This document shows, in pieces, positions 1 to 64,000 of a DNA stretch of 64,000 nucleotides (positions are counted from its first letter, which is position 1; the number at the start of each line of letters is the position of its first letter). The stretch comes from a virus. Taxonomy: Duplodnaviria; Caudoviricetes. The stretch covers positions 1 to 64,000 of IMG/VR virus record IMGVR_UViG_2882253857_000001; one strand, written 5' to 3'. The translations under genes and the position numbers were made by a program. The notes beneath the pieces are model-generated. The model did no database searches and was not told where the DNA came from. It saw only the letters and a list, made by a program, of their open reading frames with translations.

Positions 1-222
1 TTATTTTATAGCCCTTATTCTTCCTGCTTTAATGAAATTATCTATAGTTTGATAGATATCTATACATTTTCCCTCTTTCCAAACTTCCATTATTTTATTA
101 ACTCCTTCATTTTTTAAGTATCTTGTAAATGCGTCATTAAATACTGTCGTAACAAGTAAATTTTTCCTATGCCTCTCTTCCAATACAACAAACGTTTCAA
201 AATCAATATGCAATGTTAACAA
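1..222 (-). CDS. Hypothetical protein
   Basis: 73-aa ORF overlapping the end of the LexA-DBD gene. Confidence 0.5.
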   Translation of the reverse strand: MLTLHIDFETFVVLEERHRKNLLVTTVFNDAFTRYLKNEGVNKIMEVWKEGKCIDIYQTIDNFIKAGRIRAIK

Positions 223-445
223 CTCCTTTTATATTGCCAATTAATTGGAGCGCCCTCGGCTTGCTCGCTTCTCTCCTTATGTATCCTTTTTGTTCCAAAT
301 TGCTTAAATATCCATGAATAGTTGATGTAGATTTTACTTCCATTAAAACAGCCAGTTCTCTTACGGTAGGAGGATATCCATGTTCTTGAAGATATTTATT
401 GATTACCGACAACGCTTCCTTTTCTCTTCTGGTAATTGTATTCAT
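203..445 (-). CDS. Stand-alone LexA N-terminal DNA-binding domain protein
   Basis: GYPPTVREL...KSTSTIHGYL..LEQKGYIRR...PRAL; no peptidase domain; GGAGG RBS. Confidence 0.85.
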   Translation of the reverse strand: MNTITRREKEALSVINKYLQEHGYPPTVRELAVLMEVKSTSTIHGYLSNLEQKGYIRREASKPRALQLIGNIKGVVNIAY

Positions 446-544
446 ATTCCTTCTTGCCTCCTTATCTAGTTGTATAATTAATTATACAAGAACATATGTT
501 TGTGTTCAATACTTGAATAGAACCTTTACTTTGATATAAAATGT

Positions 545-556
545 GAACAAACGTTC
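545..556. promoter_or_regulatory. SOS (Cheo) box GAACAAACGTTC
   Basis: Matches Firmicute GAAC-N4-GTTC; imperfect second copy at 490-501. Confidence 0.75.
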
Positions 557-571
557 TGAAGGGGCGATTAT

Positions 572-1003
572 ATGCCAATCGATCATACTCCTACTGATAT
601 TCAATATGTAAAAATGTACTTACTGCTGCCGATGATCTTGAGCGCGTTTGAAAGGGATAAGAAAATAATAGAAAGACACTTGAAAACTCCTGGTCCATAT
701 ATAAGTTCTATTGACAGTGCAATGGATCGTGTGGCAGTTGATTTAAAAGAGGTTAAACGCAAGTTTAGATCGCTTGGGATTAAAGTATACGAAGAGGCTC
801 GCACGGAGAAGGGAATAGAGGCTAAGTATCTGTGCCGGGGATATCATCATGATTTTGATATGCTGTGGAGCCGAATAGCAGCGGAATGTGGTGTCTTAAT
901 GGAAAGTTATTTAGGTTTAGACATAAGTAAATATATCGACCCAGCAGTCCCAGGATCGGATGGCATTTATGGCTTGCCTAATGACATAGAAAGTACCACT
1001 TAG
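572..1003 (+). CDS. Hypothetical protein, probably SOS-regulated (YhjD-like)
   Basis: 143-aa ORF just after the SOS box; resemblance recalled, not searched. Confidence 0.55.
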   Translation: MPIDHTPTDIQYVKMYLLLPMILSAFERDKKIIERHLKTPGPYISSIDSAMDRVAVDLKEVKRKFRSLGIKVYEEARTEKGIEAKYLCRGYHHDFDMLWSRIAAECGVLMESYLGLDISKYIDPAVPGSDGIYGLPNDIESTT

Positions 1004-1044
1004 GACTATTCCTCGGTGGTCTTTTTATTAAAAATAGTGAATTT

Positions 1045-1085
1045 AACCTTATGCGGTTGATTAACAACCTTACAAGGTTTATAAT
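1045..1085 (+). promoter_or_regulatory. SigA promoter (TTGATT-17-TATAAT) with two AACCTTA-N3-GGTT operators
   Basis: Operators 1045-1058 and 1066-1079; -35 at 1057-1062; -10 at 1080-1085. Confidence 0.8.
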
Positions 1086-1117
1086 AGATGTAAAATATCA
1101 GGGGAGGTTGAATAAAG

Positions 1118-1780
1118 TTGGCTAGAAAGCTAATCGATCTTACAGACGAGCGTTACGGGAGGCTTATTGTTTTAAAAGAGGCTGAGCGCAAAGGTTATAC
1201 AAGGCGTTGGTTATGTAAATGCGATTGCGGAGAAGAACGGATAATTTCCCAAGCACAGTTACGCTCTGGAAAAACAACATCATGCGGTTGCTACAATAGA
1301 GAACGATCTTCTCAGGCCAATATAGTTGATTTGGTTGGGGAACGTTTTGGTAGGCTTGTAGTTTTAGAAGATACGCATGAAAGGTTCCAAAATAAAGTCG
1401 TCTGGCTATGCCAGTGCGATTGTGGCAGTGATCCTATAAAGGTACCAAGCACATATCTAACAACTGGCGACACAACATCGTGTGGTTGTTTAAGGAGGGA
1501 AAACGGAAGCAAGCTGCAAGATTACAATGAAAAAAATTTGCGCACCGATGGAGTATTTACGCCACTACTTAAAAGCAAATTACGTTCTGACAATTCTACG
1601 GGCGTAAAAGGTGTAGCAATCAACAAGAAAAACGGTAAATACAGAGCTTATCTCAGGATCAAAGGCAAGCAGTATTATTTAAAGGAGCATTTCACCCTGG
1701 AGCAAGCAGAAGCAGCAAGGAGAGTTGGGGAAGAAAAGCTTCATAGACCCTACTTGGAGGTACCCGATGAAGACAACTAA
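1118..1780 (+). CDS. AP2-domain protein with two CxCDCG...SCGC zinc-binding repeats
   Basis: Duplicated DL.G.R.GRL.V...W.C.CDCG...SCGC; C-terminal NSTGVKGV...YRAY...A..AR; no HNH motif. Confidence 0.8.
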   Translation: MARKLIDLTDERYGRLIVLKEAERKGYTRRWLCKCDCGEERIISQAQLRSGKTTSCGCYNRERSSQANIVDLVGERFGRLVVLEDTHERFQNKVVWLCQCDCGSDPIKVPSTYLTTGDTTSCGCLRRENGSKLQDYNEKNLRTDGVFTPLLKSKLRSDNSTGVKGVAINKKNGKYRAYLRIKGKQYYLKEHFTLEQAEAARRVGEEKLHRPYLEVPDEDN

Positions 1781-2006
1781 ACCGATCAATAACTATATGA
1801 CCCCGGCAGAAGCAGCATACCGCTGGGGAAAACCACAAGATACTGTTAAGAGCAGGCTTAAGCCGTCACTGTACGAAAAACAGTTAAAAGAGATGATACA
1901 AGCGGGATTGATAAAGTATTTTCAAAACCCAGAAAGACAACGTAGGGAGTGGATTGTGAGCGTGCAGGCTATGGAAAAATGGTTCGGTCCAGAGCCGAAA
2001 AAATAA
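1767..2006 (+). CDS. Small helix-turn-helix DNA-binding protein
   Basis: YMTPAEAAYRWG...TVK; ATG 1767 with GGAGG. Confidence 0.75.
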   Translation: MKTTKPINNYMTPAEAAYRWGKPQDTVKSRLKPSLYEKQLKEMIQAGLIKYFQNPERQRREWIVSVQAMEKWFGPEPKK

Positions 2007-2018
2007 AACAAATTAGTT

Positions 2019-2059
2019 AACCTTAAAGGGTTGACTGTAAACCTTATATGGTTTATAAT
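2019..2059 (+). promoter_or_regulatory. SigA promoter (TTGACT-17-TATAAT) with two AACCTTA-N3-GGTT operators
   Basis: Operators 2019-2032 and 2040-2053; same geometry as 1045-1085. Confidence 0.85.
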
Positions 2060-2110
2060 AGAATTAACAACAAGGAGATGACGCAAACAAAAACAAGGGA
2101 GGAAAAACAG

Positions 2111-2530
2111 ATGAACATCATCCAAATGTACGAAAAGATAAAAGAAATCCACGAAGCAAACGAGGACAAATACTACTACATCGGTCTTCGCTTCGAGGAT
2201 AAGGACCGCGAGATCGGCGAAGAGTGCGAATGGAGCCGTCACAATCCTGACCGCGAGGACGAACGTGAATTCCCGGAGTACGGTTCGGAAGAGTACGACG
2301 AGATGGAAGAGCTTGACGGTACTAGCGCTTGGGACTTAGCAGCAATGACTACCCGTTACTTGCCGGGATTCGGAAGACCCGGTGAAGCCGATCCAAACAA
2401 AGACTGCGAACGCTACTTCTTTTCAGATCATTGCTACATCATCGCTAGCAATAACAAAGGGCAGCACGATGACCCGGACGACGGTGAGATATTGATCCAA
2501 GATGCTATCGTTATCGCAAAAATATTTTAA
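2111..2530 (+). CDS. Highly acidic hypothetical protein
   Basis: 139 aa from ATG 2111 with GGAGG; followed by hairpin AGGGGCTTCAGCCCCT. Confidence 0.75.
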   Translation: MNIIQMYEKIKEIHEANEDKYYYIGLRFEDKDREIGEECEWSRHNPDREDEREFPEYGSEEYDEMEELDGTSAWDLAAMTTRYLPGFGRPGEADPNKDCERYFFSDHCYIIASNNKGQHDDPDDGEILIQDAIVIAKIF

Positions 2531-2596
2531 TACAGGGGCTTCAGCCCCTCTCCAATAAACCGGAGATACCGGGTGAGGACGAAAGGAGATATTAAA

Positions 2597-3076
2597 ATGT
2601 ATGAAGGATTGTTACGCACAAAACTAGAGGGACAAGCAAACTGGACGTATTTGTATGGGTACGAGCATAAAGGAGGCGGTGAGGTGACAGAACTTGTTCC
2701 AAAACATGATCCTGTTTTCGGAACAAGGCATGATGCAGTAATCCATAGAGTTCAAAAGGATTCTTCGGGCATGTGTACATATAGAACAGATGTGGATGGG
2801 AATGTCTTGTTCGATGGCGATGTCGTCGATGTTTTGGTAAACGGAAAACACGATACGTATGCTATGATAGCATACAATTACACTCACGAACGATTTGATA
2901 TCCTCCCCCAGTGGCTAGGAGACCATGTAGACTACGATCGTTGCATGGACGGGTTAGCACAGGACGGAATAGAATTAAAGCTAGTAAGCGATTATTGGAA
3001 CTGGATGGAGCAAGTGGAGGCAAAAGTCGACACGTGGGTAAGAGAAAAACGAACAAGTGTTGATATAAATCAATAA
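2597..3076 (+). CDS. YopX-like protein
   Basis: GM.T...D.DG..LF.GDVV motif; RBS AAGGAG. Confidence 0.6.
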   Translation: MYEGLLRTKLEGQANWTYLYGYEHKGGGEVTELVPKHDPVFGTRHDAVIHRVQKDSSGMCTYRTDVDGNVLFDGDVVDVLVNGKHDTYAMIAYNYTHERFDILPQWLGDHVDYDRCMDGLAQDGIELKLVSDYWNWMEQVEAKVDTWVREKRTSVDINQ

Positions 3077-3253
3077 CACAAAACCCCAGAGCAAACGCCC
3101 CAGGGTTTTGTACAAATTAAAAGTATGAACCTTTCAATCCACATCCGCACTAAGCGGATGACACACCTAAAATATAACATATACTATAAAACAAGTAAAT
3201 CCCACCAACCAATTAAGGTCAGTGGGATTTTAAAATGTAGGTAGTGTTTATAA

Positions 3254-3595
3254 TTACAAACTTATTCCTAGAGATGTTGCAAGAGCCGCCCCGGCCGATG
3301 TAACTTTTATTGCTTCGGAAAGCAAACCGAAGAATTTCTTCGCTCGGTCAAGTTTATTTTCCTGGACGCATCCTTTAATTGTTGCCAGATCCGATAAATT
3401 ATCATTCCGCTCTTGGGAATCAGTTAATTTTTCAATTTCAGCCTTTAAATCTAAAAACAGTTGTTCAAACTTACTATCCAGAGGGACTTGATATGTTTGA
3501 GTATTGGCATCACCTTGAAAGTTGCTGTTTCCATTGAAAGTCGCTCCATCAAAACTTATATCTTTCATTTTTCTTGAGTAATCATTATTCTGCAC
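3254..3595 (-). CDS. Hypothetical protein (Asn/Gly-rich N-terminus, helical C-terminus with hydrophobic tail); also reachable by -1 frameshift
   Basis: GTG with GGAGGT RBS; frame open upstream through the A9G run at 3709-3718. Confidence 0.75.
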   Translation of the reverse strand: MQNNDYSRKMKDISFDGATFNGNSNFQGDANTQTYQVPLDSKFEQLFLDLKAEIEKLTDSQERNDNLSDLATIKGCVQENKLDRAKKFFGLLSEAIKVTSAGAALATSLGISL

Positions 3596-3681
3596 ATTTA
3601 TACCTCCGCTAATAATTAGTTCATTAATTGTTATCCCTGCCTTATAAAGATCTGATAAGAGCGTACCTTGTGTATTGCCAT

Positions 3682-4047
3682 TTAAAAGTGGGATACTTGT
3701 CTTACTTTCTTTTTTTTTACATAATCTTTGTACTGAGGTAAAAAATCAAAAGAAACCCAAACCCTATCAGGGTCTGGTCTATATTCTATTCCACATACAC
3801 TGCATCTACGAAGTTCACTTATAATTTCAACCGGTGAATCGACTAAAAAGTCACTATCCCCTTCTGGGCATTCCACCTCATAATAAACCTTAAGTTTTCT
3901 ATTAACTTGAGACAACAAGTATTGTGTTACAATTTTCAGGTCGGCAATACCACTCAGGGCACATATATAGTGAGGAGAAAAATGCTTTTTATCATTAAAG
4001 GCCATTTCTTCTAAAATATCATCAAGTCGAAATTCATATTCTAACAT
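3682..4047 (-). CDS. Putative winged-helix plus zinc-ribbon protein
   Basis: YEVECPEG...CSVCG; ends VKKKK on an A9G run. Confidence 0.75.
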   Translation of the reverse strand: MLEYEFRLDDILEEMAFNDKKHFSPHYICALSGIADLKIVTQYLLSQVNRKLKVYYEVECPEGDSDFLVDSPVEIISELRRCSVCGIEYRPDPDRVWVSFDFLPQYKDYVKKKKVRQVSHF

Positions 4048-4067
4048 TATCCCTCACCCCCTTGAAG

Positions 4068-5021
4068 TTATATATTCTCTACAGCCTCGATTAATTCCTT
4101 CTCAGTTGCAGACTCTCCAAACTTTATTTTTAATATCACATTAAAAACGAAACTTATAACTTCTTCTCCAACATTAGATCGAAACCACAATCCTTCGTCA
4201 GTAATTACATAAGAGATCTCATCCTCAAAACCAAAAGAATATTTATGTTTGAACAATAATGTTTTTTTCTTAACTGGTTGGTTGTTAAATTCCCTCTTAT
4301 AATCCTCTTCAGATTCAAGGTCTTCTACTTGAGGTTTTGCAGTCACTTCTTTTGTTGAGTACACTCCTTCAGTCATCTTGTGTTTTGCAGATCTCAACTT
4401 AGCATTCAATTCTCGCGCCAATTGTTTTGCCTGTTCTTCAGTAAGCTTGGTTAACTTTTCCCAAGTAACCTCTTGATCAATTCCCATAATACTGAGAATA
4501 GTCCTTTTGAATGTTTCATTTTGCGACTGGCTAGCTCTGATTTCGACACAGAAAGGTTCGAAGTGAATAACTACATAATCCAATATTTGTTGTCTCCGCA
4601 CCACAATTTCGAAGTTTTCTAAATAGCGCCTTGAAGAGCCGAGATACGAAAATGCCAGTACTAACCTATTGCCCACTTCGTGGGCCTTTATTATTTTAGG
4701 TTCATCGCTTAAAGTCGGTCTAAGGCCTCTACCAAAAATATCATTAGTATATTTTTCAATTAAAAATCCTTTAAAATATTCTTTGTTCCTCCATTCTGGA
4801 GATATTTCGGAAGTAACCATATGTATGTTTACAGCTGTTGCCCCAGCATACTGAAATTGATCTGCTATATCTTGTCCAACAGAAGGCTTTTTATCTGCTA
4901 TTATATTTGCCATGTCTTCTATTACAGATAATTTTGTATCTTTATCAAGTTTTTCATTTTTCACCACTTGTTTTAATACGCCTGAAGGAACCTGCATAGC
5001 TAAAATATCTCTTAGTCGCAT
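4068..5021 (-). CDS. Hypothetical protein, first gene of an accessory (defence-like) operon
   Basis: 317-aa AT-rich ORF with its own promoter downstream of the lysis terminator. Confidence 0.75.
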   Translation of the reverse strand: MRLRDILAMQVPSGVLKQVVKNEKLDKDTKLSVIEDMANIIADKKPSVGQDIADQFQYAGATAVNIHMVTSEISPEWRNKEYFKGFLIEKYTNDIFGRGLRPTLSDEPKIIKAHEVGNRLVLAFSYLGSSRRYLENFEIVVRRQQILDYVVIHFEPFCVEIRASQSQNETFKRTILSIMGIDQEVTWEKLTKLTEEQAKQLARELNAKLRSAKHKMTEGVYSTKEVTAKPQVEDLESEEDYKREFNNQPVKKKTLLFKHKYSFGFEDEISYVITDEGLWFRSNVGEEVISFVFNVILKIKFGESATEKELIEAVENI

Positions 5022-5069
5022 CCGTCTTCCCCCACTAATATTCCATATTTTATAGTATCATTACATAGA

Positions 5070-5098
5070 AGTATAGTGGAATTGGAACATTGTGTAAA
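5070..5098 (-). promoter_or_regulatory. SigA promoter TTTACA-17-TATACT
   Basis: -35 at 5093-5098 and -10 at 5070-5075 on minus. Confidence 0.7.
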
Positions 5099-5134
5099 CA
5101 ACTAATAGTTCGCACGGACTATTATATGAATCAT

Positions 5135-5172
5135 AAAAAAGCCCCACCAACTAGATGCTGGCAGGGCTTTTT
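5135..5172. terminator. Intrinsic terminator after lysis genes
   Basis: AAAAAAGCCC...GGGCTTTTT hairpin. Confidence 0.7.
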
Positions 5173-5219
5173 CACCGATGCTTTCGGATTTGAATCTAGT
5201 ATACTAAAATTCCATAATA

Positions 5220-5444
5220 TTACAAGTTATACCCCTGACCGCCGGGCTTGGTTGGATTACTGATAATCCCGAGGGTTGCGAGCAATCCAAGCAGCACATC
5301 CGTTACAGCCAAGATATCATTCTTCATTACTTCGGTTAAGTCAAATAATCCTGTCAGGTGTCCAAGAAGCTGTAAAAGCAATAACACCTGAGATACGATA
5401 CTGACCCACAGTGCATAGTTCCGCCATCTTTTCTTACTCATCAT
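5220..5444 (-). CDS. Holin
   Basis: Two TM segments; RWRNYALWVS...LGIISNPT; next to endolysin. Confidence 0.85.
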   Translation of the reverse strand: MMSKKRWRNYALWVSIVSQVLLLLQLLGHLTGLFDLTEVMKNDILAVTDVLLGLLATLGIISNPTKPGGQGYNL

Positions 5445-6361
5445 TGTAACTCCCCTCCCTTCTCGATTACTTCAAGTTTCCTTTCCAACTCGCTGATCCT
5501 CGCCGTATTGCCGGCGATCAGTTTGAGAAAGTTGGTACGCAGCCGGTTGATAACGATGGCTGTCTGTTCCCTAGTAATCGGTGCTCCTGGTCTTGTCCCA
5601 TCAAAGTAACCATTCGCCTTGGCCTCCGCCCAATCTTTAGCAGCCCACTCGCTTACCTGGTTTATATCCCGTTCCGTCACCTTAGGTTCCTCCTTCTTAG
5701 GTCCGTATTTTCTCATCAGTTCCGCCTTAGAACCATTAAACTCGTTGAGGTCAACATTACCATTAATGCCGTTTACCTTCCTTGTCCCGTTTGCTCTTAC
5801 GCCACCCTTATCATCTCCGCTATATTGGAAGAATTCCCATTGCTTCCAAGCGACTACATCCCATGGAGCCGATGTAGCGTAACGCGCTACCCATAGTGGA
5901 TACTTACCTAGATCTTTTTCAAACTTTTCAGCAAAGGAGTTTCCAGTATAAATTCCCGGAGTCACGTTCAGTCTTGCCTCTACCCGATTTAAGAACGCTC
6001 GTGCAACTACGTTAATTTGAGCTGCTGTAATGCCCTTAAACTCTTCGTAATCTAGCATTGGTGGTAGATCAAATACTTTAGTACCGCCTGCTTCTTCAAT
6101 TGCATCGCAAAACAGATCTGCAGCAGCAACAGCTAGTGCAGCAGTAGTTACTTTGGCGTCAAGGTAATGATATGCGCCAATCAATAGCCCGACAGACTTT
6201 GCTCCTTTTACTTGCTCTAAAAACATCGGAGCAATAGAATTTTGTGTAGCTTTGATAAAAACAAAATCAATCCTGTCTTTCGCAACTTTCGCCCAATTAA
6301 TGTTTCCGTTATGATGGGACACATCAATTCCTTGTGCGTTACTTGATTTACGTTGTTGCAT
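5441..6361 (-). CDS. GH25 muramidase endolysin with SLH-like C-terminus
   Basis: GIDVSHHNG, FVFIKAT, GAYHY, LDYE, VDLN; WA...G.FDGTRP..PITREQ.A. Confidence 0.95.
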   Translation of the reverse strand: MQQRKSSNAQGIDVSHHNGNINWAKVAKDRIDFVFIKATQNSIAPMFLEQVKGAKSVGLLIGAYHYLDAKVTTAALAVAAADLFCDAIEEAGGTKVFDLPPMLDYEEFKGITAAQINVVARAFLNRVEARLNVTPGIYTGNSFAEKFEKDLGKYPLWVARYATSAPWDVVAWKQWEFFQYSGDDKGGVRANGTRKVNGINGNVDLNEFNGSKAELMRKYGPKKEEPKVTERDINQVSEWAAKDWAEAKANGYFDGTRPGAPITREQTAIVINRLRTNFLKLIAGNTARISELERKLEVIEKGGELQ

Positions 6362-6364
6362 TTC

Positions 6365-6658
6365 TTACCCTCTCCCTTCTATATTCTCTAATCGATCCAA
6401 ACGCTTGTGAGCTTGTTTGGATGACTCTTCAACCCTAGTAACACGTTCAGATACCGTTTCTAAACGTTGCCCTTGCATTCGAACATCAACTCTAATATCA
6501 TCAACGCCACGTTTGATATACTCCACATCAGCACGCTGGACAGCTTCAGCTGTGACCTCTGAAGCAATGTCTTTTTTCACTGTTCGCGCCTTCCCTGTCC
6601 ACCCAAGAATGAAGGTGCTGACTCCGGTAATGACAGCAATTACTAATCCCCAATCCAT
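6365..6658 (-). CDS. Holin-like lysis protein (N-terminal TM plus coiled coil)
   Basis: ERVTRVEESSKQAHKRLD; upstream of endolysin. Confidence 0.75.
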   Translation of the reverse strand: MDWGLVIAVITGVSTFILGWTGKARTVKKDIASEVTAEAVQRADVEYIKRGVDDIRVDVRMQGQRLETVSERVTRVEESSKQAHKRLDRLENIEGRG

Positions 6659-6719
6659 ACACTCACCTCCAGTACAAATAGCCCTTGGATTAATTCAAGG
6701 GCAGGAAAGCTAACCATAC

Positions 6720-6959
6720 CTATTCTCCTTTTTCTGGAGAAGAAATTAACTTATCATCTTCCAGTTGCAACCTCGATAAAGCATCACCAATCTCTAAATC
6801 TAAACCTTCGAGTATTTGCTTCTGTTTTTCAACCGGAGAATACATAAGCACGAAATTGATTACTTGAATAATTTCTTCTACTGGCCTTGTTGGGTCAAGT
6901 TTAATATCCAATAAAGATGTTATTTGAGCCAATTCATTCGCCTCCATTCTTTTGAACAC
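6720..6959 (-). CDS. Hypothetical phage protein
   Basis: ORF between tail and lysis; true start may be the downstream ATG. Confidence 0.55.
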   Translation of the reverse strand: MFKRMEANELAQITSLLDIKLDPTRPVEEIIQVINFVLMYSPVEKQKQILEGLDLEIGDALSRLQLEDDKLISSPEKGE

Positions 6960-7038
6960 AAAAAAGAGAACACTCCCAAAAGAGAATGTTCTCTAGTTAT
7001 ATTGTAGATTGTTTATAATGCTGAGTTACTACAGATTA

Positions 7039-7314
7039 TCAGTCTTTAACTCCCAGTGTCTTTTCGTGAGGTTTTGTATTAATAGCCCGCTTCTGGCTTG
7101 ACTCTTCTTGCTCTCCGGTTAGATGGACTTGAATCTTGTGTACAGATTCAATCAATGAGCCAAATCCTATGAAGAAAAGGCCTCCAGACAAAGCGGAAAC
7201 AACTACAATTATTACCGTTTCTATTGGTTGGCCAGATACCAATATAAATATTCCAAAAAGAATTCCAAGAACAACCATGACCGAACCGAAGCGCTTCAAT
7301 ATATTGTATATCAT
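7039..7314 (-). CDS. Small two-TM membrane protein (moron)
   Basis: Two hydrophobic helices. Confidence 0.7.
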   Translation of the reverse strand: MIYNILKRFGSVMVVLGILFGIFILVSGQPIETVIIVVVSALSGGLFFIGFGSLIESVHKIQVHLTGEQEESSQKRAINTKPHEKTLGVKD

Positions 7315-7317
7315 GAT

Positions 7318-7896
7318 TTATTCCTCTAACTTAGAAAGAGCTTCTTCTACCAACTTCAAATCTTGTTGGCATTTTTCTAACTCAGGATCGAATAGTGTTT
7401 TAATTTCGTTATTTATCTTCTCTATTTTTTCTGTCCCTGATTTTATTAGGTTGATATCAGTTGTTGAAGAATTGGTTTCCTGAGTTTTTTCGATCAAGTC
7501 TAACAATTCCTGTTTACCTGAGTTCAAAATCTTAATCTGGTTTTCGAGATCTTTCTTTTTCTCATCTAGCCTTTCCTTAGACATATCTAAATATTTGTTG
7601 GAAGATTCCGTTTTTGACTGATCGGCATTCCCTGAATCGGTTGTAATATAAATTGTGTCACCATTCAAGGTTAATACACCTCCTATTGCATCTGAAATTG
7701 CACGAACAGGGGCATTTGTTCTACCTCCAATAACAGCTCCTTTATCTTGCAGTTTCTGTCCATTTATTACAACGTTTAATTCTCCAGATACTTTTTGCCC
7801 GACAAGACTCTTAATCTGTGCAGCAGCCGCACTTCCAGACGTTGCTATAATCGCCCCAATTAAGATGCCGACCAGTAAGTAAGACCATTTTTTCAC
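7318..7896 (-). CDS. Secreted protein with copper-amine-oxidase-N/stalk-like domain and coiled coil (moron)
   Basis: Signal peptide MKKW...SAAAA; GRTNAPVRAISDAIG. Confidence 0.7.
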   Translation of the reverse strand: MKKWSYLLVGILIGAIIATSGSAAAAQIKSLVGQKVSGELNVVINGQKLQDKGAVIGGRTNAPVRAISDAIGGVLTLNGDTIYITTDSGNADQSKTESSNKYLDMSKERLDEKKKDLENQIKILNSGKQELLDLIEKTQETNSSTTDINLIKSGTEKIEKINNEIKTLFDPELEKCQQDLKLVEEALSKLEE

Positions 7897-7939
7897 AGAA
7901 CTCGCCCTCCATTGGTAGTATTATCCTACCATTATACTA

Positions 7940-10138
7940 TCATGATGGACGATTAGTTGTGAAGTAAAGACCACTAGGAGGCCAGTTTTGATTTTCTGTC
8001 CTTCCGTGATTGTGTGTAGGCAAAGCGAAATTGTGTCCATGACTTTCGTAGTCATTTCTCAAAGAATTAATTTGTGATTGTAGATAATTTAATTGTGATG
8101 ATAAACCAGATATATTTGAAATAGACAAATCAAGCCCACTTACCGAATACCTAAAATTAACATTCCCTTGAAATGTTGTTTCACCTTGTACATATATCGG
8201 ATTACTTGTGCTGTTTGAACCCAAAAACAGATTGTTTGAGAATAGAGTTAGCCCACTACTTCGATAGGCATTTATTTCACCTGCATATCCTCCATTAGAA
8301 CCCCAAAAGGATATAGAAGCAACATCATCATTTGAACTAGTAGTTATAGCAATTCGGTTATTTCCGTTACTATCGAAAGTCCCAAGTCCGGTTGAATTGA
8401 TCTGAATCATCCGTCCAGAAGCTGCTGTTCTCAGAGTAGAACCTGTTATTAAAGAAGCTGATATATTGCCTCTGAAATCTCCGCTTTGCGCTACCATGTG
8501 TCCTGATGGATCTACCGTAAACGTTCCTCCACCAACATTAATTGAGGAGCCTATAATAGCCCCTCCTTGAAAGTTAGAGCTATTAATCTGAGCTGAATTA
8601 GCTGTAAGCTTATTAGCTACTAAGTTACCTTTCATATCAACTCTAAATGGTGCGCTGTTGAAATTAGCATGACCAGCAGCAATGCCGTTTGTATTGATTT
8701 GGGTAACGTCGTTTCCGCTGCCTATCAACATAGAAACGAAATCACCAAACTGGCCTGTTACCGTTTCGGCTAATACGCCTTTAGCAGTGATTGCAGCCCT
8801 AACCGTTTTCCATCCATCAGTTGAAATCCCAATTCCTTTGGATGTAAGCCGAACCTGTTCTAATGGATTTGTTTTCTCTTGGGCTAAAATACCGCCCTCT
8901 GGAGGATATATAAGTTCCGTTTTACTATTGTTAATATCAGCTATGACTTGTTTTGCGGCAGCTTCGAAAACCTCTGTTCTTATCTTGCCGTTAGAGAACA
9001 TATTATCGACCAGGTCTTTACTCTTTTGGAGATCCGCTATGATATCCTCGTAATCATGTGGCCTGACGTTTGAAATGGTTGGTTGGCTATGTTTGTCTTT
9101 ACTATAAGGATATTCAATCAATTCAGTTATTCGAGCCTTAAGCTTGTTCATATCCATTTTAGGATCGATACAGGTTACTACATCGCCTAGATTCGGCTTA
9201 GGCTCTGTTTTATCGATCTTAAAAAGGTCTGCTGAAGATATAGTTGCTTCAAGCTCTGGCTGCTCTTGCTCACGTAACTTATTGCGCATGGCTTCCAGCA
9301 GGTCTTCTGGATCTTCGATATCCTGATTGATAAGTTCTCCATCATAAAAAGGAACGCTATCACTCGCCCAATATGAAGCGTAAGGAGAGATCAGATAGTT
9401 AACCTCCAGCTTACCATTCACTATGGCTCCTGGGACTTGTGAGAGCAGCGTACGTTCTTCTTGGGTCAATTTAGATGCGTCCATTCCTATGAATGTACGA
9501 CCATCCTTCATCTGCCCGAATAAGCGAGTAACAAGCTTTTCACCAATATCCTTGAACGAGCTACTAACGATGTTTTTCTTGAGCCGGTACTGTAATCCGC
9601 TGTCGGTTCCGATCTTCTTCTTGAGGTGGATAACGAAATTATCCGGTTCCACTTCACATTCATACATCTTGATTACATCGTTAAGAGCCTGTAGGCAGTC
9701 TCCGCGCCCCCAATCCTTAACGTCATGCAAGGCGAATGTATCATGAATCTGAAACTTGAAACGCCCACCTGTAGCCGCTGTAATAGAGTCTGTAAGCGTT
9801 GTAATATGAACACCATACGCCTCATCGATATAACTGGAATAAGGGAATTTAAAGTCATTAAGTTTGAACATAACATGATTGCAATAGATGTTCGCTGTAA
9901 GTTTTCTTCCTTCCCGTGATCTACTTCGGGACTGAATGACATAAAACTGGCCACGCTCATCTCGAACGTGGCCTTTGATTTTAATCTTCTCCTGATAATC
10001 TTCGCTTGTCATCGGGACCATGAATGTTAATTCATAGTCGCTGTTAATACGTCTTCGGCGTTCTATATCATATGCATCTATTAATGTGCCAGTGCGCCTC
10101 ATGTTTTTATCAAATACTTGCATAGTTTTATTAGGCAA
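7940..10138 (-). CDS. Tail spike/Tal (prophage endopeptidase tail family)
   Basis: RRRINSDYELTF, EPDNF, KKKIG.D, TRL.G; ISTDGWKT...AIT. Confidence 0.85.
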   Translation of the reverse strand: MPNKTMQVFDKNMRRTGTLIDAYDIERRRRINSDYELTFMVPMTSEDYQEKIKIKGHVRDERGQFYVIQSRSRSREGRKLTANIYCNHVMFKLNDFKFPYSSYIDEAYGVHITTLTDSITAATGGRFKFQIHDTFALHDVKDWGRGDCLQALNDVIKMYECEVEPDNFVIHLKKKIGTDSGLQYRLKKNIVSSSFKDIGEKLVTRLFGQMKDGRTFIGMDASKLTQEERTLLSQVPGAIVNGKLEVNYLISPYASYWASDSVPFYDGELINQDIEDPEDLLEAMRNKLREQEQPELEATISSADLFKIDKTEPKPNLGDVVTCIDPKMDMNKLKARITELIEYPYSKDKHSQPTISNVRPHDYEDIIADLQKSKDLVDNMFSNGKIRTEVFEAAAKQVIADINNSKTELIYPPEGGILAQEKTNPLEQVRLTSKGIGISTDGWKTVRAAITAKGVLAETVTGQFGDFVSMLIGSGNDVTQINTNGIAAGHANFNSAPFRVDMKGNLVANKLTANSAQINSSNFQGGAIIGSSINVGGGTFTVDPSGHMVAQSGDFRGNISASLITGSTLRTAASGRMIQINSTGLGTFDSNGNNRIAITTSSNDDVASISFWGSNGGYAGEINAYRSSGLTLFSNNLFLGSNSTSNPIYVQGETTFQGNVNFRYSVSGLDLSISNISGLSSQLNYLQSQINSLRNDYESHGHNFALPTHNHGRTENQNWPPSGLYFTTNRPS

Positions 10139-10152
10139 AGTATCACCCCTTT

Positions 10153-10671
10153 TTAGTACAAGAACTTATCTCGATGGGTTATTCTGAATAAGATCGTTCT
10201 TCCGGTTGCTGGGTCTGTCCAGGTAAGATTGTTAGTCCCTAGATTAAGATCAAAGAAATCACCTTCATACAAATGTGACGCATTAACTCCGTTCTGTGTG
10301 ATTTTAAACTTTTCAGAATCGATCACGATCTTATCTCCAGGAGAAAACGGGCCAGTAAATTCAATCTCATCGACATGATATCTACTAGCCTTTCCCTGCA
10401 AGGAAGAAATACCATGCATAATAGCTGATGCCATTCGTTCTAAGTTGCAGGAAGCTGACACGCCACTTTCAGCGTCCATTCTGGCTACAAAGAAAACTTC
10501 ACGAGTAAAGTCAGATTGCATCCCGCTATACCCGCCTAATACGGCTCTACCACCTACCTCTACCGTTGATTTTGATATCATACCAGCGCATCCGTTAAGC
10601 ACTGCTCGACCAAAAACAAATGTTGTTAGTGGACGATTATAAGGCGTTCTGTTGAATGGTCCTCCAAACAT
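10153..10671 (-). CDS. Tail protein with distal tail (Dit) C-terminal-like domain
   Basis: PGDKIVIDSE...NG.N....EGDFFDL..G.N.L. Confidence 0.7.
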   Translation of the reverse strand: MFGGPFNRTPYNRPLTTFVFGRAVLNGCAGMISKSTVEVGGRAVLGGYSGMQSDFTREVFFVARMDAESGVSASCNLERMASAIMHGISSLQGKASRYHVDEIEFTGPFSPGDKIVIDSEKFKITQNGVNASHLYEGDFFDLNLGTNNLTWTDPATGRTILFRITHRDKFLY

Positions 10672-10689
10672 ATTCCCACTTCCTTTAGG

Positions 10690-10707
10690 TCAGGAAAATT
10701 TTCCTTG
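10690..10707. repeat. Palindromic site TCAGGAAAATTTTCCTTG (parS-like copy 1)
   Basis: 2 mismatches to TCAGGAAAATTTTCCTGA; intergenic. Confidence 0.8.
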
Positions 10708-10708
10708 G

Positions 10709-10849
10709 CTATTCAAAATCAATTCCGGTGATCTCCTTGTACTGCTCCGCCGTGATCTCTCCAAACGGATTGGACTCAGTGATCACCGCACCCTTCAGGG
10801 CATCCGCTGTTACCCATTTCATCGTAAATGCTAATGTCCAAAACTTCAT
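10709..10849 (-). CDS. XkdX-family small protein (not in ORF track)
   Basis: MKFWTLAFTMKWVTADALKGAVITESNPFGEITAEQYKEITGIDFE. Confidence 0.85.
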   Translation of the reverse strand: MKFWTLAFTMKWVTADALKGAVITESNPFGEITAEQYKEITGIDFE

Positions 10850-11400
10850 GCCTGATCCGCTCCTTTTAATTTAATGACTTCAAGCTTGGTTGCCGCCAGC
10901 TCCGCACCTAAAGCACCGATAGTCTGTTGCTGCTGTATACCCTCTAGCTTGGACTGTACAAGCTGTTCTCCCATACTACCGACTAACGCCTGCTGCTGAA
11001 TGTTTTGTAGCTTCATGGCCGTCAGTTCTTCGCCTAGCAGATCGGTCGCCGTTGGCTCCTGCGGCTGCGGCTTAGTCAGCTCCTCTATTTCCTCCGCGCT
11101 CAATCCTTCCGACCAATACCCCGATGGATCGGTCTGCTCGCCCTCTTCCCTCGCTTCCCACGCCGCCAAATCAAACTGCGGCAGATAAAGCCCCTGCGGT
11201 ACCGGCACACCAACGATGTACCCCGCAATCTCTGGTTCGGTCTCTTCCTCTTCTTCGTCAACTGCCGCCTCGATATCGGTTTCCGTCTCTGGCGGATCGG
11301 CATAAAAAGGGACGACACCGGAAAAGGCATCGTCCACTAGCGTATCCTCTATATAGAGGCCGTCTGTATTTACTTTAGGTACTGCTTTCAAGTTGATCAC
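10846..11400 (-). CDS. Tail-fibre-associated protein
   Basis: VPQGLY.P.FD...W; coiled-coil C-terminus; between RBP and XkdX. Confidence 0.65.
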   Translation of the reverse strand: MINLKAVPKVNTDGLYIEDTLVDDAFSGVVPFYADPPETETDIEAAVDEEEEETEPEIAGYIVGVPVPQGLYLPQFDLAAWEAREEGEQTDPSGYWSEGLSAEEIEELTKPQPQEPTATDLLGEELTAMKLQNIQQQALVGSMGEQLVQSKLEGIQQQQTIGALGAELAATKLEVIKLKGADQA

Positions 11401-11403
11401 TCC

Positions 11404-14400
11404 TTATTGTTCGGCTTCGAATACAATCCCATCTAGTGACGTCCACTCATTGGCAGTTCCCTGCACAATAATCTCTCCTGTTGGGTTAACACTACAATGC
11501 ATAGGAACTTTTGTTCCAATATTTGACCCAACTATGCCGAAATTATACTGTAACTTAGGGCGGTAACCAACAGGAAGCTGAAAAACAACTGTACCAAGTA
11601 CCCCATTTGAAATAAGTCCTACTATATGAACTAAGCCAAATTGATCCTTATAGTATTTAGCAATAGTGCCTTTTGCACCATATCTTATCCATCCATTTAG
11701 TAATGTCGGCGTAATCCACCCCGGCGCATCCTTCTCCGCTTTCTCCATCGCCAGCACCGATACACCGTGTAACGCTTCGGCTACGCCTGCGGTCAAGTCA
11801 ACAAGCTGCGCCTTTTCGTTAGCGGCTATCTCGCCAGTGATCGGGACAACTGGCGATTTGTCGAGCTTGAGGTAAGTGACGCTGTAGGCTGCGGATGGGT
11901 CGTAGCTTGATAGACTTATATCAGCGTACTCGTTCCCACCGCCATAATTTGCTTTTTGAACATTCCATCCCTTATCAACAGCACTGTTTTTAAAGATTTC
12001 CAAGAATCTGTCTAACTTATTTTTAAGACCTGAACCGGGATAGTTAGGAGAACTTGGAGCATTGATTCCGACGTATCCAAGTCCAGTGTTTATATACGGA
12101 TTCGTCCGTTCCCGCAACACAATCCCCGTACCTACTTCTATCGCGTTATCTCCCTCAGAAAGAGTCAGGCAGCCTTCATGCGCGACAGGTTCGACTACAT
12201 CGGTGCCTAGGCGGTATAGGAGATTATATGGATGGTATTCATATCCGCCTGTAACCGGAGCTATACATGTCGGAACGTCATGAAGGACATAACCAAACCA
12301 ACCATTAGAACCTATGACGTTTGATGGATGGGCGATGGCTCCCCAACATTTAACCTCTCCAACAGCTCCTGTATATAGTTGCGATGTATTACCATCACAC
12401 ATCCTCCACCCGTTAAAATACGCCTTAATCTCGTCTGCTGTCGGTGTGTAGGCGTCTCCCCATCCGCTGTCCGCGTTAGAGATTGATAGTAAAAGAGAAT
12501 TTATATCTAAATATATCTGACCTGCTGGAAGATTTGCAGAACTACCAAATTTCATTTGAGTTCCATCATATTTAATAGCAAACGCAGCATTGCCCTGGTT
12601 AGCCCACCTCAAAGAATCGTCTATCCAAACTTCTTTAAGTCCAGGTCTGCTTTGACGAAATGTAAATGGTTGTGTTCCATCCAGTACAACCTTCCGCCAT
12701 TTCGCCCGTCTAAAATACTGACCGTTCTTTTCATACAGTTCATCGGCATCCGCGCCAGTATCCGGGTTAGCGTGTAACTCCGTCTGAAACGCCAGCATAG
12801 ACAATATCTCGGCATCCGCGCTCTTACTCGCCCGGCGGAAGATATACGGATTCTCGACCCCAATAATACCCCTTCGCCCTTGCCCGTTGATCTCTGATTT
12901 ACCTTTAATTGACCCGATGTTAAACCGTGCGTCACGGGCTGCCTTGATCGTCTGTAATCCTGGTTGGAGCGTGAGTTTAGATGTACTGGCGGCATTAAGT
13001 CGATCTGATAGAGCATCGATATCCTTCCGGTTATTCTCAACATTGGCCTGGATATAGGTATCCGCAAAGTCCTGCCGATCATTCTGCGTTTTAAGCTCCG
13101 AAATATTGCCAACTGCGTCAGATAATGTAGCACTAATCCCCGCTTTGTAGCTTACGTCTAGCTGCGTTACGTTGGCGGTGTAGTCGTATTTGTCTAGGGT
13201 TGTATATGTCACGTAGTAATCGGCGTTAGGGTCAACGTCTTTTTCCGCCGCTTCGGCGTAAGCCATGCCGTTGTTACTCGCGACATATATCCACCAAACC
13301 GGATCAGGATCGGCCTCTTTATAGACTTGTAGAATTCGGTTTGTTCTCTTGCTCGTACTAGTAACACCAGAAATAAAATACACACCGTTAGCGTTCTTTT
13401 GCAGCTTTACTTTCTCCCGCTGAATAATCCCTGTCGCTACCGTCAACTGATTACCGCCAGGATGCAGCGATATAGCGCCCTCAGTCTTAATAGGCTTGAT
13501 CTCCGGTTTGTCTAGCGCATAGTCTAGTGTGGCGTAGCAATCCCAGTTAGGTGCTTTGTTAGTGGATACGTAAGCTTCCGTGTTGGTTGCTGGTGCTTTT
13601 CCATCTAGAAGTGATATCCATGACGTATATTTGCTACCGTCGTTGGCTGCAGCCTTCCAGCCATTCATCAAGGCTTTGATGGCGTTGGGATTTGGATTTA
13701 TACTATCAACCCAGCCACTTTCGCTATTGGCAATTGTCAAAGCACAGCCGCCACTATCAGCACCCATGTCCCAAACTAGCACCTGATCAGATTCTGTCCA
13801 GGTTCCTGTGCCGCTTGCGGGAGCTGAGTTCAATGCTTTTCCCGTGTATTTTATTGCTCTCTGAATGTTACGGATAAAATTATTACTACCTAATAAATAG
13901 CGAACTTCTTTAAATCCAATATAATCTCTATAGCCCATCTTCCAAGGAAAATCACCCGTTAACTTAATACCTCTCTCAACACGCCTAATCAACTCAGCTT
14001 TATCTAACCTGACCCTTACCTCGTCACGATAACCTGCTACCTCTGCAAGCGTCTCAGGGATTATAAGCTGCTGCGGCTTAGCAGGTTCAAACGGCGTGGC
14101 TTTGTCTCCTATTTCCAATTGCCAGCTATTAAAGGTGTATGTGCCAGCCGGGAGTGAGCCAGAAGGAGCGTAGTTGGTAAAAGCTATCGTAACGGCTCTG
14201 TTTGACCCTGTATTAAATTTAACCTCTTGGTTCGATGTATGCGCCACTATGTTAGACGATCTATCTTCTGTAGCTACTGCTACTTTGCCGTTATGCTCCA
14301 CCTTGAGAACCATCGTGGTGTTAGGCATAACAGGTACAGTGATATACGAGGCGTCATTAGACCCTTTTGCATTCAGCATCAACTCGTAAGGTGCTGTCAT

Positions 14401-15444
14401 CTTTGCGTTAGCATGTAGGGTATCCGGCAGGCTAGGCAATAAGTTTTTACTAGGGTGATAGACAGACGCTCCCTGTACATGCTGCACACCGTCCACATGC
14501 GGCAGATAGTCCCGTATGTTAGTCTCATTGATATCTACACCTATACGGTTATAGAGTTCGTCCGAAACCTCGTACAGGCCTGCGCCGTCCCACTGTGTCC
14601 AAGTATCTGCGGGCACAGGAGAGTTGTTATAAAGGAGGAGCATAAGGTCACCGCGATCTTCGGTCGGAGCGATCTTTACAAAGTGTGTTTTATTGGCAGA
14701 AGATGGGTCTGTACCACCAAGTTTGTTGCCTCCTTGTGTGTTTGTTTTAAACACAGCCATAAATGCCAGTCCCGCCCCGTCAGTGACCGCATCGGCTATA
14801 AGCACATACTTCTTCCCGGCGGATATAGGGATGCTTTGACGATAAATGTACCGATAAGAAGTAGTGTTACTAGCTTTAGACAATAACCTTTGAGCCTTGA
14901 TACCATAGGCTACTTTTTCGGAAGATAATAGTTGGCTTGCCCCTCCACTAGAGATCCATCCATCCGCCAGCCCGTCATTATTACTATCAACCTCAAAATT
15001 ACCGTAACTCCCGAGCAAATTGACCCTAGTCTGGCCATACACCGTCATATCTACCGCACTAGCCTGATCCGTATTGATTACGGATGTACCGGGGCCTAGT
15101 GTGGTGGTTAAGTCTGTAGCATCTATTTGTTTATATAAGTCTTCTATATTTTCTTTAAATGTATCATGGTCGTAAGCTGTTACATATCTAGCTACTTTAA
15201 TACCAGTTCCCCAACTCTGAGCTTTGCCCTGATACCCTCTTGTTACTCCCGTAAGTACAGTACCGTTCTTTTTCGTATAAAGTATTGTTTCAGAGGATTC
15301 ATCTGTTCCTATTGTTAAAAGGTTTGGGCCGTCAAGTACAGCAGATGGATCTACAACTTTTATTGTTGTTTGCTGAGCAGTGATTGCTTCAGCAAGCTCA
15401 GTACCCGGGCTATTGGCTTGAGCGGAATACATAGTTTTCATCAA
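11404..15444 (-). CDS. Receptor-binding/tail fibre protein with internal duplication
   Basis: 1346 aa; CBM-like NLL..GNFE segment; C-terminal WITPTLLNGW...LP.GYRP tip. Confidence 0.85.
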   Translation of the reverse strand: MMKTMYSAQANSPGTELAEAITAQQTTIKVVDPSAVLDGPNLLTIGTDESSETILYTKKNGTVLTGVTRGYQGKAQSWGTGIKVARYVTAYDHDTFKENIEDLYKQIDATDLTTTLGPGTSVINTDQASAVDMTVYGQTRVNLLGSYGNFEVDSNNDGLADGWISSGGASQLLSSEKVAYGIKAQRLLSKASNTTSYRYIYRQSIPISAGKKYVLIADAVTDGAGLAFMAVFKTNTQGGNKLGGTDPSSANKTHFVKIAPTEDRGDLMLLLYNNSPVPADTWTQWDGAGLYEVSDELYNRIGVDINETNIRDYLPHVDGVQHVQGASVYHPSKNLLPSLPDTLHANAKMTAPYELMLNAKGSNDASYITVPVMPNTTMVLKVEHNGKVAVATEDRSSNIVAHTSNQEVKFNTGSNRAVTIAFTNYAPSGSLPAGTYTFNSWQLEIGDKATPFEPAKPQQLIIPETLAEVAGYRDEVRVRLDKAELIRRVERGIKLTGDFPWKMGYRDYIGFKEVRYLLGSNNFIRNIQRAIKYTGKALNSAPASGTGTWTESDQVLVWDMGADSGGCALTIANSESGWVDSINPNPNAIKALMNGWKAAANDGSKYTSWISLLDGKAPATNTEAYVSTNKAPNWDCYATLDYALDKPEIKPIKTEGAISLHPGGNQLTVATGIIQREKVKLQKNANGVYFISGVTSTSKRTNRILQVYKEADPDPVWWIYVASNNGMAYAEAAEKDVDPNADYYVTYTTLDKYDYTANVTQLDVSYKAGISATLSDAVGNISELKTQNDRQDFADTYIQANVENNRKDIDALSDRLNAASTSKLTLQPGLQTIKAARDARFNIGSIKGKSEINGQGRRGIIGVENPYIFRRASKSADAEILSMLAFQTELHANPDTGADADELYEKNGQYFRRAKWRKVVLDGTQPFTFRQSRPGLKEVWIDDSLRWANQGNAAFAIKYDGTQMKFGSSANLPAGQIYLDINSLLLSISNADSGWGDAYTPTADEIKAYFNGWRMCDGNTSQLYTGAVGEVKCWGAIAHPSNVIGSNGWFGYVLHDVPTCIAPVTGGYEYHPYNLLYRLGTDVVEPVAHEGCLTLSEGDNAIEVGTGIVLRERTNPYINTGLGYVGINAPSSPNYPGSGLKNKLDRFLEIFKNSAVDKGWNVQKANYGGGNEYADISLSSYDPSAAYSVTYLKLDKSPVVPITGEIAANEKAQLVDLTAGVAEALHGVSVLAMEKAEKDAPGWITPTLLNGWIRYGAKGTIAKYYKDQFGLVHIVGLISNGVLGTVVFQLPVGYRPKLQYNFGIVGSNIGTKVPMHCSVNPTGEIIVQGTANEWTSLDGIVFEAEQ

Positions 15445-15453
15445 AAATCCTCC

Positions 15454-15891
15454 TTATTCCAGCGTTAAAACGATTTGTCCCGTAAGCATTTTAAAAATGT
15501 CATTAGTCAGTATTGAGCGCGGGGTATCTAGCGCACCGAAATAGAGCAAATTTCCGCCAGTTGCTGCATCTCTAATGCCAATGTGGGTTATTTGTCCCCA
15601 ATTAGCTGATGCTGTAGGCATAACAACATCAATGTTGTTCTTGATTGTCCTTTTTGATATTGAGACTTGCTGGCCTGTTGTTGGATGGAAGATTGTATAG
15701 TTCTCAGATGTAGGCGCTCCAAACGTAACCTCCTTGCGTACATAACCACCTCCAGACACCTCTTGTCCTGTATCAGCAGCTGTTGGATTACTTGTATAAA
15801 GGGCAAGATAAACTTTACTAGGCCTTGTATAGGCGGAATTTCTAAACACCTGATTTAGCAATGCGGTCGATAAGTAATTAGACATGTTCAT
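15454..15891 (-). CDS. Minor tail/baseplate protein
   Basis: MSNYL...YLALYT..P...EVSGGGY.R...WG.ITH.GI.DAATGGNLL. Confidence 0.8.
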   Translation of the reverse strand: MNMSNYLSTALLNQVFRNSAYTRPSKVYLALYTSNPTAADTGQEVSGGGYVRKEVTFGAPTSENYTIFHPTTGQQVSISKRTIKNNIDVVMPTASANWGQITHIGIRDAATGGNLLYFGALDTPRSILTNDIFKMLTGQIVLTLE

Positions 15892-15898
15892 AATAAGA

Positions 15899-16456
15899 TC
15901 ACCCTTCCATTAGGTATTCGTTCTTTATTTTGAAGCTCTGTAATGTTGTTGTTCCTATGTTGGTTAGTACAATCACCGGGCTGGCTCGTTCATCGCCGAT
16001 AGACTGCACTGAAATAACTTGTGGTGAACTAGTAATTGTCACCTCAGTGATTCTCTCATCGCTCACAGGGAACGGGTTCTCACCCATTTTGATAGGGATC
16101 GTAATATTTCCATCAAAGATCAACTTTTCAATGGCTATTGTTCCAGCATATCTTCCGATATATCGCTTTCCCGGACGATCCGAAAAGGTGAACACGATAT
16201 CCCCTTTTTTTGCATTAAAAAGAGCCGCCACTTGGGCGACTCTGTTCTGGTAATCAATTGTCGTATCGTTTGCCATGATTACACAATCAAGGTCAAATGT
16301 TCTCGGGCCGTATGCGCTGCCAAAATCTATTTCTCCATCTCGTTCAGCAAGTTCAATGCTGTTGTCCCTAGTAGGTGGCAAGGGAGGAATATTGTGCTTC
16401 TTCACACCTAAGCCGATCGATTTTAGATCAACACCGTCGGCAGTAACTGTAATCAT
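15899..16456 (-). CDS. Distal tail protein (Dit), N-terminal part
   Basis: Follows TMP; RDG..DFG..YGPR.F, F.D.P.K.Y. Confidence 0.8.
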   Translation of the reverse strand: MITVTADGVDLKSIGLGVKKHNIPPLPPTRDNSIELAERDGEIDFGSAYGPRTFDLDCVIMANDTTIDYQNRVAQVAALFNAKKGDIVFTFSDRPGKRYIGRYAGTIAIEKLIFDGNITIPIKMGENPFPVSDERITEVTITSSPQVISVQSIGDERASPVIVLTNIGTTTLQSFKIKNEYLMEG

Positions 16457-19400
16457 CCTTTACCTCCTCCCCTGGCTTGCATGCGTCTAACAAAGGAATC
16501 TCGTTCTGACCAATACGCCCTTGCCGTAGACTCATCTTCAATATAAGTATCGCCTGAATTTACTGTGAAGTAATTATGGTTTATCTGCGGATTTGAGCCT
16601 CCAGAAACAGCTGGTAGTGTAAAACTTGGCATAGTGAAGTTAAGTGACGGCATCTTGAAGTTTAAGAGCTTGAACAAGTTACTCTGTTGTTTTTCATTAA
16701 GAAATGCCTCGCCAGCATGAGCAATTACAGGGACTTCTTGCCCCCTAACTCCTTGTACCACTCCACCTGTACTGAAATGCTGAAGCTTCTTACCGGGATC
16801 TTTTTCTAATCCGTATTTCTTTCTTAATGATTCGTTTTCAGCATGAGCAGCCATTTTCTCTTCTTTCGATGCTTTCTCATTATGCCACTTATCTATGTTG
16901 TTGTTATAACGGATCAAGTCCTGTTCTTCTTCGGATAATCCGCTTTCTAAACTTCCTGATGGAGAAGGGGCAGAAAGTGAATTGATCCTGTTCATTTTAG
17001 CTTGATAGTCAGCGATAAATTGGTCGAGCTGCGCTAGGATTTCGGCATTCTTCTCGCTCTCTTTCATAATCTGTATTTGCTTAAGGTCTTCTGCCTTAAA
17101 TTCGATTTCGGAAGAGAATGTATCGAAGGCACTGGATAATTCGCGATAATGATCATTAGCGGCCTGGATTTGATCGTTATAATCCTTTTCCTTCTGCTTT
17201 TTCTCGTCTTGTAGCGCCTGCTTTTGGTCTTCAAGAGACTGCTTTGCAAGATAACGTTCATGCTCCCGCTGCATTTCCTCTATTTCCTTCTGAATCTCTT
17301 CTCTCTCTTTAATGCCATCGGGACCAACTGCTGACTGTAATTTCTCCAATCTTGCTTTCTTCTCAGCTAACTTTCGTTCATAGTCTTCTTCTACATATAT
17401 TCGACCCATAGCCTCTATCTGAGCATCGATAGCTTCGATCTTAGCATCTTGCGCAGCCAGAAACGCATCTCGTTCAGCTTCGATTGCCTTTACCGCTTCA
17501 TTTCGTACGGATTCGATTTTAGTCGTAATTGTCTTTGCGGTGACAGTGACTGATTGTTGTTCGTCCTGAAGCAGCTTCTTTCTTAGGGCATAGATCTGTT
17601 CATCTGCTTGCATTCGCTGATCGGTGCCTTCGCGATACATCTCCTGAATCTTTTCCCAAGCCTTAATCTCATCCTCTGTTGAGATTTGCTCCATCGCTTT
17701 TTGATGATTAAGGCGCTTTGTAAATTCCGAGAAGTATTCTTGCTCTACCGCCTTCTTCGCTGCGTATACTTGCTCGTCAAGCTTCATCCGCTCCTCTGTT
17801 CCCTCTTTATAACGGGCTTGAACACGCAAGAGCATCTTAAGTTCTTCTTCTGCTGATACTTCCCTTATCCCCTTCTGGTGGGAAATCCACTTCATCGAAG
17901 CATCATAGGCTTCTTTTTCTTTCTTGGCTATTTCCTCTGCAAGTTGCTTCCTCAAGGCGTATACTTTCTCATCCGCCTTAAGCCTTTGCTCAGAACCAGC
18001 CTTATACCTAGCCTGGACACGTTCCCAAGCTAGAAGTTCCTGTTGGGTATTCATGCGTCCAATAGCTTTCTGATGCTCGATATATTTTTGTGAAGCATCA
18101 AACTGTTTTTGAAGTGGATCGTCCTTCTTACTCTTGCTCTTTGACTTATCTTTTGAACCGCCTGATTTCGAGGAGCTTACACCAAAGTTTTTATCTTCAT
18201 ACATGCCTGATAGTGCCTTAATCTTCTCATCATACATATTCATTTCTTTTTCAAAGTCGTTGTAAATAGCATCGAAATCATTTGCCATGGTCTGTTTAAT
18301 GAGTTGAGAAGAATAACCTGGTACAAACATTGACATTAAATCATTGCCTGCTCCTACTGCCGCCTTGACCCCGTATAGATTTGACTTTAAGTCAGCCAGG
18401 CTTTTAATTGCCTTAGCTTCTATTCCATAAGCCTTAAGTCGTTCATCTGTGGCAGCCTTGACGTTAAATGCTGAATTCTTCTCCGCTTCAAGTTCATCAA
18501 TTGCTTTCTGTATTTTTGCTTTGCGAAGAGCATCAACAGCCCCTTCTTCAAACTTCCAACCATCAGCAGTTTTATAGATGGCATCTGCAAGTTGAGGGTA
18601 CTTGTTAATCAAATCAGCGGCATTGGCGGCATTGAGGGACTGTCCTTCAGCAAGATCTTTTGAGACAGAATTAAGCTCGCTGATCGCCTTGCTGTTCCCC
18701 TGAATCTGAGATTCAAGGTTTTCATGAGCTTTAATCAAATCGTCAGTAGATTGATATTGTTCATCCTGCGCGTCTGTAGCATCGTCTAAGCTGTCTTCGT
18801 AATCATCCATGCTGCCAGCAAGATTATCAGTGCTATCAGCAGCCGAAGCAGTCTTACCGTTAAGCATATCGAGACTGTCTTGACTGCTTTGAATTTGACT
18901 GTCTAATTGCTGCAATTTCTCACTGACATCAACTAGCTTTCGTGAGAATTCTTCGGTATTGTTGTTAGGATCGAAGTCTACATATAAATCATTTTTGAAA
19001 ATACCTTCGATACCTTTTAAGAGTCCGTGAAAATCAAAAAGACCGATTGTTCCATCGATCTTTCCTTTTAGATAATCAAGCTCTTTTTGAAGTTTTTCAC
19101 GGTCAACAACCAAATCACTAAGCCGTTTTTCTTCTATTACCTTTAATGCGTTCTTATATTCCTCAGAAAATGAAGACATCTTCTCGGCGTTAATTTCCAT
19201 CGCCTTTCCATCTTCATCCCATTGAGTTACCATTTCAGGCATGATCTTGCTTAGTTTTTCTATCACAGCAGTCAGTTCTTCTTTTGCCTTTTTGACCTCA
19301 TTACTGGATTTTGTATTGTCATCAACGATGCTCTTTAACTCTTTGTATTTCTCCGTGAGTGCATATGCATCACGTTCGTTTTGCTTAGTGGTATCAATTG

Positions 19401-21399
19401 CTTGATTCTGAGTCCCGTTGTAATAGGACCAAGCGAGAGTAACGCCGCCAATAATCGTAGCCAGTGCGGTTAGGGTCGCTCCTATTGGAGTAGCTACGAA
19501 TGCTTTTTGAGATAAATTGGCCGCATCAGTAGCCGTCTTCATCCCTAACATAGCCTTAGCTGCATTGGCAAGTCCTGTTACTAATGAAACAAGGCTATAC
19601 CCTGTAAATAGTTTTGTTCCTGTGTTAAGCGCTGTTATTGCTGCACCCAGCAAAAGAGCGCTAGTCATGGTGTTACGAATAGGATCTGGAAGGGAATTGA
19701 ATCCATCTACTAGAGTTGTTGCTGTTTGTGTTAGTGCCTTTAGGATATTTAATAATCCACTATCACCCATTGTCACAATCAATTCATCCCATGCAGCCTT
19801 GAGTTGTAACGATTGCTTTTCAAGAGTCGTCATAGCAAGGGCGTTTTCTCGTTGTGCTGATCCGAATGAGTTTTCTGATGTGACTGCTACATCCAAAGCC
19901 TTTGAGTAGTTATTCATTAGCGCGATAAATCGCGAAGCTTGGTCTCCACGAGCGACAGCTTGTGTAATTTCTGCACGCTCAACGTCAGTTAGTACGCTCC
20001 ACTTCTCTGCAATCTTGCCAAGAAGCTCAGGGAACTTCATCATTTCACCGTTAGCATGCTTCATTACGCCCACATATTTCTCAAGTTTATCAACTGCGAT
20101 ATCCCGGCTAGAGAAAGAAATGAACGATTTAATAGCATTGCCCGCAACTGATCCCGTGAATCCTGACTGGTTAAGGACTGTCAAGTAACCTATCAGAGTG
20201 TCAATATCTACCCCGGCATTTTTAGCAGCTGCGCCGACACGGTTAATCCCTTCAAGCAGCTTTTTAGATGTTGTCGGATAGTTATTAGATACCTCATTAA
20301 GCCTGTCCAGTAATCGTTCTGATTCCTCGGCTGCCATACCATAGTTAAGGACGGCTCCAGTCATCATTTCCTGCGCTTGTGCCGCGCTCTGGAATGATTG
20401 CTCTACGTTAGCTGCCATTAACGCCGTTTGGGCTAGAGATTCCGTCTGACGTTCGTCAAAACCCTGCTGAGCGATAAGAGTATATACTTCTGCTACCTCG
20501 GTTAAGGCGTAACCATACTCTTTAGCGTTAGAAATCATTGATTCTTTGACAAACTCAACGTCTGCCAAATCGCCCATGATCCGCTTGATATTTACCAGTT
20601 CGTACTCAAAATCTTTAAGTACAGAAATAGCTTCTGTTGCCCCTCGCATGACAGCATAGTACATAGTACCGGAGAGCATGTATTGAGATGACTTTTCCAG
20701 TACACTGGTCGGACTGAGCATTTTATTCATGCGCGCAGCGTGCCGCTCTTCTTCCATTTCAAGCTTACGGTTTCCATTGCTAATGAGTTGGAATTCTCGA
20801 TCAATCCGCGCCTGAATCAGATTCTCTTGTGCGCCAGCTCCCATTGTCTTTTGTTGCAATAGAGCCATCTTTTGTTGGTGTTGCTGCTCCTGCCGCTCGA
20901 TCTTTGCTTGACCTGATTTTAATGCCTGTTGCTCTTTTGTAAGCTTTGATTCGATAACTCGAACTGCTGCATCATTCTTGGTTTGTAGATTAAGCATGCG
21001 TTGCTGATGTTCGCGTTCTTGCTGTTCTATGCCTGCTTGCCTCTTTGCTACCAGAGCCTGTTGCGCCTGAAGCTTCGACTCAACAAGATTGTTCGTCTGG
21101 TCAAGCTGCTGCTTCTTGGCATTTAATAACTCAGCTTGAGCGGTTCTTTGTTTTACCAGAGCTTCTGATTCGGCAAGAATCTTTCTACGCCGTTCTTCAG
21201 AAGACAAGGCTATCTTATCCGCTGCACTCGCTAAAGCGGTGTAGTTCTTTTGAGTAATCGCAAGTTCTGAATTAAGAACCTTGAACGACTCTGCATTACC
21301 GCGCGCGCCCTCATCGATCGTCTTAAAAGATTGCAACATTTTAGATGTATCAAGGTTAATCCTGGCCCCGACAACATCTTTATTTAATTCATCCGCCAC
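16453..21399 (-). CDS. Tape measure protein
   Basis: 1648 aa, helical, TP901-like core, GG.V.G..G..VP..AH.GE near C-terminus. Confidence 0.95.
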   Translation of the reverse strand: MADELNKDVVGARINLDTSKMLQSFKTIDEGARGNAESFKVLNSELAITQKNYTALASAADKIALSSEERRRKILAESEALVKQRTAQAELLNAKKQQLDQTNNLVESKLQAQQALVAKRQAGIEQQEREHQQRMLNLQTKNDAAVRVIESKLTKEQQALKSGQAKIERQEQQHQQKMALLQQKTMGAGAQENLIQARIDREFQLISNGNRKLEMEEERHAARMNKMLSPTSVLEKSSQYMLSGTMYYAVMRGATEAISVLKDFEYELVNIKRIMGDLADVEFVKESMISNAKEYGYALTEVAEVYTLIAQQGFDERQTESLAQTALMAANVEQSFQSAAQAQEMMTGAVLNYGMAAEESERLLDRLNEVSNNYPTTSKKLLEGINRVGAAAKNAGVDIDTLIGYLTVLNQSGFTGSVAGNAIKSFISFSSRDIAVDKLEKYVGVMKHANGEMMKFPELLGKIAEKWSVLTDVERAEITQAVARGDQASRFIALMNNYSKALDVAVTSENSFGSAQRENALAMTTLEKQSLQLKAAWDELIVTMGDSGLLNILKALTQTATTLVDGFNSLPDPIRNTMTSALLLGAAITALNTGTKLFTGYSLVSLVTGLANAAKAMLGMKTATDAANLSQKAFVATPIGATLTALATIIGGVTLAWSYYNGTQNQAIDTTKQNERDAYALTEKYKELKSIVDDNTKSSNEVKKAKEELTAVIEKLSKIMPEMVTQWDEDGKAMEINAEKMSSFSEEYKNALKVIEEKRLSDLVVDREKLQKELDYLKGKIDGTIGLFDFHGLLKGIEGIFKNDLYVDFDPNNNTEEFSRKLVDVSEKLQQLDSQIQSSQDSLDMLNGKTASAADSTDNLAGSMDDYEDSLDDATDAQDEQYQSTDDLIKAHENLESQIQGNSKAISELNSVSKDLAEGQSLNAANAADLINKYPQLADAIYKTADGWKFEEGAVDALRKAKIQKAIDELEAEKNSAFNVKAATDERLKAYGIEAKAIKSLADLKSNLYGVKAAVGAGNDLMSMFVPGYSSQLIKQTMANDFDAIYNDFEKEMNMYDEKIKALSGMYEDKNFGVSSSKSGGSKDKSKSKSKKDDPLQKQFDASQKYIEHQKAIGRMNTQQELLAWERVQARYKAGSEQRLKADEKVYALRKQLAEEIAKKEKEAYDASMKWISHQKGIREVSAEEELKMLLRVQARYKEGTEERMKLDEQVYAAKKAVEQEYFSEFTKRLNHQKAMEQISTEDEIKAWEKIQEMYREGTDQRMQADEQIYALRKKLLQDEQQSVTVTAKTITTKIESVRNEAVKAIEAERDAFLAAQDAKIEAIDAQIEAMGRIYVEEDYERKLAEKKARLEKLQSAVGPDGIKEREEIQKEIEEMQREHERYLAKQSLEDQKQALQDEKKQKEKDYNDQIQAANDHYRELSSAFDTFSSEIEFKAEDLKQIQIMKESEKNAEILAQLDQFIADYQAKMNRINSLSAPSPSGSLESGLSEEEQDLIRYNNNIDKWHNEKASKEEKMAAHAENESLRKKYGLEKDPGKKLQHFSTGGVVQGVRGQEVPVIAHAGEAFLNEKQQSNLFKLLNFKMPSLNFTMPSFTLPAVSGGSNPQINHNYFTVNSGDTYIEDESTARAYWSERDSFVRRMQARGGGKG

Positions 21400-21415
21400 A
21401 TGGTCACCTTCTTGC

Positions 21416-21433
21416 TAAGGAAAATTTTCCTGA
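21416..21433. repeat. Palindromic site TAAGGAAAATTTTCCTGA (parS-like copy 2)
   Basis: 1 mismatch; intergenic upstream of TMP. Confidence 0.8.
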
Positions 21434-21470
21434 CCTGAAAACATAAAAAAAGCCCACTCCGAGGAATGGG

Positions 21471-21749
21471 CTATCTGAAGATTCCCAAATCCGAGAGGAA
21501 CTTGGCTTTCTTCGGTTTCTTATTTATTTCTCCGCCATGCAAAATAACTTCAAGTTCATTCTGCTGCTTCTTGATCTTGGACAAGGCTCTGATCTTAGGT
21601 ATTGTCATGTTCTCCCATTGGTCATCGGGAACACCCATGCTTATGCATAAAGCCCATAACTCCATCCAATCGGTTGAGTTTCCCTTATCCTGATCATCAT
21701 CGTCTTCGTCCTCCTCATCATCCGAAGGAGGGAACGACTCATTATAGAA
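21471..21749 (-). CDS. Tail assembly chaperone C-terminal extension (frameshift product)
   Basis: Frame open from the last codons of the upstream gene through an acidic linker into WMELWALC... Confidence 0.65.
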   Translation of the reverse strand, partial: FYNESFPPSDDEEDEDDDDQDKGNSTDWMELWALCISMGVPDDQWENMTIPKIRALSKIKKQQNELEVILHGGEINKKPKKAKFLSDLGIFR

Positions 21750-22089
21750 ATCGGGTCAGTAGTTCATCCAATTCTTTCAAGCCGTTTTCATCGACATTCT
21801 CATACTCTTCTTCTGTCAGGCCTTCAACTAACACGAGATTAAATGCTTCTTTGTATGCGGCTTCGACCGCCGGAAAATCAATCTCTGGTCGTGTGTCAGT
21901 AGCTGGCATTTTGTCACGACCAATTGAAAAGGAGAATTTGTATTCCTTCCCTTTCATGATCTGCCTAACTTTACGAATCATTCCAATGGTTCCGATCCTC
22001 ACATGCTTAACAATGCCTTCTCCTAGAGTAATTTCAGATCCTATATTCAACGTTTGATCCAAAGATTGTTCGTCTTTAACTTCGCTCAT
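21742..22089 (-). CDS. Tail assembly chaperone
   Basis: Between major tail and TMP; ends CGA TTT CTA TAA. Confidence 0.75.
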   Translation of the reverse strand: MSEVKDEQSLDQTLNIGSEITLGEGIVKHVRIGTIGMIRKVRQIMKGKEYKFSFSIGRDKMPATDTRPEIDFPAVEAAYKEAFNLVLVEGLTEEEYENVDENGLKELDELLTRFL

Positions 22090-22148
22090 CGTGATTCCTC
22101 CTTAAAGTGAGAAAGCCCCTTGTCCAAAGACAAGAGGCCTTATATTTG

Positions 22149-22934
22149 TTACATAGAGAAAATGATTTCTGCTGCGTATCCGTTTGGGTTATCTGGAGTA
22201 ACATCTGGTTCCAACACTTCCAACGCCAGTGTGCTTGTAGAAGGTGTTTTTCTTGTAGCTCCGACATTGAGAGTTCCGCCGCCGATAGCCTTGTAAACAG
22301 TCAACTGCACCTGGACAGGCTCACCAGTTCTATCATTGGTCAACTCAAAACGGTGGATGAACTTGAACGGCTTAGGCTTACGAGTGCCCTTGAATCCGTT
22401 TCTCGTACCTTTATCCTTTTTCCATTTATAAACTACGATGATATTGCTATCATCATTAGCAGTATCGGAAGTAATCTTTCCGTCTGCTGTAATGGTGTAT
22501 TGATCCTTTGTCGGTGTCACCGCAGCTCTCTCCAGTTTCGTCAATTTCCCTTCTGGAGATTTCATGTAAACTTCCTCGCTACCATCCACGAACGTCCCAT
22601 TAAACTTTTCTGGAGCTTTAATCTGGTATCCAGAGGAAGTTAGGATTCCTTCCTCATTCTCATCAAATGTGACTTCTCCTTCTTCTGTTGCCGCGCCTTG
22701 GGACAATTCCGCAAGTAATGGGGAATAACGCGGAACCTCGATACTTAGCGTGTCAGCCAAGTCTTGGGCCGTCAGGTGAAACGCATATCCAGACTCGCCG
22801 CCGAATACCTTTTCCCATGCAAATTGTGGCGCAAACATAACGCTGTTAATCTTCTCGTCAATATACTTCAACGTTCCGTCGAGTTCTCTCGTCCAGATCT
22901 TCCCGACTCCATCAAATACCAATGGTTCTGACAT
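22149..22934 (-). CDS. Major tail tube protein
   Basis: Position, 261 aa, beta-rich, followed by terminator hairpin. Confidence 0.75.
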   Translation of the reverse strand: MSEPLVFDGVGKIWTRELDGTLKYIDEKINSVMFAPQFAWEKVFGGESGYAFHLTAQDLADTLSIEVPRYSPLLAELSQGAATEEGEVTFDENEEGILTSSGYQIKAPEKFNGTFVDGSEEVYMKSPEGKLTKLERAAVTPTKDQYTITADGKITSDTANDDSNIIVVYKWKKDKGTRNGFKGTRKPKPFKFIHRFELTNDRTGEPVQVQLTVYKAIGGGTLNVGATRKTPSTSTLALEVLEPDVTPDNPNGYAAEIIFSM

Positions 22935-22978
22935 AATAATTTATCCCTCCTTAGGTAATAAAAAAGAACCTGTGAATA

Positions 22979-23179
22979 TCACTTCACAAGCTCCCATAAT
23001 TGCTTATCGATTACCTGAATACGTTTGTATTCCTCGGTTTCTTTGTAGCCTTTAATCGGCTCCAAATCGCCCATAATGCCAAGCTTTTTAGATAAGGTGA
23101 TCTTCTCGTTAATTAATCTTTCAAGTTCAGTAGGCTCCTTCTTATCCCGGACTTGCTTAGCTTCACCCACCATATTCAC
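22979..23179 (-). CDS. Hypothetical phage protein
   Basis: Small ORF in morphogenesis operon. Confidence 0.55.
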   Translation of the reverse strand: MNMVGEAKQVRDKKEPTELERLINEKITLSKKLGIMGDLEPIKGYKETEEYKRIQVIDKQLWELVK

Positions 23180-23185
23180 CTACTT

Positions 23186-23620
23186 TCAATTTATTCTGTG
23201 GTAATTTACATCAAAGATGCTTTCATACCCCTTTACGCCAGAGATTCCAGTTGCAAAATAATCAGCATAAGCCAAAAAGCAACGAGACGACATGAAGTTC
23301 TTGTCCCGGATATGCTTATCATGGAACAATTCGAATACTCTATCTGCAATCTGTTTAGCCTGATTACTGTTTTTACCGTAGATGTCGAGAATGAATTTAC
23401 CTTCATAAACAAGATAGTTACGACTAAAACGACCCGGCTTAAGGTATATCAGCATCATAGGTACATCCTGACTTGTTATGGCCTTGTCCGGTTCTATGCC
23501 TTTAACCATCCGTCTCACAATACTTTCCGAAGGCGAAGATGGAGTCAGCCCAAAGAACGCCATGAATTGCTCATCGCGCTTTAATGTATTGTATATAGCA
23601 TCAATAAGCTTGTCTCCCAT
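23186..23620 (-). CDS. Putative tail terminator protein
   Basis: IY..LK.D..F...F.LDIY...A..IA.RV..L; position. Confidence 0.7.
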   Translation of the reverse strand: MGDKLIDAIYNTLKRDEQFMAFFGLTPSSPSESIVRRMVKGIEPDKAITSQDVPMMLIYLKPGRFSRNYLVYEGKFILDIYGKNSNQAKQIADRVFELFHDKHIRDKNFMSSRCFLAYADYFATGISGVKGYESIFDVNYHRIN

Positions 23621-23624
23621 CAGA

Positions 23625-24197
23625 TCACCTCTGAATAAAGTATTTGTGATACGGAAAATTAGTTATGACTTGGCTGATCCCCTCAAGGATTCTGTTCCTG
23701 TTCGATTGCAAGGCAATTCTTAGAAAGAATGTAGGTGGAGTTGGTCCATAGCTCGGATCAATATCCCCACGTGCTGCCAGTTCTTCCAAGTCTACTCCGA
23801 TATAGGAACCACCTGAGCGGCGAACCTCTCCGTCAATGCCTTTGTATGTTCCTTGCGGACGACCGACAACCACCCTCGATCCTTTTGACCGGACACGGTT
23901 CCAATACTCACTATTCATGTAAGTAATCAATCCAGGGTTCTCACTCGGACCTGCCATCAATGACCCTTTACCAAACTGTTCTAACCATGCTTGCCAGTAA
24001 TCCGCTGTTATTTCTCCTTCGATCATTCGATTCGCAAGGTTGGTCAGTTCCATCTTCAAGTGATTCCTGACCTCTGGATAATAGCGTATATTGCTTTTAG
24101 CTGTAAGCATGACCAATTTGGTAAGTCCTGCAACCTCTACCGTTAAACTCCTTTGCAAATCATAGGCTGCCCTCTCTGCATCGTATCCGGCAATCAT
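23625..24197 (-). CDS. Putative tail completion/neck protein
   Basis: A.LE.FG.G...P..FLR.AL. Confidence 0.65.
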   Translation of the reverse strand: MIAGYDAERAAYDLQRSLTVEVAGLTKLVMLTAKSNIRYYPEVRNHLKMELTNLANRMIEGEITADYWQAWLEQFGKGSLMAGPSENPGLITYMNSEYWNRVRSKGSRVVVGRPQGTYKGIDGEVRRSGGSYIGVDLEELAARGDIDPSYGPTPPTFFLRIALQSNRNRILEGISQVITNFPYHKYFIQR

Positions 24198-24766
24198 CGC
24201 ATATCATCCGATAGTTGGACATGCAACAGATTTGGATACTTCAGATCGTCAACATCATCAACCTGATATGGGCGGCCATTCAGAAATACGCGATCTGGAG
24301 ATTGTAACTCTTGATCTTGTGGCCGCTTTACATCAACAGATGTTTGCAAGATAAGAATGTGAGTTGTAGTTGATAGAAGCCCAGGATCTTCAAGTCGAAG
24401 CTTTGCCGTCACGAATTGAGCAAACCCGTTCACCGTTTGAACAGTGATAAAGTCAGGATCTCCCTTCGGGTTGTCGTTATCGTCATACTCTTGTTTGTAG
24501 CGTTGTATTTCGGCCGTGACGTTCGTTTTGAGTAAGGAGCAATACTTATCCTTCTCCGTAGTCAAACGCATCGTCTGAACCAAATAGAGGCCGTCTGCTT
24601 CAATGTATGAGCCAGCAGTAACATCCGAAGTTGGAGCAAACAGGCCGTTGTATAGATATTCCTTGCCTATAATCGTTGTTGCTTTAGTTTCCCTCGACAA
24701 GATAACGACATCTTGATTCCCATCCACTGTACACGGCGTATGACGATGCGAGAAATCATAAAACAT
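24194..24766 (-). CDS. Putative head-closure protein
   Basis: DR...NG..YQVD.VD; position. Confidence 0.65.
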   Translation of the reverse strand: MFYDFSHRHTPCTVDGNQDVVILSRETKATTIIGKEYLYNGLFAPTSDVTAGSYIEADGLYLVQTMRLTTEKDKYCSLLKTNVTAEIQRYKQEYDDNDNPKGDPDFITVQTVNGFAQFVTAKLRLEDPGLLSTTTHILILQTSVDVKRPQDQELQSPDRVFLNGRPYQVDDVDDLKYPNLLHVQLSDDMR

Positions 24767-24774
24767 CTGATCAC

Positions 24775-25338
24775 CTACCTAAATGACCGTATCTTATATT
24801 CTGATAACAGATCGGCAATTTCGGGATTGACCATTCCACTACCGAAGTATTCAATGCTAAAATCAAAGTCCTTCTTCGCTTTAACATTACAGTTTGGATT
24901 TGAAGCAACTTGACCAACAAGCAACCCACAAGCTACCTTTACCTTTTCAGGTATCGGGTCCCAGCCACTTGAATAGGTAACCTCCAACTCTGTATACGGT
25001 GAGCCGAATAGATTGCCTCCGCACATGACTGTTCCAATTCGCCTGTCAATATCAACATAATTAGGATCAACAGTTTCGAATTCTGAAACGCCAAAGAAGT
25101 TATCTCCTGTCCATCCGTATGCCGCTCTCCCCTTGACTTCTTCGACATTCATCACAGGATAATAGGATAGATGACCCCTGCCGTTTGTTAACGGAATGCG
25201 TTCGGTATATGTTGACAATGAGATTGATCGTTTACAGTATCCATCTATAATGGCGGATGCCCGAAGTATTAAGCTTTCTGTCGGAACTGTGCCGGTAGGA
25301 AAATAGTCGGTATCATCAACCGTTAGATACTTGCTCAT
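24775..25338 (-). CDS. Head-tail adaptor
   Basis: YLT...AS..ID.YC.R...V.Y.SG..P.P..VK.AC...LL..Y. Confidence 0.75.
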   Translation of the reverse strand: MSKYLTVDDTDYFPTGTVPTESLILRASAIIDGYCKRSISLSTYTERIPLTNGRGHLSYYPVMNVEEVKGRAAYGWTGDNFFGVSEFETVDPNYVDIDRRIGTVMCGGNLFGSPYTELEVTYSSGWDPIPEKVKVACGLLVGQVASNPNCNVKAKKDFDFSIEYFGSGMVNPEIADLLSEYKIRSFR

Positions 25339-25790
25339 TCAATGTATCCAGCTTTCTGCAAATCTTCGGCCAACTCAGGAGTAACGTCAGATCTTCCATC
25401 GACAAAGCTCACGATTCTATTTTTCAAGTGAATCGAATGAGTCCCTTTTCGTCCTTCATGCCAGCCTTTCAGGATAACGCCTTTTAATTCAAGATTTTGA
25501 TTATCAGCAACCACTTTATTCTGTCGTTGTTCTCGTTCTTTCGAGTCTTGTATTGCCGAATCTTTGAACGCCTTTACAGACGATACCAAACTGGCAAGCG
25601 CTTCTTCGTAAACCGACGGTTCACTATCCTTCACTTTCGAAACTGTGTCAGCTGCCCCAATTGCAGAAGTGAATTCATCGAATGACTCTTTGGTAAATTG
25701 ACCAATCTCTTCACCAATCGCCGATTCGCTTTTGATCTTGTTAGCGGCTTCTATGGCTTCTAGCAGCTTATCAAACTTTGACTTAGCCAT
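25335..25790 (-). CDS. Hypothetical protein with FIVAR-like helical segment
   Basis: ATG 25790 with GGAGG; L..AI..A...G...GQF..ES...F..AI..A. Confidence 0.55.
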   Translation of the reverse strand: MAKSKFDKLLEAIEAANKIKSESAIGEEIGQFTKESFDEFTSAIGAADTVSKVKDSEPSVYEEALASLVSSVKAFKDSAIQDSKEREQRQNKVVADNQNLELKGVILKGWHEGRKGTHSIHLKNRIVSFVDGRSDVTPELAEDLQKAGYIE

Positions 25791-25851
25791 TGATACTCCC
25801 TCCCTCACAAAATAGAATAGGCGACCGCGTAGGCCGCCATTTAATCGATTA

Positions 25852-26850
25852 TTAGCCAATTTTAGCTATAGTAGGACGAATAATCTTGCCGTATGCATGA
25901 GCATATGAGGCTCCTTTAGCAACCGGAGCGCCGTATTTGATACCAATGTATTTCATTTGAAGGTCTGATACCGTTCCAAGTTCAAACAGGAAAGCATCTT
26001 TACGACCAACGTAGTGATACTCAATCATCGGCTCTGTTACAATTGCAATACCATAGTCTGTCATTGTATTGTCTGTAGAGTTTGCCTCAGATAAAATGAA
26101 CGGTTCTGGAATAATAGGTAGAATGCCAGCAGAAGTCATTACAGCTCTTACTTCCAAACCAGCAACCGTAGTTTTTGTAAGTCCAGCAATTTGAGTGTTA
26201 TTGTTTGCCGCCTCGCGCTCTTCCTCTTCGAGGTAGTAGTGACCGATTGGGTCGATGTAAATAGCTGTAGGTCGAAGTTCGAATTTCTCTGAAGCAACCA
26301 TCGCGGCAACTTTTGCGCGTATACCTGCAACAATAGAACCATCTGGAGCGATTTCAAATGTGTTCGTGATCTGTTTTGCGATTCCCACATATTGAAGAGT
26401 AGTCGGAGCTGCCAGACTCGTGTCAGTCCCCCTCCAAAGCGCCTTGCCGTGCGTCAGCGTAATAGCGTTGATCATATCGTTCAGATCCTTCGCCTTTAAC
26501 TCGGGGAAGTTGTTTTGCTGCCTAGCTAACTCCAAATCATAGTGACCAAAATTTACTTGGTTAGTCAAAGCCTTTACTTTCAGAGACTTTGGAGAACGGT
26601 TATTACTTACTGCTGTAGCCGAAGGATTGCGAGGATCAACGAACTCGCCGCCATTAATTTCTGTTTGTTCGTAGTAAGTTGAGAAGTCGCCTGTAGCTGG
26701 AACATAGTTCAAGCGTCCATCCAAGATGGAATTACGGCGCAAAGCGTCAGTGATTTCCTTTTGATAATCGTCAGTGATCAATGCACCAGGGGCTACGATC
26801 TGAGCCGCTGCCGCGATATCTACCCAAGTTGTTGAAGATACTCTACTCAT
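25852..26850 (-). CDS. Major capsid protein
   Basis: 332 aa after protease/scaffold; followed by hairpin. Confidence 0.85.
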   Translation of the reverse strand: MSRVSSTTWVDIAAAAQIVAPGALITDDYQKEITDALRRNSILDGRLNYVPATGDFSTYYEQTEINGGEFVDPRNPSATAVSNNRSPKSLKVKALTNQVNFGHYDLELARQQNNFPELKAKDLNDMINAITLTHGKALWRGTDTSLAAPTTLQYVGIAKQITNTFEIAPDGSIVAGIRAKVAAMVASEKFELRPTAIYIDPIGHYYLEEEEREAANNNTQIAGLTKTTVAGLEVRAVMTSAGILPIIPEPFILSEANSTDNTMTDYGIAIVTEPMIEYHYVGRKDAFLFELGTVSDLQMKYIGIKYGAPVAKGASYAHAYGKIIRPTIAKIG

Positions 26851-26906
26851 GCGTTTACACGCTCCTTATTAATTTTTGGCAATAAAAAAGCAGCAATCCG
26901 AATGGA

Positions 26907-27941
26907 TTACTGCTGTTGTTGAGTCAACTCTTTATGTTTGATTTTTAGTGTCATGGACTGCACAGAATCAAGTCCCATCTTATCGACTGCCGCACAGAAC
27001 GAAGCGTGATCATTACCTTCACCATCATCCAGCTCCTTGCCATACTTCGCAAGAAGTTGAGCTGCCGTAGCAGTCTTTCGTTCCGGCTCAGCTGGTGGCG
27101 TTCCTTTAGCTTTCAAATCAGCAATCTCTTTCTTAAGCCTTTCAGCTTCATCTTTAGCAGCTTGAAGTTCAGCGGCAGCCTGTTCCTCTTCCGTTTTCTT
27201 GTCTTCGGCTTCCTTAGCTGCCTTCACACTTTCAAGATCGGTTTTGATTTCCCCGACTTCAGTCTTTACCTCACCGATTGCTTTATCAAAGCTTGCCGAA
27301 ATATCGGACTTAAATCCTTCAAGAATTTCTTTCAGTTCTTTTGGGTCCAAATCGGACACCTCCCCATTTGTTTTATGATTCTTTGCAGCAAATGTCGTTG
27401 ATTTGAATGCAGCTGAATCAGCGAATAATATTGCTGCTCCAGTTCCACAGAATTCAATAACATCCAGAACATTATCATCATCTTCCGCATTTTTAACGGA
27501 TGCTGTCATTTCAAGCGAAGCACCAAACTGATATTCAGTCCATCCGTACTCTTCCACTAATCCGTTATAGTAGCGAATCGTCGCGATTACGTCCGGGAAG
27601 TCCTTTCCATAGACATAACCATCTACCCATGCATAACCATCAATTGAGCGGTATGCCTTCTCGATCACGGCCACTTTAAACCGTGGATCGTGGTCTGTCA
27701 TACCATTAACGTAGTCGATATTAAATGCCATCCCAACGAATGTTTGAAGGTATTGATCGCATACGCTTGAACTGATGCGGATCTTCTTACCATTCGCTCC
27801 CATTGGTGAGCCATCGCTTGGCTGATCAACGGCGAATAGAGCGCACTTGAAAGGAACCTTATTGGGATGTTCGCTAGCATCCGCTAACTGAAAGCTTTTT
27901 ACCTTAAGCTTCTCTGTACTCATTTTCAGCGTCTTAAGCAA
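26907..27941 (-). CDS. Prohead protease/scaffold fusion
   Basis: H and G.S.E protease-like motifs; charged coiled-coil C-terminus. Confidence 0.75.
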   Translation of the reverse strand: MLKTLKMSTEKLKVKSFQLADASEHPNKVPFKCALFAVDQPSDGSPMGANGKKIRISSSVCDQYLQTFVGMAFNIDYVNGMTDHDPRFKVAVIEKAYRSIDGYAWVDGYVYGKDFPDVIATIRYYNGLVEEYGWTEYQFGASLEMTASVKNAEDDDNVLDVIEFCGTGAAILFADSAAFKSTTFAAKNHKTNGEVSDLDPKELKEILEGFKSDISASFDKAIGEVKTEVGEIKTDLESVKAAKEAEDKKTEEEQAAAELQAAKDEAERLKKEIADLKAKGTPPAEPERKTATAAQLLAKYGKELDDGEGNDHASFCAAVDKMGLDSVQSMTLKIKHKELTQQQQ

Positions 27942-27979
27942 TTTGTCTCACCTCCTTTCAAGGCAAAATAAAAACACCG

Positions 27980-29290
27980 TTATTCATCGGTGTTAGGTTC
28001 GTCAATATTCGGTTCAACAGGATCGTCTGGCGGCTTTCCCTCTGCTGGTTCATTAATGTTAATGACTGCTGTTTTACCAGGCATCAGCAGGACTTCACCA
28101 TGTTTATTAGGAAGCTCTTTCATTGCCTTGCCGTCTCTTACCTCATCAGGAGTGACAACACGTCTATCAAGGTAAATGGCATCAATATCAGCCTTAAGCT
28201 TCTGATGTTTAAGAGATGTCTCGTAATGAAATTTAAATTCCACGGCTCCGCCTAGATGAAATATTCCATCTATGATGTGGTTATTAATATGTTCAACGAT
28301 GTTTTCAGCGATGGATTGGATTGTGTCGTCGGTATCGTCATCCTCACTGTCTGCTGTACTACGGTTAACATCTTTGGTCTGACCCAGTTTCTTCGGCGAG
28401 ATATCAAACGCTATAGCTACAATCTCGATTAAGAATCTCTGCCATTCTATGAATAACGCCTTGTCGTCGGTTGCTCCCAAGTCAAGAACAGAAGTTCCTT
28501 CGAAACCGCCTATAACAGGCATTTTACCTTGTCCCATTACTTCAGAAGTCCAGTATGAAATGAATGCTTTTACAGCTTCTTTATCTGCGCCTTTTCCGAG
28601 ATTAATTAACTTCTTGAGAAACGTATTCTTTGCCTGTTTACCTGCCGCACGGTGAGATTCAATGAAGTTATTTACCGATTCCCAAACCGTTTCTAGCGGC
28701 GCAAGTCCAAAAGGTGTGTTTGTTCTCGGATTCATTCGGATATACATCATTTCAGAAGCTTTTAATGAGACATGTTTGCCATTAACGCGCTGTGCATAAC
28801 GGTATGAATCTGGTTTCCCATCCCAATCTGGGTACAAATCAATTGAGAAGCTATCTGTCGGATACATCCTGAATGGTCTCTGCGGATCTCCAGCCTTAAG
28901 GATCTCTGACGACCCAGCGCTGCAAACAAGCATATCTTCAACAATTTGTTCAAGCCACGTGCGAAATGAATCAGCTGGGTTAGGCTTAAGGAGTGACCTT
29001 TCAATAATCTTACATACTTCTTTGTATTTATCAGAGTCATTCTCATCAATTGCAGCTACTGACCAGTTAAGCTTTGTTATCCCGTTCTTAATGACGTTGA
29101 TCGCGCGACGAGGAATAGGTGATTCTGATAATAATCTAAGGTTAGCCGCAGTCCTCTTCGGTACAGGCTGATTATTGCCCTTGCTCATCATAATTCCGAA
29201 AGGAAAAGGAAAACTCTCTGTCTGCCGATCCGGTTCATTCTTAGTGCGTCCAGCTTCCAACCAATCTATTACCCATTGTCTTAAACCCAA
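27980..29290 (-). CDS. Portal protein
   Basis: FGL.PLE, IA.AF.ISP..LG, TPDEVR. Confidence 0.9.
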   Translation of the reverse strand: MGLRQWVIDWLEAGRTKNEPDRQTESFPFPFGIMMSKGNNQPVPKRTAANLRLLSESPIPRRAINVIKNGITKLNWSVAAIDENDSDKYKEVCKIIERSLLKPNPADSFRTWLEQIVEDMLVCSAGSSEILKAGDPQRPFRMYPTDSFSIDLYPDWDGKPDSYRYAQRVNGKHVSLKASEMMYIRMNPRTNTPFGLAPLETVWESVNNFIESHRAAGKQAKNTFLKKLINLGKGADKEAVKAFISYWTSEVMGQGKMPVIGGFEGTSVLDLGATDDKALFIEWQRFLIEIVAIAFDISPKKLGQTKDVNRSTADSEDDDTDDTIQSIAENIVEHINNHIIDGIFHLGGAVEFKFHYETSLKHQKLKADIDAIYLDRRVVTPDEVRDGKAMKELPNKHGEVLLMPGKTAVININEPAEGKPPDDPVEPNIDEPNTDE

Positions 29291-29326
29291 CTCATCCCCT
29301 CCTTCCCAGAAACATAAAAAAGAGGC

Positions 29327-29342
29327 TCAGGAAAATTCCTGA
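29327..29342. repeat. Shortened palindrome TCAGGAAAATTCCTGA inside a terminator hairpin
   Basis: 2-bp deletion variant of the dispersed site; hairpin followed by T run on minus. Confidence 0.5.
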
Positions 29343-29407
29343 CCTCAATTAGTCATTCTTATCTGTATAAAATATATCATTTGATTATTGCTAGATTACT
29401 ACGGATT

Positions 29408-29731
29408 TTATTGATTCAGTTTCTTCTTAACATAAATAGCCCCAGCAGCTTGCTTCATTTCAGTCCATGACTTGAATTTTGTGTATTCAAGCACGTATTC
29501 ATCTAGTTTTGACTCATCGATGCTTTCAAAATCTTCTTGAGTTTTGATTTGGAAAGGACTGTTATCAAAAAATTCCGTTATGTTGCTGAAACTTGTATTA
29601 GCAGACATGAAATCAGCGTTGAATAATTCTTCAAACTTAACTTCACCATCAACTTGCTTTTTGATATTTTCTGTTATTCTTTTTAGTTGCTTCTCTAGAT
29701 CGTTCAAACCAGTAATTTTCATGTGTATCAC
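29408..29731 (-). CDS. Hypothetical protein inserted between terminase and portal
   Basis: ORF with GGAGG RBS, followed by terminator. Confidence 0.7.
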   Translation of the reverse strand: MIHMKITGLNDLEKQLKRITENIKKQVDGEVKFEELFNADFMSANTSFSNITEFFDNSPFQIKTQEDFESIDESKLDEYVLEYTKFKSWTEMKQAAGAIYVKKKLNQ

Positions 29732-29769
29732 CTCCTGCTACTATGTTCGACATATGTTAACAAAAACCT

Positions 29770-31191
29770 TTAGGATGTTATCGAACCAAAAGCGAATCCA
29801 GTATCAGTTTTACGATCATTATAAATAGCGTATCGCTTTGAGTCTTGTGTATGATTATTCTTGTCTTCTGGAGTTTCAGAGTGCTGCCCATCTCTATTTT
29901 CTTTCCATTTATAGTTTTCAGTTTCTTTGATCTCATTTTTACATTCGCGATTAACGTACAAATTTGGTCTGCCGGTTCCTGATTTTACCTTATACAGACT
30001 TGCAACTTCCTTGATACCGGGGCCTATAGCATTATCCGCTTCCTTAACTGGTAAATCATACTTTCTATACGTACTAATGTATTCCGGTTCTGAAGGATCG
30101 GCCCATATTTCATCAAAATGATATTTGGAATCAAACTCCTTGTAACGCTTAACCAAACAATCTTCTAGTTTTCCGTTATCATCTACAACCAGGACATTTA
30201 TATGCTGGACATATGATTCTTCTACAATGTAATAATCTTCATCAGTACAGCCTATAACAAGCAACACGGCAGGATCGTTCCATCCATGGTCCATCCCTCC
30301 GATAAATCTATTGAATATAATGTCCTTCTGTTCTCCGTTAGCATAGGTTACTTCATACAAGTTCATTCCGGCATCAATGCATTTCATAGATACTAAATGG
30401 ACATCACGCCTAAATTCATCATAAACTTGACCATGAAACACGTTAAACTTCGCGTATATTTCGCGCTGAACATACCTATCTGGATAGGTTTCAATCATTC
30501 GTTGAATGTTTCTTTGTAACTCTGGGATCGGGTTATCAATAGAGGTCCAGTAGAAGTTTCGCCACTCTGGATCATTTTGATATTGTTCATCTTCTAATCC
30601 AGCATCGATCCATTGCCCCTTAAGAACGATTTCTTCTGCGAACCAGTTAATACCCTCCGGAGTAGTAGTCCATACGCTCCAACCGCCTTTATCTGCCAAT
30701 GCATAGGCTAAATAACCAGACCAAGTTTCTGCTTTCATCTTGGACGCTTCATCCAACCAAACGCCATCTAACCCCTTACCTACGAGCGATTTTGGTTTAT
30801 CTGCTGATTTAAATTGAATAAGGACCCATCCTTTTAACCATACACGGTTTTTGGACAGGTCCCATGATTCAATCATTTCTTCGGGTAATACATCTGATAA
30901 TTCTTCTTGTTGGATTTCTGACATAGCATATGTTGGAGAAATACACCAATATTCAAGTCGAGGTTTAGGCTTCTTCATCTTCTTCAGGTTTTTAGGTGGT
31001 CGATAGGGAAGTCCTTTTCCGTGTTCAATATCATCAAGAATATTATCGAAGAACTTGCGCGCCCCAACATTCGTTTTTCCTCCGCGTCGCCCACAATTCA
31101 GAACGTTATTACGCGCTCTGCTTTCCATAACCTCAATTTGCTTGTCGTGAGGTTTCCAATCGGCAAAGGGATCAACTTCAACAAGCGTCAT
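29770..31191 (-). CDS. terL: Terminase large subunit
   Basis: GRRGGKT, WLDEA, TTTPEG, GMDHGWNDP, NHTQDS.RY. Confidence 0.95.
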   Translation of the reverse strand: MTLVEVDPFADWKPHDKQIEVMESRARNNVLNCGRRGGKTNVGARKFFDNILDDIEHGKGLPYRPPKNLKKMKKPKPRLEYWCISPTYAMSEIQQEELSDVLPEEMIESWDLSKNRVWLKGWVLIQFKSADKPKSLVGKGLDGVWLDEASKMKAETWSGYLAYALADKGGWSVWTTTPEGINWFAEEIVLKGQWIDAGLEDEQYQNDPEWRNFYWTSIDNPIPELQRNIQRMIETYPDRYVQREIYAKFNVFHGQVYDEFRRDVHLVSMKCIDAGMNLYEVTYANGEQKDIIFNRFIGGMDHGWNDPAVLLVIGCTDEDYYIVEESYVQHINVLVVDDNGKLEDCLVKRYKEFDSKYHFDEIWADPSEPEYISTYRKYDLPVKEADNAIGPGIKEVASLYKVKSGTGRPNLYVNRECKNEIKETENYKWKENRDGQHSETPEDKNNHTQDSKRYAIYNDRKTDTGFAFGSITS

Positions 31192-31982
31192 TTAGACCAC
31201 CTTCTTACAACAACCTCTGTAGGTTTATCTTCTTCATCCTCTAATTTGGAACGCTCCAATTCAAATTTTTGTTGATCTTTCTCATCAAGAATTCGAAGCG
31301 TCTGGCGTTGAGCCTTCTGAATTTTTTCGAATGAATTCACAACATTGACCAACTTAGCATCATTCAAAGCATCTACGGTTTCCACGATGATCTTTTCATC
31401 AAATTCACCCGGACCGTATCCGGTACGTAATTTTTCAACTACCTTATAAAATTCGCGGTCGTCGTTGATTGCATCCTCAACGATTTTGAGAAGCTTGTCA
31501 GAGATGCGTAAATGTCGTGCTGTTGCTCGCGCAATGTCGTTACTCAATAGATGTGTTGTAATTTCAGCACTTTTTTCCTTCACACCCTCTGTATGCTTTC
31601 TTCGCTTCTCCACCCAATTATGTTCTGCTGAATATTTCATTATAGAACTAGAACTGATTCCGTATTTTTTTGCAAGCTGCTCCAATGTCCAACCTTTTTT
31701 TCTGATATCAGTGACATAATCATTTTCAATTTCCGCCCAAGATATTCCTTCTAGCTCCGTTCCGTTTGATTCGGAACGTTCCGTATTTATTGGAGCGTTC
31801 TTTTCTTCAGATTGGAACGTTCCGTTCCGTTGGTCATCCCATTTATCTTTAGCCTTCCATCCTCTAATCGTTCCATCTGCAACGCCTAGCTGTGTGGCGA
31901 TGTCAATTAGACTGATTTCGCCATTAGAGGATAAGTATATTTCTTTTGCTTTATCTCTATTAGGATCTCTTTGACGGCCCAT
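31188..31982 (-). CDS. terS: Terminase small subunit
   Basis: R.P.R.KA..IY...L.DIA..LGV...TIR.WK..DKW; upstream of terL. Confidence 0.85.
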   Translation of the reverse strand: MGRQRDPNRDKAKEIYLSSNGEISLIDIATQLGVADGTIRGWKAKDKWDDQRNGTFQSEEKNAPINTERSESNGTELEGISWAEIENDYVTDIRKKGWTLEQLAKKYGISSSSIMKYSAEHNWVEKRRKHTEGVKEKSAEITTHLLSNDIARATARHLRISDKLLKIVEDAINDDREFYKVVEKLRTGYGPGEFDEKIIVETVDALNDAKLVNVVNSFEKIQKAQRQTLRILDEKDQQKFELERSKLEDEEDKPTEVVVRRWSK

Positions 31983-32011
31983 ATCTTATTGATCACCACC
32001 TTGTTATTATT

Positions 32012-32060
32012 CGGCCCCCGCTGCGCTAAGCTGATTCGGTCGATTCGGGGGCCTTCGGCC
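32012..32060. repeat. About 50-nt GC-rich intergenic repeat, copy A
   Basis: Similar to 35394-35443. Confidence 0.7.
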
Positions 32061-32082
32061 AATTACATCAGTTTTACGATGG

Positions 32083-32100
32083 TAAGGTAAATTTTCCTGA
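32083..32100. repeat. Palindromic site TAAGGTAAATTTTCCTGA (parS-like copy 3)
   Basis: 2 mismatches; intergenic upstream of terS. Confidence 0.75.
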
Positions 32101-32472
32101 GCAAAGAAAAAGCCGCCTATTGGCGACTGAACCACTTCAACTTCTCTTCTTCATTCAATTCCTCTTCGATCTCTTTTTCGTACTCTTCCAAGTCTTTGAT
32201 GGCTTCCTGATGCACCCTGTATGCCTCATCGCTATTAAAGCTATTCTTAGCAAACCACATTAAACGTTCTTTCATGAATGCATTGAGTCGTTTTAACTTC
32301 TCTTTTTTCTTTATCCACTATATCACCTCAAGTGTATTTTAAATTATGTACGCCGACACTTATTTACGCGGTCGGCAGCGCCCAGGATCTCACTCTTTAA
32401 CCGTTCTGGTCACGGCCTGTTAAGGGAGGAGTGGATAACAAGAGTGGAGTAACGAATATGTTAAGGTTAGAA

Positions 32473-32646
32473 TTACCTGTGTTGAATGTGATCTAATGAG
32501 TATTGTTTGGTGCAATTAAAAAATCTTACTTTCACGACTTTTATGCCGTCCATCGTTTTCCGATTCACACTGATAATCTCGCCGTATTCATGTGTAATCT
32601 TGTTACCCTTCTGGAATCCGAACTGTCGTTTATCTCCAACTTTCAT
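32473..32646 (-). CDS. Small hypothetical protein (57 aa, not in track)
   Basis: GAGGTG RBS; MKVGDKRQFGFQKG... Confidence 0.55.
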   Translation of the reverse strand: MKVGDKRQFGFQKGNKITHEYGEIISVNRKTMDGIKVVKVRFFNCTKQYSLDHIQHR

Positions 32647-32764
32647 TCGATCACCTCACGGGTATAATTAAGCGGTAATTATACGGATACCGCCAATCCG
32701 TCCGGTTCAGGCTTTTTGTGGAGGGAAAACAGCACCAGCCAACGCGAAACCCTCACAGTAATAA

Positions 32765-32888
32765 GATGTGGGCAAGGATTTGCACCTTGCACGATGCTCT
32801 ACCTTATCCGAGTGATCAAACCGCTATGTCGCGACCATAACGGTTGGAGCATCCACTCGCCAGCGTCTACCTATTCCGCCACCACATC
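32765..32888 (-). ncRNA. tRNA-like RNA with expanded, pseudoknotted central domain
   Basis: Acceptor GATGTGG/CCACATC; Leu-type D arm GGCGGAATAGGTAGACGC; T-like arm GCAAGGTGCAAATCCTTGC; no canonical anticodon arm. Confidence 0.75.
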
Positions 32889-32959
32889 ATTCAATATTCT
32901 TATTTCATGTTTTATTATAAATCCTATTCAATACGTTATCGCTACGGATTATCAGGTCG

Positions 32960-33598
32960 TTAGCTCGCTCCGGGCAATCGTAATCCTATTTCTCCTTCTT
33001 CGCTGCGCCCATTTCCATAGGTGATTATCACACAATCCAAAGTGCGATTGATCTTAAGGCTGTTTGCTAAGTTAGAAATAGCTTTGCGGCGCTTGTCTGC
33101 GAATGTTGTCGCGGAGATAGGATAGATATCTTTCCTGTACCCTTTGCTCAAGTATTCCTGAGCTTTGAGATACTTCATGCCATCCAGAAATAGAAGCTTT
33201 GCAATCAATCCTTCATGCGGATCTCTCAGGTTATTGATTGCGAATTTAATATTATTTGAAATGAAGAGATAGTATTTATAATTGGTATGCCGCTTGTCTT
33301 TGAGTACCACGGAATTTGCCGTTACGTCAGCGGTCAGTTCTTGGCCTGTTTCCCTTTTTCCGGCTGTCCCCTCAGCCGTGAGTAGCTGGTATGCATCCAA
33401 GCCGTTCTCGATCTGGCTCAAAGCGAATTCATAGTTCTTGATGATGTCGATCATGTCAGTGTACTTGCCTAAGAGCCATTTAGTTTTACGAACATCATCG
33501 GCATTTATATCATCGAAGAATGTTATTTGAATGATTTTATCTGTATCTAATACATCATCGTTAATTTCACTTGATTGCACTTCTTGATGACTGTTCAT
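32960..33598 (-). CDS. Putative late transcriptional activator (ArpU/RinA-like)
   Basis: AI..L.D..E..I....FLDG...T....R.KAI; last gene before packaging region. Confidence 0.7.
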   Translation of the reverse strand: MNSHQEVQSSEINDDVLDTDKIIQITFFDDINADDVRKTKWLLGKYTDMIDIIKNYEFALSQIENGLDAYQLLTAEGTAGKRETGQELTADVTANSVVLKDKRHTNYKYYLFISNNIKFAINNLRDPHEGLIAKLLFLDGMKYLKAQEYLSKGYRKDIYPISATTFADKRRKAISNLANSLKINRTLDCVIITYGNGRSEEGEIGLRLPGAS

Positions 33599-33600
33599 GT

Positions 33601-33837
33601 CTACTCCTCCCCTGTAAACCAATCAAATCCTTCTGTCGGATCAGGGAGATTTAACTCTGCATAGTGTGTAACGTTATTGATTAAAGTAATGCTGTCCTTT
33701 TGCTCCCAATATAATTGTGCGTGTTTAACATCAAATAAAAGTATGGCACTAAATACGCTACCATCTATACGATGTACTAAAAATGCTTTGCCTACTTCTG
33801 GCGGATTGTTTTGATTATATATTTTCCAATTAATCAT
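33601..33837 (-). CDS. DUF551-like small phage protein
   Basis: I.W.....P...VTHYA..N.P. Confidence 0.55.
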   Translation of the reverse strand: MINWKIYNQNNPPEVGKAFLVHRIDGSVFSAILLFDVKHAQLYWEQKDSITLINNVTHYAELNLPDPTEGFDWFTGEE

Positions 33838-34023
33838 TCCTCTTCCTCCCCTAATACAGCTAATAGAGCAGCTTTACAACGTTCTTGTATCTCTTCATGT
33901 GTCATGCTTCTACCTCCTCAACTGGTTCGTCATAAAACCAACCTCCACAACCGTTAATACACTCATAATCCGCAAACTCACTTTCCGACATTTCTTTTCC
34001 GCATCCTGGACAAATTGGATTGC

Positions 34024-34365
34024 TCACTTTGTTTCTCCCTCCTTATCTAAGGGATACAGGGATGATAATAAATCCATTGCCCTGTTCTCACCGTCTGGAA
34101 TCATCAATAAACCATCATCGATAAGGCTTTCTATTGCTTCACGTAGTTTCTTTTCCCGAATCTGCAAATTTAGTATTTCGCGCTGTTTCTGCTGATTCAC
34201 TTCGCATAATTTTTTTGTTTCTTGTAGCCAGTATTCTAATGCATATTCAATTGGTTCAGACGGTGCGAACTGACCATGAAACATTGGTTGAATCCCGTTA
34301 ACAAGCGTTTGAGCAAATTTAAAGTTTTCAACTATCTTCATATCCTTTTCCCAGTCTCTATCCAT
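34024..34365 (-). CDS. Hypothetical phage protein
   Basis: ORF with GGAGG RBS. Confidence 0.65.
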   Translation of the reverse strand: MDRDWEKDMKIVENFKFAQTLVNGIQPMFHGQFAPSEPIEYALEYWLQETKKLCEVNQQKQREILNLQIREKKLREAIESLIDDGLLMIPDGENRAMDLLSSLYPLDKEGETK

Positions 34366-34496
34366 GGGATATTACCTCCACATCATTCGCAGGAACAACT
34401 TGCATATGTCCATGCGGATTGCACTTTGTACATGGCACAAGAATATTAGTACCTTCAATGCGCAAATATTGCTTATCGTCACATTTTTCGCATTTG

Positions 34497-34826
34497 TCAG
34501 TCATGGGATACCTCCAAATCACTTAGATATACCTCGTACTCATCTTTGTCCTTTAATGCAGTAACCATCGGTTCACTCATGATTCTTACCCGACCTAAAT
34601 CGGAATGAATTGCCTTATCTCCCGGCTTTATGGTTGGTAAGGTGATAGGATCAACATCGAACTTACCTGACTCAATTTGCCTAATAATGTCTGTCAATAC
34701 TGTTTCACGCCCCAAGTAAAAACGAGTATTCTTTTCGTTAAACTTCTCCTTGATGCAAAACTCTGCTTCCTTTTTTAAGCATTCCAGTAGCCAATCTGCA
34801 TCTATTAGTCTTAGTTGTTTATACAT
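34497..34826 (-). CDS. Hypothetical phage protein
   Basis: RLIDAD.L N-terminus typical of small phage proteins. Confidence 0.65.
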   Translation of the reverse strand: MYKQLRLIDADWLLECLKKEAEFCIKEKFNEKNTRFYLGRETVLTDIIRQIESGKFDVDPITLPTIKPGDKAIHSDLGRVRIMSEPMVTALKDKDEYEVYLSDLEVSHD

Positions 34827-34832
34827 TACTCT

Positions 34833-35069
34833 CTAACCTCCCCTAAAACTTGATTCATATAGTGATCCCTGCAAATCTAGTCTGCGTAGATCCTGTAAAA
34901 AGTCCTCAATGGCATGTTTGTGGACGGCGTGGTTTTCTTGCTCCAGTTCATACGCCCCCTTTAGATCGGGATCGGTCGTTGCGTGCTTTAGGCGCCTAGC
35001 TTCTTCGTACTTTTCCATGTGTAATCTCAAAAGTTCAGTATATTTTTCGATTAACTTCTGCTTAGTCAC
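34833..35069 (-). CDS. Hypothetical phage protein
   Basis: ORF with RBS. Confidence 0.6.
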   Translation of the reverse strand: MTKQKLIEKYTELLRLHMEKYEEARRLKHATTDPDLKGAYELEQENHAVHKHAIEDFLQDLRRLDLQGSLYESSFRGG

Positions 35070-35117
35070 GCTTTGTATCCCTCCTGGTATGGATAGGAGA
35101 GGCGTTTATACCTCTTC

Positions 35118-35312
35118 CTAAGACTTTTTCAATAGGTTGCTTGCTGATTGTTTTACCACTTCGATTTTTTCTCTGCCTGAAAGATCCGAAAACGCCTCAC
35201 ATACTTCATCTGGTACGCTATCATAATACCCTTCCAGTTCAACGAGATCAGATAAAAAGTCATATCCAGTATTAGATAGCCAATCTACTACAACCCTTTG
35301 ATTTTTTGTCAT
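35118..35312 (-). CDS. Hypothetical phage protein
   Basis: ORF with RBS, flanked by hairpins. Confidence 0.6.
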   Translation of the reverse strand: MTKNQRVVVDWLSNTGYDFLSDLVELEGYYDSVPDEVCEAFSDLSGREKIEVVKQSASNLLKKS

Positions 35313-35393
35313 ATGACTCCTTCCTTTCTAATGCTCCTTTGTAATAGGACAGAGGCTTGGTTATGCCTCTATCCCGACAATAAAATCTTTATA

Positions 35394-35443
35394 CGGCCCC
35401 CGCTTCGCTAGGATTATTCGGTCGCTGTCGATGGCCTTCGGCC
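35394..35443. repeat. About 50-nt GC-rich intergenic repeat, copy B (partial copy C at 35825-35838)
   Basis: CGGCCCCCGCT.CGCTA.G.T.ATTCGGTCG...GGCCTTCGGCC. Confidence 0.7.
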
Positions 35444-35446
35444 GTT

Positions 35447-35806
35447 TTAAGCGTGTGTAAAATCTCTAGCATCAATCCAGCAATCCTCTGAACCATCGTC
35501 CCAAACTACAAGAATTTCATGTTCCATTAGTCCATCTGGCATTTCATTAGACTTGATATCAATTACAAATCCCGTATCTTCTGAATAATGTCCGCTGTCC
35601 TCATAACTGCTTGAAGTCAGCTCAACGCGGTCATTGATTCCAAACGGCGGTTCTTGAAGATGCTTGATAGCCTGATTTAAATCACATCTATAGTGTCTGA
35701 TCGCTTGTTTAATGATGTCTGGAGTATCTGGATTTTCTGTATCCCACGTATTCAGATCAGAAAGTGTTTTTTTCATTCCGATAATCATGTGATTCATATC
35801 TATCAA
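35447..35806 (-). CDS. Hypothetical protein with SH3-like C-terminus
   Basis: F...DRV.L...G.V......V.WDDG. Confidence 0.6.
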   Translation of the reverse strand: MIDMNHMIIGMKKTLSDLNTWDTENPDTPDIIKQAIRHYRCDLNQAIKHLQEPPFGINDRVELTSSSYEDSGHYSEDTGFVIDIKSNEMPDGLMEHEILVVWDDGSEDCWIDARDFTHA

Positions 35807-35944
35807 TCTCCCTTTGGTTTATTTGATGGCCTTCGGCCTAGTGCATCATCGCTTACTCTTCTATAGCCGATCGACAAAACCTTACAAAACTAACCTCTAT
35901 CATTCTGCCGCTGGCCATATTAAAATTGATGCGAGGTGATATAA

Positions 35945-36112
35945 ATGAATAACAATATCAAATTCTTGCATGAATTATCTTTATTGGGCGACTCAGGAGT
36001 CGACCCATACGAAGAATTCAAACAATCTCTTCTAGCTCAAGGCGTCAATGAACTTGATGCCACACACGAAACCGCATTATTCATGAATATGGTCTGCGAT
36101 ATGATGGATTAA
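35945..36112 (+). CDS. Small acidic protein in opposite orientation (55 aa, not in track)
   Basis: GAGGTGA RBS; hairpin AATGGGCAATCTGCCCATT after the stop. Confidence 0.65.
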   Translation: MNNNIKFLHELSLLGDSGVDPYEEFKQSLLAQGVNELDATHETALFMNMVCDMMD

Positions 36113-36149
36113 TGGGCAATCTGCCCATTCCATCTTCGCTATCCTAGGG

Positions 36150-36368
36150 CTACTTGCTTACCCTGAATAATCGTTTATGACAACCTGCACAGTATGCGTA
36201 TTTACCGCCCCTATAGGTCAAGCCTTCATACATTTCTCCATTCTCTGCTTCTGTGCCATCGAAATTGGAATACGCTCTAGAAGGCCCGCTGACTTGATAC
36301 TTTTGATAATAAGAACCGCCTCCACAATGTGGACACTCTTTCATTTGTTTTACATCCTCTATACTCAT
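36150..36368 (-). CDS. Small zinc-ribbon protein
   Basis: CPHCG...CAGC. Confidence 0.7.
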   Translation of the reverse strand: MSIEDVKQMKECPHCGGGSYYQKYQVSGPSRAYSNFDGTEAENGEMYEGLTYRGGKYAYCAGCHKRLFRVSK

Positions 36369-36736
36369 TCCTTATCAGCCTTTCTCAGTACTCTGTACGC
36401 AATGCCTAAAGCGTCACCCATCGCATAGCATTCCGGTATTTTTCGGGCATATTTGTCATATAAATCTCTATCTGCAAAGTACAAAGAGTGCCAAATATCA
36501 CTTCTACCTGAAAGATGTTTTCCAAATAAGTTCTTGCTATAATCCATCTGAAATTCCCTATAGTCTGGGTTTCTGAACATTGCCCAAATCTTCCCGATAT
36601 GTCTCCTGTGATGCCACGCAGCATATGTCTTAATCAGAAGCATTGCTAACGCCTTGTTATCCTCGCATCTTTCCAACAACTCACTTTTAAATTCGATCCT
36701 TGATTGTTTGTATCTTCGCTTTAGGATTTTACTCAT
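36365..36736 (-). CDS. Hypothetical phage protein
   Basis: ATGA-coupled ORF. Confidence 0.6.
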   Translation of the reverse strand: MSKILKRRYKQSRIEFKSELLERCEDNKALAMLLIKTYAAWHHRRHIGKIWAMFRNPDYREFQMDYSKNLFGKHLSGRSDIWHSLYFADRDLYDKYARKIPECYAMGDALGIAYRVLRKADKE

Positions 36737-37200
36737 TCCTTATCACCTTCCCCTAACGTAGCGTCAATTTCCTTGATAGCATCCTCACCTGTATTAATTA
36801 CTAAATATGGACTTTCTGCATAGAGCCCTATTCTTTGGATGTTGCGCTTTGCTTCTTCTAGTGCTTTACGTAGGCCAGAGCATTCCTCAATCATTTTGCT
36901 CAGACGTTCATCACGCCTATCAATCATTCGTCTTAACTCCGCTGCTTCTTTCTCTTTCTTTAGGTACTGCCGATCTGCATTATCAAATGCTTTTTCCCAC
37001 TTTTTAGATTGTTCTTCCAACCGTTCTATGGTTGCGTCCTTCTCGGTAAGCTGCCGCTGAGACTTTTCTGCAATTTCGATCAGCATGATTACATCCTTTG
37101 GTTCAAGGCTTAAAACTTCACCAGTGCTTAATAATGCCCTAAAATCGCTAGTAGCCTGATTCAACGCATTTTTGACTACTTCCCATTCCATTCCTTTCAC
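36733..37200 (-). CDS. Coiled-coil phage protein
   Basis: ORF with RBS. Confidence 0.6.
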   Translation of the reverse strand: MKGMEWEVVKNALNQATSDFRALLSTGEVLSLEPKDVIMLIEIAEKSQRQLTEKDATIERLEEQSKKWEKAFDNADRQYLKKEKEAAELRRMIDRRDERLSKMIEECSGLRKALEEAKRNIQRIGLYAESPYLVINTGEDAIKEIDATLGEGDKE

Positions 37201-37226
37201 CTCTCCCCTCTATGGGTTTATAGTGT

Positions 37227-37475
37227 TCAGTCAATGTAATTTCCGTTTTCATCAAGTTGCATCACGATGTTTTCTTTTCCATCAATCACGACTTCCGCTG
37301 TGCCAAGTTCTCTCAAATCTTCGCTTTCATAGCTGTACAATTTCCCACGGAGGGTAGTTTGTAATGATTGAGGCTCGAATATCATTTTAGTGCAGATCAC
37401 AAATTGATAGCAGCTATCTACTTGATATAAAAATGGTACTGGCAACTTTACATAACCGTTCATGTGTTTATTCAT
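37227..37475 (-). CDS. Hypothetical phage protein
   Basis: ORF with RBS. Confidence 0.55.
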   Translation of the reverse strand: MNKHMNGYVKLPVPFLYQVDSCYQFVICTKMIFEPQSLQTTLRGKLYSYESEDLRELGTAEVVIDGKENIVMQLDENGNYID

Positions 37476-37514
37476 CCTTTCAGGTGGGATAAAGCCTGTG
37501 TCCGGTCTATATTG

Positions 37515-37715
37515 TTACTCATGGGTATTAGCCTCCTTGTAGATAATGAGGGCCGAACCCCAAAATCGCTGACCAACCAAAGTTGACGCATACTTTATAT
37601 CAATGATTTCAAATTCGTTCATTTGATTTACGGCACGATTCACAGCTTCATCAACTCGACTATATTGATTTTCATATACGGCAATTGTCTTGATTTCGCT
37701 CGCTTTACCTAACAT
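37515..37715 (-). CDS. Cse60/DUF2758-like small protein
   Basis: VN......EIIDIKY.......SALIIY. Confidence 0.65.
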   Translation of the reverse strand: MLGKASEIKTIAVYENQYSRVDEAVNRAVNQMNEFEIIDIKYASTLVGQRFWGSALIIYKEANTHE

Positions 37716-37790
37716 GTGGATTCCTCCTTGTATTTTCATCTGAAAACTAAGATTTAGAAGTTGACTATTCCGCAATCCTACCAAATCGGG

Positions 37791-38225
37791 TTAATTATTT
37801 TGTGAATAAATATTCCCAATCAGCTTGGAATCAGCTATCCAGTCATAAGCACCGTCGCTTTCAACTAATTCTGACATCCATACATATCCATCTTCGAAAG
37901 AGTCTGAGACAAGCACAAAGCCACATATACTGTACTCGATCTTACAAGTGATTAATTCATCTTCATATTTAAGTTCAATAATGTCTCCAGACCAAAGTTT
38001 GCTATATCCGTTGTCTGTTTCATGGCCATCTTCACATCCGGTAAACATTCCTGCTGTCTCTTTCTTTATCTCTTGCATCTTAATATGACCGCCGTCATCA
38101 AGATAAGATATTGCTAGAGATCCGCTTTTACTGACTTTTACTAATGAACCAAATATAAATTCATTAGTATCTTTAGGTATCCCTCGAAATTTAGTAGGAA
38201 TCAACCCAATCCCTCCCAATTCCAT
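37791..38225 (-). CDS. YopX-family protein
   Basis: KFRG...GSL...G.FTG..D...GDI...IGNIY. Confidence 0.8.
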   Translation of the reverse strand: MELGGIGLIPTKFRGIPKDTNEFIFGSLVKVSKSGSLAISYLDDGGHIKMQEIKKETAGMFTGCEDGHETDNGYSKLWSGDIIELKYEDELITCKIEYSICGFVLVSDSFEDGYVWMSELVESDGAYDWIADSKLIGNIYSQNN

Positions 38226-38647
38226 AGTCCTTGTTGCCCTTTAGCCGGAATAGGCTCAGTTATCAGTCGTACCGTGCGCAGTTCCCAAGCGTAGCGCCCT
38301 TCCTCATACCAGCCAAAGGCGAATTCGTCTCCCTCAACGTGCATTGCTATTTCGCCATTCTGATTTACTGAGCCAGCAAAACTGTCTCTGGCAACTGTTA
38401 TCTGATGCACTTCTTCCAAATTGCACACGGTCACTATTGCGCCAGTAGGAAGGTTATCCGCAGTGTATCCCTGCCGTTCCAGCGCTCTGCTGATCTCCGG
38501 CTGCATGCAAGCTTCCTTATCGATCTTCTTACCAGCGTGTATTGCAATCAGCCCTCTATATTTCGTAGGCCAACTCCGTGTCTCAAATCGTTTTTCCCCG
38601 AGCGCGATCAACGTTGCCCACGGTTGAATAATAGTAATAGCTTTCAT
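38201..38647 (-). CDS. ASCH domain protein
   Basis: MKAITIIQPWATLIALGEKRFETRSW.T.YRG.IAIHAG...GQQGLW. Confidence 0.9.
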   Translation of the reverse strand: MKAITIIQPWATLIALGEKRFETRSWPTKYRGLIAIHAGKKIDKEACMQPEISRALERQGYTADNLPTGAIVTVCNLEEVHQITVARDSFAGSVNQNGEIAMHVEGDEFAFGWYEEGRYAWELRTVRLITEPIPAKGQQGLWNWEGLG

Positions 38648-38658
38648 AGTTTATCCTC

Positions 38659-38976
38659 CTAACTAAGCCCTGCGAGGGCATATACAAGATTTACTTGCTG
38701 CCAACCAACAAGCTCTTTCAACTCTTCTTCTGTCTTCTTGTTAGCCAACTCTTTGACCTTGGCCATGAATTCATCTTTATTAACATCAAGTCTATAGAAC
38801 AAAGCTTTCAAGGATATCTCACACATTTCCTTATCCTTGATATATTTTCTGCAATATTCATCAAACATTACTTCATCGATCATTTGCTCAATATCTTTTG
38901 AAGAAAATCCATACATTTTAGCAGTAAAATAAACCATCGGATACTTGTTATGAAACTCCATATCAGTTCCGTGCAT
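38659..38976 (-). CDS. Hypothetical phage protein
   Basis: ORF with RBS. Confidence 0.55.
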   Translation of the reverse strand: MHGTDMEFHNKYPMVYFTAKMYGFSSKDIEQMIDEVMFDEYCRKYIKDKEMCEISLKALFYRLDVNKDEFMAKVKELANKKTEEELKELVGWQQVNLVYALAGLS

Positions 38977-38987
38977 AAGATCACTCC

Positions 38988-39569
38988 TTAATCTTCGAAT
39001 CTCTCTCCATATGCATAAGATGGTTTTATAGAATGAGTTGCTACCAAGTCAGAAATCATTGAAGCAAATACGGCCATTTCCTTATCATCAAAACCTTCAA
39101 GAAGACGCAATTCTTTGGCCTTTAGAGATCGACCAGCAGCTGTGGAAATCAATTCTGCTACCGGCTTGATTTGATTCATCCGCTCTCTCTTCTCTTCTTC
39201 AGCGGCCTTGATAGCTTCCTGCTTGCGGTTGTACTCTTCCCAATCTTGTTCATCAAACCAGAAATACTCACCATACTTGTCGCGGTAGACCGAAATCCAA
39301 TGCGGCATAACATGATGTGTTGTTGTTGCTTCAGCAGCCTTACAATGCTGGCATACTCCGCTTGATTCAGTTATCAGTTCCGTGATAACTTCCTTTGGAA
39401 ACTCACCGCGCTCCCTTGTGCTTGGTCTTGATGTGTGGTGAGAGAGAATGTCCTTCTTCCATTCTGGAACATCCCTCTTGGCTTTTGGTTTTCGTTGCTG
39501 AAGACTGTTATATACCTTCTTCTCTTTCGCCTGTTTCTCAGGCTTCCAAAATGTCTGATGCATTCTCAC
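38988..39569 (-). CDS. Degenerate HNH-like protein
   Basis: CQHC...HHVMP present; N..LC..CH half absent. Confidence 0.6.
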   Translation of the reverse strand: MRMHQTFWKPEKQAKEKKVYNSLQQRKPKAKRDVPEWKKDILSHHTSRPSTRERGEFPKEVITELITESSGVCQHCKAAEATTTHHVMPHWISVYRDKYGEYFWFDEQDWEEYNRKQEAIKAAEEEKRERMNQIKPVAELISTAAGRSLKAKELRLLEGFDDKEMAVFASMISDLVATHSIKPSYAYGERFED

Positions 39570-39839
39570 TCACCACCCTTCACGTTTACTTTGTTTATAC
39601 TTATATTTTGAGCCTATTCCACTACGCGCCCACTACGGATTTTAGCTTTATGCCCCTAAACTTTCGATATAACCAGCTTGTTCCAATACTTTGTAATGAT
39701 GCTCCCTTTCTGCCGCTGAGAAGCTTAATGGAAGAACGGTATGAGCCGCGTAAAAAGCGATTGCTTCTCGAAGCTCTTTTGGTTGATCATCAAGCTCTAG
39801 TAGATTGATAGACTTAGTAGACATTTGTTCCCCCTCCGA

Positions 39840-40166
39840 TCAGTAATGTGATCTTTCATACGCCTGTTTTGCTTCTTCGATCGTTTTGAAATCGAACTCT
39901 CGATATACAGAATGAACAATGCTTGCTATCTGTTTGTCTGTGTAACTAATATTTTTTGCTCCAAGAATGACATATCCTAGACAAGCATTGTTACTCCATT
40001 CCACGCTAGAAAAAAGCTGAGCATCCTTATATCCGGCCTGATAAGCCTTGTTGAACTTTTGTTCAACTCTATCGAGGATCTTTATCTGCTCCGTATTCAT
40101 CCCATCAGGGAATAATTCATCTTCCAATTCCATCCTTAATACCACTGCTAAGTTATAATCTTGCAT
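39840..40166 (-). CDS. Hypothetical phage protein
   Basis: WSNNACLGY.I...FD.KT.EEA. Confidence 0.65.
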   Translation of the reverse strand: MQDYNLAVVLRMELEDELFPDGMNTEQIKILDRVEQKFNKAYQAGYKDAQLFSSVEWSNNACLGYVILGAKNISYTDKQIASIVHSVYREFDFKTIEEAKQAYERSHY

Positions 40167-40184
40167 ACAGTTTCTCCCTTCACG

Positions 40185-40202
40185 TCAGGAAAACTTTCCT
40201 GA
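40185..40202. repeat. Palindromic site TCAGGAAAACTTTCCTGA (parS-like copy 4)
   Basis: 1 mismatch; intergenic. Confidence 0.8.
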
Positions 40203-40223
40203 CCTTGTTTTTGGATCGGATAT

Positions 40224-40287
40224 CCGCGACCATCGCGCCGAAAGGCGCTAGGTTTCGGCTGGTATCCCTCCAGCCATCATCAGGCGG
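40224..40287 (-). ncRNA. Hammerhead ribozyme (type I) with loop II pseudoknot
   Basis: CCGC-CUGAUGA-U-GGCUGG(AGGGAUA)CCAGCC-GAAAC-stem III-GUC-GCGG; predicted cut between 40228 and 40227. Confidence 0.9.
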
Positions 40288-40288
40288 T

Positions 40289-40372
40289 TTATTTACGTCT
40301 AATCGTCCGGATCAGCACGACAATCGATAAGACCAATGCTGCAAAGGCGATAATAGTCGTTACTGTTTCCAC
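40289..40372 (-). CDS. 27-aa single-TM peptide (type I toxin/holin-like; not in track)
   Basis: GAGGAGG RBS; METVTTIIAFAALVLSIVVLIRTIRRK. Confidence 0.7.
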   Translation of the reverse strand: METVTTIIAFAALVLSIVVLIRTIRRK

Positions 40373-40386
40373 GTTTATACCTCCTC

Positions 40387-40758
40387 TTATTTAATGAACC
40401 AGCATCCTAAAACCTCTACTACTTCGGTATATTCCCTCCCGGCGATCTCCTCCGGATGGGCGCAGTGTTTACCTGCTATAAATGTACGCCCATCATCACG
40501 GCGGTAAATTGCGCGATTCAGGTTCTTTTTCCACGGATTCATACCGGGCTGTTTTATGTTCGTTTTGCCGATCCGTTCCATCTCAAGTTCTTGCATTTTT
40601 GAATTAACTACATCGTGAAACATGAGATGCCAATTACTATATTTAAATCCTTTATAATCTTTCTCGGCACTTACTTTTTCGACTGAATAACCCAACGCCT
40701 TCATGGCGCTCTCTAGCAATATCACATTAGCCCTCGTCGCTCTATACTTTTTAAACAT
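40387..40758 (-). CDS. Hypothetical protein in HTH-regulated cassette
   Basis: GGAGG 7 nt before ATG 40758. Confidence 0.65.
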   Translation of the reverse strand: MFKKYRATRANVILLESAMKALGYSVEKVSAEKDYKGFKYSNWHLMFHDVVNSKMQELEMERIGKTNIKQPGMNPWKKNLNRAIYRRDDGRTFIAGKHCAHPEEIAGREYTEVVEVLGCWFIK

Positions 40759-40879
40759 CTTCATACCTCCCATTTATATTTCGAATCATTTATGTTAAGA
40801 TTGGGAGGAGAGGGGCGCTAACCCTCTCCAATGGAACCTATTTACGTTTGCCGCGCGGGCTGCGTTTTTTGGTTCCTTT

Positions 40880-41107
40880 TCATTTTGCCACGCCGACTAA
40901 ACTATTTACTCCTAATCTTCGTCCCCGCACTATCCCATCGTTGCAGCTTTTAAGCATTGCCGTAATGGTTTTTCCTGTTTTGCTTACGATCACATCCACG
41001 ACCTCAGATTTGTAGCCGAAGTTCCAAACGCATACATCCCCTACTTTTAGTTCTCCGGCTGATATAGCACTTACAGAACCGACTCCTTGCAAATTAATTG
41101 TCCCCAT
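40880..41107 (-). CDS. Small SH3-like hypothetical protein
   Basis: A.ELKVGD...WNFGY.S.V; first gene after a consensus promoter. Confidence 0.7.
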   Translation of the reverse strand: MGTINLQGVGSVSAISAGELKVGDVCVWNFGYKSEVVDVIVSKTGKTITAMLKSCNDGIVRGRRLGVNSLVGVAK

Positions 41108-41154
41108 CTTTATTACCTCCCGTTAATTACACAATTTCGTTATTTCGTACTTTT

Positions 41155-41183
41155 ATTATAATTCCGTTATATCGTAATGTCAA
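41155..41183 (-). promoter_or_regulatory. Perfect SigA promoter TTGACA-17-TATAAT with palindromic spacer and flanking inverted repeat
   Basis: -35 at 41178-41183; -10 at 41155-41160; AATTACACAATTTCGT / ACGAAATTGCGTAATT. Confidence 0.85.
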
Positions 41184-41250
41184 TACTAAAATACGAAATT
41201 GCGTAATTATATTTCTTGTGATAATATTTAAGCAACGGAGGTGCGTGAAC

Positions 41251-41472
41251 ATGGTATCTATTGTGATTAAAGTCCAAGAAATATTAGATGAAAGAGATAT
41301 GTCACAAAAGCAGCTAGCCGAAATGACGGGATTGCGTCGGGCTGCTGTAAGCGAAATATGTAATAATTTGCGAACTTCGATCAATCGAGATCATCTAGAA
41401 AAGATTGCCGAAGCGTTGAAGCTTAACGATATTAGCCAGTTAATAGAGTTAAGGGTGGAGCAAGAGGAATAG
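41251..41472 (+). CDS. Cro/C1-type HTH regulator
   Basis: MSQKQLAEMTGLRRAAVSEIC...LEKIAEAL; GGAGG RBS; divergent. Confidence 0.85.
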   Translation: MVSIVIKVQEILDERDMSQKQLAEMTGLRRAAVSEICNNLRTSINRDHLEKIAEALKLNDISQLIELRVEQEE

Positions 41473-41478
41473 AATCCT

Positions 41479-41688
41479 CTATGCTCCGTTTTTATTTTTC
41501 TTGTCCTGACGACTTTTGAATTCGGGCGGCCTGATCGGTCGAGAATTAGTTTCCCAATATTCGTCTGGCGGCATGGCTCGATACTTTGCTAATTCTACAT
41601 CCGAGAGGTAGTATTGTTCATATGTCCCGTAAGGTCCAGTAATCATTTTTCGTTCCCCAGGTTTTCTTTTAATCCCCATAACATTCAC
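41479..41688 (-). CDS. Hypothetical phage protein
   Basis: Coupled to helicase stop. Confidence 0.55.
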   Translation of the reverse strand: MNVMGIKRKPGERKMITGPYGTYEQYYLSDVELAKYRAMPPDEYWETNSRPIRPPEFKSRQDKKNKNGA

Positions 41689-43439
41689 CCGCGTTTCTTC
41701 AATTTCTCGATTACTTTATCAAGGTGCTTGCCGATCTCCACCTGAGCTATAGCTTTGTCTTCTTCTGATTCCGTTTTTTCGCCCATGATCCCAGCAAACT
41801 GAGCCGTTTTAAACCCTAGAGCCTCCATCATTTGCTCATCACTACCTTGACCGCATACAAGGTAGTAGCTCAATACTGAATCCTTTTGACCCATACGATG
41901 CGTACGATCCTCGCATTGGCTATGAATGCCCGGCGACCAATCCAATTCCCCGAATACGTTGATATTTGCCCTATTTTGCAAGCCATCAATACCAGCAGCA
42001 GCCCGAAGCGATATGACAATTAAGTTAGTCCTTCCTTTGATAAACTGCTCTTTGGCGTATTCCTTTTGTGTATGTGTTTCTGCTCCAGTTACTCGAACTG
42101 GATTAAATGCCTTTAACTCTTCCACCCAAATTTCATATACAGAATGATGGTATCCGTATAAGACAACAGCTTCTCCAGCTTCAAGCAGCATCCGAACAAA
42201 TGCTGCCACATAAGGAGCTTTAGCTACGCCAGTAGCTTGCCTTACCTCCTGGGCTATTTCCCGTTTGGCCCTACCTTTTTCAAAGTTATCCGCTATCGTG
42301 TCATAACGTTCTATCAATTCGAATACGGATTTCATTTCCCTTATGAATGTCTTCTCATCAGCATCGATCTCCTGGACGATTCGGCGTTTTGGCGGAAGCT
42401 CTGTAAGAACTTGCTCTTTTGTGCGCCGGAGCATAAGCCCTTCGCGCCGTAGATGTTCCCCAAGAAGCTCAGGATCGGTCACAGTCGTTTCTCCGTATCC
42501 ATAGCACCATTCCCGTGTAAAACTGCCCCAATCACCAAGACATTGATTCTCTATGATGTTCATGACGTTCCAGATTTCTCCGCCCTGGTTGTAAACTGGT
42601 GTGCCTGACAAACCGATTGAATTACCAACGCTTTCTGACAAGAGAGAAGATGCACTATATTTCTCAGTACCGGCTCTCCGTAATTCTTGAATTTCATCAA
42701 AGACCGCAAATTCAAAATTGTAGCTAGGTAATACACTTTTCCAACCTCGAAGCAATCCATAATGGATAATGTAGAAGTTTGCTGGTGGAAGTTCGTATGG
42801 TGTCAAGCCTTTGATGATATGAACTGACTTATCTGGATTGGGAAATAAGGCTATTTCTCCTGTCGCAAGCTGCGGAACGATAAACTTAAGGATCTGGCTT
42901 TTCCATTGAGTTTGCACACTTGTTGGAGCTACTATGATACCTGGATAACGATTCTGGTGAGCTATCCAAGCCAGTGCTTCTACTGTCTTTCCAAGCCCCA
43001 TATCGTCAGCCAGAAGAGTTGGAGCGTTGTTATTGAGAAATGCTACCCCTTCCTTTTGAAACTCTGCCAGAACTCCGTTAAAGTACATTCGAGACGGTTC
43101 GATTTTTTGGGGCCCGCGCCTGATCTCGTTACGCTTGAGAACATAATTAACTGCCTCATTAAATTGCCGATCCCATTTATCCTGATCGATGATCCTGAGT
43201 GGATAACGCATCATGAGCCAGTTCAGATCACCATTTGTACGCTTGTTGCTCTTAAACTTAGCAATTCCCTTGTATCTTCCTTCCGCTCCTGGAAATAGCC
43301 GTTTAGCTGCCTGACAAACTACTGGTTCGCCTTCGATTATCCAACTATCAGTTCTATCTTCATATCTCAAAGTTCCGTAGTAATAATCAGCCGCTCCAGG
43401 AGACTTAAGATAGGCAGGAATCTCTTCTAATGCTTCCAA
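41685..43439 (-). CDS. SNF2-family helicase
   Basis: LLADDMGLGKT, FDE, LSGTP, Q.EDR.HRMGQ. Confidence 0.95.
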   Translation of the reverse strand: MEALEEIPAYLKSPGAADYYYGTLRYEDRTDSWIIEGEPVVCQAAKRLFPGAEGRYKGIAKFKSNKRTNGDLNWLMMRYPLRIIDQDKWDRQFNEAVNYVLKRNEIRRGPQKIEPSRMYFNGVLAEFQKEGVAFLNNNAPTLLADDMGLGKTVEALAWIAHQNRYPGIIVAPTSVQTQWKSQILKFIVPQLATGEIALFPNPDKSVHIIKGLTPYELPPANFYIIHYGLLRGWKSVLPSYNFEFAVFDEIQELRRAGTEKYSASSLLSESVGNSIGLSGTPVYNQGGEIWNVMNIIENQCLGDWGSFTREWCYGYGETTVTDPELLGEHLRREGLMLRRTKEQVLTELPPKRRIVQEIDADEKTFIREMKSVFELIERYDTIADNFEKGRAKREIAQEVRQATGVAKAPYVAAFVRMLLEAGEAVVLYGYHHSVYEIWVEELKAFNPVRVTGAETHTQKEYAKEQFIKGRTNLIVISLRAAAGIDGLQNRANINVFGELDWSPGIHSQCEDRTHRMGQKDSVLSYYLVCGQGSDEQMMEALGFKTAQFAGIMGEKTESEEDKAIAQVEIGKHLDKVIEKLKKRG

Positions 43440-43450
43440 TTACAATCACC

Positions 43451-43813
43451 TCATTTACTCGATATTCCCCAAAGCTTTCGAAGTCCGATTGATACAACAG
43501 GTTTACCGTTAATGGTTTCAGGCAGGTCCATATACCGTTCGATTACGAGAATCAATCCTTTTACATCATCGAATCCAGCGTAGCGTTCAAGCTGTTTATA
43601 AACGCTAACCTCGTTTGGTTTACCCTTTTTGGCTTCAATGCCGATCCCATCACCAGTAAGAAAGTCAATTCGATTTCGTGGGGCCAGAGGGACTTCATGT
43701 TGAAATGAAATCCCTGCGGCAGTAAGCTGCTGTGCTATCATGTTGTGAAGCTTATATTCATCAGTAATGACATGACACCTAATTTTCTTGATAGATGAAA
43801 TTACTTGTTCCAT
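43451..43813 (-). CDS. PD-(D/E)XK nuclease-like protein
   Basis: E..L....RIDF....IGIEAK...QLERY. Confidence 0.75.
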   Translation of the reverse strand: MEQVISSIKKIRCHVITDEYKLHNMIAQQLTAAGISFQHEVPLAPRNRIDFLTGDGIGIEAKKGKPNEVSVYKQLERYAGFDDVKGLILVIERYMDLPETINGKPVVSIGLRKLWGISSK

Positions 43814-43816
43814 AAC

Positions 43817-44122
43817 CTATCCTTCATGATCATTGAGAACTAAAGTATCATTCTCGATCTGAGCGGTAACTTGGTTGGGATCTTCGGAAAATCCCCAATG
43901 ACCATGATCTTTCATGATTGCGATTACTTCTGGAGCATATGGTTCATCGGTATTAACAACCAGATAGGTATTCGCCGCATCCTTACCTTCTTCGTAGCGG
44001 CCTTGCTCAATCTTCCAGAGGATACGAGACAGTTCGCTTCTGTCACGATCATCAAGATATTTATCTACGTCCTCGTTTTTGATTACCGTGAATTTCATTT
44101 CCATTCCAAGAATTTCGGTCAT
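43817..44122 (-). CDS. Hypothetical phage protein
   Basis: YLVVNTDEPYA motif. Confidence 0.65.
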   Translation of the reverse strand: MTEILGMEMKFTVIKNEDVDKYLDDRDRSELSRILWKIEQGRYEEGKDAANTYLVVNTDEPYAPEVIAIMKDHGHWGFSEDPNQVTAQIENDTLVLNDHEG

Positions 44123-44591
44123 TCTTCATCTTCCCTTCTGCTTGGTTTAATAGCTTGTTTCTGGCCCGTTTCCGAGCCGCTTTCTCTTTTTTGACTTGCT
44201 CCAACGGCACAAATTCGCCGCGCTTTTTTATTAGTATTTCGATGTGGAAAGTCGGATACAAGGCCTGAAAGAGCTTGAGTTTTACCATAAAGGTAGATGT
44301 TTCTACTCCTTTGATATCTATTACTCGTTTTGATCCGTCAAGATCGGTGATAAGGAAATCTGCGATATATGTGATTTTTGGCTGCTCCTGAAGAACGAAC
44401 TTCGGCTGGCATGAGAAGTCTTTTATCTCTCCGTATTTCTTCTTCAGAAGCAGTTCTTGATAATACTCGCCTTCCATCTTGCTATCAAAGAGTATGCCTT
44501 GTACGTCAAGTTCATATTTTTCTACTAACCACGCTTCGAATAATGTTCCATCAGGGGTGACAATGACCTTAGTAGCGTTGTATTTACTCAC
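44061..44591 (-). CDS. DUF1064-family endonuclease
   Basis: SKY.A, FDSK.E..YY, QP.F.L, Y.ADF, DIKG. Confidence 0.85.
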   Translation of the reverse strand: MSKYNATKVIVTPDGTLFEAWLVEKYELDVQGILFDSKMEGEYYQELLLKKKYGEIKDFSCQPKFVLQEQPKITYIADFLITDLDGSKRVIDIKGVETSTFMVKLKLFQALYPTFHIEILIKKRGEFVPLEQVKKEKAARKRARNKLLNQAEGKMKNDRNSWNGNEIHGNQKRGRR

Positions 44592-44595
44592 GATG

Positions 44596-45702
44596 CTATT
44601 TACCCTCCGATATGCGATAAGGTAGGATCAGGTGGGTATCAGTTTCGTTTCCAACGCCCTTGAATACAATTGGACTCATCCTACCTGTATAGTTAATGGC
44701 TACTTCTTCCGTTTCTATGGTCTTAAGAGCGCTTAAAGCGAAGTTAGCGTTGAATGCAACCATAAATTCCTTTCCGCTTAATTCTTGTACCCCAACAAAT
44801 TCGTTGGCTTTCCCTTCATCCGATTCAGATCTCAATTCGATTTCATCGCCCACGGACATTTTTACCAAGCCTTTTTTCTCTCTGGCGAAAATATTTACTC
44901 CCTGAAGCGCTTCGATAAAATCCTGAGTTTTTACTGTGGCTACAGATTCGAAGTTTGTCGGAGTGATCCTGTCAACGTCTGGATAAGCACCTTCTAGCAC
45001 CCTTGACAAAAAGACAAACGATTCAGATTTAACGATAAATTTACCTCTAAACAAAGAGATGCTTATGACTTCTTTATCCGGTAATATTTTAATGAGTTCA
45101 TTTAATGCAGCAGCTCCAACTACGGTTTCAAAATCGAATCCTTCTTCGGATTTTCCTGAAGTCTTTGACAGCCTGTGCCTGTCCGTTCCTGTGACTTCGA
45201 TTTCGTTATCAATCGACCGGAGTCTTAAACCAGTGAGAATAGGAGCGTCCTCTTCCGTGTACGTAGCAAATGAAGTCTTGCTGACCAGTTCTTTTAAGGT
45301 TTGACCAGTAATTCGAACCGTCTTTCCCAATTCCTCTTCAAATTCTGGATATTCTGCCGGGTCCATGCCAACCATTTCAAACTTCGATCTGCCGCTCTTA
45401 ATCTCAGTTGTCTGTCCCTCTGCGGATAGATCAACTACATCCTTAGCCTTTTTAACAACTTCCAGAAATCTCTTTCCTGGGATAGCCACTGATCCGGGGC
45501 TAATCAATTGGAAATCATCCGCTGGAATCTTAGTTCGAAGGAATACAGTGCCATCACCGCCAGTCAGGGATAGACCTTCTTCGTTTGCAATGACTAATAT
45601 TTCGGAGAGTATTGGAATAATTGTTTTGCTGCTCAATACCTTAGATACTCGATCCAAAGCTTTAAATAGAGTAGATTTATCGATCGATATTTTCATTTTC
45701 AA
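44596..45702 (-). CDS. dnaN: DNA polymerase III beta sliding clamp (phage-encoded)
   Basis: IPILS, P.LTG, TDRHRL, SR.LEG.YP, LILP; 368 aa. Confidence 0.92.
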   Translation of the reverse strand: MKMKISIDKSTLFKALDRVSKVLSSKTIIPILSEILVIANEEGLSLTGGDGTVFLRTKIPADDFQLISPGSVAIPGKRFLEVVKKAKDVVDLSAEGQTTEIKSGRSKFEMVGMDPAEYPEFEEELGKTVRITGQTLKELVSKTSFATYTEEDAPILTGLRLRSIDNEIEVTGTDRHRLSKTSGKSEEGFDFETVVGAAALNELIKILPDKEVISISLFRGKFIVKSESFVFLSRVLEGAYPDVDRITPTNFESVATVKTQDFIEALQGVNIFAREKKGLVKMSVGDEIELRSESDEGKANEFVGVQELSGKEFMVAFNANFALSALKTIETEEVAINYTGRMSPIVFKGVGNETDTHLILPYRISEGK

Positions 45703-45803
45703 TTACCTTCCCTTCTGGATCTAATCCAAAGGACTCTAATCCCTTTCTGATAAAAAGGTCAAAATCTTGATCAAAAAGTTCGTAATCATCATGTTTCAAA
45801 GGG

Positions 45804-46751
45804 TTAATCCCTCCTTCTGTTTCGTCCGCCAACTGGAAGCACCTTAACAAATGGCTCAATTCGTTCGATGATACGTTCAGCCTTCTTCTCGTGTTGCTTT
45901 CGATCCGCATCCTTTGCATCCTTAACATTTGCAAGGTGATATCTAAGCTCATTGATAGTTAAGTTTGAGGTATAAATAGTTGGAAGTTCTTCCATCCGTC
46001 GTTGCAATATCGCCCCTAACACCTCGTCTCTTGTCCATGACGTTAGTGGTTCAGCCCCGATATCATCCAGAATGAGAACGGAAGCTTCTTTCAATGCTTC
46101 TAACTTAGATAGAACTCCGTTTGATCCAATAGAATCCTTAACTTCGGCGAGAAAATCAGGCACATAAACCATCAGAACATCTGTTCCACGCTTCGCAAGT
46201 TCCTGAGCGATTGCCCCAGCTACTCTGCTCTTTCCAACTCCCATATTTCCGTAAAAGTAAAGCCCCTTGACGGTCTCCCCAGGAGCAAATTCCGCGCAGA
46301 AGCGCATTGCTTCTACAATAGCTGCTCTTCTTGGTGGATCTGGTTCGATATCCTCAAACGTGGCATTGACAATACTTTTGGGAATGTGATGGCTCTTGAT
46401 TAATCTTTCAATCTTTTGCTGCTTCTCATAGCCAATTAAAACGGGGCATTTCGCCAGTCTGAAATTCAGACATGATTTATCAGGATCAACATCAACAACG
46501 CTCATATGCCCCTTCTGATCGTTCTGACATCCACTTAAACCGGGGCATGACTTACAATGATCAAAGTATGTGAGGTGCTGTGATAAATCCCTATACATGA
46601 TCGGCTTAAGCAGGTCGTTAGATTGGTCAGGATAATCCCTCAAAATCCTTCTAACCTCATCATGGTTAGTCATCTGCTTAATTATCTTTGCTTGTCGATC
46701 CGCAAAGTTTGAAGGGACTAGCTTTTTAAGCTCTTCTCCCAATGTCTGCAC
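45804..46751 (-). CDS. DnaI/DnaC-like helicase loader
   Basis: GNMGVGKS, LILDDIGAE, W.RDEVL..ILQ.RM, TSNL. Confidence 0.9.
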   Translation of the reverse strand: MQTLGEELKKLVPSNFADRQAKIIKQMTNHDEVRRILRDYPDQSNDLLKPIMYRDLSQHLTYFDHCKSCPGLSGCQNDQKGHMSVVDVDPDKSCLNFRLAKCPVLIGYEKQQKIERLIKSHHIPKSIVNATFEDIEPDPPRRAAIVEAMRFCAEFAPGETVKGLYFYGNMGVGKSRVAGAIAQELAKRGTDVLMVYVPDFLAEVKDSIGSNGVLSKLEALKEASVLILDDIGAEPLTSWTRDEVLGAILQRRMEELPTIYTSNLTINELRYHLANVKDAKDADRKQHEKKAERIIERIEPFVKVLPVGGRNRRRD

Positions 46752-46757
46752 AGATCA

Positions 46758-47846
46758 TCACCCCTTGCGATTAGCCTTTAGCTGCTCTAGCATCCGCTGC
46801 ACATCATCTTCACTGTATTCGCTAGATTCGATTCGCTCAGAAGCGGCAGAAATCAAATCGCTTTCCGGTTTGTCATCTTCGGATGGATTGACTGCATGAA
46901 GTGAGTAAATCACTGGAGCGCAATAACTTAGGGAATGAACTTCATCACGCTTATGCTTTGGTTTGAACTTGTCAAAAGCTTGGTCAATGCCATCTAAAGT
47001 TGTTTGAAGCGGAACTCCGTCTTTAATCAACTCATCAATCACTTGTTCATCGGATTTCGTAATTTCTAATCCCTTACCACGTCTCCGAAGATATTTATCA
47101 GCTGTAGCCTGGCGATAATCGATATCCGAAGATGATATTTTGTCCTGAATAGAGTCGGTACCTGTTTCAGAAGTGACAGGATTCCATTCCTGTCGGGTAA
47201 ACGGCATCCCCTCATCCTTCGTTTTCGATTCGCCGTCAGGCGTATTAAAACAACAACAATTGTCTTTAATATTGTCTTTAAACATGTCTTTAGACACCCT
47301 CTCCGCCTTAGAGCCGCAAGGGATTGAGTCACCTTCGACTTCATGTTTTGTGAAGTTTTCACCCTCTGAAACTTCATGTTTTGTGAAGTCGTACTTCATG
47401 TTTTGTGAAGTTTTATCATTCTCCCCTTGGTCTAATGGCTTGCTTTGATCATCCGAAAACTTCATGTTTTGTGAAGTTTTTCTTTTGAGATTTTGATGGA
47501 TTAGATTATCAAATCTGTCCGAATCCCACCCCATAACCGGGCTAATTTGCCAAAGGTCATAATCCTTATTAATGGAGAATAGTTTTTCGCTATGTTGCCA
47601 AGTGATTACCTTGGCATTTTCAAGGAACAAGAGTTCTTTCTTGATGTGTGTTGCTGGTATGCCGCAGATTTCAAAATCCTTTAGCTTTGGGATATAAGCA
47701 TCCTTTAGATTGCAGCCATACGATAATCTCCAGATAAATAGAAGAATATCTTTCTGCCTCTTGGTGAAATTACGCCTGATTAACTCATTCCAAAGCTCAT
47801 TTGCCAGTTTCACATACCCGTTCTCAGGTTGAGGATTCTTTGCCAC
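46758..47846 (-). CDS. Replication initiator (lambda O-like N-terminus)
   Basis: PQ.ENGY...ANE...R..YG; internal iterons. Confidence 0.9.
   Translation of the reverse strand: MAKNPQPENGYVKLANELWNELIRRNFTKRQKDILLFIWRLSYGCNLKDAYIPKLKDFEICGIPATHIKKELLFLENAKVITWQHSEKLFSINKDYDLWQISPVMGWDSDRFDNLIHQNLKRKTSQNMKFSDDQSKPLDQGENDKTSQNMKYDFTKHEVSEGENFTKHEVEGDSIPCGSKAERVSKDMFKDNIKDNCCCFNTPDGESKTKDEGMPFTRQEWNPVTSETGTDSIQDKISSSDIDYRQATADKYLRRRGKGLEITKSDEQVIDELIKDGVPLQTTLDGIDQAFDKFKPKHKRDEVHSLSYCAPVIYSLHAVNPSEDDKPESDLISAASERIESSEYSEDDVQRMLEQLKANRKG
47338..47477. repeat. Origin iterons, 4 x ACTTCATGTTTTGTGAAGT
   Basis: Copies at 47338, 47371, 47393 and 47459, each with ACTTCA/TGAAGT dyad. Confidence 0.9.
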
Positions 47847-47851
47847 TCACC

Positions 47852-48184
47852 TCACCCCATCGATTCAAGCACATACCGATTACCACCGATCTCTATCGTT
47901 TTAAATGTGCCATCATCAAGAACTTCTTTTACATGTATGGATACTCTCCGCCTTATCTTAACCTCCATATAGGCCGGTTCGTCGGGAGGTACAATTTCGA
48001 TAGCCCTACCCGAACCGTGAATACGGCGAATCAATCCCTTTTGCTCTAGTCGCTCTATGTGACCAGCAACCGTTGATGATGACTTAAGACCAACGCCAAT
48101 ACCTATTTCTCGGAATGTAGGCGAATAGCCATTTTCTTGTTGATATTGAGCGATAAAATCCAGTATTCTTTGTTGCGTTTTCAT
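47852..48184 (-). CDS. LexA DNA-binding-domain protein
   Basis: [20 protein letters not shown]...LE.KG.I.R...RAIEI. Confidence 0.85.
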
Positions 48185-48198
48185 ATAATCATCACCCG

Positions 48199-48603
48199 CT
48201 ATCTTCGATCATTCGCTAGGTTGTCATACTCATTCAATAAAACCCTGAGACTATATTTAAGAGCGTTTATTACCTGCTCATTACTCGTTACAGCATTGGT
48301 CCAGCGTACCTTCTCTGCTTCTAGATCAGCTTCTTCAATCCTCAAATCTACTACAGCCAATTCAGCACGCTGGGCCTTATCCTTACTTGCCGATACATAA
48401 GCTTCTGCGTATACACGTTTTCTCTCTGCGTACTTATGCTTGTAATCTCTCACGGCATCAGCAGCTTTGCGCCCAATAATTATTTGTACCTCTGATAATA
48501 TTTCAATCTTACGTGCAAGCGTTTCAGGGTACTCGTGGCTGCACTGATCCGCCATGTTATATAGCTGTCCAAGTGTATATTGCTTGTTAAGCAGCGCAGA
48601 CAC
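48199..48603 (-). CDS. Coiled-coil hypothetical protein
   Basis: ORF after ssb. Confidence 0.6.
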
Positions 48604-48617
48604 ATCCCTTCAATGCG

Positions 48618-49055
48618 TTAGAATGGCAAGTCATCGTCTGAAATATCAATAGGTTTTCCGTCATCTGAGAATGGATCTGAATCATTACTGTGTGATGAAT
48701 GTCTGGTACTATTTCCTCCGCTCGATCCATTGTCGCGGTTCGATTCTAGGAACCGGACGTTATCGGCTACAATCTCAGTAACATATATACGCCTGCCCTC
48801 GTTGTTCTCGTAATTTCTTACCTGGATGCGTCCTTCTACAGCAACCAGACGACCTTTACGCAAGTAATTCGCACACGTCTCAGCAAGCTGTCTCCAGGTT
48901 ACAACTGGAATAAAGTCTGCTTCGCGTTCGCCACTTTGCGAGGTGAATGGTCTGTCAACAGCTACAGTAAATTGGGTAACAGCAACGCCAGAAGGCGTAT
49001 ATCGAAGATCTGGATCGCGAGTTAAACGACCGATCAGAATGACACGATTCAACAT
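48618..49055 (-). CDS. ssb: Single-stranded DNA-binding protein
   Basis: [15 protein letters not shown]...DDDLPF. Confidence 0.97.
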
Positions 49056-49069
49056 TTAAGTCACCTTCC

Positions 49070-50104
49070 TCATTTGATCCCCATGAGCTGGGCCAACGTT
49101 TTACATAACGGCCACTTATTCTTGGATGTAATGGATGCCGGCATTTGAAAGCTATATTCAGCAGCAAGTTGGAGAATCAAAGAGTTATCCGCCGCCATTA
49201 GCTCTTCAAGAGTTTTTGGACGATCAATTGCTATTTCATGTTGATTATTATGGTCCTCTGATTCAACTTCATTGTCGTCATCAGACCCTAATTGATCCTC
49301 TAACTTAAACAGCCATCCTTTAATTTCATATGCTTCTGCTTTTGTCAGATTTGCTGGATCATTGGTGATAGCACCCTCAGACCTAGTCTTATACCACTCT
49401 CGGAGCTTAATGTCCGAATTAAACCCCTTGACTCTAGCAAGATCCATTAGTTGTAGGTATCCTTTAGAGTCTATGACCTTATCGATCTTGCGGGGTCGCA
49501 AATCATCTGTAGGATCAGCACCAGTTACTAGATCGTCATCCAACGTTCCTAGGTATGCATCAGCTCCGACACCAAGGAATGAGGTTGCCCGTTTGATACC
49601 TTTAGTAAGCATCCCTTTACGCGCAGCTCCTTTTTCCCTGAAATGCTCATGATCAGTAGGTATTGGCGGTAAACTGTGAACTGTGATCCATTCCCATTGG
49701 TTCGTTTCCTCATTTAAAACTCGGTATCCAATAAGAAGCTCAATCTCAGCTGAATACTGGTGCTTTGTATATCCTCCGCCTGTTGTCAGGCTACCATCAT
49801 ATGTTTCGTTTTGGATTGCCCACGTCCAATTTGTCGGCCCGAAAACCCAATTCATACGGTCTACATGAGCTTGATAGGAGTAACCCGTTGTATCATACCC
49901 TTTTTTTGTCTCGCTCCCTTTGGACTCTTGAATAGCATCCTCATCCAGCGGTAAACGGAGAAGAGGAAGAAGCTTATTAACATCATCTGGCGTGAATGGA
50001 GATTTAATTGGAATCTCTACTCCAAACTCTTCAGCAATCTGTTTAAGATCTCCGAAGGTTTTAGGCGCTTTTGGAAGTTGCCTTTTCGTTTCGGTTGTGG
50101 TCAT
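49070..50104 (-). CDS. Rad52/Sak-like single-strand annealing protein
   Basis: GY..Q...DR.N.VFG..NW...KG..T..IKRA...LGVG. Confidence 0.75.
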   Translation of the reverse strand: MTTTETKRQLPKAPKTFGDLKQIAEEFGVEIPIKSPFTPDDVNKLLPLLRLPLDEDAIQESKGSETKKGYDTTGYSYQAHVDRMNWVFGPTNWTWAIQNETYDGSLTTGGGYTKHQYSAEIELLIGYRVLNEETNQWEWITVHSLPPIPTDHEHFREKGAARKGMLTKGIKRATSFLGVGADAYLGTLDDDLVTGADPTDDLRPRKIDKVIDSKGYLQLMDLARVKGFNSDIKLREWYKTRSEGAITNDPANLTKAEAYEIKGWLFKLEDQLGSDDDNEVESEDHNNQHEIAIDRPKTLEELMAADNSLILQLAAEYSFQMPASITSKNKWPLCKTLAQLMGIK

Positions 50105-50448
50105 TTTCTCGCCTTCCTTTCAAAGCTCACATCATCCAGCCACAAACTAGCAAGATACGCACACCCGGCCATCTTATGCTCATGTTTAGGTTCTCTCGAT
50201 GCCAATATTGCTCCGATGTGATAGAGAGCTTTCTGAGGGTTTATGCCGTCCTTTCGTTCGATCTCAAGATGGTCAACCCCGTCATAAAACCAGCTTGATA
50301 TAAATTCATTCCATTTAGTGCGACGATTCATATCCTTAAACTCATCAGGGATATCCTCATATTTCGGCAACAGCTTGTTGACATCACCGCCGTAAACAAA
50401 TTCAGTAGCTGTAACTTCTTGTGGTATCAACTCAGGCATTGACAACAC
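50101..50448 (-). CDS. Hypothetical phage protein
   Basis: S.EPKHEHK..GCAYL motif. Confidence 0.65.
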   Translation of the reverse strand: MLSMPELIPQEVTATEFVYGGDVNKLLPKYEDIPDEFKDMNRRTKWNEFISSWFYDGVDHLEIERKDGINPQKALYHIGAILASREPKHEHKMAGCAYLASLWLDDVSFERKARK

Positions 50449-51976
50449 CTTCCTTCACCTCAAGCTCAGTAAATGGGATCATGCGGGCTATGAATGTCTG
50501 TGTATGTTGTTCGGGTATTTCCTCTATTGACTCAGCCCAATCTATAAATACCGGGAAATCAGCTTTAGAAAATGTTCGGAACAATTTTGAAAATTCAAGG
50601 AAGCAAAGCATTTCTTCTGATGTGGACAATACCCTAATCGGTTTACCATCGAATTCAGCCTTAAATGCAGGTTTGATCTCTCCAGTGCTTCTTACGACTT
50701 CGAATAACCTAATCGAAGCGCGGTTAAGATGTTTTTGAACATCCTCCATCTGCATTTCGCAACGCTTGATATTAAATGCCTTAGCCGCCTTTATACGAGC
50801 CTCAGCTTTTTCTATAGCTTGAGCTATTCTGGTCTTGTCATCACGGACAGAATTCTGCCGCCCCTTCGCCTTCTTACGGTTTTCGTGAAGAACTTTAACC
50901 TCTAAGTTGTGCTTCTGAGTAACTTCAAGATTAGATTCTAGTTGCTTCAACTCCGCGCGAAGTTCGGCAAGCGAAGCGTCGTTGGCAGATTTAAATTCGT
51001 CTGCCGCTTTCTGATCCGCCGTCTGGATAGATTCAATTTCAGAAGCAATCTTCTTACCCTCGGCTTGAATATCAACCATTTTCTTAGTGATCTCTTCGTT
51101 TTTCTTGGCCTGCTCTGCATTTAAGTTGATCTCGTGACCGCAATTTTCGCAGGTTATGAAATGATCTTCTTCAAATACCAAGCCGGATTGAAGGGCTTTA
51201 TACTCTCCTAGCAAGGACTGACGCTTATTCTGAAGATCTGAAATATTCGTAGGAACAGGCTTTAGTCCTTCAATTGCCTTAATGGCTTCTTTTAAACCGT
51301 TAATCTCTGTCATATCCACTGGAATCTCATCAGGTATTTCAGCTGATAGCGCTTCCCTTATCTCTTCCTCTTTACCTTCAAGCCTGATTAATTCTTCCTT
51401 CAATTGCTTTAGTTCCTCTGATTCCTTAGAGATAAAAACCCTTGGATCGATCAAAGGAACGCCTTTCAACACTTCAATTGAATCTGAATTCTCTTCCTCC
51501 AATTCAGCGTATACATCTTTATCCCGTGGCAAAGGAATTAATGAAACAAACTCAGTCTCCATTTCTTTATCAGACATTGTTAGAAGAAATTGGGGCAAGA
51601 ACGAGATCAAGAATCTTCGCTTGTTGCCAATAATTTGATCGATTTGATCTTGAGAGCCTTGCAATCGGTTAATGTATATCCTGGTATCCATCTTTGATTT
51701 CATCCTCGTTACATGGCGTTCAATCTCGTATATTTTCCCGTCGGATTCAAGTTCGATGGAAATCACCATTTCATTTCCCTTGTCGTTCATAAGTCGGTCA
51801 GCGCAACGTTCCTTACCGTACTTATCAACCCCAGCTAATCCAAATGATATAGCCTCCATGATGGATGACTTTCCGCGTCTATTTCCGCCTTCTATCTCAT
51901 TGATCATTCCAAATTCGAAATGACGATACTCTTGATAACCGCGGAAGCCCTTGACTCCCAAACTCCTGATGATCAT
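50432..51976 (-). CDS. SMC/Rad50-like ATPase with zinc hook
   Basis: GGNRRGKSS, coiled coils around CENC, LSTSE, FID..ES. Confidence 0.85.
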   Translation of the reverse strand: MIIRSLGVKGFRGYQEYRHFEFGMINEIEGGNRRGKSSIMEAISFGLAGVDKYGKERCADRLMNDKGNEMVISIELESDGKIYEIERHVTRMKSKMDTRIYINRLQGSQDQIDQIIGNKRRFLISFLPQFLLTMSDKEMETEFVSLIPLPRDKDVYAELEEENSDSIEVLKGVPLIDPRVFISKESEELKQLKEELIRLEGKEEEIREALSAEIPDEIPVDMTEINGLKEAIKAIEGLKPVPTNISDLQNKRQSLLGEYKALQSGLVFEEDHFITCENCGHEINLNAEQAKKNEEITKKMVDIQAEGKKIASEIESIQTADQKAADEFKSANDASLAELRAELKQLESNLEVTQKHNLEVKVLHENRKKAKGRQNSVRDDKTRIAQAIEKAEARIKAAKAFNIKRCEMQMEDVQKHLNRASIRLFEVVRSTGEIKPAFKAEFDGKPIRVLSTSEEMLCFLEFSKLFRTFSKADFPVFIDWAESIEEIPEQHTQTFIARMIPFTELEVKEGVVNA

Positions 51977-52055
51977 TCACATTTCCTCCAAATCATGTTA
52001 TTATGGAGGCGAAAACATGTTTTAGCGGACGATGTTTTCGCCAAAGTGTTATTTT

Positions 52056-52256
52056 TCATTGATGATCACGTTCTCCAGCGTGGTCATTTTTCGTTTCAAT
52101 AACAGCAAGTGCGGTCTCAAGGTCATCTATAACCACTTGAAAATCTTGCTTAAAGAACCATCCTGCCGACTCCATCGCAGTTCCTATAGAAACACCCGTT
52201 GTCTCATTTTGAAGCTTCCTGAGCTTATCTAGGGCTTTCTGTACGTGGTATTTCAT
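52056..52256 (-). CDS. Hypothetical phage protein
   Basis: ORF with RBS. Confidence 0.5.
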   Translation of the reverse strand: MKYHVQKALDKLRKLQNETTGVSIGTAMESAGWFFKQDFQVVIDDLETALAVIETKNDHAGERDHQ

Positions 52257-52432
52257 CTTTACATCTCACCCCTATGCAGAATGATTAATTAGTTCAAACT
52301 CATGCTGAAGATCGTCTATTTCCTTATCAAGCCAATCCTCGCCAGCGTCCAGAACTACTCCGCTATTTCTAAAGCGAATAAGGTTTTGGAGATGCCGCCA
52401 TGCCTTCCAACCTTCCAACAGCCTGTTCTCAC

Positions 52433-52648
52433 TCATGCTGTACCTCCCGCTGGATATTGTTTTTTGATATTACGAGCATAGAAGCTTCCTACTGAGTCAG
52501 CGTTAATCAAGTCGTTGTAGACTTCTTTCGGTACTTGGTGATGCTCATAAACCTTCTGACTGCTCTTAAACTGGATATAAAACACTTGCTTAGACTCATC
52601 GTAACCAACAGCAGCAACATTTGAAGATGCAACAGGTATAAGTTCCAT
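52433..52648 (-). CDS. KTSC domain protein
   Basis: V.SSN..AVGYD...F....Y....VP..VY..L..A.S.GSFY..NIK. Confidence 0.9.
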   Translation of the reverse strand: MELIPVASSNVAAVGYDESKQVFYIQFKSSQKVYEHHQVPKEVYNDLINADSVGSFYARNIKKQYPAGGTA

Positions 52649-52649
52649 A

Positions 52650-53072
52650 TTAGATATAATCCTCCGGTCTAAAATTTTTAACGAAATCAATAGAATCATC
52701 AAAGTCTATTCTGCGAACATGGCTATATTTAGCCACTTCAAAGCGTTCCTTAAGCTTGCTCCAAATCATTCTGCGGTAACGTCCTACCATATCCTTAAAG
52801 CTATCGTCAGCCTCTCTGTACCGATGTTTTGTAAGCTCATTAGACTTGATCCGTACAGCTTGCTGTAGTTGATAGCACTCAGCATCTGTCAAAGTAACGC
52901 TATCCCTAACCTCCTGAACCATGATCTGAACTTCCTCAACCTTTTCTGTCATTTCAACATGCATTTGCTTCATTCCATCAAATAGCATCCTAATAGCAGC
53001 TCCTTGCTGCTCAGTTAGCTGTAACTGTCTTTCTATCACCGGGAAGTAATCGGCTTGCTCAATCATTGCCAT
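52650..53072 (-). CDS. ORF6C-domain (antirepressor-associated) protein
   Basis: IW..LK..F.V..Y....R.DF...I.FV..F.P. Confidence 0.75.
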   Translation of the reverse strand: MAMIEQADYFPVIERQLQLTEQQGAAIRMLFDGMKQMHVEMTEKVEEVQIMVQEVRDSVTLTDAECYQLQQAVRIKSNELTKHRYREADDSFKDMVGRYRRMIWSKLKERFEVAKYSHVRRIDFDDSIDFVKNFRPEDYI

Positions 53073-54183
53073 GATTATTTACCACCTTTCTGCCGTTTAC
53101 GGCTGGTCTTAATTGTTCGATGAATGACTCTAACATATCTAAACTCTCTGAGAGGCGCTTCTTTTCGCTGCTGCTGGCTCCAGAGACTGCTCCAAGCATA
53201 AGCGTTGTGATCCCTACCTTTTGGAGAAATTGCTTGATATGAATACTGACTTGAATCGTGTTACTGTCAGCTTCAAAGCGTAATTTCTTCATACGAGCTA
53301 TTTCCTGCTGTTCGTCGAAATCATCAGGCTGCTGCAACTTCAAGGCTTCGATCTCTTCTTTGGCCCGTTGATAACCTGACTTCAGTTGTTCTACCTTAAC
53401 TCGCTCAGATTCTATATCTTCCTTGAGTTTGTTCTTCCAGTATTCATCACGCTGTTTAAGTTGAGCCTCCGCTTCCTTCTCTTTTTGCTTGATAAACACC
53501 GTTGTTTCTTCCTCATGACGTTCAACCGCTGCCGCAATTGCATCATCAAGTTGATCTGCAGGAATGGCGTTCTTGTACTGTCGTTGAAGCTCTTGCTTCT
53601 CCTGCTCCGCCCGTTCAGCCCGTTCCTCAGCTTCCCTAAGCCTATTCCTAGTTTCGATAAAGGCTTTATGAGTGCTGATTAAGCCTGCATCAAGCTGCTG
53701 AATAATTTCAGGAGTAGCGTTTTCTGCGATGAATTTCGCTTTGTCATATTGCTTCCCAGAGCCGAATCCAGCTTGTTCCGCAACAATATCTCTTACTTGA
53801 CCGGACTGCTCAGGAAAATTTTCCTTGCCTCCAGACATCCGTTCCTTGGCTTTGATACGTTCCACATCTTCAAGCCGTTTAGCCCATTCGATCCGTTCCG
53901 AGAAGGTGAATTCTTTACGGTGTTCGTTCTCACTGATCTCCAATCGGAGTTGATGCTCGTAATCTGTAATCTCCATTATCCGAGCAAGAACTTGTTTTCT
54001 GCCAAGGAACTCATGTGCCCGTAACCGCCGTTCTCCAGCGACTAATTGATAATCAGGTGTAACTACAATTGGATTTATAAGTCCGTTTTGTTCTATATCA
54101 TGAGCCAACTCTTCTATGCCACCGAAATCTTTCCGAATGCGGTCACTGACTTTGATTTTTTCGATATCAATTAGCACTTTCAT
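53059..54183 (-). CDS. ParB-like CTPase/HTH protein without ParA
   Basis: I...GLINPI.V, AGERRLRA, EISENEHR, HTH RDIVAEQAGFGSG..Y, coiled-coil C-terminus. Confidence 0.9.
   Translation of the reverse strand: MKVLIDIEKIKVSDRIRKDFGGIEELAHDIEQNGLINPIVVTPDYQLVAGERRLRAHEFLGRKQVLARIMEITDYEHQLRLEISENEHRKEFTFSERIEWAKRLEDVERIKAKERMSGGKENFPEQSGQVRDIVAEQAGFGSGKQYDKAKFIAENATPEIIQQLDAGLISTHKAFIETRNRLREAEERAERAEQEKQELQRQYKNAIPADQLDDAIAAAVERHEEETTVFIKQKEKEAEAQLKQRDEYWKNKLKEDIESERVKVEQLKSGYQRAKEEIEALKLQQPDDFDEQQEIARMKKLRFEADSNTIQVSIHIKQFLQKVGITTLMLGAVSGASSSEKKRLSESLDMLESFIEQLRPAVNGRKVVNNHGND
53810..53827. repeat. Palindromic site TCAGGAAAATTTTCCTTG (parS-like copy 5), inside parB
   Basis: Encodes part of GKENFPE just before the HTH; identical to copy 1. 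Confidence 0.8.
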
Positions 54184-54487
54184 CCCCCTTTCTATGTCCC
54201 TTCTTATAATTCGAAGCCCTTTGTTCAGCTCTATAAGCCTCCAAGTCAGATAGCCGGATTATAATTTTTGGTTTGCGAGAACCAGGAACTCCGTATCTTT
54301 CATGCGGAATAATACCTTCTTGGCACAGTTGATACATTAATTTATCAGATATGCGGACATAATCTGCCGCTTCGTGAACAGTAAGACTACGATCTAACTG
54401 CTCAGGCAAAAGAGCTAGAATACGACTTTCAACTGCTGCTATCTCCTCAACTACGATTGCTCGAATTGCTTCTTCTAAACCAGTCAT
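54167..54487 (-). CDS. Excisionase-like HTH protein
   Basis: LTV.EAADY..IS...Y.L...G.IP. Confidence 0.8.
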   Translation of the reverse strand: MTGLEEAIRAIVVEEIAAVESRILALLPEQLDRSLTVHEAADYVRISDKLMYQLCQEGIIPHERYGVPGSRKPKIIIRLSDLEAYRAEQRASNYKKGHRKGDESAN

Positions 54488-54553
54488 GGCGCTTCACTCT
54501 CCAACACTAAATGGAATTACATAAGGTTGAATCACTCATCTTATTTCGGGAGT

Positions 54554-54748
54554 TTATGACAAAAAATAATCAACGGTAACTCCGAAATAATCAGCCAAAA
54601 CCTTTAACTTATCTGTTTTTGGTTTGTATTTACCCTGTTTCCAATTCGTCAATGTAGCCGTAGAAACGCCAGTGTCTTTAGAAACTTGATATGATGTTTT
54701 TCCGGTCTCCTCTAATAGAACAAGGAATTTCTCGTACAATTTACACAC
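54554..54748 (-). CDS. Cro-like XRE protein
   Basis: HTH only; divergent from repressor. Confidence 0.9.
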   Translation of the reverse strand: MCKLYEKFLVLLEETGKTSYQVSKDTGVSTATLTNWKQGKYKPKTDKLKVLADYFGVTVDYFLS

Positions 54749-54765
54749 TCCTCCTTAATAATATG

Positions 54766-54926
54766 TTGACTATTAGCTAAGGTTTCTTATATAATCTAAG
54801 TGTCACCTAAGTTATATAAGATTTCTCAGCTACTTCTTTTTATTAGCTCAGTTTTCTAAGCTATGTCTGTATATTAGCATAGCTTTCTGAGTTAGTCAAT
54901 GGATTTTAGCTTAGTTTTCTGACTTC
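54766..54926. promoter_or_regulatory. Genetic switch: face-to-face promoters and about 5 operators resembling TAGCT.AG-N4-CT.AGCTA
   Basis: Copies at 54774, 54813, 54844, 54875 and 54907; TTGACT on both strands. Confidence 0.75.
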
Positions 54927-54956
54927 ATTTTTAATAAAAATTACGGAGGAAAACTA

Positions 54957-55394
54957 ATGTACGAAATATTCGAAGAACTATTAGAAAAGCACAACGTTAC
55001 AGCCTATCGTGTTGCAAAAGAAACGGGAATTACCACTGCTACTTTCACCAGTTGGAAGCAAGGTAAGTACACTCCGAAACAGGATAAACTCCAAAAGATT
55101 GCTGATTATTTCGGTGTGACTCTTGATTACCTCATGGGGAATAAGGACGGATCCGCCCTAATCTGTGAGGACAAAGCACCGTACTATACGCTTTCTGATA
55201 AAGATAATCGCGACATTGCCAAAGAGTTGGAACGCATGATGGAGGAACTAGACAGTGGAACGTCCTTAGCATTCATGGGTGAGCCAATGGATGAAGAGGA
55301 TAGGGAGTTATTGAGGATATCACTTGAAAACACTCTTCGCATGTCTAAAGAAATGGCAAAGAAAAAATTCACACCAAAAAAATACAGAAAATAA
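54957..55394 (+). CDS. Prophage repressor (ImmR-like)
   Basis: XRE HTH; C-terminal AKKKFTPKKYR; precedes ImmA. Confidence 0.9.
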   Translation: MYEIFEELLEKHNVTAYRVAKETGITTATFTSWKQGKYTPKQDKLQKIADYFGVTLDYLMGNKDGSALICEDKAPYYTLSDKDNRDIAKELERMMEELDSGTSLAFMGEPMDEEDRELLRISLENTLRMSKEMAKKKFTPKKYRK

Positions 55395-55412
55395 CCTTCC
55401 GGGGGTTATCAA

Positions 55413-55823
55413 ATGGAGATTTTACTTTCTAAGAGACTGATCAAAACCCACGGAACCAACAACCCATCACGAATTGCATCTGAGACTAATCTAGTGGTTC
55501 TGTACGAAGATTTAGGAAAGAACACTTGGGGGTACTATTCTTGTATAAATAGGATTCCTTGTATACACATAAATTGCCGCTTGGATGGATTTTCGGCCAC
55601 CTTTGCTCTGGCTCATGAATTGGGACACCATTTTCTTCATCCGGGTGTAAACACTCCGTTTTTAAGAAAGAGCACCCTTTTTTCAATAGAGAAGATCGAG
55701 CGGGAAGCTAACCGCTTTGCCTTGTATCTATTGATTGGTGAGGCACAACCAGAAATTAACGAAACTAAGTGCAACTTTTTGAAACGGTGTGGTATACCAG
55801 AGGAATTCCATGTTTTTTACTAA
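55413..55823 (+). CDS. ImmA/IrrE metalloprotease antirepressor
   Basis: AHELGH...E.EAN.FA. Confidence 0.92.
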   Translation: MEILLSKRLIKTHGTNNPSRIASETNLVVLYEDLGKNTWGYYSCINRIPCIHINCRLDGFSATFALAHELGHHFLHPGVNTPFLRKSTLFSIEKIEREANRFALYLLIGEAQPEINETKCNFLKRCGIPEEFHVFY

Positions 55824-55870
55824 TCTTTGCGCTTTCCAGCTGCAAGGCTGTTTAAATACAATTATAAATA

Positions 55871-55882
55871 GAACGTATGTTC
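55871..55882. promoter_or_regulatory. SOS box GAACGTATGTTC upstream of integrase
   Basis: Perfect GAAC-N4-GTTC. Confidence 0.75.
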
Positions 55883-55898
55883 CTGAGGTGGTGCAAAA

Positions 55899-57200
55899 AT
55901 GGCAAAAGGCAGCATTGAGAAACGAGGAGTAAATACCTGGAGGCTAACGGTTGATCTTGGATTTAATCATGACGGTACTAGAAATCGTCCAAGAAAACGG
56001 GTCGAGGTGGATGATCCAGAAATTCTGAGGTCGAAGAGAGCTCTAGATGAGTATCTCGATGGTGAATTATTTAAGTTTAAACAGGAAGTTGAGTCAGGCG
56101 AGTACATCAAGCCAGAAAAAATGACCTTTGAAGCGTTTGTCTTGGATGAATGGATGGAAAAGTACGCTAACGACCCAAATAACCTCTCCCCCACTACACT
56201 CGCTACTTATGAAGGGATAATTGAATCTCGATTAATTCCGCAATTTGGTCATAAGCAAATCGATAAGATTAGCACAATGAGTCTTGTTACTTTTATGAAA
56301 AGCTTAGAAAAACCAGGGGCAAGAAGACCACCTGTCACTAAAAAACCACTTACTGAAAAGCAAAAGAAAAAACTTATGGAGCCATTAGAACCTGGTACAA
56401 TTGTTTATATCTATAGAGTGCTTAAAAACATATTCAAACAAGCTTTTGATTGGAGAGTAATCAAAGTCAACCCAATGGATGGTGTTAAAAAACCATCCGA
56501 GAGAAATTCTAAGGAAAAAATAATAGCTCAACGTAAAAATCCACAATATTACGATGAGGATGAAGCGCAACAAGTTGTTGATGCTCTCTATAAAGAATCT
56601 CGAAAGTGGAGACTTCTTATTCTTGGCTCAATGATCGGTGGTTTCAGAAGAGGTGAATTATTAGGATTAGAATGGCCGCTAGTTTTTTTCGAGCGTAACT
56701 TCATCTCTGTGGAAAATAACATTCCTTATACTAAAAAAGGGAAAGCCATCGAGAAAGGTCCTAAATCATCATCATCTTATCGAGATACTGATATGCCGGA
56801 GTGGTATATGGAAGAGTTAGAGATTTATAAAAAGGAGTGGGAAGAAGAAAAAGAATTCTTAGACGACAAATGGGAAGGTGAAGATCGACAATTCGTATTT
56901 CATAATGGTAAAGGAAAGCCATACTACTATCAGCATCCATCAAAATGGTGGAAACGATTTTGTAAGCGACATGGAATTAGATACATTAAATTTCATGGCT
57001 TGCGTCATAGCTCAGGAACTCTTCTTTTGGAAGATGAGGATGAAACTAATTTTGACTCAATTTTGAAAGTCATTCAAGAGCGGTTAGGACACGCCAGATT
57101 ATCAACTACTACCGATATCTATGTTCACGTTACCAAAAAAGTAATAAGACGTACAACCGGGAAATTTGATAAATTCGCGCGTGGTAGTAAAAAAAAATAA
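55899..57200 (+). CDS. int: Tyrosine integrase
   Basis: G.RRGELLGL.W, FHGLRH, RLGH, Y.H. Confidence 0.97.
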   Translation: MAKGSIEKRGVNTWRLTVDLGFNHDGTRNRPRKRVEVDDPEILRSKRALDEYLDGELFKFKQEVESGEYIKPEKMTFEAFVLDEWMEKYANDPNNLSPTTLATYEGIIESRLIPQFGHKQIDKISTMSLVTFMKSLEKPGARRPPVTKKPLTEKQKKKLMEPLEPGTIVYIYRVLKNIFKQAFDWRVIKVNPMDGVKKPSERNSKEKIIAQRKNPQYYDEDEAQQVVDALYKESRKWRLLILGSMIGGFRRGELLGLEWPLVFFERNFISVENNIPYTKKGKAIEKGPKSSSSYRDTDMPEWYMEELEIYKKEWEEEKEFLDDKWEGEDRQFVFHNGKGKPYYYQHPSKWWKRFCKRHGIRYIKFHGLRHSSGTLLLEDEDETNFDSILKVIQERLGHARLSTTTDIYVHVTKKVIRRTTGKFDKFARGSKKK

Positions 57201-57383
57201 AAACAATGTGATTATGAATCATTTTACCAACTATCGATACGTTATTTTTAATGGGGACAAAACGGGGACGGAATACAGTGTTTTATATAGAATTCATTCA
57301 ATATGAGAACAACATGCGAACACCTGAAAGCCTTGATATTACTGGTTATTCAGAAATTGTTCCATTTAAAATACGTTACCTAT

Positions 57384-57430
57384 CCACCTTGACAGGGTGG
57401 GGGTCAGTGGTTCGAGCCCACTACAGATCA
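57384..57430 (+). tRNA. 3' fragment of tRNA-Val(GAC), att site
   Basis: CCACC-TTGACAG-GGTGG, AGTGG-TTCGAGC-CCACT, ACAGATCA; no D arm or 5' acceptor strand; GGGGAC direct repeats at 57253-57268. Confidence 0.9.
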
Positions 57431-57565
57431 TTATGCCTTATGGCACAAGGGTTTCCAGCGATTCATCCACTTATCAATAATAGGTGGTCGATAACTGACA
57501 CGTTTATATCACAAAAAACCACTATCTTTAAGGACACAATCTCCTTGAAGGTGGTGGTTTTTTCT

Positions 57566-58486
57566 ATGCTATTCAAATTCGCGTTGACTGAGTTTAAAGC
57601 AGACCGAGAATATCGAAATGTGAGTGATCGTACTCTAACTGCGTACATGAATCAGTTGAATGAATTTCATCAGTATTGTGTTAATCATGACGTGGTGAAT
57701 CTGGAGGATTGTACAGCATCATTCATCAAACAGTATTTACTCCATTGTAAGGAGAAAGGCAACAACCCAACAACGGTAAATACAAAGTTACACATCTTAA
57801 AAATCTTCTTCAATTACTTTGAAACTGAAATGGAAGTATTTACTCCCAAGACTAATCCCACTAAACGGATAATCTTTGCCAAAGAAGAAATCAAAATCGA
57901 GGTATTTTCAGACGCACATATTAAACAGATGCTTAGATATTACCAATCCCTTAAATATCGGGATAAATCGCTTTACGCTTATCGAGATTACTTTATGATT
58001 ATCTTTTTACTTGGTTCTGCTTGTCGTATCGGTGAAACTGCAAATCTTAGGTGGAAAGATGTTGATCTCGTTAATCAAATCATTACCGTCAACGGAAAGA
58101 AACGAATAGCTAGTAGTATTCCTATGTCGGACAAGTTAAAAGCAGAGTTTTTAGAGTATCGACTGTTTATTGATCAACACTTCCCTACAATGCCCGAAAT
58201 GGTGTTTACAAATCGAGACGGAAAACCATTAACCGATAATGCAATTAAGTGCATTTTCAAGCATCTAAAGGCAATCATGAACTTTAAAGATGTTCGGCTT
58301 AGTGGGCATACGTTTCGCCACACAGCAGCGCATAGAATGTTGATCGCAGGTGCAGATGTTGGCACAATACAGAAGATGCTACGCCATTCTAACGTTAGCA
58401 TGACGCTAAGATATTTCTCTTTATGGGGAACCGCATTGGCAGAGCAAAACGAAAAGTTTAATGCATTAAATTCATTTGACCTATGA
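57566..58486 (+). CDS. Tyrosine recombinase/integrase
   Basis: SAM-like N-terminus, CRIGE, HTFRH, MLRH, RY; start reassigned to ATG 57566. Confidence 0.92.
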   Translation: MLFKFALTEFKADREYRNVSDRTLTAYMNQLNEFHQYCVNHDVVNLEDCTASFIKQYLLHCKEKGNNPTTVNTKLHILKIFFNYFETEMEVFTPKTNPTKRIIFAKEEIKIEVFSDAHIKQMLRYYQSLKYRDKSLYAYRDYFMIIFLLGSACRIGETANLRWKDVDLVNQIITVNGKKRIASSIPMSDKLKAEFLEYRLFIDQHFPTMPEMVFTNRDGKPLTDNAIKCIFKHLKAIMNFKDVRLSGHTFRHTAAHRMLIAGADVGTIQKMLRHSNVSMTLRYFSLWGTALAEQNEKFNALNSFDL

Positions 58487-58665
58487 CAAATCACCATCCC
58501 ATAAACGACAAAACATTAGTTTTACTCAAAATACTGTCTCAGCAAACCTCAACGCTACTAAAGGAGTATCAAAGCTCATCATTAGACCGCAAAAGGGCTA
58601 TAATGTACGAAATTGAACGTTTGCGAATGAAACGAGAATCACTTATTCAAACCAAACTAATTTAA
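58483..58665 (+). CDS. Hypothetical protein
   Basis: ATGA-coupled to integrase. Confidence 0.45.
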   Translation: MTNHHPINDKTLVLLKILSQQTSTLLKEYQSSSLDRKRAIMYEIERLRMKRESLIQTKLI

Positions 58666-58681
58666 GAGGAGAGATTTAACT

Positions 58682-58996
58682 ATGACAACTTTAAAAATGA
58701 CGTTTGATGTAAAGAAAATGGATGACATGAACGCTGAGGAAATGAATCAATTACTCTTCAACACTTTAGACGAAGGGAAGCATGGATTACTCCTCTTTGT
58801 TTATCATATGGCTGGTAAGACAATGTTTGAGGATTATAATTTTTACATTCGTAATGATAAAGCTGCTAAAGACTTTATTGATAATATTTGGGACGGAAAT
58901 TTTGAAGACTTTAAAGGGAATATGCAACGCTATGTTGATAAATACATCTATTCAGTCGATGAAGTGGAAGAGGATTATTCACACCTGATTAATTAA
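58682..58996 (+). CDS. Acidic hypothetical protein
   Basis: GAGGAG RBS; terminator hairpin at about 59011-59046. Confidence 0.65.
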   Translation: MTTLKMTFDVKKMDDMNAEEMNQLLFNTLDEGKHGLLLFVYHMAGKTMFEDYNFYIRNDKAAKDFIDNIWDGNFEDFKGNMQRYVDKYIYSVDEVEEDYSHLIN

Positions 58997-59050
58997 CTCA
59001 AAATAAATTAGTAGAGGGTAGTCCATAATCGGGCTGCCCTCTTTCTACGC

Positions 59051-60208
59051 TTAATAGAGTCCCTTAATTCGTATCCGTTGCCATGTTGATATGCGTGGAT
59101 CGTCTACAGATGTTGTGAGTAGTTGCATATAAAACATATCACTTTTAGCCGTAATTGTAATTGCATTGCCTGATATTGCAGATGTATATTTTGTTGTACT
59201 AACAGTAGATGTTTTATCGTCTGCGAAAACTTGGAATGTTACTGCATTGCTTGTAGAGACATCACCATCATAAATAGTTCCTGTAAATGTTACTGATGTA
59301 TTAATAGTGATATAGAAATAGTCATCTGTCTTGTTGTTGGGTTTGCTTGATGTAATTACAATCGTCTTAACCTCTGGGATATCCTCAACACTAATATCGA
59401 CTGTATCGTATATGAAGCCATTACTGGCATTTGTGACGGTTATAGTGACATTCCCATCTGCTAGTCCACTAACAACCCCTAAACCGTCTACAGTGGCAAC
59501 AAAAGCGTCTGACGTTGTGAATGTCACTGGTGCATTATTTGTACTCGTCCAATTCAATTGAAACGTGCTCCCAACAAATACACTAATAGGGTTACTGTTC
59601 GTTACGTTAATAGGACATGCTTTCCCATTAGCAATATTATGTTCTACATCATCTAATGCGGGATTAATTTGTGTTCTCTCACAAGTCAGAATAGCAATCC
59701 CAGGTTGAGTAAAAGTGTCATTCGTAACTATTTTAAATTTGTTCCCCTGAATCATAAATTCATCACCACTTATGACACTCAATTCCATTGTATGAATAGG
59801 AAGATATACAACTATCTTGTCTTGGATGAGTGTTAATACGGTTCCGTTTTTAAACGATGGATTACTATTTTCTATATAAGCAAATGCAGACTCAAACACG
59901 CACTTGTGACTGAATGTAATCTCATGTGGTAAAGGGCGTATAAGCCCCTTGTAGTGTCCGTAGCGCTTATCATTGACCTCACTGATAACCATATACTTAT
60001 TGCCGTTATAGTCAATCAGATCCCCCCGTTGAAGAGTCTCAATAGTAGATATCTTTCTATCATCATAATCTGTATTCAGATTCGTGCTAGTATTTGTTAT
60101 TGTTGCTTTTATTGGAGTGGGGCTGTTATTAACAGTTACGCTGCGACCTACATTATCAAGCATAAATTGAAAATTGGATTCGTTGTCTATATCGAATAGA
60201 TTGATCAT
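59051..60208 (-). CDS. Head-closure-like protein with Ig-like (Big_2) domain
   Basis: L.RGD.I...G..Y.VIS N-terminus; VTF.TSD..VATVD..GVV.G...G..TITVT. Confidence 0.7.
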   Translation of the reverse strand: MINLFDIDNESNFQFMLDNVGRSVTVNNSPTPIKATITNTSTNLNTDYDDRKISTIETLQRGDLIDYNGNKYMVISEVNDKRYGHYKGLIRPLPHEITFSHKCVFESAFAYIENSNPSFKNGTVLTLIQDKIVVYLPIHTMELSVISGDEFMIQGNKFKIVTNDTFTQPGIAILTCERTQINPALDDVEHNIANGKACPINVTNSNPISVFVGSTFQLNWTSTNNAPVTFTTSDAFVATVDGLGVVSGLADGNVTITVTNASNGFIYDTVDISVEDIPEVKTIVITSSKPNNKTDDYFYITINTSVTFTGTIYDGDVSTSNAVTFQVFADDKTSTVSTTKYTSAISGNAITITAKSDMFYMQLLTTSVDDPRISTWQRIRIKGLY

Positions 60209-60335
60209 ATTGTTATCCTTTCTTATTTTGTAGATTAATTACAAAAGAAAAAGAAGGTCATCCCGTTACCTAGCGGATTACACTAGGACAATAGGACACC
60301 TTCTAAATTTAGTGTATACTGTTTAAAATTAATGC

Positions 60336-60539
60336 TTAGAATTGTTTTCTTGTTTTGTTTCTAACGATGCCCATGATACTAATGATAATAGCCCCAATAA
60401 GAGCCATAAAAGGCAGTGTGGACAGGTTACCTAGTGTAAGCATCATTGTAGTAGATGCCAAGATACAAAGAACGTATAGACCATTTTTAACCATATGTAC
60501 CGCCCCCTTGAGGAATATTATGGATTTATTCAGTTGCAT
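60336..60539 (-). CDS. Small two-TM membrane protein
   Basis: Hydrophobic; true start probably MVKNG. Confidence 0.5.
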   Translation of the reverse strand: MQLNKSIIFLKGAVHMVKNGLYVLCILASTTMMLTLGNLSTLPFMALIGAIIISIMGIVRNKTRKQF

Positions 60540-60566
60540 TATATCATATATAATAGTTACTTTATA

Positions 60567-60911
60567 CTAATGATTAAACAACATAAATGTGCTCCCTTGT
60601 GTCCCTGAATCGCCATTAGAAGGTAACAGGCGTATCTTTTGATCAAGTTGATCAATTCGATTCTGTAGTGACTCTGCAAAGTCAGAAACAGTCATATCAT
60701 CGAGTTTACGGCTTGCCATGAGTTGCGGATTATTAGCAATCGCTTCTAGGCAGGAAAGAGCCGTTTGATATATGTAACGTTTACTATTATTAAATGCTGG
60801 ATTATACTCCTCTGTTGGTGATAGTGATGATTCTTCCAGGAAAATAGATAGTTCATCATCCGTGAACCCTGATTGTTGTATTTCGAGTTTTAAACGGTCG
60901 AGATTTGTCAT
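60567..60911 (-). CDS. Putative head-tail connector
   Basis: MT.LDRLK.E.....F.D.EL..FL.E; downstream of portal. Confidence 0.65.
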   Translation of the reverse strand: MTNLDRLKLEIQQSGFTDDELSIFLEESSLSPTEEYNPAFNNSKRYIYQTALSCLEAIANNPQLMASRKLDDMTVSDFAESLQNRIDQLDQKIRLLPSNGDSGTQGSTFMLFNH

Positions 60912-60969
60912 GTTTAATTACTCCTTTTTGAATTCTTGTTAAAGAAAAAACCGCCTTAATTGGCGGTCA

Positions 60970-61605
60970 TTAGTATGAAATATCAACAATTTGAAATTTC
61001 TTACTACTACGATTGTTATCGACAGTATAATATACTTTCTTATATATCTTTTCTCCAAGACCATTTGTTACTTCCATGTCATATAATAATTCAATTTGAT
61101 CATACGTATCTCCATATGTAAATTCAAATGAATCAGTCGATTCTCTTAGGATTTTTATCTCTGAATCACTTTTCTCACGTTCCTTATAGTATTCTAATTC
61201 TTGTTTTAAATAATCATTGAAATCTTTATACTTTTCTTTTCCATTGCCATAATTAACATCAATTTCATACATATCGTGATCCTTGGTATACGTTTTTAAG
61301 GGTTTTTCTTTATCAATTACTCTAATAAATTTATAGTCCAATACATTAATAAAATCATTGACCCCACTTTCTACATAATCATATGTGCTCTTACCTTGCT
61401 GAATTGCCTTTATGTATTTGGCTACTGTAATCTTTGCTTTGGCTTGTGTGGTCATAAAGTTATAATAATAAAGTGATCCACCCACAACTAAAATAACTAC
61501 AACCAAAAGAGAAATAATCTTGCTTTTATGCCTTATCAGTTTATCGATGGTACTTTCCTTAGTCTCTATAGTTTCGAAATCCACTTCCACATTCCTCCAA
61601 TTCAA
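60970..61605 (-). CDS. Membrane-anchored hypothetical protein (accessory)
   Basis: Single N-terminal TM; terminator AAAAACCGCC-TTAATT-GGCGGT. Confidence 0.65.
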   Translation of the reverse strand: MNWRNVEVDFETIETKESTIDKLIRHKSKIISLLVVVILVVGGSLYYYNFMTTQAKAKITVAKYIKAIQQGKSTYDYVESGVNDFINVLDYKFIRVIDKEKPLKTYTKDHDMYEIDVNYGNGKEKYKDFNDYLKQELEYYKEREKSDSEIKILRESTDSFEFTYGDTYDQIELLYDMEVTNGLGEKIYKKVYYTVDNNRSSKKFQIVDISY

Positions 61606-62270
61606 TATTTCCCATCATTCTACCATTTTCGATAATATAGGTCTATGAGATTAGTAAAATATCAGGTTAGTGGTCTGAAGTGTTTTTATTAATTTTGGTC
61701 ATCCAATTTTTATTTTTTAATTTTTCAAAATTAGTTCAGTTATGCAGAAATGGGTATGCTAGAGGCTCACTTTTTCGATTAGGGGTAGTCAACTTTCCCA
61801 CTCATTTCACCCTAATTCCTCCACAATATCCCACGATTATCTTCAACATACCTCATCATAATATGTAGAATAGTGCAAACTTCACCCCGAAATAACCTAT
61901 TTACTAGTGAATTGGATAATATTAGTCGATAATCAGACCACTAACTATATGATATAGTGGTCTAGTAGGTCTGATTTTCCTTGATATGACTAGGATTGAA
62001 GGGTAATTATATATAATGGAAGTAATATCCATAACTCGTGCATAACTGATATTATACACGGGTTTTTTATGCAGAAACAAAAAAGAAGAGGAGAAAAAAA
62101 TTGTAAAAAAACGAGAGTTTAAAAATGAATACATTGAAATATGTATTAAAGAACACAAATTGGTACCCGATACTAAATTTATATAATAACAAGAGCGCAT
62201 GATGCAACATAGTTCCCTAATTATTATCTCTAATGTTTCCTTACTCTTCCCTACTCATTAAGACTCTTGA

Positions 62271-63578
62271 TTACTTAGCTTTATTCTTATATACTCCATT
62301 TCCCTCACTGATAATCAAATCCATCTCACTTGCTACATCACTCACATATGGATTGTGCTTCAACACAGACTCTAAACTAATGCTATTCATTTCTCTCAAT
62401 GTCTGCATATTATCTATAATATCCTTTGCAGAAGAAGGCATTGCATACTGAAAAGTTATAGTTATGCTGTCCCATTGTTCATTTGTATACCTCATACCTT
62501 GTTTATCTAACAGCGTTCTAAACTTAGTCAATCTATCCTTTAATCCTTCTCTTATGTATCGCTCTGTCATCATGGCTTTAAGGTTAGCCACACTATATAG
62601 TAACTTCAATGATACTTCTGAAATGTTGGAAATCTCAGCACGTCCAAAGGCTACACTAGGCGTACCGCTCACATCCATCAATGACATAGTTAGATGGTTG
62701 TACAATGTTTTAAATGCTTCATGATCAAACTCATTATTTTCGAATTTGAAATCAGCATCGCTATCTAATGTTATCCCACCGCCTACAATTTCAGTAGGCA
62801 AAGCATCTTCACCAGTCAAACGTTGTCCTTTTACAACTGGAATACCAGTGATAAATTTGTAAAAGCCGTCCACTGACTTAGAAATCATGTCTTCCATACT
62901 GTCAATAATATTAATGTAATCCTCTAAATCACTACGTCCAAACACATCATCAATGGGGTTATCATTACGATACAATACAGGCAATCCAGTTAAATTTGTA
63001 TATGTCCCTCTATGCTTAATATCTCCACCGTTGTTGTAATACTTCTCAACTCGATCATTATAGTAAACATTCCAAAAACTAACATTGTTAACTGTGTAAC
63101 TCTCTACGAATCCAATGTATTCATTATCATCATCTACAACAGGATAAGAGTCCGCTGCATCAATCAATTTACTTTTGACTTTGCCATCCTTGATATATAC
63201 ATACTCCCAACTGTTACCGTATCTATATACGCTTTGGACAATATCAAAGTCTAGGTTCTCGTATCCATTCTTGTAAATGCTTTGAATTGCTGATACAACT
63301 TCCTTGTCTCCACTGTACGTAACGTTATTACCAACTAAATAAGCCGTAGCATAATCAATCAATCTGGAACCATATGAAAGCAATATCTTTCTGGGCATAA
63401 ATGGTTTACCGTTGAACATCTCAGGAGGTCTATTATTAATCTTATGCTGTCCTGCTAAATAGAGTTTTTTATCTATGATATCGTTAATCCTCATTTGATT
63501 CCTGGCATCATTCACGAAATCAACAAACCAATTACTACTGTATCGATTTTCATTAATAAACTGTTCAATACTACTCAT
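62271..63578 (-). CDS. SPP1-type portal protein
   Basis: YL.G.H.I, YL.GN.V.Y, G.SD.E, N.S.V.LK..Y, P......I, P.V.D...E. Confidence 0.9.
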   Translation of the reverse strand: MSSIEQFINENRYSSNWFVDFVNDARNQMRINDIIDKKLYLAGQHKINNRPPEMFNGKPFMPRKILLSYGSRLIDYATAYLVGNNVTYSGDKEVVSAIQSIYKNGYENLDFDIVQSVYRYGNSWEYVYIKDGKVKSKLIDAADSYPVVDDDNEYIGFVESYTVNNVSFWNVYYNDRVEKYYNNGGDIKHRGTYTNLTGLPVLYRNDNPIDDVFGRSDLEDYINIIDSMEDMISKSVDGFYKFITGIPVVKGQRLTGEDALPTEIVGGGITLDSDADFKFENNEFDHEAFKTLYNHLTMSLMDVSGTPSVAFGRAEISNISEVSLKLLYSVANLKAMMTERYIREGLKDRLTKFRTLLDKQGMRYTNEQWDSITITFQYAMPSSAKDIIDNMQTLREMNSISLESVLKHNPYVSDVASEMDLIISEGNGVYKNKAK

Positions 63579-63599
63579 ATAATTATCGCCCCTTATCGT

Positions 63600-64000
63600 C
63601 TATACGTACCACTTATTAGCCTTCTTAGCCTGAATACACAAACCATGAGAGATAACCAAATCATCATGATTGTTCCTGCCACCTTTATTGCCTGTTTTAC
63701 CTTTTGAATCCTCTATAAACAATTGCATTTGCTGTAATGTCTCTTGACTGTTAATTAATATGTATCCACGTTCAAAGTTCTCTTTTAAATCGCTAATCAT
63801 AATACTTTTGGTGACCTCAGTAGTGAGCCATCCTAGTATCAATTTGCGTTTACCTCTATTATCAAAAGTCTTATGCTTATATAAATTCATATATTGATAA
63901 TCTTCACGTAATCTCTGGATAACTGGCAATCCATAACTATTCTTTTCGATTGCCAAATAAGCGTAATTATACAGTCTGCCTACTATATTCAGGAACTCGG
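63600..64000 (-). CDS. terL: Terminase large subunit, C-terminal part
   Basis: A...IE.N.YG, GW.TT..TK, HDDLVIS; frame open to window edge. Confidence 0.85.
   Translation of the reverse strand, partial: EFLNIVGRLYNYAYLAIEKNSYGLPVIQRLREDYQYMNLYKHKTFDNRGKRKLILGWLTTEVTKSIMISDLKENFERGYILINSQETLQQMQLFIEDSKGKTGNKGGRNNHDDLVISHGLCIQAKKANKWYV

Follow-up and report, generated by a model that had tools for sequence, protein, structure and literature searches.

A conserved run of nine or ten A's in a two-domain prophage gene is a probable programmed recoding site

Gene B, on the minus strand at 4047..3254 of the window (the whole 64,000-nt stretch of DNA analysed here), appears to be a single gene of two domains in which a run of nine A's acts as a programmed recoding site. 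On the basis of comparisons with its relatives we consider it probable that recoding at this run, most likely by transcriptional slippage, yields a short and a fused isoform. Standard decoding would end after 121 aa and leave an N-only protein, in which a short tail follows a zinc-ribbon-like domain for sensing or docking. One extra A, added by RNA polymerase slipping over the nine A:T pairs, would bring both domains into frame and give a 264-aa fusion of M1–K113 and 151 residues of the -1 frame; a less probable route to the same fusion would be a ribosome slipping -1 on A_AAA_AAG. An internal Shine–Dalgarno (SD) sequence and GTG would probably also give a 113-aa C-only protein. Because the run is kept in every relative examined, the cell most likely makes both the short and the fused protein, and the run would set the ratio of the domain-only isoform to the domain–effector fusion. 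Gene B and its partner, gene A, would together make up a prophage accessory cassette of two genes, one that probably acts against phages or in abortive infection.

The junction and its surroundings

Features of the cassette, with their coordinates in the window, are given below.

5070..5098, minus strand: promoter-like site 5' of gene A, TTTACA-17-TATACT, 10/12; a consensus match only
4068..5021, minus strand: gene A, 317 aa, of no known family; partner directly 5' of gene B
3682..4047, minus strand: zero frame of gene B, with the N-domain (C60, C82 and C85 conserved); 121-aa N-only product with an 8-residue tail after K113
3710..3718, minus strand: A9 run (T9 on the plus strand), proposed as the site of slippage; invariant in the DNA alignment
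3596..3709, minus strand: linker, in the -1 frame only, with no ATG, GTG or TTG in frame; conserved motif (G)TLLSDLYKAGI
3254..3709, minus strand: -1-frame part of gene B with the C-domain, 151 codons and stop; with M1–K113, 264 aa
3603..3607, minus strand: internal SD-like GGAGG, 7 nt before the GTG at 3595-3593; equivalent in 15/22 loci
3254..3595, minus strand: possible C-only product of 113 aa, from the internal GTG
3197..3230, minus strand: terminator-like hairpin and T tract past the gene B stop

Gene order on the minus strand is gene A (5021..4068), a gap of 20 nt, the 121-aa ORF (4047..3682) and the GTG ORF (3595..3254); it is the last of these, the 113-aa C-only form, that is present in the public protein collection. 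The A9 (3718-3710) lies near the end of the 121-aa ORF and is followed by G3709. Codons at the junction read GTA (3720-3718), AAA (3717-3715), AAA (3714-3712) and AAG (3711-3709), which places the heptamer A_AAA_AAG (3715-3709) in phase with the ORF. Beyond AAG the zero frame continues for eight codons to a TAA at 3684-3682. The -1 frame is free of stops from 3745 to 3257, with its stop codon at 3256-3254; downstream of the A9 it reads ESKTSIPLLNGNTQGTLLSDLYKAGITINELIISGGIN and then enters the GTG (3595-3593) of ORF 3254..3595, with GGAGG (3607-3603) 7 nt 5' of that GTG. The A9, the in-phase heptamer, the open -1 frame and the GTG with its own SD had all been reported in the initial annotation, and every one of these elements was confirmed codon by codon. 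A tryptic peptide from the linker, TSIPLLNGNTQGTLLSDLYK, is encoded in the -1 frame; since that frame holds no start codon upstream of the peptide, TSIPLLNGNTQGTLLSDLYK would be obtainable solely via recoding.

Taken by itself the A9 is within chance expectation: the window holds two A/T runs of at least nine, against 2.07 expected from second-order Markov simulations, and it is the conservation of the run that goes beyond chance. The other such run (57189-57197, plus strand) encodes the C-terminal ...GSKKK just 5' of the stop of an integrase-like 433-aa ORF (55899..57200), next to which lies a second tyrosine-recombinase-like ORF (57251..58486).

The window is 100% identical to scaffold 1 of Paenibacillus aceti L14 (L001). 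Judged from the window's ORFs, the cassette sits just downstream of a prophage lysis module comprising an endolysin-like ORF (6361..5441, 306 aa) and holin-like small ORFs, with a tail fibre at 10138..7940. The lysis module (5441-6658, minus strand), directly 5' of the cassette, includes small membrane-protein-like ORFs of 97 and 74 aa; at locus L003 a peptidase-type endolysin-like ORF likewise lies directly 5' of gene A. About 2.8 kb downstream of the cassette an 80-aa ORF (203-445, minus strand) resembles the N-terminal domain of LexA, and on the Aneurinibacillus plasmid pAT1 an annotated lexA lies directly 3' of a fused gene B (L046:3524-4147). The proximity of lexA may be a coincidence, or may reflect a link to the SOS response or DNA damage.

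Conservation of the run, the open frame and the linker

Used as the query of a full HMMER search, the 121-aa protein yielded 37 matches, one of which (P0033) is apparently spurious. Short relatives span approximately 117–153 aa and end soon after '...FDF..Y..VKKK'; the remaining relatives are long forms. Three of these, P0005 (264 aa), P0028 (259 aa) and P0034 (282 aa), carry the window's -1-frame C-domain in frame, and six more carry a PD-(D/E)xK-like module (a label given by eye from an ECKNW motif). DNA loci were drawn from two named Paenibacillus species, 400 genomes of the family of genome G001 (8 with matches), 401 genomes of its class (18 with matches), six metagenome and seven viral contig loci, and one Aneurinibacillus plasmid (L046). 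Loci were scanned with a closer alignment (A4), the broad alignment (A3) being too divergent. After removal of duplicates (L022 and L023 of L015, L028 of L021, L029 of L024, L026 of L025 and L045 of L042) there were 24 distinct split loci, the window included.

A junction run is present in all 24, as A9 in 16 and as A10 in 8. The shifted frame of 22 loci stays open over 139–219 aa and encodes the C-domain, with -1 needed in 20 and +1 in two (L039 and L042). The other two are L018, which is cut by a contig end, and L027, in which the C-part has been lost, so that 23 loci are evaluable. Three in-frame fusions with the C-domain (L032, L034 and L046) also keep A9, in the same phase as the window (GTA/ATA AAA AAA AAG); with one A more or fewer, each would reach a stop after 3–22 codons. 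Together, 27 of 27 relatives of the C-type (24 split and 3 fused) carry A9 or A10. Junction runs of at least nine are absent from forms with other output domains, namely the nuclease-like L013 and L033 and eight proteins of 488–642 aa.

The run is rare elsewhere in the related loci: in 152,068 nt of non-duplicate sequence, 25 of 26 runs of at least nine are the gene B junction. Lysine codons elsewhere in these genes are AAA in 69% of cases (287/414), and on this basis a conserved KKK is expected to give an unbroken run of at least nine in approximately 0.37–0.41 of loci. The chance of obtaining 27 of 27 is about 1e-11 with the relatedness of loci ignored, a figure that overstates significance because the loci share ancestry. 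When the DNA of 11 relatives is aligned, the run stands out as an invariant island, with divergence setting in directly 3'. As judged from codon usage and alignment, the run is conserved at the nucleotide level past the needs of the encoded residues.

The probable recoding signal extends across Bacilli and to a single record from Sporomusa ovata; its settings are prophages and a plasmid. Phage records gave no match, either by blastn with the locus or by tblastn with the N-part, and a single-sequence scan of viral contigs likewise gave none. When the C-part alone was compared with a set of 5.8 billion proteins, only the C-part itself shared short words with it. The viral contigs did not contain DNA for the in-frame proteins P0005, P0028 and P0034.

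If the fusion is made, then the linker, which belongs to the shifted frame only, should bear the marks of a translated sequence. Over the first 40 codons past the run the shifted frame contains no stops in 22 of 22 loci, compared to 1–9 stops in each of the other frames; the chance of 40 stop-free codons is about 0.05 per locus. Linker pN/pS is 0.22–0.62 in the five closest pairs (the C-core is similar in three of these) and 0.54–0.97 in four more distant pairs, where pS is near saturation. A motif, [ST]L.D[LI]...G, lies 12–30 codons past the run and aligns with a motif in the in-frame fusions. No ATG, GTG or TTG occurs 5' of this motif in the shifted frame of the window, L015, L020, L008, L007 or L011, and because there is no start codon 5' of it the linker would be translatable only within the fusion. 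N-domain, linker and C-domain occur in one chain in P0005, P0028, P0034, L032, L034 and L046. By these comparative measures the linker is coding and under purifying selection.

The C-domain may have a start of its own. An SD-like core lies 5–11 nt before an in-frame start, 28–60 codons past the run, in 15 of 22 loci. Within this zone 15 of 42 in-frame start codons have such a core, compared to 1 of 97 elsewhere; the internal SD overlaps conserved Gly-Gly codons. The remaining 7 of 22 loci lack an internal SD plus start. The combination in 15 loci means that the C-domain could be made without any fusion, and in the window it suggests a 113-aa C-only protein from the internal SD and the GTG at 3595.

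These data bear on the central claim of the initial annotation, namely that recoding fuses the zinc-ribbon ORF to the downstream frame. Its A run persists in the homologues (A9 or A10 in 24 of 24 split relatives), as does its open shifted frame (22 of 23 evaluable split relatives); with the coding signature of the linker and the in-frame fusions, comparison gives the claim strong support. The annotation had also counted three products from two genes. Three products are plausible, given an internal SD and start in 15 of 22 loci; the two genes are better described as one gene with two domains. The annotation further suggested that recoding might sense Lys-tRNA or translation stress during infection, a speculative role.

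What the run does

Run length is 9–10 in all C-type loci, and never below nine, whatever the frame. Passages of Atkins et al. 2016 (PMC5009743) describe efficient in vivo slippage at 9 A or T, and an RNA–DNA hybrid of 9–10 bp. A mixture of shift directions among orthologues is, in the parts of Antonov et al. 2013 (PMC3711429) that treat it, a criterion for transcriptional realignment; since orthologues of gene B mix -1 (20), +1 (2) and in-frame (3) arrangements, transcriptional realignment is favored. Slippage in Thermus dnaX mostly adds A's according to the relevant passage of PMC5009743, and the 20:2 bias toward loci needing one extra A fits that description. Homopolymer length, nucleotide conservation and mixed shift direction all agree, as far as sequence comparison goes, with what is expected of transcriptional slippage.

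A mutable homopolymer could instead act at the level of the DNA itself. The tract would then be a contingency switch, changed by slipped-strand mispairing, with A9 as the OFF state and rare A10 mutants heritably ON. A homopolymer of 9–10 is mutable, and all three frame states are found in the family. A single Priestia megaterium cluster mixes in-frame members with two kinds of split member: the 90% cluster of P0034 (P0090, P0095, P0096, P0098 and P0100) has the 282-aa in-frame form on many contigs together with split pairs of 119+149 aa and 126+149 aa. The gain or loss of one base, in the run or adjacent to it, would account for the tails of these pairs (from protein sequences only, with assembly error possible). 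Against such a switch, frame state is stable within clades. On a 27-row tree of the N-domain it changes three times (minimum two), compared to a mean of 4.8 in shuffled data, where a value as low was reached in 4 of 200 shuffles. The window's clade (12 rows, SH-aLRT 98) has the -1 state in 11 of 11 labelled rows over long branches. Ten split-type 90% clusters (18 members) are free of fused forms, and tails do not differ among the 9 members that were read. The tract is, moreover, confined to 9–10 whatever the frame, and it lies in an inter-domain linker, so that 'OFF' would leave the N-domain folded, its short tail region conserved, and the C-part able to start by itself. A word search for a longer relative of the window's N-part found none, which is weak evidence in the same direction. 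We regard the switch as unlikely: the tract is as mutable as any A9, but heritable switching does not look to be its main role.

Also unlikely as the main mechanism, in our estimation, is programmed -1 ribosomal frameshifting on A_AAA_AAG, with the fusion made from unedited mRNA. In its favor, the window has this heptamer in phase, and a -1 shift is what 20 of 22 split loci require. An in-phase X_XXY_YYZ heptamer is found in 20 of 20 -1 loci, being A_AAA_AAG in 9 and A_AAA_AAA or A_AAA_AAC in the others. However, six A's and a G would suffice for such a site, yet 27 of 27 loci keep 9–10 A's; the shift is +1 in two orthologues, and three others keep the run with no shift needed. Just 1 of 22 loci has an SD-like stimulator 5' of the run, and the 60 nt 3' of the run show no conserved structure across 22 loci (mean folding z -0.32, range -2.76 to 1.15); Rfam gave no credible family match. 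Of the properties of dnaX/IS3-type sites, then, the alignments contain the in-phase heptamer, and stimulators and a constant shift direction are missing. The initial annotation had named precisely this type of ribosomal signal; the family pattern (runs of 9–10, both directions plus in-frame forms, no SD or hairpin stimulator) points to transcriptional slippage instead. Ribosomal -1 slippage may contribute at the -1 loci.

A terminator-like hairpin within the N-ORF (3757-3777, minus strand) lies over the conserved PDPDRVW codons of the N-domain, with a T-rich stretch next to it. It was considered as a stimulator of slippage and rejected, being approximately 38 nt from the run and, by eye, not kept in L002 and L003.

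That there is no recoding at all is very unlikely. On this account N-only and C-only proteins (the latter from the internal SD and GTG 3595) are separate products, the run is no more than a KKK motif encoded in AT-rich DNA and the open linker is left over from an ancestral fusion. Databases and gene callers do annotate two genes, and the internal SD and start in 15 of 22 loci, with their concentration in the zone past the run (15/42 against 1/97), speak for such an arrangement. Against it, 7 of 22 loci are without them, codon usage does not predict an unbroken run in 27 of 27 loci, and the linker is open in 22 of 22 loci, has a conserved motif and bears the signature of purifying selection. 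The last alternative is a simple in-frame gene whose split is an artefact of sequencing or assembly, or else a recent mutation that inactivated it. Errors are common in homopolymers, and the assembly behind the window's record is at scaffold level. Yet the A9 and the -1 offset recur in independently assembled genomes of two other species of Paenibacillus and in 19 further split loci. The homologues, whose split members do not show the simple in-frame A10 gene that the initial annotation had allowed for, effectively refute this reading.

Domains, possible role and known systems

The gene A profile matches a same-strand ORF directly 5' of gene B in 20 of 24 split loci, and also the upstream ORF in L032 (fused) and L033 (nuclease-type). 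Relatives of gene A, from Paenibacillus, Aneurinibacillus, Brevibacillus, Cytobacillus and Bacillus, are all annotated as 'hypothetical'. Gene A has no match in Pfam, PADLOC, PHROG, NCBIfam or PDB; none of the three cassette ORFs was significantly matched in Pfam, NCBIfam or PDB sequences, and a search of PDB sequences with the profiles of gene A and the N-domain gave no match. Some copies of the cassette appear to be decaying, because gene A is broken in two metagenome loci and the C-part is lost in a third locus. In L017 gene A (1504-2451) is broken by an in-frame TAA and in L018 (1449-2463) it is frameshifted at a short T run, with the A9 of gene B retained in both. In L027 (2456-3700) the N-domain ORF and its A9 are intact and the C-domain is gone: the -1 frame closes after 34 codons, and some other gene, in a different frame, sits in place of the C-part.

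A zinc ribbon (CPxC...CxxC) has four metal-binding Cys in two knuckles. The N-domain conserves C60, C82 and C85; in the window's subgroup the first knuckle reads CPEG, with Gly in place of its second Cys, and other subgroups have CPxC. The N-part matches phrog_33512 weakly and falls below Pfam significance in the window. The N-domain profile matches the middle of the 488–642-aa Bacilli proteins (L035–L038, L040, L041, L043 and L044), falling on the zinc-ribbon region in those of 616–642 aa; the one of these eight that was scanned, L035, contains DUF5939 (PF19363) followed by Guanylate_cyc. DUF5939 forms the N-terminal region of Bacilli adenylate/guanylate cyclases. Because the profile matches such proteins, the N-domain would be a module that pairs with cyclase, PD-(D/E)xK-like or C-domain outputs, and the small N-domain may be a cyclase regulatory module that has become detached.

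The -1-frame part matches phrog_35861 from residue 18, that is, from 5' of the GTG. Its C-domain is modelled, with low confidence, as helical. A membrane anchor at its end was considered and rejected, the C-terminal 17 residues being just moderately hydrophobic (1.1–1.7). Zero-frame tails, for their part, often end in hydrophobic residues, such as ...LIAI, ...LLLI and ...LVLV (seen among L008, L009, L016 and L025), a tendency that is weak and variable (mean Kyte–Doolittle of the last four residues +1.0); a hydrophobic tail could in principle act as a C-terminal degradation signal.

PDC-M14 is a candidate defence system listed in PADLOC. Profiles of its protein B, PDC-M14B (C-terminal part), match the C-terminal 90–110 residues of the C-domain in L007, L031, L032 and P0034 (E 1e-11 to 1e-7); the match to the window's C-part is weak (E 0.014). 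In PADLOC the N-domain has no PDC-M14B match and 0 of 7 gene A sequences match any model. PDC-M14 membership, which takes matches to both A and B, does not extend to the cassette. The term PDC-M14 was not found in the literature searched. The GAPS4 defence system, in the part of its description available to us, consists of a PD-(D/E)xK subunit (GAPS4a) and a ring subunit (GAPS4b). An Atlas lead for gene A was GAPS4b_N on 23% of the members of one look-alike cluster; a Pfam match to GAPS4b_N was found in 0 of 32 gene A relatives, in a scanned set in which the presence of such a model is uncertain.

One sensor-type domain joined to varied outputs is typical of sensor–effector conflict systems. 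The cassette bears the hallmarks of a defence module: its varied outputs, its PDC-M14B-like C-module and its locations in a prophage, on viral contigs and on a plasmid are the reasons for proposing an anti-phage or abortive-infection role, in which the run would dose the fusion against the N-only isoform. A bolder proposal, to which we attach a low probability, is that the run is both stoichiometry and trigger device of an undescribed prophage abortive-infection system. A small, fixed fraction of fusion would sit amid an excess of sensor-only decoy and free C-module, and an infecting phage that alters RNA polymerase, nucleotide pools or elongation rate would raise slippage and with it the toxic fusion, the efficiency of recoding serving as the infection sensor.

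Recoding of the preferred kind would have consequences beyond this locus. Annotation pipelines would be splitting one gene into two 'hypothetical proteins'; the family, in which -1, +1 and in-frame arrangements can be compared, would offer a clean natural setting in which to ask how transcriptional slippage determines the ratio of isoforms; and immune-type modules may use recoding to dose a potentially toxic effector. To our knowledge few bacterial families besides IS elements, phage tail chaperones, dnaX and prfB have a recoding signal so broadly conserved. The literature searched describes neither the family nor any recoding within a defence system; the family might be listed in the cluster tables that supplement Antonov et al. 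2013.

The closest parallel is dnaX, with its tau and gamma products. As in gene B, a homopolymer of 9–10 stands between an N-terminal module and a C-terminal extension, and the isoforms share an N-terminus (in passages of PMC5009743 and PMC3711429). The same passages describe transcriptional slippage at a 9-nt homopolymer in Thermus thermophilus dnaX and 'two-ORF' dnaX genes with A10; orthologues there differ in having the long form in frame or shifted, and the run is the sole stimulator needed. Unlike dnaX, gene B belongs to an unrelated protein family with an unrelated biology, and it adds a probable, predicted internal-start product. The OrfA/OrfAB pairs of IS3 and IS630, made by -1 frameshifting or transcriptional realignment at A runs, are alike in giving an N-domain alone or fused to an effector part, and in being mobile; the OrfA N-domain is of DNA-binding type and its OrfAB partner is the catalytic or effector part. 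IS families mix +1 and -1 arrangements, as sections of PMC3711429 report. In contrast to IS elements, neither part of gene B resembles a transposase.

Homopolymer slippage in non-IS genes, with extended or truncated products, is also seen in mxiE, spa13, spa33 and mxiA of the Shigella type III secretion system, with efficiencies of tens of percent in the account excerpted from PMC5009743. These are genes of a Gram-negative virulence plasmid, and that account, in the passages concerned, describes no comparable family-wide conservation. Among defence-related families, PDC-M14 shares with protein B its C-terminal module, whereas the N-domain and gene A are unmatched. DUF5939 cyclases share the zinc-ribbon N-module with gene B; they differ in that the cyclase and nuclease-type forms have no run of at least nine at the junction.

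Follow-up and report, generated by a model that had tools for sequence, protein, structure and literature searches.

The palindrome G(G/C)T(C/A)AGGAAAnnTTTCCT occurs in five copies in a Paenibacillus prophage, one of them inside a ParB-like gene, and is very probably the docking site of the prophage's own ParB-type protein, for which sequence comparison makes it a candidate. The prophage lies in a stretch of DNA of 64,000 nucleotides, which was analysed as a whole and is referred to here as the window. An earlier, sequence-only reading of the window had tied the palindrome to the ParB-like gene, and this tie is borne out by the 26 of 37 matches that fall in ParB-bearing prophages, by frozen, synonymously constrained codons in the intragenic copy, by a palindrome in the same loop across the protein family and by the co-variation of that palindrome with the helix-turn-helix (HTH) domain. 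These findings are new here, as are the dispersal of the palindrome in relatives and the independence of its half-sites. We consider it fairly probable that the 22-bp palindromes, predicted to be cognate docking (parS/OB-like) sites of an early-expressed ParB/Noc/KorB-type protein, have genome-wide control of transcription as their likeliest output.

The ParB-Like Protein and Its Neighbour

In the early lytic operon the ParB-like gene (53059–54183, minus strand) comes third, behind the cro-like gene and the HTH_17 gene, and it encodes 374 amino acids, laid out as an N-domain (residues 1–117), a loop (118–129), an HTH domain (130–165), a coiled coil (171–284) and a C-terminal helical part (291–363). 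By its nucleotide-binding boxes and its HTH domain the product is a protein of the ParB/Noc/KorB type. It matches Pfam ParB_N (PF02195; 4.9e-11) and phrog_12047 (8.1e-64), its sequence matches in the PDB are ParB, Spo0J and Noc, with the GERRLRA and ENEHR (EN..R) boxes aligned, and the residues that are invariant across 73 homologues include G50, R52, R53, E82, E85, N86 and R89. The AF2 model (pLDDT 90.3) places helices at 130–165 and gives the loop a lower pLDDT, and the best Foldseek matches are Noc-NBS (7ol9), ParB with CDP or CTPgS (7bnk/7bnr) and KorB (8qa8/8qa9), the alignments to structures of the N-domain plus DNA-binding domain covering 180–230 columns at E 1e-8 to 1e-6. The C-terminal half is modelled as a long coiled coil with a helical end, unlike the ParB dimerisation domain, and Foldseek gave no match to ParB C-domains. 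Pfam, the PDB alignment, the invariant residues, AF2 and Foldseek thus agree on what had been read from the sequence as an orphan ParB-like protein with GERR and ENxxR boxes, and they assign it an HTH of the ParB/Noc/KorB kind. Its orphan status was likewise upheld, as no ParA-type family was found among the window ORFs scanned (29, 36 and 32 queries, partly overlapping). The ParA-contact motif (L/F/I)G(K/R)G(L/F/I), as defined in the available part of the source (PMC12704722), is absent from the protein.

The end of the ParB-like gene is overlapped by the start of a gene for an ORF6C-domain protein of 140 amino acids (52650–53072, minus strand; Pfam ORF6C, 4.5e-11; “Anti-repressor” PHROGs), which is a candidate partner. 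The AF2 model of this protein is all-helical (pLDDT 88), and its fold has no match in the PDB at E ≤ 0.001. Paenibacillus relatives share this neighbour. Among 30 distinct distant loci it is present in 12, in 8 of which it scores above the Pfam cut-off, and absent from 18; the possible partnership suggested previously is therefore recurrent as judged by synteny.

Copies of the Palindrome and Their Surroundings

With up to two mismatches the 18-mer TCAGGAAAATTTTCCTGA has exactly five matches in the window, at 10690, 21416, 32083, 40185 and 53810 (mean of 0.00 in 100 shuffles), and the identical five are returned when three mismatches are allowed (shuffle mean 0.06). This motif scan reproduces the five positions of the sequence-only reading, and its other local claims were confirmed as well: the gaps of 10726, 10667, 8102 and 13625 are identical on re-measurement, a 2-bp-shorter variant is present at 29327, and the four copies described as intergenic do sit in short gaps, with minus-strand genes on either side. 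For the 14-nt core with up to two mismatches, six matches are found where 0.70 are expected, the sole extra being a weak match at 155–168, outside the prophage. The second element, which lies beyond 57.2 kb and had been described as lacking a full site, is free of matches in these scans.

The copy at the tail-fibre/lysis end (10690–10707) lies between gene 10153–10671 and a 46-aa XkdX-family ORF (10709–10849); the latter, not gene 10846–11400, is its upstream neighbour. The copy at 21416–21433 lies directly ahead of the tape-measure gene (16453–21399), and that at 32083–32100 precedes the gene for the small terminase (31188–31982) by about 100 nt; a terminator-like hairpin comes before each of the two. 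Where the replication/early module ends, the copy at 40185–40202 is 16 nt ahead of the start codon of gene 39840–40166. At 10690, 21416 and 40185 the site ends 3–5 nt upstream of the Shine-Dalgarno sequence of the next gene. The intragenic copy (53810–53827) encodes G119–E125 in the loop that joins the N-domain to the HTH, so that the peptide GKENFPE ascribed to it is found at residues 119–125 of the 374-aa protein.

No recognisable sigma-70 promoter-like hexamers overlap the sites, as judged by local inspection and by promoter scans of 3–20 and 40–58 kb, so that a classical operator role is not evident. Promoter and terminator scans of 40–58 kb gave counts not above those of shuffles, and 3–20 kb holds 22 terminator-like sites against 12.2 in shuffles, none of which accounts for the palindromes. 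A reading of the palindromes as origins of replication was rejected, the iterons sitting in the RepO gene (47336–47484). An integrase gene lies at 55899–57200 and the prophage integrates; no att direct repeat of at least 18 nt was found, and the early-region DNA had no match among phage records.

Selection on the Intragenic Copy and the Folding of the Sites

In 34 distinct relatives the codons of the motif hardly vary: E121 is encoded by GAA in 32/32, N122 by AAT in 30/30, K120 by AAG in 25/25 and P124 by CCT in 30/31. Of the conserved codon columns that are degenerate, 244 in number with a mean entropy of 1.22 bits, only three lack synonymous variation, and two of these are in the motif. By this comparison the intragenic copy is under synonymous-site constraint, that is, selection acts on the DNA itself.

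Alternatively, the palindromes might fold into hairpins at the RNA or DNA level, serving as terminators, processing sites or stabilisers of mRNA, and have no link to the ParB-like protein. The variant upstream of the portal gene (29316–29346, minus strand), the centre of which is 2 bp shorter, does form on the coding strand a hairpin of −14.6 kcal/mol (z −4.1) followed by a T-run, and this pre-portal copy doubles as an intrinsic terminator. Relatives also have five full-length sites within terminator hairpins: in G002 and G003 the site lies inside an AGAAGG...CCTTCT hairpin with a T-run directly before the portal gene, and a like arrangement is found between terS and the head genes in G001, G004 and G005, in which the portal was not mapped. 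The terminator-like hairpins ahead of 21416 and 32083 and the moderate folding of 40185 and 53810 (z −2.9 and −2.4) point the same way, but at 10690, 21416 and 32083 the folding is no stronger than that of shuffles, the window matches no Rfam family, and the variant alone qualifies as an intrinsic terminator, the five full copies having no following T-run on the coding strand. Moreover, mirrored flank positions in 33 sites match no more often than by chance (12 vs 16.1, 14 vs 18 and 14 vs 12.7), so that variable arm positions lack compensatory pairing; one half-site varies without regard to the other, and this speaks against a hairpin role. Since hairpins would also leave the placement in the loop of the gene and the co-variation with the HTH unexplained, we regard this reading as very improbable. 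The 5′ mRNA structure of Caulobacter parB (PMC13371061) is unrelated.

Confinement and Dispersal in Paenibacillus

Five related whole genomes (5–7.1 Mb) contain 37 exact matches to the palindrome, 26 of which lie within about 55 kb downstream of six ParB-like genes, with one such gene per site cluster. Genome by genome, the share in ParB-bearing prophages is 6/6, 10/13, 2/3, 6/12 and 2/3, and 11/37 matches lie outside them; a reversed control word has 0–1 matches per genome. A 14-mer scan across the genome collection gave, among the matches listed, scattered matches in unrelated genomes.

Related Paenibacillus proviruses keep 5–8 dispersed copies, with 5–6 in each of G001–G005, compared to 0–3 for five control words, and eight in G010. 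An extragenic copy is found at most 10 kb away in 22 of 34 close loci. G001–G005 all have a copy where the replication module ends, flanked by the 38988-like and 43817-like genes, and relatives also have a copy at the tail-fibre/lysis end. The tape-measure position is occupied in G004 too, while G001–G003 and G005 instead carry a copy just upstream of a major-tail-like gene; a copy lies ahead of terS in G004 and ahead of a late-regulator-like gene in G002. Sites are additionally found inside other genes of the relatives, in the same reading frame (K/Q-E-x-F/I-P-E). The positions at module boundaries, with an exact placement that varies between relatives, would suit short “linker” sequences that aid recombinational shuffling among related phages. 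However, linkers would account neither for the palindromy and the frozen intragenic copy nor for the single, self-embedded sites of other sequence in distant phages, and 22 bp is short for homologous exchange, which makes this explanation extremely improbable.

A Loop Palindrome Across the Protein Family

The family comprises 2793 clusters at E ≤ 1e-10, with members in phages of Firmicutes, Actinobacteria and Gammaproteobacteria, and a literature search found no paper on this phage ParB-like family. When 44 distinct distant genes are compared, 27 have their best in-gene palindrome in the same loop-coding stretch, with a differing sequence (binomial P 3e-22, for a 20-codon window that makes up 6% of the gene), and the loop palindrome is also present in four of four cultured phages, of Pseudomonas, Mycobacterium, Clostridium and Vibrio. 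In Staphylococcus phage EW the best palindrome, which is single-copy, lies in the loop stretch, and in Staphylococcus phage 85 the loop palindrome is imperfect; repeated perfect palindromes were found in neither. The complete genomes of distant homologues (40–185 kb) have one site only, inside the gene, in most family members. These genomes speak against dispersal as a family-wide trait: since the site is single-copy outside the Paenibacillus clade, its dispersal is lineage-specific, and the basic function does not require tiling.

Across 35 genes the distance between sites correlates with the distance between HTH stretches (rho 0.30, P 0.0002), a modest correlation among sequences that are phylogenetically non-independent. 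The corresponding values are 0.07 (P 0.24) for the N-domain core and 0.12 (P 0.11) for the helix just upstream of the HTH, and the partial correlations of site with HTH are 0.29–0.31 (P ≤ 0.001). In phiAH14a and L116 the HTH stretch is identical and the outer site positions differ. The sequence-only reading had set as a test that homologues carry a palindrome of their own just before the HTH and that it co-varies with the HTH, and the outcome is in its favour on both counts (27/44; rho 0.30).

These comparisons also bear on the identity of the reader of the sites. If this were the ORF6C protein, the late-regulator-like protein (32960–33622), the LexA-DBD protein (47852–48184) or a host factor, the copy in the ParB-like gene would merely be tolerated by the loop, as might be expected from a loop that is unstructured and variable; the sites of relatives inside other genes, in the common frame, indicate such tolerance, and ORF6C co-occurs with the ParB-like gene. 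Yet phages of unrelated hosts, which have little in common besides the ParB-like gene, keep a palindrome in the same loop, and the divergence of the sites tracks the HTH of the ParB-like protein. Furthermore, ORF6C is missing near 18/30 distant loci and the motif is rare elsewhere in the host genomes (the five related ones), so that we consider another reader improbable.

For the family as a whole it is quite possible, if somewhat short of probable, that early ParB-like clamps of phages write their own loading site into the loop of their gene, with gene and site forming one specificity cassette, and that Paenibacillus phages copied this site 5–8 times for virus-wide control of the KorB/BisD style or for coating. 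If true, the genes of thousands of orphan ParBs of phages would disclose the DNA that each protein targets, the predicted target of each member being the palindrome of its own loop-coding stretch, co-varying with the HTH. Such predictions make the binding and the role of the family directly testable (EMSA, ChIP-seq, site swaps), and the Paenibacillus clade, with many tiled sites as opposed to one elsewhere, provides a natural contrast for probing the value of dispersal.

Spacing of the Sites and Possible Outputs

At its site a dimer of the protein would close round the DNA using a nucleotide, which by analogy would be CTP, and would then slide for kilobases. Some ParB folds bind ATP or GTP and not CTP, according to the available part of the source (PMC12704722). 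The ancestral state may have been a single intragenic site at a distance of about 1 kb from the immunity switch, which the Paenibacillus lineage would have multiplied to 5–8 copies. As output, phage transcription would be controlled genome-wide, jointly with the ORF6C neighbour, after the pattern set by KorB and KorA/TrbA on RK2 and by BisD and BisC on ICEclc.

The even spacing described earlier for the window stands, being more even than random (CV 0.18, P 0.009), and ten other site sets give P 0.003–0.19. In the eleven sets the largest gap is about 21 kb and most are at most 17 kb, so that almost the whole 50–60 kb genome is within about 10 kb of some site; such gaps are inside the reported spreading ranges of ParB and BisD (for BisD about 50 kb, in the available text of PMC12409273). 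Together with the location of the sites off promoters and the absence of ParA among the ORFs scanned, this would fit a protein that binds the sites with a physical output, in which the replicating chromosome of the phage would be coated, compacted or clustered by clamps, or concealed from host defences. However, the module heads, where the sites sit, are themselves regularly spaced and may explain the evenness, and a defence or anti-defence context was not seen. With one site in most family members, the genomes of which measure 40–185 kb, coating also cannot be the basic role of the family. We regard a physical output as unlikely and prefer control of transcription.

Comparison With Known Systems

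Chromosomal ParB/Spo0J with parS and Noc with NBS, both of Bacillus, share their fold and boxes with the prophage protein and have palindromes of the 16-bp class; Noc, moreover, has dispersed sites and no ParA role. The prophage differs from these in the sequence of its site, in a protein that lacks the ParA-binding motif and has a coiled coil as its C-terminus, and in the setting of a phage early operon. On the linear plasmid-prophage N15, SopB, a ParB-family protein, has single inverted repeats scattered over the phage genome, as the palindromes are here, but N15 is maintained as a plasmid and has SopA, whereas the present prophage integrates and has no ParA. A site within the gene is also seen in B. 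subtilis, where parS-359 sits within parB (available text of PMC4442127). Orphan ParB-fold proteins are common on prophages, a class to which the accessible part of a survey gives no function (PMC12704722), and in the available text of PMC10286716 no characterised phage has ParB alone.

Closer parallels are offered by two mobile elements. KorB is a ParB-type protein in the control operon of the IncP plasmid RK2, an element of about 60 kb, with palindromic sites (OB operators) scattered over the whole element and a small partner encoded nearby, and its clamp slides from distal sites (as described in the accessible part of PMC13768133). As far as the available account goes, KorB also takes part in partition with IncC (ParA) and its sites relate to promoters, whereas the prophage has no ParA and its sites were not seen to relate to promoters; in addition, the partner candidate of the prophage is an ORF6C-domain protein, unlike KorA, and the prophage is a temperate siphophage with one site inside the gene itself. 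BisD, from the integrated mobile element ICEclc, is likewise a ParB-like clamp of the orphan kind. It loads at inverted repeats (bisS) located within genes, and its spreading follows the direction of transcription for tens of kb; it acts together with a partner, and clamp formation also requires its extra C-terminal domain (available part of PMC12409273). In the same text bisS is placed in inrR and ssb, not in bisD, with two functional sites as against the five of the prophage (PMC12409273). By analogy with these two elements, a KorB/BisD-like control of the phage genome is the role favoured for the ParB-like protein and its palindromes.

The Prophage and Its ParB-Like Protein

One siphophage-type prophage occupies the window between ~5.4 kb, at the endolysin, and 57.2 kb, at the integrase; nearly all of its genes are on the minus strand. 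Its early genes run in the order cI/M78 and cro, HTH_17, ParB-like, ORF6C and KTSC, followed by a recombination and replication block (AAA_23, SSB, RepO, DnaC-like, DnaN, SNF2) and then by small genes and the terminase, portal, head, tail, tape-measure, tail-fibre and lysis genes. The ParB-like gene (53059–54183, minus strand, 374 aa), which shows 100% identity to Paenibacillus aceti L14, is an early gene lying soon after cro, as the sequence-only reading had stated, and its counterparts in the cultured phages 85, EW and phiGD20-1 have the same early position. Within the RepO-like gene (46758–47846), a ~20-bp iteron (ACTTCATGTTTTGTGAAGT type) occurs four times at 47336–47484, 22–66 bp apart; these iterons probably mark the origin of phage replication, laid out as in lambda. 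Directly past the prophage integrase, a tRNA-Val gene (57358–57431) is located within the 5′ end of a second integrase ORF (57251–58486), and beyond it lies a second phage-like element with a Big_2 protein and an SPP1-type portal, which suggests tandem elements at one tRNA-Val site.

The ParB-like protein is of the ParB/Noc/KorB type. Its matches include Pfam ParB_N, a PHROG described as “ParB-like partition”, and chains from ParB, Spo0J and Noc structures, to which its GERR and EN..R nucleotide-binding boxes align; the residues of these boxes are invariant across the family alignment. An AlphaFold model (73 homologues as input, pLDDT 90.3) comprises an N-domain (residues 1–117), a loop of lower confidence (118–129) that coincides exactly with what the palindrome encodes, an HTH domain (130–165), a long coiled coil (171–284) and a helical end (291–363). 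The best Foldseek matches are Noc on NBS DNA, ParB with CDP/CTPgS and KorB, with alignments that span the N-domain as well as the DNA-binding domain. The protein had been called an orphan, and indeed no ParA-type protein was found among the ORFs scanned, nor does its sequence contain the ParA-contact motif as defined in PMC12704722. In one viral contig (L099:7410–8209) the ParB-like gene breaks in two precisely at the palindrome. A shortening of the central A/T run by one base puts the N-domain and the HTH part into different frames, which a frameshift, a sequencing error or slippage might explain. The match in P. macerans (G020:C2:283208–284329) includes one TAA, which may be the gene’s own stop codon at the match end.

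Palindromes in the Window and in Close Relatives

Five copies of the palindrome are present exactly where they had been reported (10690, 21416, 32083, 40185 and 53810), with none expected from shuffled sequences. Once the copies are aligned, the palindrome is 22 bp long, with the half-site consensus G-(G/C)-T-(C/A)-A-G-G-A-A-A (33 sites, six related genomes). Gene and residue mapping also bore out the placement proposed earlier, in that four of the five copies lie in short intergenic gaps, while the fifth encodes G119–E125 of the ParB-like protein, just before the HTH. The copies are spaced more evenly than uniform random placement (CV 0.18, P 0.009), in line with the even spacing noted before; P is 0.065 when the 2-bp-shorter variant at 29327 is included and 0.003–0.19 for nine site sets of relatives. 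The evenness is treated as descriptive, given the kinship of these genomes and the spacing that module heads have in any case. A promoter that fits the sigma-70 consensus perfectly (TTGACA, 17 nt, TATAAT; 41183–41155, minus strand) and may be a middle promoter lies, in terms of transcription, ~1 kb upstream of the 40185 site.

Among 16 genome loci and 18 viral loci of close relatives, mostly 67–100% identical (only 47–48% for the genome loci L017 and L018), the intragenic copy is present in 29 of 34 and a further copy ≤10 kb downstream in 22 of 34 (AGGAAANNTTTCCT, ≤1 mismatch in both cases). Five Paenibacillus proviruses (G001–G005) carry 5–6 copies each, spaced 4.8–20.8 kb, compared with 0–3 matches for control words of the same composition (n = 5), and a 63%-identical relative (G010) carries eight. 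Five related Paenibacillus genomes (5–7.1 Mb) contain 37 exact matches, with 0–1 per genome for the reversed control word; 26 of these lie downstream of one of the six ParB-like genes, at most ~55 kb away, with exactly one such gene per match cluster, and the remaining 11 are scattered singles. P. ottowii harbours two ParB-bearing prophage copies with identical site spacing, ~59.7 kb apart (G021:C21, 96850–129464 and 156590–189204), to be explained by tandem duplication or by double lysogeny.

Sites in this clade sit at module heads, though which heads carry one varies. They occur where the replication block ends, ahead of terS or a late-regulator-like gene, ahead of the portal gene, ahead of the gene for the major tail or the tape measure, and close to tail-fibre or lysis genes. 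Some sites of relatives lie within other genes, in the same frame (K/Q-E-x-F/I-P-E). Within 45 nt after the replication-end sites of the five proviruses (G001:57276, G002:45720, G003:47676, G004:60548 and G005:11308) there is a conserved stretch containing two ACTGGAA-type repeats, which the 40185 site of the window does not have.

A DNA Site Under Selection Within the Gene

A codon alignment of 34 distinct genes of the Paenibacillus clade has 244 conserved degenerate codon columns, which average 1.22 bits of synonymous entropy; only three of them lack any synonymous change, including E121 (GAA, 32/32) and N122 (AAT, 30/30). The codons of K120 (AAG, 25/25), P124 (CCT, 30/31) and E125 (GAG, 16/16) are also nearly fixed. 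Synonymous codons are therefore frozen within the palindrome, indicating that the nucleic acid itself is under selection. Such selection could act on an RNA stem or on DNA. Mirrored variable arm positions match no more often than expected by chance (12 vs. 16.1, 14 vs. 18 and 14 vs. 12.7; 33 sites) and three of the five copies have no stronger fold as RNA than shuffles, a pattern that fits two half-sites read by a dimer rather than a stem. The exception is the 29327 variant, which is a good terminator, and five sites of relatives sit within a longer hairpin followed by a T-run; in two proviruses (G002 and G003) the hairpin-embedded site directly precedes the portal gene, as the variant does in the window. 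At the pre-portal position the element doubles as a terminator, with 2 bp lost from the centre of the window copy.

This is a large family, with 190 clusters at E ≤ 1e-30 and 2793 at E ≤ 1e-10, and 80 viral loci, down to ~35% identity, were collected with the family profile. Of 44 distinct genes, 27 have their best palindrome, gene-wide, centred 28–48 codons past ENxxR, in a 20-codon window making up 6% of the gene (binomial P 3e-22, the sequences not being independent). These loop palindromes are long, up to 26–28 bp, and differ in sequence from gene to gene. Staphylococcus phage EW has its best palindrome in the same loop-coding stretch, as do all four other cultured phages examined (Pseudomonas phiAH14a, Mycobacterium phiGD20-1, Clostridium c-st and Vibrio eugene). 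Pairwise distances among 35 distinct genes show that half-site distance correlates with that of the HTH (40 residues past the loop; Spearman 0.30, Mantel P 0.0002), but neither with that of the N-domain core (0.07, P 0.24) nor with that of the 30 residues leading into the loop (0.12, P 0.11). The HTH correlation persists when controlling for either (0.29–0.31, P 0.001 or less), whereas the reverse partials vanish. Since the palindrome lies between both flanks, simple linkage should affect them alike, so that the asymmetry points to recognition of the palindrome by the HTH. The match is imperfect, as phiAH14a and another homologue (L116) share an identical HTH stretch, but differ at outer site positions. 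At the level of sequence, these comparisons establish that the palindrome is selected in cis and co-varies with the HTH of the ParB-like protein, the co-variation being a check that the sequence-only reading had proposed for homologues.

The same check asked whether the palindrome is dispersed in the homologues’ own genomes, which does not hold outside the Paenibacillus clade. No extra copies were found in the flanks of 22 distinct distant loci, and a single copy each is present in phage EW, G007–G009, G011–G015 (four of these five records being rated 100% complete), three further partial records, phiAH14a, eugene and phiGD20-1. G006 has one exact copy and a one-mismatch word, and c-st one copy and two 2-mismatch A+T-rich words in 186 kb. 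The basic design is therefore one site within the gene, and tiling is an addition of the Paenibacillus clade.

The ORF6C Neighbour and Possible Function

The gene following the ParB-like gene (52650–53072, minus strand, in the window) encodes an ORF6C-domain protein in the window and in all five proviruses. Of 16 close loci examined, 15 have a clear homologue of the window’s ORF6C protein as next ORF; among 30 distinct distant loci the neighbour is ORF6C in 12 (eight above Pfam’s cut-off), DUF6551, another ParB-like fold, in three, and Bro-N with ANT in one. In c-st the neighbour is annotated as a putative antirepressor. The ORF6C structure model is helical and gave no fold match. An AAA_23/SMC_N-type ATPase (50432–51976) is encoded three genes past the ParB-like gene; as no homologue was found in the five proviruses, it is an unlikely partner.

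The ParB-like dimer would dock at the palindrome, close with nucleotide and slide. Because the gene is an early one soon after cro, a self-embedded site would load clamps ~1 kb from the immunity switch. With 5–8 sites per genome in the Paenibacillus clade and gaps mostly ≤17 kb (the largest ~21 kb), almost all of the phage genome lies ≤~10 kb from a site. The main rival for the output is physical coating or clustering of phage DNA. By analogy with KorB and BisD, a regulatory output, together with the ORF6C protein, is favoured.

A literature search returned no account of this ParB-like family, the self-embedded palindrome or the tiled sites, although supplements could list members. According to published sources, prophages often carry orphan ParB folds, with no function assigned in the passages concerned (PMC12704722), ParB alone occurs in no characterised phage (PMC10286716), and a parS within parB is already known in B. 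subtilis (PMC4442127). The regulatory reading draws on two clamps: KorB of plasmid RK2, whose mapped sites span a ~60-kb plasmid and which works with KorA and TrbA, partners that lock the clamp (PMC13768133), and BisD of ICEclc, which has intragenic loading sites, spreads ~50 kb and acts with the partner BisC (PMC12409273).
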